IMG/VR virus record: IMGVR_UViG_3300033407_000030
Span: 1-45,853 of that record
Strand: one strand, 5' to 3'
DNA: 45,853 nt
DNA from: a virus
Taxonomy: Duplodnaviria; Caudoviricetes
In this document: one piece after another, positions 1 to 45,853 of the stretch
How the letters are laid out: every line of letters begins with the position of its first letter
Position numbering within the stretch: the stretch's first letter is position 1
Translations under genes and position numbers: made by a program
The notes under the pieces: generated by a model
The model's database searches: none
Told to the model about the DNA's origin: nothing
Seen by the model: only the letters and a program-made list of their open reading frames with translations

Positions 1-474
1 CTCAGTCGGCAATATAGCAGGCAGAATGCTTTCGCGGATGCAGAGGGGCTTGTTAGTCAAACGCTTCGCAGAGCTATGGAGACGGCGTTGCCTACTATCT
101 TACAAGCTCAGGCTGCAGCAGGCACTAGTGGGGATGCCCTGTCCGCACTGTTAACTCAGGATTTGGCTACTCGTTCTAGTGAATCAGCAGCGGCACAAGG
201 GCTAGGAGCCGCTACAGATTATGGACAGATACTAGCCCAGCTGCAGGGTCAGAAGACCCAGGCTGTAACCTCTCTAGAGGACACTGTTACGCAGGCGCTA
301 CTTCAGGCTCTGCAGACTGACGTGGGCTCCCAGAAGCGCGGAACCGAGACTACACGCACTAAACAGAAGGGTACGCAGCAAACCTCTGGTACTCAGCAGA
401 CTCAGCAGACTACTCAGCAGACTACCGATCGTGCGTCGCAGCAGCAAAGTACTGAACGTACGCAGTCCATCTAA
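1..474 (+). CDS. Putative internal virion (ejection/pilot) protein, 5'-truncated by the window edge
   Basis: The frame of ORF 76..474 is open back to base 1 (LSRQYSRQNAFADAEG...). It is A/Q/T-rich with ACTCAGCAG repeats near 390-425 and lies between tail genes and large ejection-like genes. Confidence 0.6.
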   Translation, partial: LSRQYSRQNAFADAEGLVSQTLRRAMETALPTILQAQAAAGTSGDALSALLTQDLATRSSESAAAQGLGAATDYGQILAQLQGQKTQAVTSLEDTVTQALLQALQTDVGSQKRGTETTRTKQKGTQQTSGTQQTQQTTQQTTDRASQQQSTERTQSI

Positions 475-485
475 GGGGCAGACTC

Positions 486-2324
486 ATGGCTAAGAATTAT
501 GATGATACATTACGGGAATTAGCCGGGCGTGCTAATGAAGTGCTCAATTCAGGAGATGAGCAGCGCATTTCAGAGTTTGACTCTACCCTAAAAGGGATGG
601 CTTCTGCCTCTAATACGGACGCGAATAGCAGGCAAGCTGCTCTCCAGTTGCGGCTACCGGATGTAAATGTAGGAAGGGGTGAGGAAGGGCAGTTAGCCTT
701 CTCCCGGCCTTCTTCCTTTAACCCTACTATTCCTAGAGAGTTTGCGGCTAAGGCTAAGGTGCTGAAGCCGGGGGAGACTATCATAGTCGGGGATCAGACT
801 GGAGTTGGTATTCTGACTAGCCGAGCTCGGCAAACTACTGAGGCTATCGTAGGACGGCAGCTAGCTGGAATAGGAGATGCCGCCACCTCGCCCTCTATCA
901 AAGGGATTGCAGCTCAACTTAATTCCATTGATGGGTTGGATGATCCTATTGAGAAGCAGAAGGCTTTCTTGCAGCTCAGTTCTTCTATAGAGCTTGCCAA
1001 GTCTAGCCGTGCTATTGAACTTACTACGCTCAAAGAGCGAGAGTTCGGGGTTCCTAACTTGGAGGCACAGTTGCGCGCAGAGGAAGCCGCTGACCGTACT
1101 GACCCTAAGTGGCTGGAAAATCAAGTAGACTCTGCAATCACCTCTCAGATACGCAGTCGGCTACGTACTGCTAAGGCCGACGCTTATACCTTTGCACAGC
1201 GAGATCTAGCAGTGGACCCTGTCCTGGCAGAGATGACTGGTCGAATTAATGAGCTTACCGGTAAGATTCAGCTGGAGGCGGGGCAGACTACCGCGAAGGA
1301 TAAGGAGCAAGAGAAGGTATACGACGCTCTGTTCCCCCAAGCTCGGGATAAGATGAAGGCTTTTGCCTCCCTTGCAAGCGGGCAGCCCATGGATACTATC
1401 AACAAGGAGACTGTGCTTAAGCATCTCAATAACCCCGACGCCGGTACTATACTGTCTATGTCCCCAAAGGAGTTGTTGGGGGCTTCCGCGAATAAGGCAG
1501 AGCCCAATGCTGAGCTTTACAGAGATATAGTAGAGCGCATGGGAATTATCAAAGACGCGGAAGCAGTTGATAAGTACATGCAAGGGGTTAACCAGGTGCT
1601 ATCTTTGCCTACTAAAGATGGGGCTGTTGCTGAAGAAGCTTTAGATAAACTAGATCCTAGGCTGAAGCAGATGGCCAGTGATCCGCGTCTATTAGACATA
1701 GTGCGCAGAGACACTGCCATTACCAGTGGGATGGTGCAAGCCTCTGTAGCAGAACGCGCGTCTAGGGCCAAAGAGCGTAATGAAGAGGTAGCAGAACTAG
1801 CTATCCGATTCATGATGGAGGATGAAATGCATGGCCTTAATATCAGGCCTATTGCGTTACCTCCTGCCCCCTCCCCATTGCTTACACCCCTAATAGAGGA
1901 AGCGAAATCCAATGAATTGGGGATTGACGGTATTCTAGAAGGTCGAGCTATTGAAGGGCTCCTTAGCACAGATGACCCTCAGGCCCTTCAATCCAATATA
2001 GATATGGTGACGCAGTATGTTATTAATCTATATCGTTCTAATGGGCCTGCTCCAGTACTAGACATAGATGTTATAGGTGGGATTGAAAGGCAAGTAAGGC
2101 AACGCTTGCAAGCTAAAGCGGCGGGTCTTCATTTTGGGCGCGGGCCTTTAGATATTATGTCTAATACCTTTGTATGGAATTGGCCGGGTAATATGGTAGG
2201 CGAATCCCTAAACGCCATAGAGCGCGCCGTCTCCGTTGATAGTGCATATGCTCGTAGAATAGCAGAGACTCCTGTAACGGGCGCAGCCTTAAGGCTGGCA
2301 CAGTCTCGTCAAGAAGGACAATAA
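486..2324 (+). CDS. Putative internal virion/ejection protein (612 aa)
   Basis: Long helical-looking ORF with RBS AAGGGG, directly before the largest ORF as in podovirus ejection-protein clusters. No motif recognised. Confidence 0.55.
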   Translation: MAKNYDDTLRELAGRANEVLNSGDEQRISEFDSTLKGMASASNTDANSRQAALQLRLPDVNVGRGEEGQLAFSRPSSFNPTIPREFAAKAKVLKPGETIIVGDQTGVGILTSRARQTTEAIVGRQLAGIGDAATSPSIKGIAAQLNSIDGLDDPIEKQKAFLQLSSSIELAKSSRAIELTTLKEREFGVPNLEAQLRAEEAADRTDPKWLENQVDSAITSQIRSRLRTAKADAYTFAQRDLAVDPVLAEMTGRINELTGKIQLEAGQTTAKDKEQEKVYDALFPQARDKMKAFASLASGQPMDTINKETVLKHLNNPDAGTILSMSPKELLGASANKAEPNAELYRDIVERMGIIKDAEAVDKYMQGVNQVLSLPTKDGAVAEEALDKLDPRLKQMASDPRLLDIVRRDTAITSGMVQASVAERASRAKERNEEVAELAIRFMMEDEMHGLNIRPIALPPAPSPLLTPLIEEAKSNELGIDGILEGRAIEGLLSTDDPQALQSNIDMVTQYVINLYRSNGPAPVLDIDVIGGIERQVRQRLQAKAAGLHFGRGPLDIMSNTFVWNWPGNMVGESLNAIERAVSVDSAYARRIAETPVTGAALRLAQSRQEGQ

Positions 2325-2326
2325 TC

Positions 2327-5300
2327 ATGGCTTACTTTGATGCTCCCACTTTTGCAGGTTACTCTGCTTCCAATGATGTGGATCAGAGTAATAATTTTGC
2401 TCAGAATGCACTCGCTGTCGCAGTAGGGTCTGTGGTAGACTTCGGCACTAGCTTTTATAATAGCGTTAACTTTGGTCTGGATGACGTCAGCACCTATGAT
2501 GCATTGAATTCTATGGGCATGGATACCATGGCGTCTGGGTACCTGCAGAATAAAGGGCTTATTAATACTATCTCTTTTGTAGGGGGGCTGTTTGTCCCAG
2601 GGATGGCTGCTATAAAGTTGAGCAAAATGGCTCGAAGCGGGCTTAAAGGCACTAACATGCTGAGCCCTCAACACCAGCAGCAGAACTTTGCTAAGCTGGC
2701 TGAGCTTACTGCACAGGGTAAAAAGCAGACTAGCGAGTTCAGAAAGCTTCAACACTCTACTATGTATAAAGGCGTGGCGCAAGGGCTGGTGGATAACGCA
2801 GCAGTGGAACTTGCTATTGTAGGGTCCATGAATGCGCACCCCTTTATGGAGGACTACATGGACGACTTCGGGCAGAACTTCGCCACTAGCCTGCTCATAG
2901 GTTCCGGTATTAGCTCTGTTATAGACTTAGCAGCTACCGGTTATCAGGTTAAGAAAGTAGTAGGCGCTGTAGAGACAAGGGCGCAGCAGGAGGTGCTAGG
3001 AGCAGTGCCTTCTCGTAGTCTGGTAACTGACGGAGTGGTTAACTACCTTGAGTCCATGAAGACTGTAAAGGAAATGGATAACCTTATTAATAATAATGTT
3101 ATCAATGAAGCAACTCGTACAATAGCGCAGCGTACTCGGGACACTATGATAGTGCGTGCTGATCAGGATTTGCAGTCAGCCCTTAAAGGTAAGCTCAAAG
3201 AGGACATGACTGGTTCAAATGAGATGGCTGAGCATCTTAGGAAGATCTTTGATAATGAAGGGATGCTCGGGGTAGGAAACGCTAGCTATTTTAAACCTAG
3301 CCCCCTAGGTGGAGTGCAGCGCACTCCATTCACGGCTAGAGTTACCGAGCTCATTACCCCGATCAAGGAAAAGATTAAGGGCACTGATCAGGAAGTGGAC
3401 AAGCTAATAGTAAAATCTGCGTATGTTCCACGTGAAGGCATTATGGTTACTCCTGCTGAGGCTAACAGGCTGGCGGGGGCTGCGGACTCCTTTACAGAGT
3501 CTCAGATTAAGGCAATGGCTAAGTCTATTAGCCCTTTTCAGTTAGATGATGTAGGTCTAGATATTCTGGAAGAGCTTGCCACTAACTTGGAAGGCAAGTA
3601 TTTAGCTAAGCTAGAAGGCTACGACAAGATGGATCTTACTCATGGGGCTAAACTTGCTATCCATGAAAGCGACCTTATGTCTCTGCAAGGAGTAAGGGCA
3701 AGGGTCATTAAAGATAAAGCGCGGCTTGATACTTTAAAGACCCAGCTGCCGGAGTTGCAACAGACAGTAGATACCGCGGCTAAGGGCAGCAAGGAACTAA
3801 AGGCCGCCAAATCCGCTCTTACTAAAACTAATAACCAGATAAAGAATATAGAGGATACAGCTGAGAAGCTACAAGTTCGCGTAGTATCTGACGCGGATAG
3901 GCTATTCAATACTCAGGTACTCACTGCTAAGGTGCAGAAAAGCACAGGTATTAAACCTACGCATCTGCAGGATATAGATAACATAAGTAAATCCGCTACC
4001 CACATGAGAAACTGGGAAGGCCTAAGCGCAGAGGCACAAGATGCTATGGCGCAGTGGGTTAGAGGAGCAGGCGGTGAACGCACTATGCGTGTAGCTATAG
4101 CCCAGTACCGCAGAGCTCCTACCAGTGCCCCTGCCTGGGTCAAAGAGATAATGGAGCATCCTGAGCGTCAACGCCAGCTTGATACTCTTAAGGCACAGGC
4201 TGACTCTGAAGGTAATATATACCTACGTCGAGGTACGAAGGCTAAGCCTAATGGCCACTTTGAGGCAGAATCCTATACTACTACTCCTCGTATCGCTGCC
4301 AAGTTTGCAGGGAGAGCTGGGCATGACTATGCTTACAAGATTAAGGTAGATGATGTAGTAGGCTACATCCATGGAATAGACGAATCAGAATGGGTGGTTA
4401 TGTCACCTACGCGTGAGACTGCCAGAGACACTAGCAAGTTCCAGCGTCTTGTTACTAATGACGCAGATAACACGCTAGCTACCCAGCTTCCAGTAGTTAC
4501 TGTGGATAACGTTATACAGCATACTGACGATGCCACACGTCAGATGGCGATCAAGCTCGGTAAACTAGGCAGGAGCCCAGAGGAAATAGCGCGTCGTACT
4601 AATCTTGAGAACGAAACAGTAGAAGCTTTGCTTGGTGCGCATGGTAGCACTAACATACCCTTACGCTATCACTATGGGCAGGCCGGTAAGCTAGCAGATT
4701 ACCTGTCTCCTACTCAACGTGTTCTGTCTCTGTCTGATAACGGTAGGCTTACCTCCTACGGCGAATATGTGCATCTAATTAAGCAGCACGCAGATCAAGC
4801 TATCCTGGATAAATGGAACATAGAGACTACTATATCTTTGCTGCAAACCTCTAAGTCTGCTATTGCTAAAGATCTTATGGCAGACTTTGGGCTTGGGGCG
4901 GGGAATGCGCATGGAAGGAGTGACTTTCTTAATCTATATGATAGCCTTAAGAACCAACTGGGGCAGATATCCGATGCACTAGCAGGTAACAGACTATTGC
5001 AATCATCAGATATGTACTCCCGTATGATGGGGGATGCCGGCCTTATAGTTAATAAGTTCGGGGAGCAAAGTGCACGTGTAGCAAACTCGGCTATCGACCG
5101 CATGATAGGGCCTGCTAATCAGTATCTCAGTTCCATGGTTCAGAACACTTCGGAACTGTTAGCGCACAACGTAGTAGTGCAAGCAGTACGTAGCTCAGGT
5201 AAGGTACTTAGGCTAGACGAAAACTTCCGGCTTATGGAGGTAACGGGTACGCAGGTCGTAAATAAGCAGGTAGTGGAAGTATTAAAACCTCTGTCTTACT

Positions 5301-7747
5301 TAGGTAAAGAAGTAGCTATCCCTGAGCATATGGGCAGCTTACGTAACTTGTTCCGCCAGTATGAGAATATAGGTAAGGAACTCCAGCAGATGCGTACTAC
5401 GCAAGCTAAGATCTTAGGGGCAGTAGAGCCCTCTGATAAAGGGCTATGGCTTCCTAACTTTGATCCACGTTCTAAATTTGTTGGCTTTATTAGGACCACT
5501 GAATTGGACGAAGCTGGGCAGGCTACTATTGGTAACAGGATTGTTACTGGTAATACTCTGGAAGAACTCAATGAGAAGCGCGGCCTGCTGGTCAATCGCT
5601 ATTCTGGCACAGATACTAAAGTAGATTTTATCTGGCCCAAGGAGCGTAACCTTAGGCAGTCTACTGATTACGACAGACTGAAGCATGAGGCTATGAAAGG
5701 CAAGCTCCAGTTGGCAGACCTGGGGCAAACTAAGAAGGGTGCCGGTGCGGAGGAGTTACCAGCTGCTACTCTAGAAGAGGCTCGTAATCTACTCCATGGA
5801 TACTCAGCTTCCATCTTTGCTCATACGAGGGATATGCAAGGAATGCTGATGGATGATGTAGTAAGGCGCCTTGATATCCTTAGAGACGCCTCTCGTCAAG
5901 CCTCTGATGATCAGGCTATGACTCCTATCACTAAGTTCCTTAAGAGCCAGGTAGACGCGGCCAGTGTCATGAAGGCTACGCTGCTGGGCAGTAAGGACCT
6001 ATTAGATAGCTACGTACCAGCCCGCGCTATGAATGATGCTTTTAGCAATGCCGTGGATACTGGTATTAGTACTATTAATAAAATCAGGAATACCATAGCC
6101 ACTGAGGTAGCTCCTAGTGCTAAGGTATCTGCTAAGTGGGAAAAGGTGCAGCAGGAATTTGAAACTGCCGGGCTGCCTTACCCCTATCGCGAATTAGATC
6201 CTCCTTATATAGAAAAGCAGTTCGGCACGGAGGCCGCCAGCGGGGATGCCAGGCGCTTAGTTTCAGTAGGCAACGCATTCGCTTCCACTATGGCTCTGCG
6301 TTTCATGGAGATAGCCCACCCCCTAGTTAACCTACTTTCTATGCCTATCCTTACTCAGTCGGCCATCGGGGCTTCTACTAACAGCCTCATGGGGCATACG
6401 GCTAAGGCACTAGATGGGACTGGTATGTTCGACACTACTAGGCATATGTACACCGGAGTGCGTAATGCTTTTAATCCTCCGCCTTCTATGATACCGCTCA
6501 TGCGGAGAGCAGAAGAGACTGGAGTGTTCAAGGCTATTGTTTCTGAAGCCACGGATGTTATCAAGCTTACCAGACTACGTGACCGCGGGGCCATAGCACG
6601 GGCTGAGAAAGTAGTAGAGAAAATAGACGGGGCACTAGGAGGTAAGCTAGTAGCTGCCTCTGACTGGTCAGAGACCCTAGGCCGTAAGACAGCCTTTGGC
6701 ACTGGGGTTAACATAGCAATGGAACGCTTCGGGCTTAGGCTAGGGATGGATGACGACAAAATATTTCTGTTCGCGCGGGACTTCACGGATCGCTCTATTG
6801 GGAACTATGCGGCGCACCAGCGCCCCGTCATGTTTCATGGGACATTGGGCGCCGCCGCGGGGCTGTTCCAGACCTATATGGTCACCATGGCTCAGAACAT
6901 CTACAAGAATCTAGAGACGCGGGACTTCGCCACGATCGCCCGCACAATGGCGTGGCAGGGCTCAATCTTCGGACTAAGCTCTTTGCCAGGCTACGATCAA
7001 ATGTCTACGTACATAGGAGAGAGCGTTAATAAGGATCATACGGATTTGACGACTGGTGCCTACAAGAAGCTAGATGACGGTATGGCTAATGTAATGCTAT
7101 ACGGACTGCCTAGCAATATTGGAAGCCTGTGGGGGGATACTCAGGTTGGGCCTAGTCTTAGCACCCGAGGCGCAGTGGACCCAAGGTTCGGTATTCCTGC
7201 GGCTCAGATGGTCTACGATGCCGGAGCTTCCATAGCCACTGTGGCTAGTAGAATGGGAGTGGCTGGAGACTTTGACGCTTGGCGAGGTATGCGGGAGGCT
7301 CTGTCTATTCAGAGTATCAGCCGGCCAATAGCACGCATGAGTGAGCTTAGCCTTTCGCATTCCATTACTAGCCAAGGCCGTACAGTATCTACGCCCGAGG
7401 AAGTATGGACTCCAATAGGAGTAGCTAGCAGACTTATGGGAACTAGGACTACGGAAGAATGGAAGCTGCGAAGCGCAATGCACCTCAACACTTACTACGG
7501 GAGCGTAGACAGGGACAACAGGAAAGTAGCTATGGAAGATGTGCGTACTCAGCTAAGGGCTGGCAGCCTCAATGATAGTACGATAACTAGTGCTTTTGAT
7601 AGGTACCTAGAGAAGGGAGGGACTCCTTCCGGCTTCCGTAGCGCACTAAACAATGCGCTGCAGTTTGAGAATCAGTCAATCAGAGCTAGGCTATTCGACG
7701 ACTTGAAGCCGGATAGCCCTATACTGGATATGATTGATAATATGTGA
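2327..7747 (+). CDS. Large internal virion/ejection protein (1806 aa) with an embedded ADP-ribosyltransferase-like domain
   Basis: Last and largest gene of the structural arm, with G/A-rich hydrophobic segments. Motifs IYLRRG, ESYTTT...AAKFA and DESEWVV at about aa 631-691. Confidence 0.7.
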   Translation: MAYFDAPTFAGYSASNDVDQSNNFAQNALAVAVGSVVDFGTSFYNSVNFGLDDVSTYDALNSMGMDTMASGYLQNKGLINTISFVGGLFVPGMAAIKLSKMARSGLKGTNMLSPQHQQQNFAKLAELTAQGKKQTSEFRKLQHSTMYKGVAQGLVDNAAVELAIVGSMNAHPFMEDYMDDFGQNFATSLLIGSGISSVIDLAATGYQVKKVVGAVETRAQQEVLGAVPSRSLVTDGVVNYLESMKTVKEMDNLINNNVINEATRTIAQRTRDTMIVRADQDLQSALKGKLKEDMTGSNEMAEHLRKIFDNEGMLGVGNASYFKPSPLGGVQRTPFTARVTELITPIKEKIKGTDQEVDKLIVKSAYVPREGIMVTPAEANRLAGAADSFTESQIKAMAKSISPFQLDDVGLDILEELATNLEGKYLAKLEGYDKMDLTHGAKLAIHESDLMSLQGVRARVIKDKARLDTLKTQLPELQQTVDTAAKGSKELKAAKSALTKTNNQIKNIEDTAEKLQVRVVSDADRLFNTQVLTAKVQKSTGIKPTHLQDIDNISKSATHMRNWEGLSAEAQDAMAQWVRGAGGERTMRVAIAQYRRAPTSAPAWVKEIMEHPERQRQLDTLKAQADSEGNIYLRRGTKAKPNGHFEAESYTTTPRIAAKFAGRAGHDYAYKIKVDDVVGYIHGIDESEWVVMSPTRETARDTSKFQRLVTNDADNTLATQLPVVTVDNVIQHTDDATRQMAIKLGKLGRSPEEIARRTNLENETVEALLGAHGSTNIPLRYHYGQAGKLADYLSPTQRVLSLSDNGRLTSYGEYVHLIKQHADQAILDKWNIETTISLLQTSKSAIAKDLMADFGLGAGNAHGRSDFLNLYDSLKNQLGQISDALAGNRLLQSSDMYSRMMGDAGLIVNKFGEQSARVANSAIDRMIGPANQYLSSMVQNTSELLAHNVVVQAVRSSGKVLRLDENFRLMEVTGTQVVNKQVVEVLKPLSYLGKEVAIPEHMGSLRNLFRQYENIGKELQQMRTTQAKILGAVEPSDKGLWLPNFDPRSKFVGFIRTTELDEAGQATIGNRIVTGNTLEELNEKRGLLVNRYSGTDTKVDFIWPKERNLRQSTDYDRLKHEAMKGKLQLADLGQTKKGAGAEELPAATLEEARNLLHGYSASIFAHTRDMQGMLMDDVVRRLDILRDASRQASDDQAMTPITKFLKSQVDAASVMKATLLGSKDLLDSYVPARAMNDAFSNAVDTGISTINKIRNTIATEVAPSAKVSAKWEKVQQEFETAGLPYPYRELDPPYIEKQFGTEAASGDARRLVSVGNAFASTMALRFMEIAHPLVNLLSMPILTQSAIGASTNSLMGHTAKALDGTGMFDTTRHMYTGVRNAFNPPPSMIPLMRRAEETGVFKAIVSEATDVIKLTRLRDRGAIARAEKVVEKIDGALGGKLVAASDWSETLGRKTAFGTGVNIAMERFGLRLGMDDDKIFLFARDFTDRSIGNYAAHQRPVMFHGTLGAAAGLFQTYMVTMAQNIYKNLETRDFATIARTMAWQGSIFGLSSLPGYDQMSTYIGESVNKDHTDLTTGAYKKLDDGMANVMLYGLPSNIGSLWGDTQVGPSLSTRGAVDPRFGIPAAQMVYDAGASIATVASRMGVAGDFDAWRGMREALSIQSISRPIARMSELSLSHSITSQGRTVSTPEEVWTPIGVASRLMGTRTTEEWKLRSAMHLNTYYGSVDRDNRKVAMEDVRTQLRAGSLNDSTITSAFDRYLEKGGTPSGFRSALNNALQFENQSIRARLFDDLKPDSPILDMIDNM

Positions 7748-7762
7748 TAAGCACATAGCAAG

Positions 7763-7789
7763 AAGCCCCCTTAATTAGGGGGCTTTTTT
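7763..7789 (+). terminator. Rho-independent terminator at the end of the structural arm
   Basis: AAGCCCCCT-TAATT-AGGGGGCTT followed by a T run, 15 nt after the stop codon. Confidence 0.85.
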
Positions 7790-7804
7790 ATACCCCTATG
7801 CAAA

Positions 7805-7938
7805 TAGGGAGTGGCTGCTTGACTAAGGGATACAAGCAATAGCGTCTGCGCGGCGGCTTCCACAGCTTGGCTGTGGGGGCGACGATCACCGCGCATTGCG
7901 TAGTATGGGCCCCTAAGTCAATCACGCCTAGCGTACTC
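7805..7938 (+). repeat. Dispersed structured element, copy E1
   Basis: TAGGGAGTGGCT...TTGACTAAGGG...TAGCGT...CGGCTTCC hairpin...TGGGCCCCTAAGTCAA..ACGCCTAGCGTAC. Same layout as five other copies. Confidence 0.85.
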
Positions 7939-8068
7939 ATTTAGGAACTTTGACTAAAACAACCGCTAGCCAAAGCACAGAAGGGATTGAAATAATATAC
8001 CCCCATGTAGCCATTATCTTAAGAGTAGCCCGTAATGGAGCTAGTGATTTGTCATCCAGATCATTCAT
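7937..8068 (-). CDS. Small membrane protein (43 aa), not in the ORF track
   Basis: MNDLDDKSLAPLRATLKIMATWGYIISIPSVLWLAVVLVKVPK. Start overlaps the upstream stop (TAATG). One hydrophobic segment. Confidence 0.55.
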   Translation of the reverse strand: MNDLDDKSLAPLRATLKIMATWGYIISIPSVLWLAVVLVKVPK

Positions 8069-8289
8069 TATCTAATTCCTTTAGCCCTGCAAATATAGTT
8101 CTCTTTATGGGGGAACCAATAAGTATCACAATAGCATATGCGCTTCTTATTCTCCTTTGTCTTACGGTAGGTATCTACTGAGTAGGTTCCTCCACATGCG
8201 CAGAGAGGTTCTACATTATAGTGGGTTGGGTCTATTCTGAATGTCTTCCTTCCTTTGCACTTCTTGCATCTACAAGGAAATCTCTTCAT
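8068..8289 (-). CDS. Small basic Cys-rich (zinc-binding) protein
   Basis: CRCKKC, CACGG and CYC...H...C motifs. RBS AGGAG. Confidence 0.7.
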   Translation of the reverse strand: MKRFPCRCKKCKGRKTFRIDPTHYNVEPLCACGGTYSVDTYRKTKENKKRICYCDTYWFPHKENYICRAKGIR

Positions 8290-8298
8290 ACTAAGCTC

Positions 8299-8415
8299 CT
8301 ATAGTATATCGTAGGATCCGCAATAAAAACAGAAGTGTTTAGGATGATCAGCCACATTCCAACATCTGTTACACTTGCGGCAGTAGCGCTTCCTAACGTA
8401 TAGTGACTTACGCAT
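8299..8415 (-). CDS. Small zinc-ribbon protein (38 aa), not in the ORF track
   Basis: MRKSLYVRKRYCRKCNRCWNVADHPKHFCFYCGSYDIL has two CxxC motifs and fills the gap between neighbours. Confidence 0.6.
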   Translation of the reverse strand: MRKSLYVRKRYCRKCNRCWNVADHPKHFCFYCGSYDIL

Positions 8416-8424
8416 AGCCTTTTC

Positions 8425-8712
8425 CTATTTCACTATACGTAAGATGGGGGTCTTAACCTGCGTTTCTGGTTTAGCTTCTACTCTAATTCTGCTAATGAGC
8501 TCCATAGTCCTTGAGACTATCTCTTCTGGAGTATAGGATACTGGGCACCCCTGCCCCGTAATTTGGATAACCCCTGTATGATCGCCATTATCCCAGAAGT
8601 CAGTCTTGAGTAGTTTGATACCTCCTTCTGCTTGATTAACAATTACGTTAAGCAGCATAAAGATCATCATTAGCTCGTCGTCATTTATATGTTGATTACT
8701 CATAAAGCCCAA
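8425..8712 (-). CDS. Hypothetical protein
   Basis: Tightly packed in the - strand operon. True start may be the second Met (MSNQ). Confidence 0.6.
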   Translation of the reverse strand: MGFMSNQHINDDELMMIFMLLNVIVNQAEGGIKLLKTDFWDNGDHTGVIQITGQGCPVSYTPEEIVSRTMELISRIRVEAKPETQVKTPILRIVK

Positions 8713-9001
8713 ACTCCTTTGCCATTAGCGCATGAATAGCTTCCTGGGTAGGCATACCTCCTACGGTAGATAACGTCCCTTTTATTTTACCATTAACCCA
8801 GAGCTCTAACTCTCCTCCTATTTTATTATGACGCCAGCCAGAGAACTCCTCCTTTTGTAATTCAGTTGCCAGCTTAAAATCAGCATGGTCCGGCCGTTTA
8901 AACTGCTCTGTTTGAATATTACCAGGGTCCCCCATACTAATGAACTTACGTAGAAATTGCTGCTCAAGTTTTTGTTTCGTTGTCTTCGTATCTTCAGACA
9001 T
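8696..9001 (-). CDS. Hypothetical protein
   Basis: RBS GAGGAG upstream. Overlaps both neighbours. Confidence 0.65.
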   Translation of the reverse strand: MSEDTKTTKQKLEQQFLRKFISMGDPGNIQTEQFKRPDHADFKLATELQKEEFSGWRHNKIGGELELWVNGKIKGTLSTVGGMPTQEAIHALMAKEFGLYE

Positions 9002-9161
9002 TAGCCTTCTCCTCTTTTTCCTTTATGTACTTAACCCGCACCATTCGATAAAGTTGTGGAGTCAGGGTAAACCTAAGCATAATATCCTTAGGCGCCTCCT
9101 TGTTATCCATGGCTTCATAGATGGTAGGTAGCATTCTCTTAACACGCAGTGTGATCTTCAT
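8994..9161 (-). CDS. Hypothetical protein (55 aa), not in the ORF track
   Basis: MKITLRVKRMLPTIYEAMDNKEAPKDIMLRFTLTPQLYRMVRVKYIKEKEEKANV. ATGA overlap with the upstream stop. Confidence 0.55.
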   Translation of the reverse strand: MKITLRVKRMLPTIYEAMDNKEAPKDIMLRFTLTPQLYRMVRVKYIKEKEEKANV

Positions 9162-10405
9162 TCCATTTCCTCCAGTTCAAGATAGTCGGATAGGATAAGG
9201 CCATCCCCCCATTCGTCTCTAACTTTATTAATAGCTACAAAACCCTCAGGCTCAACAGCTTTTATTTTACCTGCAAATATTAGACTCTTCATTATCTCAG
9301 TCAGCTCCTGTGGCTTGGTTAGGTCTTTGCCTACTTGCTTCCATAGCGTACGTATGGGAATCGGAGTAGGGGAGCTCGAAAGTATAACCATTATATCTGA
9401 CTGAGTAGCATTGTTCTTTCCTCTGCCAAACTCTCCTAATGCTTTCGGCATTCTATTCTCAGCGAAATGCAATATGGTATTAGCTTCTAGTATATGCCTC
9501 CCTTGCACTTCTATGCTCAGGTCCATAGCTGCTAGAGTCATTGCCACTTTGAGCATGTGGGTATAGCGCCTTCCATTATAATGTTTAAAAGTAAAGTCTG
9601 GAATAGGAGGGTAGTTATGATAAATAGACTTCATAGCTTCATGCGCTTCCTTAGTAATTATGGCCTCCCCTTTTACTTCTTTTATTATAGTTTTAAGGGT
9701 GGTTAATATACCAGTTTCGTATTCCTCTTTTGGCCTTCTAGGAAGATAGTACTTAGAAGATCCTGGCTCAGAGAATACCAGCAACAATCTACTCATGAAG
9801 CCTTGCCCTACTACATCGGGGGGACAGGTTAATGAAAACCCTGTAGGGGTATTACCCGCAAGCAAATTAACAGTAGGCTTAACCACAACTACGTCCTTCC
9901 CATGCAGCTTAGGGTGTTCGTACTTGGCTCTATTGTCCCATAGCTTACCTAGCATAGTTAGGAATTCCTGATTAGCAGGACCTACTAGATCAAGGAACTC
10001 ATCTGCTACTGCATATATATCAGACACCTCCTCAGGCAGTGTGCTATCTAATAGAAACTCTAGATCTATATCTTCCTCGTCTAAAGTAATTCTAGAGCCC
10101 TCTTTTTTAGGCATCATGGAGTGCAAGAACATCTCCTTACTAAGTCTGTCTGCTGCAAACCTGTCATACCCTACCTTCCTAGCTAACTTCTCTACTATGT
10201 TAATGGCACTAGATTTCCTAGCGCCCGCCTCCCCCATAAGCATTATGTATTGACTAGGATAGATATCAGTATGCCCGAAAGGGAAAGAGAATTGCCTGCC
10301 TAGTAGAGCCCCCGTTAGGCTAATCAGGCTCCACCTATGATAGGTCAAAGGCGATTCACTGTCCCCAACGTATTCAAAATACCTCTGGAAGAATGAATCG
10401 TCCAT
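9158..10405 (-). CDS. AAA+ ATPase, putative replicative helicase (DUF3987/MCM-like) with probable C-terminal winged helix
   Basis: Walker A GEAGARKS, Walker B YAVADEF, arginine-finger-like GFMSRLL. Adjacent to the DNA polymerase. Confidence 0.7.
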   Translation of the reverse strand: MDDSFFQRYFEYVGDSESPLTYHRWSLISLTGALLGRQFSFPFGHTDIYPSQYIMLMGEAGARKSSAINIVEKLARKVGYDRFAADRLSKEMFLHSMMPKKEGSRITLDEEDIDLEFLLDSTLPEEVSDIYAVADEFLDLVGPANQEFLTMLGKLWDNRAKYEHPKLHGKDVVVVKPTVNLLAGNTPTGFSLTCPPDVVGQGFMSRLLLVFSEPGSSKYYLPRRPKEEYETGILTTLKTIIKEVKGEAIITKEAHEAMKSIYHNYPPIPDFTFKHYNGRRYTHMLKVAMTLAAMDLSIEVQGRHILEANTILHFAENRMPKALGEFGRGKNNATQSDIMVILSSSPTPIPIRTLWKQVGKDLTKPQELTEIMKSLIFAGKIKAVEPEGFVAINKVRDEWGDGLILSDYLELEEME

Positions 10406-12743
10406 TCTTATACCCCACTTTGCTCAGTTCCTTATAAGACTTTGTGCTAATCTCAAAGTCCACTTTAATGCGCATTGGTACGTCTATGCCAGGAAACTGT
10501 ACTGGGACATCCATACATTCTTTTTGTATTTCCAAAGCTTCTAGTAGCCGGTCTGCCAGTACTTGACTTATTATGCTGTCATGAATTTGGCCCTTCAATC
10601 TGTACACTCCCAGCCACTCCTGTGCTGCTGTCAACCTGTCATAGACAGCACGCATAGCCTTGTTAAGCAGGAAGACAGAAAGGTTCTGAGGCTGGTGCGC
10701 TACTGCACTACGCAGTACCGCATGATGGCGTGTCGGGTCACCAAAGAATAACCTAGTCCAACCCAGTACAGAGACAATCTTTCCTTCTCTTACTAAGGTA
10801 TCCGCTGTCTTTTTATACCACTTGCGTATCTCAGGGAAGGGGCTATGGTAGGTATTGATTAAGAAACTGGCAAAATCAAATACCTTCATACGCTTAGCTT
10901 GCTGCCCATAGTTTAATTTAGGAGCTGAATTATCTAGATTGATTCCTAGAATAGAAGCACCTAACTGCATGTTCTCCACGCCCATGTTCTCAGTGAAGGT
11001 CTTACTCCCCATCATGTAATTAGTACCGTGGACTATTTTCTTCATAACCTTATTACGCATCTCGTCACTTACATCTTCGTAAGCGAAGTGGAAGAAGATA
11101 ACAGCTAGGTTCTTATAGAAGTCTCGCTCTTCGTCAGAGACTGCTTTAATAAGAGCCATGCAACAAGATATGAAAGCTGTGCATACTGCTTCTGCTTTGG
11201 AGAAGTCAGCATTAACCCATATAAACCCTTCATCCGGTACTAGCTGGGCCTTGCCATAACTGGGGATATTCTGCGCTTGAGTTCCGCAATTGAAATTGCT
11301 GGCCCTACTCGCCATGCGCCCAGTATCAGTAGCCCATGGGTTCAACTCATACAGGAGTCTTCCACTCTTCTGTAGGTATCTGAAGTAGGTACCTATGGCT
11401 TTATTATTTTTCTTATAGATTATAATCTCCGTAGTGAACCTAGCTAGGATAGGGTGCTGATTAGCTACGGCAATGAGGTTCTTCTCATCCGTGCAAGACT
11501 TTGATTTACCTATCTTAGGTTTACTTGCCCCCAGTACTCCATAGATAAGATGTTCTACTTGCTGCCAGCTGCCAGGGTTGAAGCTGGCATCTGCTGCCAT
11601 AAGACGGAGTATGCGAAGGGAAGCATTCTTTTTCTTCTTCGCTTCTTCTAGTACTATAACCCTTACTTTATTATCTACTTTAGCTCCTTCGAAAGCCGAG
11701 TACATACAAGGGTATACCATTTTAAAAGTCATGGCATTGTTTATATGCACCCAATTATCTGTAGCGCACATCTGCATAACAGCAATCATAAGGGTCCAAT
11801 AAGTATCATCCATATTGTAGATCAGCAATTGATCTATGTTTCCCTGTTTAGCTGCAAGCTTGGATTTATATTTCCAATAGGAATAGTGCGGGAATAAGTA
11901 AGAGGCTACAAAGGCAAGCGCTTTTGGGAGCTCAGCGTATTCCGCATGAGCTGCTCCCATAGTATCCCATACGTAATTACGAGGGTGCGCACCATAGTTA
12001 ATCAGATGCGTTAGATCGTATACACCATTATGAAATACCTTAGGAGTAGGAAGGTCTAATGCTGTTCGTAGCCAGCGAATGACTTCCTCAAATTCTCCTA
12101 ATGACCATACCTCTTCTCTGAACCCAGTAAAAGGGATTCCGTAGGATAGGATAGATCCATCTTGAAGCAGCATGGATACGCTGATTGAAGTAATGTATAT
12201 GGGTTTAACTTCTAGGCTAAGATCCCCAGCTTCCATCCCACGTTTAGTAGTGGCCCGGCCATAGTATTTATCTATCTCTTCCCCATTAGTCTCAATATCC
12301 CATGCACTTAAAACGGCGCCTTGCAAATCTCGTAAGCAAGAATCCAACTGCGATACCCTTTGCACTTTGACACGCTTATGCTCTGGCCCGGTAAACCCAT
12401 AGTAGGGGATCTTATCCAGGTCACTGCCCAATAGCCACTTACCATGGTTGACGGTTACCATATGTGCCATAGGATTAATGATCAGAACTGGTACATCATA
12501 CTTAAGTACGCTACCTCGCCAATCATCCAGTGTGGCTTTTGGATCTCCTATCAGAGCTTGAAGTGTACGCGCGTTGGCTACTACAATAAAGCTCGCGTTA
12601 CACTGCTTGGCTGCGTGCTGAAGTTGCGTGCTGGTAAGAACCTTAGAGGTAATAGCAGCAGAGTGCTGCCTCTTAGACAGCTCAACTTGAAACATCGGGA
12701 GATACTGTTTCTCCGGTGCCGTATAATTAAACAATAATAGCAT
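10374..12743 (-). CDS. Family A DNA polymerase with 3'-5' exonuclease and a degenerate N-terminal UDG-like domain
   Basis: ExoI WDIET, ExoII FHNGVYD, ExoIII YNMDD, TDTGRMAS, motif A ADFSKAE, motif B RNKVMKKIVHGTNY, motif C QIHDS. Start moved to ATG 12743 behind RBS AGGAG (track start 12836). Confidence 0.93.
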   Translation of the reverse strand: MLLLFNYTAPEKQYLPMFQVELSKRQHSAAITSKVLTSTQLQHAAKQCNASFIVVANARTLQALIGDPKATLDDWRGSVLKYDVPVLIINPMAHMVTVNHGKWLLGSDLDKIPYYGFTGPEHKRVKVQRVSQLDSCLRDLQGAVLSAWDIETNGEEIDKYYGRATTKRGMEAGDLSLEVKPIYITSISVSMLLQDGSILSYGIPFTGFREEVWSLGEFEEVIRWLRTALDLPTPKVFHNGVYDLTHLINYGAHPRNYVWDTMGAAHAEYAELPKALAFVASYLFPHYSYWKYKSKLAAKQGNIDQLLIYNMDDTYWTLMIAVMQMCATDNWVHINNAMTFKMVYPCMYSAFEGAKVDNKVRVIVLEEAKKKKNASLRILRLMAADASFNPGSWQQVEHLIYGVLGASKPKIGKSKSCTDEKNLIAVANQHPILARFTTEIIIYKKNNKAIGTYFRYLQKSGRLLYELNPWATDTGRMASRASNFNCGTQAQNIPSYGKAQLVPDEGFIWVNADFSKAEAVCTAFISCCMALIKAVSDEERDFYKNLAVIFFHFAYEDVSDEMRNKVMKKIVHGTNYMMGSKTFTENMGVENMQLGASILGINLDNSAPKLNYGQQAKRMKVFDFASFLINTYHSPFPEIRKWYKKTADTLVREGKIVSVLGWTRLFFGDPTRHHAVLRSAVAHQPQNLSVFLLNKAMRAVYDRLTAAQEWLGVYRLKGQIHDSIISQVLADRLLEALEIQKECMDVPVQFPGIDVPMRIKVDFEISTKSYKELSKVGYKNGRFILPEVF

Positions 12744-12817
12744 ACCCACTCCTGTTCTGGCATTGCAATAAACATAAGAAAGCCCCCTAGCTCTTATACT
12801 AGGAGGCTGTATTATAT

Positions 12818-13309
12818 CTATTTTACCAGGCTCCAATCATTGGCAAGCATATCAGACTGCGAAGGTGCCCAACCCGGTTGCCATTGCCCCTGTGCATTGA
12901 ACATAGCAAAGTACCCCTGACTGTCGAGGGGAGTATTTTCACCGATCCACTTTGCGGTGCGATCGTTTACTTTACGATCCGTGTCTTGCGTACTAAAAGG
13001 GGGGAGATACATAGGAGCCATAAAGACCACAAACATATTCTTTCCGTTCCAGCCAGCCCGCGCTAGCTTCTTACCCTCTTTCAAAAAGTGTATAGCATCC
13101 CCAAAGTTGAGGTTTCGCATGCTACGATAGCCTTCAAAGAATACGTCCTTCGGACACCAACTGGTGTGCCCTGTATTATAAGTTACCAATACACCGGAAT
13201 GGTGATCCGGAACTATGTTATTAAAGATAGATATCCCTTCGGTGCTATTATACTCACCCAGTGTCATACCTTCGTACGCTTCTACTATTGTAGTTCCAAT
13301 ATATTGCAT
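12818..13309 (-). CDS. DUF2829 / Tad2-like nucleotide-sponge domain fused to an N-terminal YIGT...PKDVF domain
   Basis: NFGDAIHFLKEGKKLARAGWNGKNMF and WAPSQSDMLANDW are hallmarks of DUF2829 (Tad2 family). Confidence 0.8.
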   Translation of the reverse strand: MQYIGTTIVEAYEGMTLGEYNSTEGISIFNNIVPDHHSGVLVTYNTGHTSWCPKDVFFEGYRSMRNLNFGDAIHFLKEGKKLARAGWNGKNMFVVFMAPMYLPPFSTQDTDRKVNDRTAKWIGENTPLDSQGYFAMFNAQGQWQPGWAPSQSDMLANDWSLVK

Positions 13310-13342
13310 TAGGGAGGACCTTATATTAGGAGGCTAGAAACT

Positions 13343-13373
13343 AAAAGGGGCGACCGACTAAGCCGATCGCCCC
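13343..13373 (-). terminator. Rho-independent terminator
   Basis: Minus strand GGGGCGATCGGC-TTA-GTCGGTCGCCCC followed by TTTT. Confidence 0.8.
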
Positions 13374-13695
13374 AGTAAGTATTTTAATGCCGTACTCAGG
13401 GCTCGCCGCGATGCTAGTTTATGAACTAGCCAGGCCGTAGGCAACGGTTGCCAGGAAGGTAAGGGGAGTAGAAAAAGTCGGAGCTCTTATCTGGAGCATA
13501 TAGCCACCTCTTTTCGCCTAATTGCGATGCGGACCCTTGCAAGGGTTGGTTAAGGGACGCTAGTAGTTTACCGACATACTCAGGTCTGTATCGAACCCCA
13601 GGTCATAGGGCGGGTCTCCGTATAAGTACAAGGCTTATGCTAGAGTGCTCATTGCGACGCTAAACTGAGCAGGGCGGGCGCCAGGGGGTAAACTA
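13343..13695 (-). ncRNA. Candidate structured non-coding RNA or long structured 3' UTR
   Basis: About 350 nt without a track ORF in a dense genome, with many hairpins, a perfect 9-bp long-range stem (13564-13572 with 13687-13695) and a terminator at the end. Confidence 0.5.
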
Positions 13696-13696
13696 A

Positions 13697-14179
13697 TTAG
13701 CTCTGGTGGAACGGCCGAACGCTGGTATTTTCGTACCCGTTATTATCCTTGGTCATTACCACGGCAGTAACCGCTTCAATACTCTGGAGTTCCGTAAAGA
13801 TATCGCGCAGCGACAACGGGGAAAGCTCTTCGGTAGGAACGTTAAGCAGCTGTGCCGCCTGACGCTTGAAGAAAGCCTGCCCTTTATCAGCGTACATAAA
13901 GGTATCGCTGAACATAGAGCCTTCCGCTACTGCAACGTCCTTTTCCGGATTATCCATTTCGTCCACGCTAATCACCTGATAGGTAAGGCGAATGCGCACT
14001 TGATTGGGCAGGTCAGGCTCATTGTTCTTGCCCTTCTTAGTAAAGGTTTCCAGCTTTACTTCAGGGACCGCCAGAGTGTACAGGCCGTTAGGAGGGGTTA
14101 CGTAGTTAGGCAAGTTTTCGATAGCAGAAAGATCGGCGTCGAGTAGGGAGTCAAGATCGAGTAGAGTGTCATTGCTCAT
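13697..14179 (-). CDS. Putative single-stranded DNA-binding protein (DUF669-like)
   Basis: Acidic N-terminus then PPNGLYTLAVPEVKLE, typical of phage OB-fold SSB-like proteins. Directly downstream of the Sak4-like ATPase. Confidence 0.6.
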   Translation of the reverse strand: MSNDTLLDLDSLLDADLSAIENLPNYVTPPNGLYTLAVPEVKLETFTKKGKNNEPDLPNQVRIRLTYQVISVDEMDNPEKDVAVAEGSMFSDTFMYADKGQAFFKRQAAQLLNVPTEELSPLSLRDIFTELQSIEAVTAVVMTKDNNGYENTSVRPFHQS

Positions 14180-14268
14180 AGTGTCATACCTTGCTAGTGC
14201 GATATAGTGTCAAAGGAGTTCGGTTTTGAATCAACCGAACTCCATAATAATGGGTTTCCGGAATTTTT

Positions 14269-15201
14269 TCAACCTCGATTTTTCAATAGGCTCCCCCTCC
14301 TAGGTACGTTACTGGGTGCAGAGTTAGCAGTAGCTGTAACTTCATTCTCCATTGTTGCAGTATCAAACAAAGGTGCCAGACTAGCCTCCTTCATGTTCTC
14401 AAGTTCAATCCCACGCCGGCTACCAGTAAGGCATTGCTTGGAGAAGTTTGTCTTACTACCGGCAATATGCTTTCCTACCTTCATCTTAGTAGTTATCACA
14501 GTACCGAAATACTTGGCTACCTTGTGACAGAAATTACGAGTGCCACACATAGGAAAGAACTTGTCTACTCCATCCTGGTCAGGTAATAGAATCTCATGCG
14601 TAACACAAACAAAGTTGCAGTACTTGGCTTGCTGTACTACGGATAGGCAATCGCCTAGCCACTTCCCTTGCGCGGCGTAGTCGTCCCACTCCATCTTAGC
14701 AGTATCCGAGCGCCCTAGCATGATACCAGCAGCAGCAGAATCCCCAAGCTGACTAAGCGAGTCTGTAATAACAACATCGCGCAAGGTTAGTTTAGACATT
14801 TGGAACTTTAGTATATCAGGATCCTCCCCTCTCGGAGCCTGTGGTTGAAGTTTACCATCGGACATGCGAATATAAATTGGGGCTTTCATACTATTCATGA
14901 CCTTAAGCATGGTCTCAATAGCATGAGGCTCCCGGACATTGTCTGAGATATTGACTACTACTATCTTGGCAGCAGCTTTTTCAGACAGCTTGCCAGCCTT
15001 CAACATCCATAGCATAACCTCCCAACTATTTTCGTTGTCAAAGAAGTATACATTATCTATGTTATCAGACTCAGCACAGGTAGCTGCTAGAGCTGACTTA
15101 CCAGATTTAGGGGCACCATATACTAGAATAGAATGCCCCCTTGTTACTTCATCTCTATCCTTGGCGTCTTGTAATGCTTTAGCCAGCTCTAGTACGTTCA
15201 T
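14269..15201 (-). CDS. AAA_24 / Sak4-like RecA-fold ATPase
   Basis: ILVYGAPKSGKS (Walker A), FFDNEN, VVITDSLSQL (Walker B), FVCVTHE. Confidence 0.8.
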   Translation of the reverse strand: MNVLELAKALQDAKDRDEVTRGHSILVYGAPKSGKSALAATCAESDNIDNVYFFDNENSWEVMLWMLKAGKLSEKAAAKIVVVNISDNVREPHAIETMLKVMNSMKAPIYIRMSDGKLQPQAPRGEDPDILKFQMSKLTLRDVVITDSLSQLGDSAAAGIMLGRSDTAKMEWDDYAAQGKWLGDCLSVVQQAKYCNFVCVTHEILLPDQDGVDKFFPMCGTRNFCHKVAKYFGTVITTKMKVGKHIAGSKTNFSKQCLTGSRRGIELENMKEASLAPLFDTATMENEVTATANSAPSNVPRRGSLLKNRG

Positions 15202-15210
15202 GGTTACTCC

Positions 15211-15969
15211 TTATTCAACTATGGTGTCGCTATTTACCTGCGCTTTCCAGAAGAAAGGCCTCAGGTCTAAAGCCTGCGCCTTCAAGTATGATACGGGTTT
15301 CATTATTTTATTATCACTCCTCCTGCGGAATACCCCATAGCGCACCCCATTATGTATCATAACAGTGCCAAGCACTTCCTGCCCTGCATCTACGTAGTGG
15401 GCGCAGGTCTCCTGTATTGCCCATATGGTTACAGAAGGTATGAACTTGGAATGATTATCCTCTAATATAGCTCGCAGTGCCGCTGCGCTATCTATATCGA
15501 GCTCTCTCTGCAAACGCCATAACCAATAGCATGACGCACTCAGAATCATGTTAGCGGTTATTATGCCAAATTTCCCTTCTGTATCTACTGGTGCCATCCA
15601 TAGGCTCCCAGCTCTTTCCTTAATATAAGGCCCTGGTAGCGGCTTCGCGCTGTCGAACCCCTCCAGCGTCAGCCTAAGCGTTTCAAGCTCAGTGTGCCGT
15701 AAGTAGCAAAGATATGCCGCTGTTACGAATACATCGCACACCCCATCCAAAAGCTCAGCATAATCGGTGGCCTTATTTGTCTCCAAAAGCTCCGACTTTA
15801 TCCTGCGTGTTTGATTAGGCAAAGCTACTGCATAATTTGGGTCCAATGAAGTAGAGGCCCTGCCTGTAAAATTAGGGCGGCACGGGTTCCCTGCTAGTAT
15901 ATTCCAATCTACCACAGAATTATAGCATTCCCGCAACTCTAGTATAAACTGATCGTATGTAATATGCAT
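15211..15969 (-). CDS. MazG-like nucleotide pyrophosphohydrolase
   Basis: SELLE...ELLDGVCDVFVTA acidic motif, then NHSKF and RRSDNKIMKP typical of phage all-alpha NTP-PPases. Confidence 0.7.
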   Translation of the reverse strand: MHITYDQFILELRECYNSVVDWNILAGNPCRPNFTGRASTSLDPNYAVALPNQTRRIKSELLETNKATDYAELLDGVCDVFVTAAYLCYLRHTELETLRLTLEGFDSAKPLPGPYIKERAGSLWMAPVDTEGKFGIITANMILSASCYWLWRLQRELDIDSAAALRAILEDNHSKFIPSVTIWAIQETCAHYVDAGQEVLGTVMIHNGVRYGVFRRRSDNKIMKPVSYLKAQALDLRPFFWKAQVNSDTIVE

Positions 15970-16595
15970 TATAGTACCCCCAGTGCTGTCATTGACTGTT
16001 TAATATACACGATCTCATCCTGGCAGTCAAGGATGGGATTATGTGTAGCATGTCGCACCTTATTCTTGTACTCCTTTTTAAAGTCTACTCCTACTTTAAG
16101 CTTAGCCAAGGCTACTACTGTAGGTACGTCCAACCAGGAACGGAAATGCCAAGGCATAACACTACTCAGTTTACCATAGAGTTGCTCCAGATGCACCTTA
16201 TCGAAGTCTGTGCCATTGCCCCATATACAAGCAGCGTTTGGGTCTTCAAGGACTACATTGAGAAGCTGCTTGATATCACTCACATGATCATTCCACTCCC
16301 CACGGTCTACCTTAATAAAGGCATCCGCATCCCGTAACGCATCTCGAATGCTAGAACGCTTAGTAAAGTCAGGGTCTATCTTATCCCACCATGCATAATC
16401 AGACTGCATATGCAGGGTCTTTTCTTGAAACCTCAGATCATAATCAACTGCTACTACGAACTTCTTATCATCCTTGTAATTAAAGAAATAGAATACTGCC
16501 GCCCATACGGGGCAGCCATCATGGATGCCATAGGTTTCTATATCTACCACACAAGCATCAAATGTATTTGCGGGCTTAAGAATTGCATTAACCAT
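15969..16595 (-). CDS. DEDDh 3'-5' exonuclease (Rv2179c/DUF5051-like)
   Basis: VVDIET, IWGNGTDFD, PWHFRSWLD, HNPILDC. Confidence 0.85.
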   Translation of the reverse strand: MVNAILKPANTFDACVVDIETYGIHDGCPVWAAVFYFFNYKDDKKFVVAVDYDLRFQEKTLHMQSDYAWWDKIDPDFTKRSSIRDALRDADAFIKVDRGEWNDHVSDIKQLLNVVLEDPNAACIWGNGTDFDKVHLEQLYGKLSSVMPWHFRSWLDVPTVVALAKLKVGVDFKKEYKNKVRHATHNPILDCQDEIVYIKQSMTALGVL

Positions 16596-16600
16596 TTTAA

Positions 16601-16780
16601 TTACCTATCTGTTGTAGTAAATTTATCAGCGCAATGCCTACACTTCCAGTCTACATTGAGATTAGCGTCGCTGTAGCGGATAAGCTGCACTTGGGTAGTG
16701 CCGCATTTAAGGCATGGGGGTACCTTTTTATATAACGCTTCCCTCCTATCTGAGAGCCTCTGTATATCAGGGCGTGCCAT
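16601..16780 (-). CDS. Small zinc-ribbon protein (59 aa), not in the ORF track
   Basis: MARPDIQRLSDRREALYKKVPPCLKCGTTQVQLIRYSDANLNVDWKCRHCADKFTTTDR. RBS GAGGTG. Two CxxC motifs. Confidence 0.7.
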   Translation of the reverse strand: MARPDIQRLSDRREALYKKVPPCLKCGTTQVQLIRYSDANLNVDWKCRHCADKFTTTDR

Positions 16781-16802
16781 GTTACACCTCTATTTTCTTC
16801 TA

Positions 16803-16939
16803 GTTACGTTAGGCATGGTTGACAGTAGATACTATGGCAGGTCGTTTAGCGGCAAGGCAGGCCCCAAAGCTGAAGCTTTGGAAGCCCGCTCGCTAAACGC
16901 TACGACGCAGCCATTCTACTGTCAATCAGCCACTCCACA
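16803..16939 (-). repeat. Dispersed structured element, copy E2
   Basis: Minus strand GGAGTGGCT..TTGACAGTAGA...TAGCGT...GGCTTCCAAAGCTTCAGCTTTGG...TCTACTGTCAA..ATGCCTAACGTAAC. Perfect 11-bp outer stem. Confidence 0.85.
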
Positions 16940-17377
16940 GCGCAGCTCCTCGCGAACCTGCATTAGTATACTACCCAGCTGGTTAAGCCCTACACCCTGG
17001 CACACCCCCCAATACGTATCCCCCCATGGGTTCGTCTCCTCTAGGTAGGCATCCCCTGTCGCAAGGAGCTTTAGCTTAAGGTGATAATGCTGGGTGAACT
17101 TAGCGCGCACGGCGCCTTCCATTATATCATATTTCTCGGCATCCCAGCTTACGCGAACATCGCATTCCCGGCCAAGCTTTTTAGCCAGCGCAGCACTAGC
17201 CGCATTCAGTATCCTAGCCTTCTGTGCTAGATTATCAGTCTTGCTAGCCTGATAGATGTGTTCTACTGAGCGCACCCAGTACCCGTGGATCTCAATCTCA
17301 GGGAAGGCGTAGAAGTTGGAAAGGAACCTGTACTCATTTTGAAAGCCTTGTATCTTATTCACCCGCGCTACCCCCAT
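16922..17377 (-). CDS. NADAR family protein (YbiA-like N-glycosidase / ADP-ribosylhydrolase)
   Basis: FLSNFY, SVEHIYQASK, AKKLGR, W...K..IM...VRAKFTQ, LLATGDAYLEE, DTYWG, GLNQLG.ILM.VR. Start may be GTG at 17362. Confidence 0.92.
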   Translation of the reverse strand: MGVARVNKIQGFQNEYRFLSNFYAFPEIEIHGYWVRSVEHIYQASKTDNLAQKARILNAASAALAKKLGRECDVRVSWDAEKYDIMEGAVRAKFTQHYHLKLKLLATGDAYLEETNPWGDTYWGVCQGVGLNQLGSILMQVREELRCGVAD

Positions 17378-17663
17378 ATAGCAGCCTGTTATCTGGAGCG
17401 TAGGAATCAGCTACCGGGCCCATCAATCTTTTATCAAGCTTTTTCTTCACCTCTTTCCATTCCTCGTAAGGTAGGAACGGTGGGGCGTCCTGAATAAGCG
17501 CGTCTATCTCTACACAGGTTTCCGCCACTTCTATAATATCTCCGTTTACAAGACGGAGTGTAGTCGTATTATACGGGGCAGCGCGTACTCCATAAGATAC
17601 GATGTGATCCGTGTTGATTCGGGTTCTATTCATCTTATCTTTGTGTAATATGATCCACATCAT
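17355..17663 (-). CDS. Hypothetical protein, FlbD-like small beta domain
   Basis: RINTDHIVSY...TTLRLVNGDIIEVAETCVEI pattern. Start moved to ATG 17663 (ATGA overlap). Confidence 0.55.
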   Translation of the reverse strand: MMWIILHKDKMNRTRINTDHIVSYGVRAAPYNTTTLRLVNGDIIEVAETCVEIDALIQDAPPFLPYEEWKEVKKKLDKRLMGPVADSYAPDNRLLYGGSAGE

Positions 17664-18154
17664 AGTTTCCTCAACGAAGGGGATGAAACCGCCTTGGGGT
17701 AGTTTGTATGCTTCAATGCAATCCGGAGCTCTCGCATTAGGCGGGTATGCCTGCGTCTCTCCCATTCGTCTGGGCTAGCCCAGCCCCTTGCATTCATCAG
17801 CATCATATCCATGCCCTCCAATGCTGTTATCACGTCAAGCCTAGTAGCCGCTGGGATCTTATCAGAGCGTAGAAGCCCCAGCACCTTATTTTTACGCTGC
17901 GTGTGCGTAGTCCTGTGAAACCGTACACCTACATCGCGCAGCGTACGTATCATATGGGTACCCCCTGGGAAGATATGCATCCTACAGAAAGTGTTAGGTA
18001 TTAAACCCTTTGGCCTCTTAGCACGGTTAATAGTATCTCGGGCTTCTTCTAATGCTAAAGCCCAAGGGTGCTCATCTGCACTTACACACGGAACATCTGA
18101 TAACAGCTCTGTGTACCCTTGGAATGGTTCTATTATATAATGCATCTTAATCAT
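17660..18154 (-). CDS. Hypothetical basic protein
   Basis: ATGA overlaps at both ends. Confidence 0.65.
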   Translation of the reverse strand: MIKMHYIIEPFQGYTELLSDVPCVSADEHPWALALEEARDTINRAKRPKGLIPNTFCRMHIFPGGTHMIRTLRDVGVRFHRTTHTQRKNKVLGLLRSDKIPAATRLDVITALEGMDMMLMNARGWASPDEWERRRHTRLMRELRIALKHTNYPKAVSSPSLRKL

Positions 18155-19107
18155 AGTGTTACCTCTTTGCCATGCACTCTGTGTATATGATCCTCTATTA
18201 CTGCGTTTAAGTCATAGACGAAGGTATACTCTGTTTCATCCGCCTTAAAGGGTCGTACCCTGTCTTGGCTAGTCAGATGGCACACTCCATAGTGCCGGCA
18301 GGTTTTGTTAAACATGATACACCCACTACTGCGGCGTGGAAAATCACCTAGCTCCATGCTAGTTCTGATCCTTCTTACTTCCTGTAGCAGCCCCATGAAC
18401 CACTGCAGTCTGTCTACTAGTCCCTTGTCAAAAGCATGCAGCTCAGGCTTAGTGTAGTCTGAGAACATGGTCTTACCTAGTCTGCCTGCAAGATACAAGG
18501 TTTTGTAGGAGGCTTGTTCCTCTCCTGTTATGGCATCCAAGGCTATGGAGTAACCTATTACCTGGCCGGAAAACTTATACAGTGGGGCTATGTCATGCAA
18601 TTGCAGCCCCGTGGTCTTCACGTCCAGCACAGCGTACTGCCCGGTCTCCTTGTTACGCAAGACAACGTCCATATAGCCTACGTAATAGAAGATGGAATCA
18701 ATGTTGATTCTAAAGGACAGCTCAATGGCAGGTTGATCGTTAAAGTAGGCAATATCCCATTCTTCTAAAATGGCTTCTAATAAAGGGATGCTTTTCAACG
18801 CTAGATCTACGAACGTCTCTTGATTCTTGACTCCGTATTCTATGATGGGCCAATACTCTAACCAGCCTTCGAGCAAGCTAAGCTCCTCAGATTGAGTATA
18901 CAGATAGGACTGCACAAAGGCCCCATACGCGTGGCCAAAGCTAAAGTGTACAGACTCCTCTCTGTCCATACCCAAGGTAAGGATCTTTTCTATCTCAAAC
19001 TTGCGGTCGCACTGAGCCAGCGTCTCCAGTGTACTATGCGATAGCCTAATAAAAGGCTCGTCCTCCTTCGCCCACTCGGGCCTCTCTACGTAAGATAGTG
19101 CAGTCAT
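18151..19107 (-). CDS. PD-(D/E)XK exonuclease, Cas4/RecB-like with probable Fe-S cluster
   Basis: LSHS...C near the N-terminus, GYMD, VLDVKTT, QVIGY and C-terminal C...C.....C. Confidence 0.85.
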   Translation of the reverse strand: MTALSYVERPEWAKEDEPFIRLSHSTLETLAQCDRKFEIEKILTLGMDREESVHFSFGHAYGAFVQSYLYTQSEELSLLEGWLEYWPIIEYGVKNQETFVDLALKSIPLLEAILEEWDIAYFNDQPAIELSFRINIDSIFYYVGYMDVVLRNKETGQYAVLDVKTTGLQLHDIAPLYKFSGQVIGYSIALDAITGEEQASYKTLYLAGRLGKTMFSDYTKPELHAFDKGLVDRLQWFMGLLQEVRRIRTSMELGDFPRRSSGCIMFNKTCRHYGVCHLTSQDRVRPFKADETEYTFVYDLNAVIEDHIHRVHGKEVTL

Positions 19108-19247
19108 GGCAGCACCCCTGTTACAATAATGGTAAGCAGCATACCCGCCAGTCCTACTGCCATTACCCAGCCGCGCTTACCTTCCTGCATGGCACCGAAG
19201 AAGGTTACCGTGCAGAAGAATATGTAGATAAGCAGTGGCCAGTTCAT
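19104..19247 (-). CDS. Small two-helix membrane protein (47 aa), not in the ORF track
   Basis: MNWPLLIYIFFCTVTFFGAMQEGKRGWVMAVGLAGMLLTIIVTGVLP. ATGA overlaps at both ends. Confidence 0.65.
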   Translation of the reverse strand: MNWPLLIYIFFCTVTFFGAMQEGKRGWVMAVGLAGMLLTIIVTGVLP

Positions 19248-19597
19248 AGATCTGATAGCTCGTTTTCGAGCTCTTCTGCAGAGATGGGCTTACTAAGCAG
19301 CTTCTTAGCTTCCGCCTCCTCTTTCTTCTTGTTTGCTCGCTTCTGGGCTGGAGTCTGCATAGCTTCCACACGGGCGGATGCGTGGAAGCCCTTGACTATC
19401 TGTACTAACTTGCCTATATCCTCCGGCAGCAGGTACTGGCAAATAGCCCCATTCTCTTTAATGGAAGCTTTCAGCTTATCAGCCTCGGCCTTCAAGTCTA
19501 CTCCTTCCTGCTCCTTAGCAAGCTGGTAGACATAATTAATGCGCTCCTGCAAGTCCTCTACAGTAATGCCCATCATAATACCGGCAGGTTCAGTCAT
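19244..19597 (-). CDS. Hypothetical helical protein
   Basis: RBS GGAGG. Overlaps neighbours. Acidic C-terminus ELENELSDL. Confidence 0.7.
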   Translation of the reverse strand: MTEPAGIMMGITVEDLQERINYVYQLAKEQEGVDLKAEADKLKASIKENGAICQYLLPEDIGKLVQIVKGFHASARVEAMQTPAQKRANKKKEEAEAKKLLSKPISAEELENELSDL

Positions 19598-19787
19598 TGC
19601 TCTCCCTCCATATTTTAGTCAATTCCGGAAAGCGTGGCAGCGCTTCAAACAGTGATTGCCTTACGCCAGCCTCACTTGCAGTCTCAGGCCCAATAGGATT
19701 CTGTGCCATATGCTTAATCCAGAGCGCCTCTTCTACAGTGAGCTCCAGAGTAACGGTAACCTGTTTTTCAAGTGCGCACTTAGCCAT
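19590..19787 (-). CDS. Hypothetical protein
   Basis: Likely start ATG 19787 (MAKCALEK), TAATG overlap, RBS GGAGGT. Confidence 0.6.
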   Translation of the reverse strand: MAKCALEKQVTVTLELTVEEALWIKHMAQNPIGPETASEAGVRQSLFEALPRFPELTKIWRESND

Positions 19788-20143
19788 TACAATACACCTC
19801 CACTTAATTGATCTATTAAATCTAGGAACTTGGCATCTGCTGGCTCGCCTGAGTACATTACCCAGTCTGTACAAGCCCTATCTCTTTCTATTGCAGGGAT
19901 GTTACCTTTACAGGAAGGGCATCCTTCTCGGATGCGCCCTCCTAGAGTCTTGCCAAAGCTAGTTCTGCAATGGCCGCACCAGTCTAGGTGCATCTGATTA
20001 CTGTGGAAGGTAGCTTTAGGAGCCCACTTGGTCTGCACCTTATAGCCAAGCCACTCTAGTAACCACCACTTTTCATAATAGGGTATATCCCACAATGCGA
20101 TGGTTACCAAAGTTACCTTCTCACTTTCATTCAACACGGGCAT
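19787..20143 (-). CDS. Hypothetical protein with zinc-ribbon motif
   Basis: CGHC and CPSC motifs. Overlaps the helicase stop. Confidence 0.6.
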   Translation of the reverse strand: MPVLNESEKVTLVTIALWDIPYYEKWWLLEWLGYKVQTKWAPKATFHSNQMHLDWCGHCRTSFGKTLGGRIREGCPSCKGNIPAIERDRACTDWVMYSGEPADAKFLDLIDQLSGGVL

Positions 20144-22668
20144 ACTTTGGCTTCCGCAATATCAGTGCAGTCCTTAGTAAACCATGCAAGCTTTTCTTCC
20201 AAAGTGTTACCTGGAATGCGTTGCGTAGAGATGGCCTTCTCAACAGAGTACGTATTAGCAAGAATAGTACACGTATTCTTAGCACGAGTAAGGCAGGTAT
20301 AGAACCACTCTCGGCTAAGCAAAGTATGATGGCGCTTATGCATTACCATATACACATTCCGCCACTCAGAACCCTGCGCTTTGTGGCCAGTAAGACAATA
20401 GCCTAGGCTAAAGCTGTCGCCATTAAGATCACCCTTAGTAGCCAGGTTGACCTGTATCCCAGTCTCTAGCATGACTGTAACTACATGGCTAGCCGCTCGC
20501 GCACCCGCTTCTTCCTCGTCCATATTAGCTAAGGCTTCCAAAGAGAAGTTAGCATAATCATCTAGATCCATCTCAGTATGCGCAGATCCTGCGCCTATGA
20601 TCCGACTACCAAACCTAGTAAGGTCAGTACCAGACGGTTGAGGCTGGCTACCCATATACTTTACATTAGGTTTGATATCAATGATCAAGCCATCCTGCTT
20701 GTCTACCATTACTTTATCGCCTACTGCGAGGTAATGTTTCTCATACCCTGCTAATATTTCATGCACTTCAGCTTTCCTTGCGTCTCCGATAAACTGAGCA
20801 ATCCCCTTGTTAAGGTAGGTAGTACCTAGTTCTCCTTTGTTAAAGGGGCTCAGTATTATGTCCTGCTCAGGATCGTAGATGCCCTTCGTAAACAAGTGCT
20901 TGAATAGGTTCTCATAGAGGATGTTGAGCTTACTTTCGCCATAGCTCATTTCACGGCCAGCCTTAGGCTTATGCGCATTGCATATGGTAGGCTTCCCATT
21001 CCCCCCTTCCCAAGGCAAGTAGAGCTGCAATGCTCCTTTCTCTCCTTCGTCTTCCCACTTAGGCATCCTACCTGCTAGGACTTCATGGGCGCCACGCAAG
21101 ACTGGCCCCATACCTTGACGGTAAACTTCAGTGAGCTCGACAACTGGCAACTTGCACATAGCGTAGATAAGTACGCTAAGCCCAAACACAGGAGGAAGCT
21201 GGCAGATATCGCCTAGGAATATAACCTTCGTAGTAGAGGGCAATGCTGCGTAGATGTTAGCCCACAGAGTATTGATATCCACCATGGAGGCTTCTTCCAC
21301 AATAAGATAATCGACATCTATAAGGTTATGCGGTCCCTTCAAAGGAGAGAAGCGCATCTTATTAACAATGTCCCCCTCAGCATTAATGTCTTCATAGTAT
21401 TCTGGAGCGTACTCAGCCGCGTTATGCAATGACTGGAAGCACCACTCAGCTTCTTTAAGCTCCGGCATAGACTGAATGCAGGAGTTCTTAATATTGGTAA
21501 CCGCGCGCTTCGTAAAGCTGGCAACTACAATACGCGGCTGGTTAGTAATACGATCCTGCGTCCCATTGCCATTCTGCTTCTTGAAGTCAGCAGTGCGCGG
21601 TATAGCGTAGCCCCCTTCAGATTGAGGAGCCAGCAGCCACTGCATAACCTCGCGAACGCTAGTAGTCTTACCAGTACCAGCTGGCCCTATCAGTACCATA
21701 GAGCCCTGCTTGGCCAATTCTACGGCCTCCTTCTGCTTCTCGTTAAGAATAACGATCTGCCTGTTAGCAGCAAGGTTCGTCTCTAAGGCCCGTACTTGAG
21801 GAGCCCCTTTAATGCCCAAAGTAGGCTGAAGCTCTACTTTACCTTCGATAGGTGCAATAGCTTCCGGGGCTGGCTTATTGCGCAATGCCATCTTTTCTTT
21901 GAAGGACAAAGGCTTAGATGGTGCAGGCACTGCAACAGGCGCTGCCTCCTCCTTAGGTGCTGACATACTAGGCGTAGCATTAGTCTGTACCTGCACCATC
22001 TGCTTGCGAAGAGCTACTTTTTCTGCAAAGCTAAGCGGCGTGCTTGGCGCATGCAGCGGGAGCGTAGCGTTATCTTCCGATGATACTTTATGTACGCCTG
22101 CTTCGCTAGTATGCTGTCCCTGCCCCATAAGGTGTTTGGAAAAGTCGATACCAGAGTTAGTCTCTTGCTTGCGCGCGGCATCCGATGGTGCGTTAGTAGC
22201 TTCCAGCTTACTGTTCTGTGCAATTGTAGTCTCCTCCTTGTCTTGTTGAACATTTGCCGGTGGGATACCCTGAACTGCCGCATCCTTAATGTGAATCGGT
22301 GCATTGGTTGACTCCTCTTTCTGTTTACGAAGTGCTATCTTTTCTGCCAATGTAAGCTTACCCGGCGCTATAGGAGTAGTATCAGCCTTAATAGCAGACT
22401 CTAAAGTCTCCACTGCTACTCTATAAGTCTCAGCAACCCTTTTCTCTTCCTCTCTAGCCTGCTGCTTAGCTTTAATCTTAGCTAGCGGGCTTAGGTGAGA
22501 AGCAGTAGCCTCAAGCCCTTTTACTAAACTAGCAGTATCCTCAGCGCTGGCTTCTGTATCTAAGCTAGGCTCAGTCTGGGCCAAGGACTCCGAAGCTTCC
22601 ACAGCCTGCCTAGATTGTGCAGCAAGCTGCTTCATGCGCTCCCTGTTCTTAATATCAATAAAGCTCAT
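20131..22668 (-). CDS. RecD/Dda-like superfamily 1B helicase with a ~300-aa low-complexity N-terminal extension
   Basis: LNEKQ, GPAGTGKTT, IVEEASMV, FLGDICQLPPV, LTEVYRQ, LGYCLTGHKAQGSEW, YTCLTRAK. Confidence 0.92.
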   Translation of the reverse strand: MSFIDIKNRERMKQLAAQSRQAVEASESLAQTEPSLDTEASAEDTASLVKGLEATASHLSPLAKIKAKQQAREEEKRVAETYRVAVETLESAIKADTTPIAPGKLTLAEKIALRKQKEESTNAPIHIKDAAVQGIPPANVQQDKEETTIAQNSKLEATNAPSDAARKQETNSGIDFSKHLMGQGQHTSEAGVHKVSSEDNATLPLHAPSTPLSFAEKVALRKQMVQVQTNATPSMSAPKEEAAPVAVPAPSKPLSFKEKMALRNKPAPEAIAPIEGKVELQPTLGIKGAPQVRALETNLAANRQIVILNEKQKEAVELAKQGSMVLIGPAGTGKTTSVREVMQWLLAPQSEGGYAIPRTADFKKQNGNGTQDRITNQPRIVVASFTKRAVTNIKNSCIQSMPELKEAEWCFQSLHNAAEYAPEYYEDINAEGDIVNKMRFSPLKGPHNLIDVDYLIVEEASMVDINTLWANIYAALPSTTKVIFLGDICQLPPVFGLSVLIYAMCKLPVVELTEVYRQGMGPVLRGAHEVLAGRMPKWEDEGEKGALQLYLPWEGGNGKPTICNAHKPKAGREMSYGESKLNILYENLFKHLFTKGIYDPEQDIILSPFNKGELGTTYLNKGIAQFIGDARKAEVHEILAGYEKHYLAVGDKVMVDKQDGLIIDIKPNVKYMGSQPQPSGTDLTRFGSRIIGAGSAHTEMDLDDYANFSLEALANMDEEEAGARAASHVVTVMLETGIQVNLATKGDLNGDSFSLGYCLTGHKAQGSEWRNVYMVMHKRHHTLLSREWFYTCLTRAKNTCTILANTYSVEKAISTQRIPGNTLEEKLAWFTKDCTDIAEAKVCPC

Positions 22669-22678
22669 TACTAACTCC

Positions 22679-22957
22679 TTATTTCAATACTTCGATAGTA
22701 TTGGCTATAGCCACATATTCATCTAAGTGGTGCTGGAAGCTACACTTGATAACCAGAAAGCCTTCGTGCTCTAACAGAAACCTAAGAAGGCTATCAGTCC
22801 TAACCAAAGTGTACGCTACCCCATTATGCACCAACCTGCCTTTTGCATAGTTGTCTGCTGTAATAGTAGCATGGCTTATAAAAGCCTTTGTAATGTAGGG
22901 TAAGAGCTTACGGGTAGCAGGGTCATAGGGGGAGTATGAATATTTTTTAGTTCGCAT
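22679..22957 (-). CDS. Hypothetical protein
   Basis: RBS AAGGAG. Packed between neighbours. Confidence 0.6.
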   Translation of the reverse strand: MRTKKYSYSPYDPATRKLLPYITKAFISHATITADNYAKGRLVHNGVAYTLVRTDSLLRFLLEHEGFLVIKCSFQHHLDEYVAIANTIEVLK

Positions 22958-24062
22958 TATTAATCTCCTTTGCGCCTTTAAAACTAGCTAGCCTTTCACG
23001 CAAGCTCATCGGCTTGGCTAAGCCTTCAGTCTTAATAGCGGACCCTAGGTCTTCTAGAATGGTAACACTGCTCTTGACTGATTGCATATTAATGATCAGC
23101 AATTCTACTATTCTAGTCAAGTTACATAGCTCAGTGGCGTATTCATGCTCGCGAAGCTTAGCTAGAAGAAGCTCTAGCTTGCCGCAAGCCATAGTGTCCA
23201 AGGTCTTAGCTATGGTAATTAGAGTGGTATTAGTATGGGCGGGGACTATATGCTGCACCTTCTTTGCCCTTTCCCTTGCAAAGGTAGCGCAAAGCCTAGC
23301 TGCTATCTTGTCGCTTGCTACTTCATTGGCAGCAATATGCAATTCTACGACACAGCCATCTATAGTTTCATTGTAGAATAGGTCAGCAGCAGCATAATTA
23401 GAGCCTGTTACGGTTATGGCGCGTTCTTTCTTCTTAGCACGCAAGGCTTCTGCCTTAAAATACTGGTCATTGGCCAGCTGCTCTTTGACCAATTCCCTTT
23501 GCGCTAGAGCCGCCTTCATATCCTCCTTTGCAGCATAAGCGTAAGGGGACACGTATTGCGTATTAGGAGTAGCGTGTACCAGCCCTTTAATATACTTCTC
23601 TAGGCTGTCCACTTCTAGGCATTCCTGCAACAGCGTTTCAGTAGCACTGCCTAGCCATAGTCTGGCATCATGTGCAGACTCGAAAGGCACGCTAAAGCCT
23701 ATCTTGGCCATACCAATTTTCTTATTAACTTTAGCTAACGGCACGACATAGGAAGATAGGGCCTTAGTACAATGAAGCAGCGCACCTTTACCAGCTTTGC
23801 TAAGCTCATTGTTAATATAGGCTGCATCCTCTTTAGTGCGAAGCGCCCCAACATAACGCAAGATTGTAATATACATACCAGCGAGCACAGTAGGCTCTAG
23901 CCGGCGCATATACTTCAACCCTTCGTCTACCACTTCGATAACGCTATCAATATGCGATAGCGGATGGGTATAGTGCAGGCACGCGTTTCTGCCTTCTACT
24001 ACTGGCAAGTCTATGGAGCCTACTATACCAGTGTAACGACAGGATATGCTTAATCTGTCCAT
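22947..24062 (-). CDS. Hypothetical protein (371 aa)
   Basis: First gene after a sigma70-like promoter. No family recognised. Confidence 0.7.
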   Translation of the reverse strand: MDRLSISCRYTGIVGSIDLPVVEGRNACLHYTHPLSHIDSVIEVVDEGLKYMRRLEPTVLAGMYITILRYVGALRTKEDAAYINNELSKAGKGALLHCTKALSSYVVPLAKVNKKIGMAKIGFSVPFESAHDARLWLGSATETLLQECLEVDSLEKYIKGLVHATPNTQYVSPYAYAAKEDMKAALAQRELVKEQLANDQYFKAEALRAKKKERAITVTGSNYAAADLFYNETIDGCVVELHIAANEVASDKIAARLCATFARERAKKVQHIVPAHTNTTLITIAKTLDTMACGKLELLLAKLREHEYATELCNLTRIVELLIINMQSVKSSVTILEDLGSAIKTEGLAKPMSLRERLASFKGAKEINNAN

Positions 24063-24144
24063 TCTAGTTTACCTATATAAGTTATATAAGGTTAGCTTAG
24101 CGGGCTAACCGAGGGGCTTCCGAGATTATACAATCTCATCGGAT

Positions 24145-24173
24145 ATTATGCGGCAAAAACGAAAAAATTTCAA
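24145..24173 (-). promoter_or_regulatory. Sigma70-like promoter for the replication arm
   Basis: Minus strand TTGAAA-17 nt-CATAAT with an AT-rich upstream region. Confidence 0.7.
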
Positions 24174-24220
24174 CAAAAATTTCATTTTGGGGGAAGCTGC
24201 GTAGGCTAACAAGCAGGCGT

Positions 24221-24253
24221 AAAAAAACCCCGCTAGCTGTGAACTAGCGAGGC
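24221..24253 (-). terminator. Rho-independent terminator
   Basis: Minus strand GCCTCGCTAGTTCACAGCTAGCGGGG followed by T7. Confidence 0.85.
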
Positions 24254-24286
24254 TGTAGGTAATATGACCGGAGACTAGACTAGGCT

Positions 24287-24922
24287 TTACAGGTCGTCGA
24301 AGGCGTCTTCGTCTTCCTCTTCGTCCATGCAGATGGACAGCATCTTGTCGTAGTACGTAATGGCCGGATCAGGCTGGTCCGCATTGCCAGACTCGGTGAG
24401 CCATTCCGCAAAGCCTTCAAAGTAGGCAGACAGCTTGCTGCGTACTTCGACCGGCTGCATAGCCAGGCCCTTCGGGTTGGCAAAACAGTCAGTGATCAGT
24501 GCGCTGGTGCGGGCCGCCTTGCCAAGAGTACCAACATACTCTTTGAACAGCTTCTTAATCTCACTGATAGCCTTCAGCGCTTCTCCGTTACCACCACCAA
24601 TAGAAGGCTCAGCCAGCGCTGCAAAGGTAGTAGCGATAGAAAGACCGGGCCGGCAGTTGACAGTCTTCGGCATCAATTTGTTGCGGGCGGAAGCAGCAGC
24701 GGCAGCGCGTACTGCATTGACCAGCCAATTGGCCTCATTGGTAGTATACAAAGGCAAGCCTTCGTCGGTGACCAGCGCAGTGCCGGCAGCGTCCTGGGCG
24801 TTGGTAGCGGATGCAATGACGGCTGCCAGCTCATCCAGACCGGGAACGTAAACCTGCACCGCACCGACTTCAACGCGCTTTGTATCTACAGTTTTGGAAA
24901 TGGGGAGGTTGATGATGCTCAT
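24287..24922 (-). CDS. Hypothetical protein with acidic tail, paralogue of 28522..29136
   Basis: Alignable over its full length to the + strand ORF (ARN.L, RPG.SI..T, GGNGEAL, LGKA, CF..PK, FDDL). Has its own promoter and terminator. Confidence 0.8.
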   Translation of the reverse strand: MSIINLPISKTVDTKRVEVGAVQVYVPGLDELAAVIASATNAQDAAGTALVTDEGLPLYTTNEANWLVNAVRAAAAASARNKLMPKTVNCRPGLSIATTFAALAEPSIGGGNGEALKAISEIKKLFKEYVGTLGKAARTSALITDCFANPKGLAMQPVEVRSKLSAYFEGFAEWLTESGNADQPDPAITYYDKMLSICMDEEEDEDAFDDL

Positions 24923-24962
24923 TTTGCTTTACCTTTTGGGTTGATTGTTCGGGAACAAGACC

Positions 24963-24991
24963 ATTATTGCGCATATCCGCATTTTACACAA
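24963..24991 (-). promoter_or_regulatory. Sigma70-like promoter
   Basis: Minus strand TTGTGT-17 nt-AATAAT, about 40 nt upstream of the 24922 start. Confidence 0.5.
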
Positions 24992-25050
24992 CCGCGTTCT
25001 TTGACATAGGCTATTAGTCTAACATAGGCTACCAAACTAATAATAGTCTA

Positions 25051-25186
25051 GAGTACGCTAGGCGTAATTTACAATGGGCCCCATGCTAAAGGGTCAGCGA
25101 GCTTCAAGCCCCCGGTTCCTACGGAAGCCGATGGCTCTGCGCTGGACGCTACCCTTTGCATCCCATAGTAAATTAGCCACTCCCTA
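25051..25186 (-). repeat. Dispersed structured element, copy E3
   Basis: Minus strand TAGGGAGTGGCTAATTTACTATGGG...TAGCGT...CGGCTTCCGTAGGAACCG...GGGGCCCATTGTAAATTACGCCTAGCGTAC. Confidence 0.85.
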
Positions 25187-25463
25187 TATGCTTTGTTAGT
25201 ACAGTCACCTGCATATCGCAAGGGTCAAGAGCCAATAAATCTACTGCCTGTTCAACAAGAGAAAAAGGATAGCGATAGCCGTAAACCCTTAGCTCTATAC
25301 ACTTATCTCCTACTTGGCATCTATAGTATATCGTATGTTTGTAGCTCTCGGTGAAGTGCATATCGGGGTTCAGTGCACTTAATTCATCTTTCGTCATTCT
25401 AGCTGTCCTCGGCTTCCACGCTAACTTGCTACGCGCAGCTAATAAACTATGGGGAGTGGCCAC
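25173..25463 (-). CDS. Hypothetical protein between elements E3 and E4
   Basis: ORF in the direction of its neighbours. True start is uncertain (possibly MTKDEL). Confidence 0.5.
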   Translation of the reverse strand: MATPHSLLAARSKLAWKPRTARMTKDELSALNPDMHFTESYKHTIYYRCQVGDKCIELRVYGYRYPFSLVEQAVDLLALDPCDMQVTVLTKHIGSG

Positions 25464-25585
25464 TTTACTTAGGGATGGCCTGAGATAGCGTTAAGCGCGT
25501 AGCCGGCTTCCATTTTAATGGAACCGGCCGCAAGCGTCGCTCATCTAGGCCATGGGCCCCTAAGTACAAGTGCGCCTAGCGTACC
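25450..25585 (+). repeat. Dispersed structured element, copy E4
   Basis: TGGGGAGTGGCCACTTTACTTAGGG...TAGCGT...CCGGCTTCCATTTTAATGGAACCGG...TGGGCCCCTAAGTACAAGTGCGCCTAGCGTAC. Confidence 0.85.
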
Positions 25586-25606
25586 TACCATATACCGTGT
25601 GCAGGG

Positions 25607-26404
25607 TTATAGATCATCAAGATCCTCTAAGCTGATACTCATTAATTCTTTTGTAGCAGCCGCAAAGGGGTCAGGATATAGAAAATCATATGCACTGCCG
25701 AAAGTGCCCAGCACGTCTGCTACCGCATCTATAAGTATCAACAGACTGCTAATATACATTGACACAGCAAGTGCTACTTCAGCCCCTTTAATGGAAGGTA
25801 CGTTCTGTAACTCTTCTACCATCTTGTTTAGTGCCGCGGCTCTGATATGCTCCTCGCTTTGATAATCTTCTATATCACTTATCCTTATGTAGTGCTCCAG
25901 CAGTGTATCCGCGCAAGCCTTAGGGCTAAGATTGTTGCGTAGTATGCCTTCAATGACTTTCATATTTGCGTGCGTATGACTATTGTTTCGCGCCTTCCGC
26001 ACTTTAACAACCTTAGCCCTTGTCATGGTACCGCAGATGCTTCTCAAAGCTTCCCTGTCGGTTATTAAACCATCCTTATCTGCATAGCGATCATACGCTT
26101 GAAACAAGGAGACAAGCTGATCCATTTCCTTAGGCAAGCCTTGCAAATACTGCGTATATCCTGTGAGCTTCCTTGTTACCGTCATCTTAGCGTTAAACGC
26201 ACTCTTTATGCGCGTGGCTTGCCTTATAGCTGCGCCATATCCCCCTTCATCTTCACAGTCAAGGGCTAGCTTGTCTTGCGCCGGCCTTCCACGTTTTCCC
26301 TTAGTGGCCTTAGGCTGCGCGACTTCCATTTCCGCCTCAAAAGCTTCCAACGCATCCAGACTGCTCTGCACCATGTCGTCTATGTTGTTGCTTACATCAT
26401 TCAT
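25607..26404 (-). CDS. Hypothetical protein (265 aa)
   Basis: RBS GAGGAG. Contains KRGRP (AT-hook-like). Acidic end SLEDLDDL. Confidence 0.7.
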   Translation of the reverse strand: MNDVSNNIDDMVQSSLDALEAFEAEMEVAQPKATKGKRGRPAQDKLALDCEDEGGYGAAIRQATRIKSAFNAKMTVTRKLTGYTQYLQGLPKEMDQLVSLFQAYDRYADKDGLITDREALRSICGTMTRAKVVKVRKARNNSHTHANMKVIEGILRNNLSPKACADTLLEHYIRISDIEDYQSEEHIRAAALNKMVEELQNVPSIKGAEVALAVSMYISSLLILIDAVADVLGTFGSAYDFLYPDPFAAATKELMSISLEDLDDL

Positions 26405-26408
26405 AGCT

Positions 26409-27005
26409 TTACTCCTCGCTAGTCTTGCTAGCCGTAGTGGTCTTAGACGCCTTGCCAGCTGGCGTTATCTGAGGGTGATTAGGATTAATGTAGTCTGCCA
26501 TGCCTTCTTCTGCGTTCTTAGGATGTTTGCGTATATAATCCTGCTTCTCCTGTGCCCAATGACTAGGCCGTGGAACCTGTAGCTGTGGAAGGACTTCGTC
26601 CTGCTTGGCTGCCTGCTTGGCTGCCTGCTTCTTAGCTTCCATTTTAGCTAACAAGGTTTCCAATATCTTTCTATCATAGCTATCCAGCTTAGCCACATCA
26701 TCCCTAGCAAACCCTACCATGTTACTTTTCTTTAGTAAGTCCTCTAGGCTGGTTTCCGCACTAGCGCCCTCGCTATTCTTCTTGCCCCCTTTGCTTTTGA
26801 TATCGTCATTGATTATATACAGCACCGCACTCATTGTGTCGCCGGCCAGTGAGTCCACTACCCCGTCCATGGCTTCCGCAGCTTCCATTGGTGTTGTAGC
26901 TTTCCTTCCCTGCTTTAACCTCCCTTGAGCTCGCATTGCACAAGCCATGTTAGATTTAATAAGGCACTTTATCTTATGTTTGGTGCTGTAGCTAAAATCA
27001 AGCAT
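26409..27005 (-). CDS. Hypothetical basic protein
   Basis: Likely start ATG 27005 behind GAGGG (track start 27059). Contains a KQAA tandem repeat. Confidence 0.65.
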   Translation of the reverse strand: MLDFSYSTKHKIKCLIKSNMACAMRAQGRLKQGRKATTPMEAAEAMDGVVDSLAGDTMSAVLYIINDDIKSKGGKKNSEGASAETSLEDLLKKSNMVGFARDDVAKLDSYDRKILETLLAKMEAKKQAAKQAAKQDEVLPQLQVPRPSHWAQEKQDYIRKHPKNAEEGMADYINPNHPQITPAGKASKTTTASKTSEE

Positions 27006-27059
27006 GTTAGTATACCCTCGCTTTGTTAAACTATGAAAAAATATGACTTCATTTAACAT

Positions 27060-27650
27060 TTTACTTCACTTCAAGTTTTACTTCACTTTGGATTTTTACT
27101 TACCTTTCTTCCTTACTTGATCTTCTTGATTGACTTGACTATGACTTAACTAATGTTTTCGCTGGTGCCCCGTCCCTCCTCCCCCTGAATGTGGTGTTAC
27201 CCATCCCTGTAGTCTGCCCTCCTCCTAGTAGTCTAGTACCCTACTGCTCTAGTACCCTCCCTCTGCCCTACTACCCTATGTGCAGCATACTACCCTCCTC
27301 ATCTGCATAAGGCTCTTGGTGGTATTATCATGGGGGGTTCAGTTTTTTATAATTATAAATATTAATATATTTACTATACCCCCCTATACCCTACTATATA
27401 CCCGGTAGGGGGCTATGCTAGGAGGGGGCTACCCCTAAGGGGGAGGGTAGTAGAAGGGGGAGTGTACTACAGGGCTATGCTAGTGTGGGGGACTGGGGAT
27501 ATCCATATTTGGGGGGAGGGGGGAGCCCCCCGTTCGAAAAACATTAGTCATGTAATAGTCAAGTAAACTTTAGTCAACAAGTAAATTAATGTCATGTAAT
27601 AGTGAAGTGATTTTTCAAGTGAAGTGAAGTCAATTTTCAAGTTAAGTCAT
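27060..27650. repeat. Large imperfect inverted repeat with AT-rich centre, candidate replication origin or control region
   Basis: ACTTGACTAT 27133 pairs with ATAGTCAAGT 27555, ACTAATGTTTTCG 27149 with CGAAAAACATTAGT 27535, and CCCTGTAGT 27205 with ACTACAGGG 27466. ACTTCACTT repeats mirror AAGTGAAGT repeats. AT-rich core at 27343-27378. Confidence 0.7.
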
Positions 27651-27681
27651 CCTCTTTCCTTATACTAACTTGCCCTGCGCA

Positions 27682-27893
27682 CTCTGTCCTGCTCTGTCCT
27701 GTTCTGTGCTCTGTCCTGCGCGCGTTCGCTGCGTCCTGCGCGCGTATGTTCTGTGCTCTGTGGTAGCTGCTATCTTGGGTGCATCCCGCTACGCTAGCAC
27801 CGCCTGGCAGACTAGGAACCTACCTACCTACTAGCACCGCCCTGGCGATCGCCTTGGCGCGTCCCTGCCTGCTTGCCTTGCCTTGGCCTTGCC
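27682..27893 (+). repeat. Low-complexity short tandem repeats
   Basis: CTCTGTCCTG/TTCTGTGCT units, GTCCTGCGCGCGT twice, CTAGCACCGCC twice, GCCTT units. Confidence 0.7.
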
Positions 27894-27929
27894 TACTACC
27901 AGTACCTCTAAACTAATTTCACTACCCCC

Positions 27930-27957
27930 TTGCACTTCCTGCCAGTTGTGCTATACT
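27930..27957 (+). promoter_or_regulatory. Sigma70-like early promoter with extended -10
   Basis: TTGCAC-16 nt-TATACT with TG at the extended -10 position, followed by RBS AAGGAG and ATG 27987. Confidence 0.75.
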
Positions 27958-27986
27958 TAAGGGGTAATCAATAAGGAGATACAGAC

Positions 27987-28325
27987 ATGACTACCTACTA
28001 CCTGAATAGCAAGACCGAAGGCCTGCCCGATGCGCCAGCCCTGCCTACTAGGTTGGATGATGCAGATCGCGAGTTGGCTATCATGCTAGGCACACAGCAT
28101 GGGGGTATGATGCACAGCTTCACCCCACTGACCGAGTGCATCCATATAGTGGACAGGGCGCTTGCCGCCTGCGACCGCTGGTTCCCCGAGGAGGTACGCC
28201 CGCTAGCCTACCAAGCAATGTTCAACGCCATGAAGGATAACCTTGAAGCGCGCGGCTTGCGCTTTTGGCTGGACAACCCTACTACTGGCAGGCTGCAACC
28301 GATCCAGTTCACACTTGACCGCTAA
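27987..28325 (+). CDS. Hypothetical early protein
   Basis: Strong RBS TAAGGAG and an upstream promoter. Confidence 0.75.
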   Translation: MTTYYLNSKTEGLPDAPALPTRLDDADRELAIMLGTQHGGMMHSFTPLTECIHIVDRALAACDRWFPEEVRPLAYQAMFNAMKDNLEARGLRFWLDNPTTGRLQPIQFTLDR

Positions 28326-28339
28326 GGGGAGGCGCAGAG

Positions 28340-28444
28340 ATGAATATGGCAACCGAGGCATTCCTTTTGTTCGCGCTGATAACCTACGGCGCTGGCGTGA
28401 TTTTCTTTATCATGCTGGCCTACTGGGCGCTGCGCAGCCGCTAG
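28340..28444 (+). CDS. Small membrane protein (34 aa), not in the ORF track
   Basis: MNMATEAFLLFALITYGAGVIFFIMLAYWALRSR. RBS GGGAGG. Confidence 0.55.
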   Translation: MNMATEAFLLFALITYGAGVIFFIMLAYWALRSR

Positions 28445-28521
28445 TCTAACTAGCTAAGCATGGGCCACGGCGCCGCCCCAAGCGCGCCTTCTATAGGGCA
28501 TTGCCCACTGGAGTATACGAC

Positions 28522-29136
28522 ATGACTAGACTGAACCTGACCACTACCCTTGCTATCACTAAGACCGTAGGCAAGAAGCGCCAGCCCGTGGGTACTGTAA
28601 CCGTGCCCATGCCTGATCTTGAGCAGATTAAGGTGCTGCTTGCATCTGACCCGCTGGAGCGCGTAAGCGTAGGCGACGACGGCATCCCTGAATACGCTGG
28701 CGACTTTGCTAGCTGGCTTATGCGCTGCGTTCGAGGTGCGGTGCAAGCTACGGCGCGCAACCGTCTGGTGACTGGCACTACCCAGCTGCGTCCTGGCGCT
28801 AGTATCCCTGCCACAATGGCAGACGTGACCGCGCCGCCAGTAATGGGGGGCAACGGGGAAGCGCTGGCGCAGTTGACTGCGCTCAAGAAGCAGTTCAAAG
28901 CCTACGCCGATGCGCTGGGCAAGGCCCCTAAGACTACTATGCTGATAGTCGAATGCTTCAACTCCCCTAAGGCGTTCCTGCTGCAGCCGCAGGAAGTGCA
29001 GGCTAAGATTGAACCGTACTTTGCCGGGTTCCTCGACTCGGTGGACAACGCGGCGCTAAGCAGCACACAGCTAGCCTACTTCGACAAGTTCGTAGGGGGC
29101 GACGACGATGAGGGTGACCTGTTCGACGATCTATAA
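28522..29136 (+). CDS. Hypothetical protein with acidic tail, paralogue of 24287..24922
   Basis: Start moved to ATG 28522 behind GGAG. Ends GDDDEGDLFDDL. Confidence 0.8.
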   Translation: MTRLNLTTTLAITKTVGKKRQPVGTVTVPMPDLEQIKVLLASDPLERVSVGDDGIPEYAGDFASWLMRCVRGAVQATARNRLVTGTTQLRPGASIPATMADVTAPPVMGGNGEALAQLTALKKQFKAYADALGKAPKTTMLIVECFNSPKAFLLQPQEVQAKIEPYFAGFLDSVDNAALSSTQLAYFDKFVGGDDDEGDLFDDL

Positions 29137-29173
29137 CGCATAGCGCTACGCTAGTTGCACTGCTAGTCTTACC

Positions 29174-29210
29174 AACCCTCGGTGGCTTACGCTATCGGGG
29201 GTTTTATTTT
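29174..29210 (+). terminator. Rho-independent terminator
   Basis: AACCCTCGGTGGC-TTAC-GCTATCGGGGGTT followed by TTATTTT. Confidence 0.8.
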
Positions 29211-29387
29211 GCCCGGATGTTAGAAGGGAATGGCAATTAGAATGATTCGCAACCAGGAGAGGGGGGCCTAGGGGCCTTTTTGCTTTAAGGGGGGCGCGCG
29301 GTATCATTTAGACCCCTCGGATAATCGCGTCAAATTTCTAGTTTAGCTATACTACAAACCTACACCCCTACTAGCACCTAAATCTCC

Positions 29388-29416
29388 TTCCCGTCAAAGC
29401 CAAATTAAGGTATACT
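29388..29416 (+). promoter_or_regulatory. Possible promoter for the packaging/structural genes
   Basis: TTCCCG-17 nt-TATACT. Shares TATACTTAAG with the 27952 promoter. The -35 is weak. Confidence 0.4.
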
Positions 29417-29470
29417 TAAGTTAAATCGAAGCCGCTAGCTTCGAGGTTTGAAGATTGAGGAGGAATTTCT

Positions 29471-30202
29471 ATGAATGCGCCAGCTGCGGGTATGAGTAAG
29501 AAGGAACGAGCTGCGCAGCTTACGGTGCAGGGTGCGACTGTTTCTGACATTCAAAGTATACTAGGCGTGCCAAAAGCCTGGACTACTCGCCTAACACAGG
29601 ATGAAGAGTTCATAGCACTGCTACACGCCTTCAAAAACCCTACAGGATTAGAAGGGGTTGACCCAGAAGAGGCTAGCCTACTAGAGCAGCACTTTGGAAG
29701 CCGCGAGGCCGTCCGCGAGAAGCTGGCCGACCTATCCTCCACTAGCCTTCAAAAAGAGGCTGGGGTCCTAGCGGACAGGTACACCCAACTGGAGCATAGG
29801 GTAATAGCAGCCCTGTCTACTAGCATCTCGCTGTCTACGGACCCAAGGCAGCTCACTGGGGTGCTTAACGTAATAGCCGCGCGGCACGCAGCAATGGCAA
29901 AGATGAATGCGCCTACGCAGCTGAATGTATATGCAGGAGGCAACTCCCGGGTAGCTATACAGCTTACGCTACCGGAGCATGCCATAGGGAAGGATGCTTT
30001 GCAGTTGTCCCCTAATAACGAAGTCATTGCTATTGAAGGGCGCTCTCTTAGTTCCATGAACGCTATGGAAGCCGGCGAGCTAATAGAAAGGCACAGGGTA
30101 GCTAGCGGGCAGCCCCCCTCCGCCTTCCAGCCCATGGGAGCGGACCCGCTGGATGACTTCCAGTCGGACCAGGATAGCATAGAAGGCTACCCTGACTTGT
30201 AG
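29471..30202 (+). CDS. Putative terminase small subunit
   Basis: N-terminal HTH-like segment (GATVSDIQSILGVPKAWTTRL), RBS GAGGAGG, located upstream of TerL. Confidence 0.55.
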   Translation: MNAPAAGMSKKERAAQLTVQGATVSDIQSILGVPKAWTTRLTQDEEFIALLHAFKNPTGLEGVDPEEASLLEQHFGSREAVREKLADLSSTSLQKEAGVLADRYTQLEHRVIAALSTSISLSTDPRQLTGVLNVIAARHAAMAKMNAPTQLNVYAGGNSRVAIQLTLPEHAIGKDALQLSPNNEVIAIEGRSLSSMNAMEAGELIERHRVASGQPPSAFQPMGADPLDDFQSDQDSIEGYPDL

Positions 30203-30229
30203 CATGCTGTCACCATAGAGGAGGCTCTT

Positions 30230-30415
30230 ATGCCTACTTCGACCGTAGCAAAGAAGGAAATGGAAGCCAGGAGAGAAGCCAGGAAAGCGGCCATTCTGGC
30301 TTCGCATTATAAGCACAAGCTCCTCAAGGCCAAAGAGGCTAGTGCACACTTGCTTAGCTTAATAGCCGAGCCTACTTCCACAGCTTTAGATGCGAGCGAT
30401 AATGCAGACCAATAG
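30230..30415 (+). CDS. Hypothetical protein
   Basis: RBS GAGGAGG. Lies between the putative TerS and TerL. Confidence 0.6.
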   Translation: MPTSTVAKKEMEARREARKAAILASHYKHKLLKAKEASAHLLSLIAEPTSTALDASDNADQ

Positions 30416-31904
30416 CTCAATTGCTAGAGAATACTTAGTAGACCAAGCTCAGGCCTACGAGAAAGGCAGGAAGGACTTTAATTTCTTCTCTGCCTTAGTA
30501 TTGCCGGATGTCTGTATATTCAAGTGGCCTCTTATGTATGTGGCTATGTGGTATCTTATCACCTCTAGGGATTCTGCAGTAGCCGGTAAGATACTCAGGA
30601 TGGCTCTGGGGCTTCCACGCGGGTTCGCAAAGACTACCTTTCTTAAGCTGGTAATATGCTGGCTTATAGCCTATGATAAGACAGAATATCTTCTTATAGT
30701 AGCTGCCAATGAAGAGCTGGCGTGTAACATCCTATCAGATGTAAATGACATGATGGGGTCTCCTAACGTAGAAGCTGTATATGGCGCATGGAACTCTCGT
30801 CTTACTACAGACAACAACAGAGAGAAGATCTGCTTCTATCATGGAAAGAAGCTAATACTGTATGCGCTTGGGGCACTCAGCTCTGTACGTGGTATAGCCA
30901 AGGATAACAAGCGCCCAGACTTTATCTTGTGCGATGACGTGCAGACTAAAGAGAATGATCAGTCTGAGTCCGAGCGTAGGCGTCTCAAGTCCTGGCTAGT
31001 AATGACTCTGTTTAAGTGTGTAGCTCCTCGCGGAGACAGGGTTATAGCTTATTTGGGGAACATGTATTCTACGGAATGCATGCTGTATCTTCTTAAGGAG
31101 ATGCCACAGTGGATCTCTCTTATTACAGGTGCGCTCTTAGTAGAAGGGGAAAGCCTATGGCCGGACTTGCAGTCTGTAGAGGAGATCATAGAATCATTCT
31201 TCCACGATGAAGGGTTAGGGCTAGGTTCAGACTGGTATGCGGAGATTATGAATGACCCGCAAGCTAATGAGAAGCGCCTACTCGCAGACACTCTGCCAGC
31301 GGTAGCATATGACCTACTAGAAGTAGAACCAGATGCAGCCTTCATTACTATAGACCCAGCCGGCTTCCGGAATAATTCAGATGACAACGTAGTAGTAGTG
31401 CATGAAGTACGAGGCGGAGACCCAGGTATCAGGGAAATGGTAGGGGGGATTTGGAACCCCAAGAAAGTAATAGAAGAAGCCATAAGGCTAGCTGTGGAGT
31501 ACAGATGCACCCTAATAGGGGTAGAGTCAGTAGCTTATCAGCAGACCCTGTGCTTTTGGCTGGACTACTTCTTGGAGGCTGCAGGTCTGCAGAATAGTGT
31601 GGCTGTGGTAGAATTGAAACCGCACGGCAGGCACAAAGAGACGCGTATTAAAGAATTGCGAGATGAATGGATGGAAGGCCGCTACCACTTTTTTGACGAG
31701 ACTGCGCGTAACCTGTTCATTTGGTATGGGCGTAAGTATAAGATAGGAGAGAAAGATAATAGGGATGATTATCTCGATGCCGCAGCCTATGGATTAGATG
31801 TGCGCAGAGAATACAATGGGCTACTTGGCATTATGAAAGACGACGAATACTTCAAGCCACGGGCTCCCCGGAGTCAAAGACCTAAGATAAATACCCCCTT
31901 CTAG
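30390..31904 (+). CDS. terL: Terminase large subunit
   Basis: Walker A LPRGFAKTT, VRG...RPDFILCDD (Walker B), YLGN, RNase H-like ITIDPA, GVESVAYQ, RDDYLDA. Confidence 0.93.
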   Translation: MRAIMQTNSSIAREYLVDQAQAYEKGRKDFNFFSALVLPDVCIFKWPLMYVAMWYLITSRDSAVAGKILRMALGLPRGFAKTTFLKLVICWLIAYDKTEYLLIVAANEELACNILSDVNDMMGSPNVEAVYGAWNSRLTTDNNREKICFYHGKKLILYALGALSSVRGIAKDNKRPDFILCDDVQTKENDQSESERRRLKSWLVMTLFKCVAPRGDRVIAYLGNMYSTECMLYLLKEMPQWISLITGALLVEGESLWPDLQSVEEIIESFFHDEGLGLGSDWYAEIMNDPQANEKRLLADTLPAVAYDLLEVEPDAAFITIDPAGFRNNSDDNVVVVHEVRGGDPGIREMVGGIWNPKKVIEEAIRLAVEYRCTLIGVESVAYQQTLCFWLDYFLEAAGLQNSVAVVELKPHGRHKETRIKELRDEWMEGRYHFFDETARNLFIWYGRKYKIGEKDNRDDYLDAAAYGLDVRREYNGLLGIMKDDEYFKPRAPRSQRPKINTPF

Positions 31905-31915
31905 GAGCATATAAG

Positions 31916-33862
31916 ATGGCTGAATATACCATTCACCAGGATACCCAAAAGACTCTAGTAGAATTAGTTAACTCCACCTTTGAGCATGCGACTACTCATC
32001 TTGAGGAATTGCATACTAAGATGGAAGTAGTAGATGTAATGTATGCAAGATACACTGCACTCAAAGATCAGACGCGCCACAATGGGGATGGTACGGATGC
32101 AGTACAGAAGGCTATGCAGCAATGTAGTGGGGAGTTCCGAGATCTGGAGAGCACCTTTGTAGACGTCAACATCCCATTGATAGTATCCCAGGTAGACACC
32201 GCAGTTGCATACCTAGCTGAACTATATCTCAGTGGAAGTCCTATCTTCCCAGTGGTCAGTGACCCGCAGTTTCGTAAGACTGCGGAATACATTGAGACTC
32301 TAGTGGACAAATACTCCACCATCTCTGGTTACCCTAAAGAGCTCTTGATGTTCTTTAAGGACGCCATGAAGTATAATTACGCTCCTATCAACACAGAGTG
32401 GGATGTAATACAGGAGTGGGAGAATAAACTAGATAACTCGAACTTAGATAATGCAGGGGAGTATCAAACTCGGCAGATCTTTGTAGGGTATAACAAGATA
32501 CGCAGGCTGGATCCGTATAACACCATACATGATATGTCAGTGCTCCCAGGTGACAATCATAAAGACGGGGAGTATGCAGGTTACATTTACCTATCCACTC
32601 CTAGCAATCTAAGTGCTCTGATAACTCGCCTCAGTGCTATGGACCTGGGGTATCTGCATAACACAGGCAAAGTATTTGATGCCATGCAGAATCAGAGGGA
32701 TCACTCGTACTGGAGAGAGAAGCCTCAAATATCCCATTACGTTACTACAGAGACAGAGTTCTCCTGGGAGCGTTACTTCGAGATGGCGGCCTCACACAAA
32801 AGAGGCAAGACCGAAATATACAAGGATCTGTTTGAAGTAAAGGTATTGTATCGTAGGGTTAGGCCTAAAGCTTACGGGCTCTTATCCCCTGAGACTAAAG
32901 GTATGAAAGAGCATGAGTATCGCATCTACAAGTTCATAATAGTGAATGAGATCCTTCTCTATGTGCAGCCAGTCTACACAGCATACAACTCTCTACCTAT
33001 TATGATTGGTAGCCCAATGGAGGATGGCTTCGGGCTGCAGACCCAGTCTATGGCAGAATCTACAGTGCCTATGCAGAAAGCGGTCAGCGCCATGACTAAC
33101 ATCCGCTTTCATAGTGCGCGCCGCGCCATATCGGACAGAGCGATATACGACGCGACCGCCATAGCCCCAGAAGATGTCAACGACGCTAACCCTAGCGCTA
33201 AGATAGCCGTCCAGACTAACTCCCTGACGAAGGGGAGGCTAGCGGATATGTACTACTCTATCCCATACGATTCGAGGGGTACTGACCATGTTATCGGTGA
33301 CGCCCTGACTATAGCCGGTTGGACTAACGAGCTGAATGGGCTTAATCGGGCGCAGCAGGGGCAGTTCCAGAAAGGAAATAAAACCAGGGAGGAGTTTAGT
33401 ACTATCATGTCTAATGCTGACATGAGGCAGCGGCTACCGGCCATCATGCTAGAATTCCAGATCTTTATGCCACTAAAGCAGATGATGAAGATGAACATCT
33501 CACGCTTTAGTGAGGCGCATAAGCTACGCTCACTTACCTCTGGTAAAGAAGTAGAGCTGGACCTTAACACCCTGCGTAGTGTGATGTTCGACTTCCGTAT
33601 GGGGGATGGCTACACCCCTAGTAGTAAGCTGGCTTCTACAGATCTTATTGCTGCTAGTATGCAATTGATACAAAGTTCTGAGATACTGCAACAGCAGTTT
33701 GGCCCCGCCTTGCCTAATATCTTTGCCCATCTGATGACCTTGGGCGGCGTAAAGGGCATTGATAATTATATGACTCAACCAGAAGGAACCCCTACTGATG
33801 CAACTACCCCCACGCAGCCTACTCAGCCTCAAACAGGGGCTGGACCAACTGGACCGGTCTGA
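31916..33862 (+). CDS. Portal protein
   Basis: 648 aa directly after TerL. IRRLDPYN and G......QG....NKT..E patterns typical of podovirus portals, with a Q/P-rich tail. Confidence 0.85.
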   Translation: MAEYTIHQDTQKTLVELVNSTFEHATTHLEELHTKMEVVDVMYARYTALKDQTRHNGDGTDAVQKAMQQCSGEFRDLESTFVDVNIPLIVSQVDTAVAYLAELYLSGSPIFPVVSDPQFRKTAEYIETLVDKYSTISGYPKELLMFFKDAMKYNYAPINTEWDVIQEWENKLDNSNLDNAGEYQTRQIFVGYNKIRRLDPYNTIHDMSVLPGDNHKDGEYAGYIYLSTPSNLSALITRLSAMDLGYLHNTGKVFDAMQNQRDHSYWREKPQISHYVTTETEFSWERYFEMAASHKRGKTEIYKDLFEVKVLYRRVRPKAYGLLSPETKGMKEHEYRIYKFIIVNEILLYVQPVYTAYNSLPIMIGSPMEDGFGLQTQSMAESTVPMQKAVSAMTNIRFHSARRAISDRAIYDATAIAPEDVNDANPSAKIAVQTNSLTKGRLADMYYSIPYDSRGTDHVIGDALTIAGWTNELNGLNRAQQGQFQKGNKTREEFSTIMSNADMRQRLPAIMLEFQIFMPLKQMMKMNISRFSEAHKLRSLTSGKEVELDLNTLRSVMFDFRMGDGYTPSSKLASTDLIAASMQLIQSSEILQQQFGPALPNIFAHLMTLGGVKGIDNYMTQPEGTPTDATTPTQPTQPQTGAGPTGPV

Positions 33863-34109
33863 GCTAGTAGCCCTACAGCATCTGTTCGAAGAACATAGTG
33901 TGCTTAGTAAATGGCTAGCTCATGTCGAAGCTACTATCCTCAAAGACAGAATGACTACCCCAGTCGACTTGTCGCATATGACAGCAGAGAAGTCCCTCTT
34001 TGCAGAAGGGTACTATCTAGGTAAGATAGAAACAATCATGGGGCTGGCAGAAAGCGCCGGACTTATGGGCAAGCCCCGCACTTGGGTAGACAGAGGCGAG
34101 GAGAGCTAG
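33798..34109 (+). CDS. Hypothetical protein following the portal
   Basis: Small helical ORF overlapping the portal 3' end, RBS GAAGGA. Confidence 0.6.
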   Translation: MQLPPRSLLSLKQGLDQLDRSELVALQHLFEEHSVLSKWLAHVEATILKDRMTTPVDLSHMTAEKSLFAEGYYLGKIETIMGLAESAGLMGKPRTWVDRGEES

Positions 34110-34117
34110 TGCTCGCA

Positions 34118-34252
34118 GTGGAACGGCTAATTGAAGTTGGGAGGCAAGTCGTAGCCTGCGCGTGGCCGGGTTCCAAAGCTTCAGCTTTGGCCCGGACATT
34201 AGCCACGCGCGACGCAGCCTGGGGCCCAACCTCAATTATGCCTAGTGTAACC
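34118..34252 (+). repeat. Dispersed structured element, copy E5 (most divergent ends)
   Basis: GTGGAACGGCTAATTGAAGTTGGG...TTCCAAAGCTTCAGCTTTGG (identical to the E2 apex)...TGGGGCCCAACCTCAATTATGCCTAGTGTAAC. Confidence 0.8.
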
Positions 34253-34274
34253 AACTAACAGCGTAAACATAAAG

Positions 34275-35060
34275 GTGATTAAGATGAGTAAATTAGTAAC
34301 GGCTCTCCCAGTGCAGCAGTGGCAGGCTGGGGGTTTCATGTCCAGATTTATGCCAGGTGGTCAACCCCAGCAGGGGCAGCATCAGCCTACTGACCCACAG
34401 GGGCAACCGGGGCAGCCGACCTCGCAACAGACAGGTGCTCCTACTGAGCCACCGCAGCCTACTGCACCAGAAAACCCTCTTGATGCTTTCTCTGGTTTGT
34501 TTGATAATACAGAAGGTGGGGAAGCAGAAAACCTGCCTCCTGCTTTTACGTTATCCCAGGATACGCTTACTGAAGTAGCCAATGGAATGGACTTCACTAG
34601 AGGCGTAACGGCAGAGGACCTGCAGGCAGTACAGGGTGGAGACACTGAGGCGCTTCTTAAACTCATCCAGCACGTAGGGCGTCAGAGCTATATGAACGCT
34701 GTACAGCACAATGCAGCACTGACGGATAAGTATGTCAATGCCCGTTCAGATTACGACCGGCAGAATGTAGCTCCGGCAGTAAGAGAGCAGTTGGTTGGGC
34801 AGGAAATGGAAAAGGGTTACTCTAAGGAAGCTTGGAGTAACCCAGTAGTCAAAGGCCAATTAGTGGATGTGGCCAAACGACTGCATAAGCGTTACCCTGA
34901 CGCGAATCCTTCTTGGATCGCAGAGCAGTCTAAGCAGTACCTGCAGCAAGTGACTGCACAGGCGCTAGGCTTAGATATAACATCCCTGCAGAACCCGCAG
35001 CAGAAGGGCCAGCCTGGGCAAGTCGCTGAGGTTGATTGGGAAAAGGAACTTGGTCTGTAA
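34275..35060 (+). CDS. Putative capsid scaffolding protein
   Basis: P/Q-rich N-terminus and helical body, directly before the major capsid gene. Start uncertain. Confidence 0.7.
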   Translation: MIKMSKLVTALPVQQWQAGGFMSRFMPGGQPQQGQHQPTDPQGQPGQPTSQQTGAPTEPPQPTAPENPLDAFSGLFDNTEGGEAENLPPAFTLSQDTLTEVANGMDFTRGVTAEDLQAVQGGDTEALLKLIQHVGRQSYMNAVQHNAALTDKYVNARSDYDRQNVAPAVREQLVGQEMEKGYSKEAWSNPVVKGQLVDVAKRLHKRYPDANPSWIAEQSKQYLQQVTAQALGLDITSLQNPQQKGQPGQVAEVDWEKELGL

Positions 35061-35091
35061 TTTAATCAACCACAGTTAGAGGAATGCTATT

Positions 35092-36342
35092 ATGTCATTC
35101 GAAAAAGGCATGTTTACAGTCTACATGAACCCTGATGAACTGAACCAGAAATCGTTCAGTACTCATATCATGCGGCTGTTCCCCAATGGTAGTGCACCGC
35201 TGTTTGCGCTGACCGGAGGTACTGGTAGTACTCGTGCTAAGTCTATTAAGCATGGGTACTTTTCTAAGACCTGGACATTTGCCAAGCTAACCATCAACGA
35301 TGGCGCTGGCTACGCAGCTGGAGATGAAACCCTTACTGTAGATTCTACTGCAGGGGTAGTAGCTGGCCAGGTTTATCATCTTACTCGTACGCGCGAGAAC
35401 ATCCGAGTTACCTCGGTAACGTCCAGTACTGTAGTAGTAGTATCACGTTCCTTTGGTCGTGTAGCGGCTGCTGCTATCGTGGATGATGACGAGTTCATTC
35501 ACGTTGGTACCGCGCACGAACAGGGGTCGGCTCGTCCTACTGCACGCAGCCAGACTACAGTATGGCGCGAGAACTTCACTCAGATCTTCCGTAATGCCTG
35601 GGCTATCACTGACACTGCCCGTGCCTCTTACGCCGAGGCTGGGTATAGTAACATCGCAGAGAACAAGCGTGACAACGCTATGCACCACGCTCAGGACATG
35701 GAAGCTGCAATGTTCTTCGGCCAGGCTAGCCTGGATACTGTTAACACTGGCGGCAATGGTAAGCCTATTTCGTCCACTCAGGGCGTAATTGACGCCATGC
35801 TGGAATACGCGCCGAGCCATGTAGTAGCTGCGGCGGCCACTACCAACTACGATGAGCTGGAAGATATGCTGGTGCCGGCCTTTGAATTCTCCACTAACAT
35901 GGGGAACGCAAAGGAACGTATGGCCTTTACGGGTTCTGCTGGTATGAAGGTTATCCAGCAGATCGGGCGTGCGCAGACCTACGATGTTAACATCAGCTTG
36001 GCTGAGAATAAGTTCGGTATGGTATTCAATTCCATTCGTACTTATAAAGGGTGGGTGCATGTAGTAGAGCACCCTCTGTTCAACGGGCTGGGTAGCGATA
36101 TCTCGTCCTCTCTTGTAGTACTGGATAAGCCTGCTATTAAGCTGGCTTACCTGGACGGACGAGCCACTCGGCCTGAAACCTATGGACTTGGGGGTACGGC
36201 ACAGCAGGATGCTGGCGCGGTAGCTGGAGACTGGAACGGGGGTGTCGATGCTCAAGGCGGGTCTGTTACGTCCGAGATGGCAGTAGAATTCCTCAACCCC
36301 TTCTCTGGCGTGGTCATTACTGGCCTGACCGCCGGTAACTAA
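35092..36342 (+). CDS. Major capsid protein (SU10/DUF5309-like HK97 fold)
   Basis: NFTQIFRNAWAIT, DMEAAMFFG, TQGV, VVEHPLF, SEMAVE. Follows the scaffold and is followed by a terminator. Confidence 0.88.
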   Translation: MSFEKGMFTVYMNPDELNQKSFSTHIMRLFPNGSAPLFALTGGTGSTRAKSIKHGYFSKTWTFAKLTINDGAGYAAGDETLTVDSTAGVVAGQVYHLTRTRENIRVTSVTSSTVVVVSRSFGRVAAAAIVDDDEFIHVGTAHEQGSARPTARSQTTVWRENFTQIFRNAWAITDTARASYAEAGYSNIAENKRDNAMHHAQDMEAAMFFGQASLDTVNTGGNGKPISSTQGVIDAMLEYAPSHVVAAAATTNYDELEDMLVPAFEFSTNMGNAKERMAFTGSAGMKVIQQIGRAQTYDVNISLAENKFGMVFNSIRTYKGWVHVVEHPLFNGLGSDISSSLVVLDKPAIKLAYLDGRATRPETYGLGGTAQQDAGAVAGDWNGGVDAQGGSVTSEMAVEFLNPFSGVVITGLTAGN

Positions 36343-36356
36343 TACGGGGAGCCTTT

Positions 36357-36384
36357 AAGGGGCCCTATGGGTCCCTTCTTTTTA
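36357..36384 (+). terminator. Rho-independent terminator after the capsid gene
   Basis: AAGGGGCCC-TAT-GGGTCCCTT followed by CTTTTT. Confidence 0.7.
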
Positions 36385-36400
36385 ATTTGGAGACACTGTA

Positions 36401-36832
36401 ATGACTAACACTCTTGCTAGTAAACTGGCTGCTCAAGCGCGTGACCCCATTGTGCGCACCCAGGCAGAAGCCAGCGGTAAGGAAGGCGCCAATATGCCAG
36501 ATATCCTGCCGGATGCTACTACTCCTGAAGCTCCCGCTAACCCGGCAGAGGCAGGGGCAGCCCATAGTACTATCGTGACTGGGACTGTAGGCTTCGGTCA
36601 GGGTATGCAAAATGCCGGTAACGCACAAGGCAGAGCACGCACTAGCCGTAGAATGCCAGGCTATTACTCTGTGCATATGGGGCGGATCTACCTTAAAGGC
36701 CGTGTGATTGAATGGCCTATCCATAGCCCTCTGAACCCGTCTCCGGACGATACAGATCTTATCGCTTACTTGGATCACCAAGTAAAGTGCAAGCGTGCAG
36801 AGTACGTTAAACCAGAAGACACTGAGGAGTAA
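36401..36832 (+). CDS. Hypothetical virion-associated protein
   Basis: RBS GGAG, in the structural operon. Confidence 0.65.
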   Translation: MTNTLASKLAAQARDPIVRTQAEASGKEGANMPDILPDATTPEAPANPAEAGAAHSTIVTGTVGFGQGMQNAGNAQGRARTSRRMPGYYSVHMGRIYLKGRVIEWPIHSPLNPSPDDTDLIAYLDHQVKCKRAEYVKPEDTEE

Positions 36833-36837
36833 CTACC

Positions 36838-37413
36838 ATGGCCACCTTTGACGATATGATCAAGGAGGTGGTAGTAAGGACTGGGCGTGGAAATAAGGGG
36901 AGTCTGATACGCAGTTGTGTAAATGATGCAGTAGCTAGACTCTCCTCTTATCATAAGTTTAAGTATGATCTGCAATATCTGGAGTACCCTATTCCACTAG
37001 CAGATCAGAATAACCTTATCCATCTCATTCCCTACTCTTCCCTCCTCCGTTATCGTGCTGCCGATGCTGTTCAAGGCGGCTCAGATTACGAGATTCTAGT
37101 TAAAGTACCTTCAGCCAAGGCCACGTGCCGTGGAGTAGCCAGGAAGGGCACCTACTACGAAAGCGGGCTAGGTATTCATGCTTCTCTGTGGTATACAACT
37201 GATATCATAAAGGTCTCTTATTATGATAAGCCTGCCCGTATCACTGAGCTTACAGAGGAGATTTGGCACTTCGATCATGCTTTCCATATTATCTCAGGAT
37301 TAGCCTCAGCTTATGTATATCGAGAAGCTGGTGAGACTGATGAATACGACAGGCTATTGGCTATGGCATTACGCGACATGGAAGAGTTCCGGAGAGATGT
37401 AGGAGGTATGTGA
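36838..37413 (+). CDS. Putative head-tail adaptor
   Basis: 191 aa with an MATFDDMIKEV-type N-terminal helix and C-terminal helices. Size and position match podovirus adaptors. Confidence 0.6.
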   Translation: MATFDDMIKEVVVRTGRGNKGSLIRSCVNDAVARLSSYHKFKYDLQYLEYPIPLADQNNLIHLIPYSSLLRYRAADAVQGGSDYEILVKVPSAKATCRGVARKGTYYESGLGIHASLWYTTDIIKVSYYDKPARITELTEEIWHFDHAFHIISGLASAYVYREAGETDEYDRLLAMALRDMEEFRRDVGGM

Positions 37414-38180
37414 TGCAGCTTAATTGGCGAAGGGAGGAGTCAGGTACTTCAGCTGTGCGCGCACTATTGAATACTGCAGAAGGGCAAGCATTCATACAGA
37501 GTATAATTGGTTCTGTGGCTGATACTTATCCTTTATGGTGGATACAGCCCGATACTGTATCTACTATTCCTAGCCCTAGTATGTGGACTATAGCCAGTGA
37601 GTTCAGATTGGATGGGGAGATTATAATAGAAGAGCAAGCTGTCTTAGCTGTTATTGACGGGGTTGAGGCACATGCTGGGCTTTTACGTGGGTATCTTACT
37701 AATATATCTAATGCCATCGGTCCTGAGAACAGTACTGTAGCTGCGACAGATGTAGACACTACTTTGCCTCTTAACGGGAACGGTGCGAACAACGTAGAAT
37801 GGACTTCAGTAACTGAAGGCAAATTAAAGTTTGATGACACTTTTAATTCTAATAATGGAGGTATCATTATTGATCAACTGGATCCTCAGACCGAGATTAC
37901 CTTTAGGGTGTCTGTTACTCAATTGACAGCAGGCCAATCAATTGCTGTTATTAAGGTAGCGCTTGTGCCTGACAAAACCCTACCTACTTCTAATTTAATC
38001 CTAATAGAAAGCGGGGAGCTTACTTTTAAGCAAAACACACGGCACCACGTGGAGTTGTCGGCCTTCCGCGGTACGGCACAGGCCATTTACATACAGATCC
38101 ATAACACTAGCCCCTCTCATAATTATCAATTAGATGGTGCTAAGTTCATGGCGGTTGAAAAAATACCAAGCCTTAATTAA
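37410..38180 (+). CDS. Hypothetical virion protein with a beta-rich C-terminal domain
   Basis: GTGA overlap with the adaptor gene, upstream of the tail fibre. Confidence 0.6.
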   Translation: MMQLNWRREESGTSAVRALLNTAEGQAFIQSIIGSVADTYPLWWIQPDTVSTIPSPSMWTIASEFRLDGEIIIEEQAVLAVIDGVEAHAGLLRGYLTNISNAIGPENSTVAATDVDTTLPLNGNGANNVEWTSVTEGKLKFDDTFNSNNGGIIIDQLDPQTEITFRVSVTQLTAGQSIAVIKVALVPDKTLPTSNLILIESGELTFKQNTRHHVELSAFRGTAQAIYIQIHNTSPSHNYQLDGAKFMAVEKIPSLN

Positions 38181-38197
38181 AGAGAAAAGGAGCTATT

Positions 38198-39898
38198 ATG
38201 GGCATTTTGACTCTTAAACAAGAAGATGGAGCTCCTACTCCTTCTGTAGGATATGCTAAATTAACCTTTCGTGATGGGCTTGTATACTTCATGAAGGAGG
38301 ATGGGAGCGAGATATTACTCGACGGATCCCCTTTCTTATCCATCCCTGCTTTTAACGGAGGTACATCAGGTGTAGATGCCCCATTTACTGTAGATAGCAC
38401 ATTCCTTGTTACAAATCTTAATGCTGAATTTTTAGGAAGCAAGGATCTAACCACGGTGGAATCCGAATATCAAGCTTACACCGATTCTGAGATTACTACA
38501 TTAATTGGGACTGCTGGTGTTACTAGAGATACCCTTGGTGAGTTGTCTGATGCTATTGATACTAAGTTGGACGCAACAGCAAAAGCTGATGATTCAGAGT
38601 TACTCGATGGTTTAGATTCTCTACAATTCCTCAGAAGTGATGTTGATGATACCTTCGATGGTAACCTTGATGTTACAGGCAACCTTGATGTTCAGGGTTA
38701 CATTAGTGGTCCTGCTGTATTTACAATTGATCCCGCTGGTGTTGGTGATAATACAGGTAAGGTTGTAATTGCTGGTGATCTTCAAGTTGATGGAACAACT
38801 ACTACTATTAACTCAACCACTTTAGAAGTTACTGATTTAACTATTACTGTTGCAAAAGATGCTACGATTCCTTCTGAGGCGAATGGTGCGGGTATTGAAG
38901 TTGATGGTGCATCTGCTTCTTTCACATATCATTCAGCGTCTGACTCATGGAGAATTAATAAAAGATTACAGGATGATCTTGGGAATATCTATTTCAAAGA
39001 TGGTGATAGTTTAGATGCTGATACATTAGATGGTGTACAAGGTGCTAACTATATGCGCCTTGATAAGGATAACAAGTTCTCTGATAACGATTTCCTTATT
39101 CAAGCAAATACCACAGACGGCTCAGACACTTCCCTACTTAGAATAGCAGGTGGTGGTTCAGCTCTCACTGCTAACAGTGGTGCTCGTATTCAATTAGCCG
39201 GTAATGAAAATATCGAATTTACCGGAAGGGCTCAAATAATATCAGGTAATGTTGCTGGTGGTAATATCGAGCTATGTACTGTAGGTTCTCAACATATATT
39301 ATTTCAAACTAATAATACCGAAAGAGCCCGTATAAATTCTGCAGGTTCCTTACTTCTCGGGACCACCAATACAGAGCTTCATGTTAATACTACTGATTTT
39401 GGTTTTGCTTATTTAAATGGAAACGGCGCTCAGAGACTTGCTACAAATCATCTCTCAACTGCCTTGATTACTAATAAAGTAAATTATGTCTCTGGTGCTA
39501 CAAACCATATCCAATTTCGTGAGAACGGCGCGATACGTGGCTCTATTACTTCCGACGGTTCCTCTACTTCCTACAACACCAGCTCCGACTACCGGCTCAA
39601 GGAGAACGTTACTGATCTCACCGGTGCTACTGACCGCCTGACTCAGATACCCGTGCACCGCTTTAACTTCATTACCAATCCTGACCGTACCGTTGACGGC
39701 TTCCTGGCTCACGAGGTTCAGGCTGTAATACCGGAAGCAGTAACTGGCGAAAAGGATGCGGTCGATGAGGACGGTAACCCCGAGTACCAGGCGATTGACC
39801 AGAGCAAGCTGGTCCCTCTTCTGACTGCAGCGCTGCAGGAAGCGCTGACTGAAATCAATAACCTCAAGACCCGCGTCACTGCACTGGAGACCGTATAA
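38198..39898 (+). CDS. Tail fibre/spike with C-terminal peptidase S74 intramolecular chaperone
   Basis: ADTLDG-type repeats, GDLQVDGTTTTINST, ERARINSAG, TSSDYRLKENV, GFLAHEVQAVIPEAV, LTAALQE coiled coil. Confidence 0.88.
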   Translation: MGILTLKQEDGAPTPSVGYAKLTFRDGLVYFMKEDGSEILLDGSPFLSIPAFNGGTSGVDAPFTVDSTFLVTNLNAEFLGSKDLTTVESEYQAYTDSEITTLIGTAGVTRDTLGELSDAIDTKLDATAKADDSELLDGLDSLQFLRSDVDDTFDGNLDVTGNLDVQGYISGPAVFTIDPAGVGDNTGKVVIAGDLQVDGTTTTINSTTLEVTDLTITVAKDATIPSEANGAGIEVDGASASFTYHSASDSWRINKRLQDDLGNIYFKDGDSLDADTLDGVQGANYMRLDKDNKFSDNDFLIQANTTDGSDTSLLRIAGGGSALTANSGARIQLAGNENIEFTGRAQIISGNVAGGNIELCTVGSQHILFQTNNTERARINSAGSLLLGTTNTELHVNTTDFGFAYLNGNGAQRLATNHLSTALITNKVNYVSGATNHIQFRENGAIRGSITSDGSSTSYNTSSDYRLKENVTDLTGATDRLTQIPVHRFNFITNPDRTVDGFLAHEVQAVIPEAVTGEKDAVDEDGNPEYQAIDQSKLVPLLTAALQEALTEINNLKTRVTALETV

Positions 39899-40080
39899 TG
39901 AGTAAGGCAAGGGATATATCGAAGGCTGTCAACGGGGCCGTCCTGGCGAACCTGAACGCGGATACACTTGATGGAGTGCAAGGATCTGGTTACCTATTGA
40001 TTAATTCTGACTCATCCGCAGATTATGGTCTGGTAGGTACTAAGTTCTTCGCTCAAGAAAAGATATCAGCACTCACTTAA
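39898..40080 (+). CDS. Short tail-fibre-like ORF, possible remnant
   Basis: MSKARDI start and NLNADTLDGVQG repeat shared with the upstream fibre. Only 60 aa. Confidence 0.5.
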   Translation: MSKARDISKAVNGAVLANLNADTLDGVQGSGYLLINSDSSADYGLVGTKFFAQEKISALT

Positions 40081-40092
40081 AAGGAATTAGGC

Positions 40093-40401
40093 ATGACGGA
40101 GACTGAATTTCGCTTTAGGCTGGAAGCTTTAGAGAAAGACGTATCTGAGATTAGGCAGGAGGCTAAAGAGTTTCGAAAAGTAGTATACGAACGCCTTAAT
40201 AAGATGGAGGTTAGCATGCAACGCATTCCTTCCACAGAGGAGCTTGACCTTATTAAGGCAGCCTCTGCTTACTACAAATCAAAAAAGGAGCTTACCGATA
40301 AGATACTGCATACTTTGATTACTCGCGGTATAGTAGCTACCGCCATCTTCCTTGGCGGCTACGCTCTTTACCATACTTCTAACATCCTTCTGGGGAAGTA
40401 A
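40093..40401 (+). CDS. Putative holin/antiholin-like membrane protein
   Basis: N-terminal coiled coil plus one C-terminal hydrophobic helix, directly before the endolysin. Confidence 0.55.
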   Translation: MTETEFRFRLEALEKDVSEIRQEAKEFRKVVYERLNKMEVSMQRIPSTEELDLIKAASAYYKSKKELTDKILHTLITRGIVATAIFLGGYALYHTSNILLGK

Positions 40402-40402
40402 T

Positions 40403-40846
40403 ATGACTATTGTAAAGCCGTGCCCCATCATCGCTCCGGATGGGACTATCCTATTTACTACTAAAGAACTAGGGCAGCGCACTACCCAGGAAGGTATCCT
40501 GGCCCCAGGGTTTGCCGTGTGGTTAGCTGAGCTCAGGCTTCGGTTTGACCGTCCTATGATAGTGAACTCCTGTTGCCGGTCTGCCGGTTATAATGAACAG
40601 GTAGGTGGACATGCAAAGAGCTTGCATGTATATGATGAGCCGTATCATCCTACTGGTGGTAGCTGTGCCATTGATATCCGAACTTCACATCTTACTAAGG
40701 AGAAAGCTGAGCTCTACAGGCGCCTGCTTAAGGAACTTGCCTGGGAATCTGGTTGGTCTATTGGCCTTTATACTAATTTTATTCATCTTGATCGGCGGGT
40801 TGACTACACCAATAAAGCCCAAGCCCTATTCAGAGGAGCATACTAA
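40403..40846 (+). CDS. Endolysin, peptidase M15 family
   Basis: VNSCCRS...YNEQVGG..KSLH, AIDI, FIHLD zinc-ligand motifs. Start moved to ATG 40403. Confidence 0.88.
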   Translation: MTIVKPCPIIAPDGTILFTTKELGQRTTQEGILAPGFAVWLAELRLRFDRPMIVNSCCRSAGYNEQVGGHAKSLHVYDEPYHPTGGSCAIDIRTSHLTKEKAELYRRLLKELAWESGWSIGLYTNFIHLDRRVDYTNKAQALFRGAY

Positions 40847-40847
40847 A

Positions 40848-41024
40848 ATGAAATGGTTGAAAGCAAGGTTGCAGGAGCGCTCTACTTATACAGGTATTGC
40901 GCTCCTTTTAGGTTTAGCAGGCGTCACAGTGCCTGTTGAAGCCGTGCAGTTGGTCGGCAGCGCGTTGCTCGCTATTCTAGGAGCGGTTGAGATGCTACGC
41001 ACGGAGCGGGCTTCCGACAAGTAA
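40848..41024 (+). CDS. Putative holin (58 aa, two TM segments)
   Basis: MKWLKARLQERSTYTGIALLLGLAGVTVPVEAVQLVGSALLAILGAVEMLRTERASDK. RBS GAGGAG. This is the 3' part of track ORF 40605..41024. Confidence 0.75.
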   Translation: MKWLKARLQERSTYTGIALLLGLAGVTVPVEAVQLVGSALLAILGAVEMLRTERASDK

Positions 41025-41061
41025 CGGCTTCCATCTAACCCACTTCCAAGGTTTAATGTAA

Positions 41062-41196
41062 TGGGGAGTGGCTGCTTTCTAAAGGGAGGTGTACTATAGC
41101 GTCCAGCCGCAGCCCATAGCTTGCCTGCAAGCCTGGGCAGTGAGCTGCGCCTGTAGTACAAACCTGGGCCCCTTTGTAAAGCACGTCCAGCGTACC
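41062..41196 (+). repeat. Dispersed structured element, copy E6
   Basis: TGGGGAGTGGCTGCTTTCTAAAGGG...TAGCGTCCAGC...GCTTGC-CT-GCAAGC...TGGGCCCCTTTGTAAAGCACGTCCAGCGTAC. Confidence 0.85.
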
Positions 41197-41216
41197 TTGT
41201 TTATAAGGACAATATT

Positions 41217-41633
41217 ATGGCAATCAATGATCCGTTCAAGGCTTATCCTAATTCTGATCTGCAGGGTCGCTATATTCATCATGAAGTAGCTAGACCGGCA
41301 GGTTTGTTTATTTATAAGCTTCAGCAAGATGTGGCACAGGAAGTAGTGCAACAGGCAGAAGATATTCAAATTCTATCTGTCTGGAGTGATAGTGATCTGC
41401 TAGCTGTGTACGCGGATGTAGAACCCGTGTGGGCTTATAACAGTCATATACCTGATGCTATTTTCTGCCCTGCCTTTTCTACGACTGTGATAGAATCTAA
41501 CGCTGTCAGTAGTTTATGGCTGATCCCTATTTCGGTACACTTGGTTGTAGGGGGGGAGTTTACTGTTACCCTGCAGCAGATGCAAGCTTGGAAGGCGCTG
41601 GGCCAAGACCCGCAGCTTTCTATTATAGGTTAA
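41217..41633 (+). CDS. Hypothetical virion protein
   Basis: RBS TAAGGA, upstream of the large tail gene. Confidence 0.65.
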   Translation: MAINDPFKAYPNSDLQGRYIHHEVARPAGLFIYKLQQDVAQEVVQQAEDIQILSVWSDSDLLAVYADVEPVWAYNSHIPDAIFCPAFSTTVIESNAVSSLWLIPISVHLVVGGEFTVTLQQMQAWKALGQDPQLSIIG

Positions 41634-41643
41634 GGAGAATAAG

Positions 41644-44600
41644 ATGTCTAAGAATCGCAGAGTAAGAATCCCGGTAGAAGATAGCGCTGTTATTACCTCT
41701 GCGCAGTCCTATACTCCTGAATCTACTGCTGACAATAAGTCAGAGCGCGCGCAATCTACCTACCCTTTGAAGATATATGAGGGTAAGAATTACTTGCCCA
41801 GTGCTTATGGGTATAAGAGCTTCTGGGGTACTCAGAAAGATATAGGGGCGGACTTGCCGGCTGGAGTAGTAGCTCATGATATCTTTGTATTTCAGACTCA
41901 GGACTTTAAAAATGTGCCTGTGGCTCTTACTGATGATGGTATCTATGTACTAAAACCGGAGGTAATTAATCTTGAATCTTATACTATTACAGAACAGACA
42001 GAGGGGTTTACCGCATTCTTATACCACGAAGAGCTAATAGGAGGTCAATGGGTTATAGACGATCCTATACCTATCACAGAATGGCCTTTCTTTCTGCCCC
42101 CCAGTGACTATGACTTGGATGATTATTATTGGATTAATTTAGACCCTAACTACTCAATAGCTCAAGAGGGGCTGGTTACTACTTGGAATGTAAAGGCCAT
42201 GATGGATGTTCCCGGTAACTCTGGGATATATGGAATCACCTTTCAACTTCTAGCCAGTGGGCAGCCTAGTAATAACGTATGGTTACCTAGTGCTATGACT
42301 TCAGGTGTTGAGGAAGTCACAGGAAATAGAACAGTAGGGAGTTTTGAACTCTCTGCTACAAACATGTCTATGTACGCAGACGACTATAGTAATGATGGAG
42401 GGCAAGGTTATACTATCCATTCTCTAGAAATAGAATTCCCTGAAATTCAAATAGAAGGTGCCTCCGCTCCGGCTGAATGGGTTAAACTACTAGATCTTCC
42501 AGTACCCCCAGTAGGCACTAGCTTCCGCTGGACTATGGCCCAACTGTCGTCCATCCTTTTTTTATACAGAGAAGATCAGGATGAAGTATTCTTTATTGAG
42601 GAAATTATAGACGCTCAAGGCATTAATATAGACCAGTTTAATGGGGCCAAGGTAGCCCCTGTACAGCTTGCTGCTGATCCTGATTCCCCTTTGGAAATAT
42701 GGGGGTATCAACCTACCTTACTTAATATGGAAGGGCAGATAGGTATTTACAGAGCGGGGGCTAGTTTAGGGTTCTGGGACTCTGATAATGCTTTTGCCTT
42801 TTCTGCTATTAACGATTATACAGATTTTGCTCCGAGCCTTACTAATTTAGCTAATATTACTAAGATTAACCGATTGATCGGTAGGGTTACCCATGTAATA
42901 GGTATGGGGCGAGATTTTGTTATCTATGGGACTCGCTCTATTATTCGTATGATAGAAAGTACGCAGGGTACCACACGTTTTATTGCTCAGCCTATTATAA
43001 CCAATGTAGGAGTAGCATATCCGCGTGAGGTAGTAGTAGCTGCTCCTGACACGACGCATTACTGCTGGACCTCGGCTGGCCTGATGCAAATTAGCCAGTC
43101 TGAGATTCAGCCTATCATTCCTGACATAGGAGATTATCTTAAGCAGGCAAAAGGCCCCCAGTACTTGAGTCTGTTGAATAGTCGGTACTTGTGTTTAGAA
43201 GTGCTAGACCCTGATTTTATAAATGGCAATATAGAGTTCTCTGCTCAGACCGTAGACCCCGATGATTATGTATTCGATGAGGTAGTAAGCCCTGGGTATG
43301 AGGGTGAGGATTATCAGGTGGATGGGGGCGACGTATGCTACATTAGCGGTGATCAATTCGATGACTCGGCTGTTAATGCTGTTAAACCTCATATTATAAT
43401 TCCATTGTACGCTGCATGGATTTATAGTGGGGCTACCGTAGGGATAGTTGAACAGCTCAAGGTGGGGGAGAGTAGGCTTTTTGATTTTAATATAACTAAA
43501 GGTGATATATTTGACCATCTACGCAAGTACTACCCTTTTGACATAACTCAAGCAGATCTACCTACCTTTGATCAGGCCCAAGTAGACGCTTGGGAGGAAG
43601 ATCAGAAACAGCACCTAATTAACCACTATCTAACCAACGAGGACTATAACGCAATAGCCCAAGAAACCTACATAGCAGTACAAGAGTTGGCAGCTGGTAG
43701 CGCAGAGGCAGTCGGCATTGCAGACCCCTTGGCGGATTATATTATACAGGAGACCGCTTATATAAGTAAACCCCCTGACGCTGTCTTTGCTTATAGTTCG
43801 GATGGGGTAGCCAATAGTAATGCTGCTATAGACTTACTTCCTGTTACTTTGGAATTGGCGGAGTGGGCAGGGAATGCCACGGTAGAATTATTTAATGGGG
43901 ACAAAGTGGACTTTGACATGGGGTTAGGCTCGACCTTCCCTAGGATAGTATACGGGTGGTTAACGAACGCGACGACTGCTGAAGCAAATGAGGTTATTAC
44001 ACCTATACAGTATATGCAAACTTTAGATTTATCTGTTGATACTATAGTTAAAGATAAATATGATAAAGCCTTTTTTCTAGATAACCCTAATAATATATTA
44101 TATGATGCAGAACTGAAAAGCTCTGTGCCGATACTTTATCGTAATACTCCGTCTGCGGTAAAATTGGATGTTACTATGACGTCCGGGTTTAATACTCTTA
44201 TTGGTATGCTAATAACTTTCAATGAGGGCGGGTTCGATGGTGATAGTCAGATAGGCCCTATATCTATGGACCCTGTGCTCCCCTACTCGTTTTCTGGTGA
44301 TATATTTAATAGTGCTCCTTCTGTTAATTCTGATCTAGTAGCAAACGAGGCAAGAATCTATGGAAGAGTCCTAGGTAATGATTCCGTTACCCCATTATTC
44401 GCATCTAGAGGAGACATGCCTTATGATGAAACAATGGGTATATGGAAAACCTGTGTCCTACCTTTTATGGAGGCGTGGATAGCAGATAGGGAAGTAGACC
44501 AAGGCAAGACAGTGGCTACTGTAACCTGGAAAATACTAGTAGGAGATGGCTCTAACCTTATTGCTGAGGTCTCGGATAGTTACCCAGGGTTATCTTTTGA

Positions 44601-45750
44601 CCCGGCACTAGAACTTACTCTAGCGGAGAAGGCAGAATTCCACGCTCAGATACACAACTACTGGGATTTGGAGCTACTAGGGGGTGCAATACAAACAGTA
44701 GCTAAAACTGCTAAATGGCCTTTTGTTGATCTTCAAGCCTATTATATGACTGAGGAGTCAACTGCTCAAACTAATATAAATGACTTGATCTGCGGGCAAG
44801 CCTTCGACGCCTCTTTCTATCCTCCGGCAGTTCCTGCTACTAACATTACCACCTTTCTGGACGAGGAGGACTATATAGGATTGATGGCCACAGTGGTATG
44901 GTGGTATAATCAAAATAATGATAACTTAGAATTGGATGGCAGTTTCATTATAGGGGCCAGTGGGCAAGTAGATGTACCCTTAGGCTGGACGTTGGAGGAG
45001 GCTGACGCCGCAGGCTGGCCTACTAATGTAACTGCGCAGGCTCTTGCAGCCAATCAGGTTATTACGCTTACCACCGCTCTTTCGCAAGGGTCGGCAGCTT
45101 TGGGGGCAGGTGCTGAGGGCTTTGCGAAAGCTTTAGTCTGTGGTACTGCTGATGCTGAGACGGTGTCCATACCGGAAGTACCGGCTATTACATATGAGAA
45201 GTGGGAAATAGAAACCCCTCCTCTCACTTTTGTGCTCAGCAATGGGCTACTCGCTCCATATGATCCTACCTTCTACGGAGCCTACGTATTTGATTTGCAC
45301 TTAAAGAAATGGGGGCAGCTCAATACAGAGTATAAGAACCTAATCAACTATCAGCCGATTAGCAATTATACACCCGGTGTGGTAGATCACGATGGGTTTA
45401 ATATCGAGGCAGGAGCCCTACTGCCGCAAGGAGTTGTTACGGTCTTCGACTTCGACCCGGCAGAGAGCTATATAAGATATGGTAAGTTCCAACAGCTGGC
45501 CAGAATGAATACCCAAATATCAGAGGTGGGGGTTACCTTCCGCCATGCAAGCACTGGGCTCATTGCAGTGCAGTGGAGTGTAGACGGCAGAGTCTTAGAG
45601 TATGGTTGGAGCGAAGCTATAGCCTTTGAAAATGCCTTGAATAAAACCCTACAATGCAGTAAGATAGGTCAATGGGCAACTGTTACTGTTGCTGGTAAGT
45701 ATGATATTACTGGCATGACAATTAAGTATAAACGCGCAGGAGATAGATAA
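41644..45750 (+). CDS. Putative tail nozzle/stabilisation protein with large insertions (1368 aa)
   Basis: Beta-propeller-like segments (NAFAFSAINDYTDF, FVIYGTRSI, YVFDLHLKKWG) resembling P22 gp10/T7 gp12-type proteins. Lies just before the ejection genes. Confidence 0.6.
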   Translation: MSKNRRVRIPVEDSAVITSAQSYTPESTADNKSERAQSTYPLKIYEGKNYLPSAYGYKSFWGTQKDIGADLPAGVVAHDIFVFQTQDFKNVPVALTDDGIYVLKPEVINLESYTITEQTEGFTAFLYHEELIGGQWVIDDPIPITEWPFFLPPSDYDLDDYYWINLDPNYSIAQEGLVTTWNVKAMMDVPGNSGIYGITFQLLASGQPSNNVWLPSAMTSGVEEVTGNRTVGSFELSATNMSMYADDYSNDGGQGYTIHSLEIEFPEIQIEGASAPAEWVKLLDLPVPPVGTSFRWTMAQLSSILFLYREDQDEVFFIEEIIDAQGINIDQFNGAKVAPVQLAADPDSPLEIWGYQPTLLNMEGQIGIYRAGASLGFWDSDNAFAFSAINDYTDFAPSLTNLANITKINRLIGRVTHVIGMGRDFVIYGTRSIIRMIESTQGTTRFIAQPIITNVGVAYPREVVVAAPDTTHYCWTSAGLMQISQSEIQPIIPDIGDYLKQAKGPQYLSLLNSRYLCLEVLDPDFINGNIEFSAQTVDPDDYVFDEVVSPGYEGEDYQVDGGDVCYISGDQFDDSAVNAVKPHIIIPLYAAWIYSGATVGIVEQLKVGESRLFDFNITKGDIFDHLRKYYPFDITQADLPTFDQAQVDAWEEDQKQHLINHYLTNEDYNAIAQETYIAVQELAAGSAEAVGIADPLADYIIQETAYISKPPDAVFAYSSDGVANSNAAIDLLPVTLELAEWAGNATVELFNGDKVDFDMGLGSTFPRIVYGWLTNATTAEANEVITPIQYMQTLDLSVDTIVKDKYDKAFFLDNPNNILYDAELKSSVPILYRNTPSAVKLDVTMTSGFNTLIGMLITFNEGGFDGDSQIGPISMDPVLPYSFSGDIFNSAPSVNSDLVANEARIYGRVLGNDSVTPLFASRGDMPYDETMGIWKTCVLPFMEAWIADREVDQGKTVATVTWKILVGDGSNLIAEVSDSYPGLSFDPALELTLAEKAEFHAQIHNYWDLELLGGAIQTVAKTAKWPFVDLQAYYMTEESTAQTNINDLICGQAFDASFYPPAVPATNITTFLDEEDYIGLMATVVWWYNQNNDNLELDGSFIIGASGQVDVPLGWTLEEADAAGWPTNVTAQALAANQVITLTTALSQGSAALGAGAEGFAKALVCGTADAETVSIPEVPAITYEKWEIETPPLTFVLSNGLLAPYDPTFYGAYVFDLHLKKWGQLNTEYKNLINYQPISNYTPGVVDHDGFNIEAGALLPQGVVTVFDFDPAESYIRYGKFQQLARMNTQISEVGVTFRHASTGLIAVQWSVDGRVLEYGWSEAIAFENALNKTLQCSKIGQWATVTVAGKYDITGMTIKYKRAGDR

Positions 45751-45853
45751 TGGTAAGCCGATATGATACTCAAACCTCCAGCCGTCCTGATACTGACACT
45801 ACGGCTACTACTGCGGGCACTTCCAGAGAGACAAGCTCTGGGGTCACTACGGG
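45750..45853 (+). CDS. Partial ORF, probably the N-terminus of the S/T-rich virion protein whose C-terminus is at 1..474
   Basis: TAATG overlap, RBS AGGAG, MVSRYDTQTSSRPDTDTTATTAGTSRETSSGVTT, open to the window end. Confidence 0.55.
   Translation, partial: MVSRYDTQTSSRPDTDTTATTAGTSRETSSGVTT

Follow-up and report, generated by a model that had tools for sequence, protein, structure and literature searches.

Six dispersed, covarying rod elements in a PaMx41-related podophage carry a T7-like RNase III site pattern at the foot and may release a small hairpin RNA

Why would one phage genome carry six dispersed copies of a rod-like element of about 135 nt, and on what does such an element act? The window analysed here is the whole 45,853-nt stretch of DNA (IMG/VR record IMGVR_UViG_3300033407_000030), a near-complete podophage genome of ~46 kb that is kin to the Pseudomonas phages PaMx41 and PaP2. 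The original prediction placed six elements in it, E1 to E6, and their coordinates, strands, lengths (134-137 nt) and motifs were all borne out on re-check. An unfiltered model search of the window returned exactly six copies (110.7-126.2 bits; next best 12.9). The elements and their neighbours are as follows.

7762-7790, + strand: intrinsic-terminator-like hairpin, upstream of E1
7805-7938, + strand: E1 rod; predicted RNase III cuts after 7823 and 7918
16803-16939, - strand: E2 rod; predicted RNase III cuts after 16921 and 16822
16922-17377, - strand: NADAR-domain gene, its end inside E2
25051-25186, - strand: E3 rod; predicted RNase III cuts after 25168 and 25071
25173-25397, - strand: 74-aa ORF in the variable segment; no homologue besides itself
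25188-25450, no strand: variable segment (263 nt in this phage) flanked by E3 and E4, which lie head to head with their 5' ends towards it
25450-25585, + strand: E4 rod; predicted RNase III cuts after 25468 and 25565
31916-33862, + strand: portal gene (SU10-type), upstream of the site common to homologues
34118-34252, + strand: E5 rod; predicted RNase III cuts after 34135 and 34232
34275-36342, + strand: putative scaffold gene (by position; phrog_16263) and major capsid gene (SU10_MCP), downstream of E5
41062-41196, + strand: E6 rod; predicted RNase III cuts after 41080 and 41177

E1 lies directly downstream of the terminator that closes the right-arm operon. E2 contains the stop codon of the NADAR gene, with a 59-aa ORF beginning 23 nt downstream, and E3 contains that of the 74-aa ORF, with the phrog_15550 gene 129 nt downstream. 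E5 sits in the portal-to-scaffold site common to the homologues, the putative scaffold ATG following 32 nt downstream, and E6 lies behind the lysis genes, 21 nt before a 138-aa ORF. A start codon follows within 9-32 nt of the end of E2, E5, E6 and the elements of PaMx41 and of a further locus, L036. E2, E3, E5, E6 and all single-copy homologues are in sense orientation to the transcript; E1 comes after a terminator and E4 runs antisense to the genes on either side, and both are retained despite the absence of a sense gene downstream. Among 24 runs, no RNA run was listed as holding the phage, which bears on expression in neither direction. A sigma-70 scan of ranges that took in E1-E5 but not E6 found nothing promoter-like over these elements and no sigma-70-like promoter before E4.

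The elements had been proposed to be a structure formed by one strand, under selection, constant in length and with conserved loops, and this is backed by covariation, length and alignment tests. In the six-copy alignment 22 of 36 pairs carry changes on both sides, in agreement with the covarying stems first proposed; 89.8% of cells pair, compared with 29-45% in slid controls, and 0 of 500 shuffles matched the covariation. The signal holds when four homologues are added (10 sequences, 31-65% identity), with 27 of 36 pairs changed on both sides and 94% of cells paired in a 17-bp foot and stacked helices. Family A, which comprises E1-E6 and the homologous rods, is an unbranched rod of constant length (116-124 nt), and its UAGC loop is invariant (10/10 sequences). 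RNA folding z-scores of E1-E6 on the assigned strand range from -2.3 to -6.5. The proposed loop of a single A opposite TGGG stands as a pair of motifs but not as a loop, as the A forms an A-U pair beside a 4-nt 3' bulge that reads GGGS (AGUA in E2). GGCTTCC, the apical motif, is enriched genome-wide and is not element-specific.

Folding of one particular strand had been argued from G-T wobbles, and that argument is weak: window copies hold 5 G-U against 4 A-C, and the ten sequences 15 against 6 (p=0.08). With RNA parameters, the element-sense strand is the more stable one in 19/20 rods versus 175/300 random windows, and the late-mRNA strand carries all 14 single-copy rods tested. Because the sense strand also wins with DNA parameters (16/20 rods), strand asymmetry cannot tell RNA from single-stranded DNA.

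Searches against known RNA families agreed with the original prediction: whether judged by gathering threshold or by E-value, Rfam gave no match to the window's elements, in 11 loci or in 7 loci, and ARAGORN found 0 tRNA or tmRNA genes in the window. No description of the element was found in the literature searched. The readable supplementary files of PMC10690425 (10,000 candidate viral RNAs) gave no match; the alignments of that study lie outside those files, which leaves a prior listing possible.

The further claim that the elements can be matched to nothing known was too strong, as the lower ~22 bp fits the T7 RNase III hairpin pattern on both arms; what still lacks an explanation is the top hairpin of ~97 nt, the expansion to six copies and the antisense orientation of E4. 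The comparison used the T7 hairpins before genes 0.3, 0.5, 1, 1.1, 1.3, 4.7, 6.5 and 18.5 (R1.1 is treated in PMC1540722), with cut positions that we assume and a register anchored by eye. The sole check on this register was the U-C pair that PMC1540722 gives for position 4 of the proximal box, and the T7 record prints no RNase III features. The eight T7 regions show G-11 in 8/8, C-6 in 8/8, U-5 in 8/8, U-4 in 7/8 and A-2 in 6/8. Among family A members, whose shared ancestry makes position counts non-independent, the 5' arm in this register has U-A at -5 and -4 in 10/10, A-2 in 9/10, G-11 in 8/10 (missing from PaMx41 and L036) and C-6 in 6/10. On the 3' arm, at the offset of a 2-nt overhang, G-11 is found in 10/10 (mostly in a bulge) and C-6 in 9/10, while -5 is an A-U or U-A pair in 6/6 window copies and 6/10 overall, and C-G in three homologues; the opposite arm thus reads as a symmetric half-site.

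A T7-only profile selects this register in family A (column-shuffle p=0.035) and also selects a box in family B, a set of unrelated rods in the same genomic slot (p=0.012); a nine-position T7 profile fails to select the family A foot (p=0.51). E5 is weak on a gapped 12-position profile, reaching only the top 10% of window positions, and the canonical UA/UG distal-box pairs are absent from family A. The two arms of the PaMx41 element look like the two strands of the hairpin that precedes T7 gene 1.1. A count of paired NUUKAY (15/20 versus 2.6 expected) was set aside because the motif was partly derived from these same elements. Published descriptions of RNase III sites (PMC1540722, PMC6212723) are in keeping with the A-U pairs favoured in the proximal box and with the G favoured some 11 nt away from the cut. 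According to PMC1540722 the enzyme needs roughly two turns of (quasi-)continuous dsRNA helix at the cut, which the foot and stacked helices provide. The two positions between the cuts are paired, C-G in most members, an arrangement reported for sites cut in vivo in PMC6212723. RNase III cleavage of the rods is thus probable on the evidence of the foot, and the predicted product between the cuts measures 95-102 nt in all 10 sequences. As the foot fits the T7 pattern, each copy is likely to be excised as a small RNA of roughly 97 bases.

Position -3 bears on whether the rods are cut or only bound. It is U-A in 6/10 members and G-C in 4/10 (E1, E2, E5 and the homologue L113), and G-C there is a catalytic antideterminant in vitro that permits binding without cleavage (PMC1540722). 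Cleavage-resistant rods might therefore act as a sponge that titrates RNase III or another dsRNA-binding host protein during infection, a role to which invariant recognition positions and the higher dosage from six copies would be suited. The U-A majority at -3, together with the paired, mostly C-G positions between the cuts that resemble sites cut in vivo (PMC6212723), makes this very unlikely.

The nearest known counterparts are the T7 RNase III signals themselves, which are likewise several dispersed intergenic hairpins close upstream of genes and share G-11, C-6, U-5, U-4 and A-2 on the strand leading to the predicted cut. The T7 hairpins are short, whereas the rods span 135 nt; T7 signals are cut once, in an internal loop, whereas in the rods the box lies at the foot on the 5' arm and the cut region is paired, so a double rather than a single cut is predicted. 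The rods also differ in their symmetric second half-site, fixed ~97-nt top, invariant UAGC loop and one antisense copy, and they occur in a phage that is not T7-like and most of whose relatives lack the element. The rods could nonetheless be purely cis-acting T7-like signals, in which cleavage adjusts how stable the messages of neighbouring genes are or how well they are translated, while all that the upper hairpin does is to position, regulate or stabilise the RNase III site. The site pattern in the foot, the copies directly upstream of start codons and the filling of the same slot by unrelated rods with the same box (family B) all suit this account. E1, behind its terminator, is reminiscent of lambda sib, and the E4 reverse complement folds almost equally well (-63.5 vs -64.7 kcal/mol for E4). 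Stabilising 3' hairpins are also known to remain after single-strand cuts (PMC3867540). The cis-acting account is possible but doubtful, as T7 hairpins are short and the fixed ~97-nt top and invariant loop lie outside the enzyme footprint, the unpaired motifs of E4 are preserved in the orientation opposed to its operon, and 58/74 related loci have no rod at the site.

The element does occur in related phages, namely PaMx41-type phages and three other phage lineages, as a single copy in the portal-to-scaffold interval; the genomes with a homologue have one copy each. The PaMx41 copy (NC_055711, 7098-7240) is unannotated; it is 75% identical to the copy in G001, compared with about 67% for the flanking portal, capsid and terminase DNA. 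A strict two-motif pattern scan of IMG/VR retrieved this phage only. With a looser pattern for the 5' half, matches numbered 9 in viral records, 17 in metagenomes and 11 in bacterial genomes. Model scoring of 24 metagenome and genome loci yielded four members, three of the L011 type plus L113; L119 (18 bits) was rejected because it is a palindrome arisen by chance and shows no homology to proteins of the window. None of the 11 matches in bacterial species genomes is a credible member; as the looser pattern suits window-type members only, this is a weak test of absence from bacteria. When the E3-E4 region and a family-B rod were compared by BLASTN with 50,697 named phage records, all hits were at chance level.

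Family A was not found in another 32 related records, of which 16 have a completeness of 90% or more. A rod is present at the slot in 16/74 related loci, after L029, a contig-edge artefact, was left out of the 17 gap loci. Unrelated rods also occur in the slot, other loci have optional genes there, and families A and B show no cross-match. L067 and L068, which are 95-97% identical, differ in having an ORF or an ORF plus a rod there. The slot is an accessory one. The capsid phylogeny, a quick tree, does not show whether family A is a single clade.

Single copies between portal and scaffold recall the phi29 prohead RNA, also an approximately 120-nt bulged helix of conserved fold at low identity in a head-assembly context (PMC5066667). 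A packaging role is nevertheless scarcely credible. The rods have neither the three-way junction nor the interlocking loops of that RNA, no self- or cross-complementary loops were found above permutation, the rod is not universal in the family (missing at the site in the same 58/74 relatives), and the window phage encodes its own small and large terminases. A selfish miniature mobile repeat, or hairpins grown through replication slips, would account for six dispersed copies in both orientations and a patchy distribution among relatives. However, E1-E6 show neither target-site duplications nor the near-identical copies expected of MITEs; the copies are 37-65% identical with compensatory change, the bacterial pattern matches gave no credible member, and conservation of the single copy above that of core genes has already weakened this explanation, which is highly improbable.

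The segment between E3 and E4 raises the question of recombination. In contigs of two metagenomes, runs X11 and X8, a stretch of 48 different letters takes the place of the 263-nt segment, and the joints, at 25187 and 25451, coincide with the 5' edges of E3 and E4; both elements are kept in the variant allele, and in X8 the two alleles coexist at depths of 8.8 and 6.9. Repeated intergenic elements beside variable ORFs, with a swapped segment bounded by two of them, are also features of the PeSL cassettes of T4-type phages; PeSL are, however, short terminators in about 50 copies with an internal sigma-70 consensus promoter, whereas the rods are long, covarying, present in six copies and free of such promoters over E1-E5 (PMC2839356). 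Folded single-stranded DNA junctions of attC, REPIN or PeSL type could promote exchange of small gene cassettes, and the swap at element 5' edges, the L067/L068 difference, the stop codons enclosed by E2 and E3 and an E4 orientation that would need no promoter are compatible with this. Integron attC sites and REP/REPIN elements combine conserved structure with variable sequence, fixed bulges, strand asymmetry and internal stop codons, all likewise seen in the rods. The rods differ from both in lacking an integrase or RAYT-like gene and in having stems that covary instead of being copied, and they do not follow the attC core-box order.

Several further observations make such junctions improbable. 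Pfam and PHROGs searches found no tyrosine, serine or HUH recombinase in 48 ORFs or 20 re-scanned ones, a result tempered by the many unannotated ORFs and by a possible host enzyme. Both elements stay in the variant, unlike in cassette excision, other genomes have a single copy, the elements do not mark the starts of SNP blocks in a comparison of four strains of this phage, and the swapped spacer could equally be bounded by conserved islands alone. UAGC after a stem also prompted the idea of a retron mimic, which was set aside because the stem encloses a single hairpin of ~60 nt and the phage has no gene for a reverse transcriptase.

Taken with the observed fold, conservation, position and foot match to the T7 site pattern, these comparisons lead us to favour, tentatively and at somewhat under even chances, a double-excision mechanism. 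Each covarying 135-nt rod would be transcribed within phage mRNA; host RNase III would cut both arms of the foot, which would split the transcript before the next gene block and free a 95-102-nt hairpin RNA; and the hairpin, which may have a role of its own, would act through its invariant UAGC loop. Given cleavage, a function for the released hairpin is about as probable as its absence, with binding of a host or phage protein the most likely one. The fixed hairpin length and invariant loop are unexplained by RNase III and point to a second partner. The constant product length, UAGC in 10/10, the accessory slot and the retention of E1 and E4 support a role for the released part, while the antisense E4 and the swap of the E3-E4 segment at element edges count against a purely RNA-in-mRNA model. 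The elements would then be phage RNase III processing signals of a multi-copy kind that has not been described, and might constitute a small-RNA cassette.

A more specific version, which we consider unlikely, casts host RNase III as a Drosha-like excisor that, in a lytic phage family, frees ~97-nt structured RNAs from an accessory late-operon slot; in trans these would be decoys for an RNA-binding protein of the host that serves defence or regulation. The window phage would have amplified the RNA gene six-fold with diversified stems, and several unrelated RNA families would compete for the slot. In pre-miRNA excision by Drosha an RNase III-family enzyme likewise cuts about one turn from the foot of a long irregular hairpin and so frees a defined hairpin (PMC3867540); here the host is bacterial, the transcript is that of a phage and the excision is a prediction. 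No gene family co-occurs with the rods across 23 genomes. A candidate partner at 36401-36832 was rejected as a diverged form of a universal post-capsid gene, and nothing informative about the proteins of 1806, 211, 371 and 265 aa came from Atlas, PDB and fold look-ups (model pLDDT 41).

If the RNase III step alone is true, T7-style processing would extend to a different podophage family, and the copies would serve as a set of natural mutants from which the rules of recognition by the enzyme could be read. Should the freed hairpin be functional, it would represent an undescribed class of phage small RNA made by double excision, in a slot that otherwise holds accessory genes. PaMx41, a genetically tractable model of CBASS immunity, carries the unannotated element, and excision predicts new RNA ends near PaMx41 7116 and 7217 (NC_055711). 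RNA-seq of PaMx41 infection has been described (bioRxiv 10.64898/2026.02.24.707611), so these ends can be checked quickly.

The rod-like elements of the window phage, here called family A together with their homologues, are real and under selection, and most likely form an RNA cassette cut by RNase III. All six predicted elements are present at the places described: E1 at 7805-7938(+), E2 at 16803-16939(-), E3 at 25051-25186(-), E4 at 25450-25585(+), E5 at 34118-34252(+) and E6 at 41062-41196(+). The window holds exactly six copies, for which Rfam and ARAGORN returned no match. Under a structure set by hand for all six, pairing holds in 89.8% of cells and both sides change in 22/36 pairs, a level reached by none of 500 control shuffles; the co-varying stems of the original prediction are upheld. 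The rod begins with a GGAGU leader, a 3-bp GGC/GCC foot and a 1-base 3' bulge, followed by a 14-bp lower stem that closes with GGG/CCC, a 4-nt 3' bulge and a second helix. Starting 28-30 nt from the foot is an internal loop whose first bases, UAGC, are invariant, and above it stand an irregular upper helix and a 7-bp apical hairpin; the element's tail is UAGYGUA. All ten known members have rods of 116-124 nt.

A covariance model built from the six window copies matched PaMx41 at 7098-7240 and, further, the L011/L012-type phage and the loci L036 and L113; absence from related phages would have counted against the prediction. The PaMx41 stretch recurs at 98-100% identity in 16 named records, and a further 32 related records yielded no family A member. 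Across ten distinct sequences (31-65% identical), both sides change in 27/36 pairs; between PaMx41 and the complete record G001, the element is 75% identical and the flanking core genes ~67%. All homologues lie on the coding strand directly downstream of the portal gene, which is the site of E5, and PaMx41 and G001 carry one copy each. The slot between portal and scaffold genes is therefore the shared and probably the ancestral site, and the six-fold expansion is seen in the window phage alone. Right after the rod, a small hairpin covers the next gene's ribosome-binding site in PaMx41 (L006:7227-7245) and in L036 (L036:1080-1097). PaMx41 also has a second, near-perfect hairpin of 104 nt between gp54 and gp55 (L006:42480-42583), which has no relation to family A and was not seen in the other genomes.

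Tested against Rfam families, tRNA, pRNA, PeSL, attC and MITE, the family A element fits none. No published description was found in the literature searched, whose coverage stopped short of the first paper on PaMx41 and of the alignments supplementing PMC10690425, and excerpts of the PaMx41 preprints do not mention the element. Within these literature and database searches, it is undescribed so far.

A long rod occupies the portal-to-scaffold slot in 16/74 related loci: family A in four, an unrelated family B in seven, type C in three, and types D and E in one each.

Long rods other than family A at the slot downstream of the portal gene
L025:5620-5785, family B rod
L052:3708-3872, family B rod
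L068:842-995, family B rod
L069:8793-8950, family B rod
L070:8788-8948, family B rod
L080:5172-5332, family B rod
L087:1704-1863, family B rod
L042:8772-8945, L043:8775-8916 and L058:208-344, unrelated long rods of types C, D and E

Types B-E occur once per genome and have no match in Rfam. Family B is a second undescribed rod family: it covaries (both-side change in 17/45 pairs) and forms a ~160-nt rod with a short side hairpin, a GNNA apical loop and, on the 3' arm, two invariant U-rich boxes ~21 nt apart. The same slot holds optional genes (dNMP kinase, GIY-YIG nuclease, M15 peptidase and ORFs without known function), and two loci with both flanks 95-97% identical differ there, L067 carrying a GIY-YIG gene and L068 an ORF plus a family B rod. 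Given this patchy distribution, the rods behave like accessory cargo; across 23 genomes, no gene family follows their presence.

Folding of a single strand had been proposed from G-T wobbles. Folding energies do set the strand: with RNA parameters, the element-sense strand is the more stable in 19/20 rods (175/300 for random windows), and with DNA parameters in 16/20. The wobble argument itself held less well, as the G-U excess of the window copies is slight and these copies are almost strand-symmetric. The asymmetry settles the strand, not whether the molecule is RNA or DNA.

Some observations point away from RNase III processing, though a primary function at the DNA level is improbable. E4 is antisense to its operon and nonetheless keeps its unpaired motifs, and its reverse complement folds almost equally well. 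The heads of E3 and E4 enclose a 263-nt segment (25188-25450) with a 74-aa orphan ORF. In contigs of two metagenome DNA runs from separate studies, X11 and X8, 48 different letters stand in its place, joined at 25187 and 25451; X8 holds both alleles, a contig of run X12 opens with six unmatched letters and then starts at 25451, and run X13 has no joint. The swap recalls the PeSL-mediated shuffling of T4-type phages described in excerpts of PMC2839356. Against a DNA-level role, however, no recombinase is annotated among the window's ORFs, both E3 and E4 remain in the swapped variant, and in four strains the elements do not mark the starts of SNP blocks. The exchange is interpreted as a side effect of conserved repeats.

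RNase III cleavage would fit the foot of the rod. The comparison set comprised the folded regions before genes 0.3, 0.5, 1, 1.1, 1.3, 4.7, 6.5 and 18.5 of the T7 record, which we take to be RNase III sites; the record prints neither sites nor cut positions, and the latter are likewise assumed. Counted from the inferred cut, these regions show G-11, C-6 and U-5 in 8/8 each, U-4 in 7/8 and A-2 in 6/8, a register that fits the U-C pair of R1.1 at proximal-box position 4 reported in excerpts of PMC1540722. The 5' arm of family A has U-A at -5 and -4 in 10/10, A-2 in 9/10, G-11 in 8/10 and C-6 in 6/10. On the 3' arm, with the second cut placed at the 2-nt-overhang offset, G-11 occurs in 10/10 and C-6 in 9/10, and position -5 is an A-U or U-A pair in 6/6 window copies; by this match, the conserved GGG/CCC and the G-rich bulge look like the other half of a dimer footprint. 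According to excerpts of PMC6212723, in vivo cut sites very strongly prefer A-U/U-A at the Q157 contact, prefer G at the H27 contact, which sets an 11-nt distance, and are paired between the cuts; its letter labels presumably correspond to -5 and -11.

Built from T7 alone, a six-position profile singles out the register for family A at p=0.035, and for family B it selects a box at p=0.012; a nine-position profile fails for family A (p=0.51). A gapped 12-position profile places 5/6 window copies, all except E5, within the top 0.2% of positions. Since the members share ancestry and it was by eye that the register was initially spotted, this sequence-level support for a T7-type pattern is good but not conclusive. 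Judged by its foot, family A would work like the T7 processing signals, with cleavage here predicted.

A double cut would release a 95-102-nt hairpin from 10/10 members and, at E2, E5, E6, PaMx41 and L036, create a 5' end some tens of bases ahead of the next start codon. The fixed length and invariant UAGC loop of the released part lie outside the enzyme footprint; T7 hairpins, in contrast, are short and lack both. E1 and E4 have no sense gene behind them, yet are retained. Together with the accessory slot, these features suggest that the predicted hairpin may itself be a product with a ligand. No loop-loop pairing was found in the rods of family A, nor a dedicated promoter in the scanned ranges over E1-E5 or a partner protein of the hairpin. 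It is possible but unlikely that family A represents a class of phage decoy RNAs not seen before.

The 45,853-base record encodes an SU10-type portal and capsid, terminase, DNA polymerase A, a RecD-like helicase and a Sak4-like annealase. Its nearest named relatives are Polaromonas phage Tiera and Pseudomonas phages PaMx41, PaP2 and 119X (capsid identity 47-49%), and IMG/VR and soil and sediment DNA runs contain near-identical copies. It also encodes two candidate counter-defence genes, a Tad2-like domain gene (12818-13309) and a NADAR gene (16922-17377) whose end lies inside E2. A ~390-nt structured region without genes (13310-13696, minus strand) ends in a terminator; no homologue of it was found in related genomes. 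Genes run in a minus-strand arm (~27,060 to 8,070) and a plus-strand arm (~27,990 round to 7,750), with AAGTGA-rich inverted repeats (27035-27088 and 27605-27658) at the starts of both; the genome end that they flank is probably near 27200-27253. Two phrog_15550 paralogues, of a family found in 18/23 genomes, each lie near one arm's start (24287-24922, minus strand; 28501-29136, plus strand). Finally, GCTTCC(A)/GGAAGC is in excess on both strands of the whole window, also relative to a synonymous-codon shuffle, with 26 GCTTCCA in genes against 11.3 in the shuffle.
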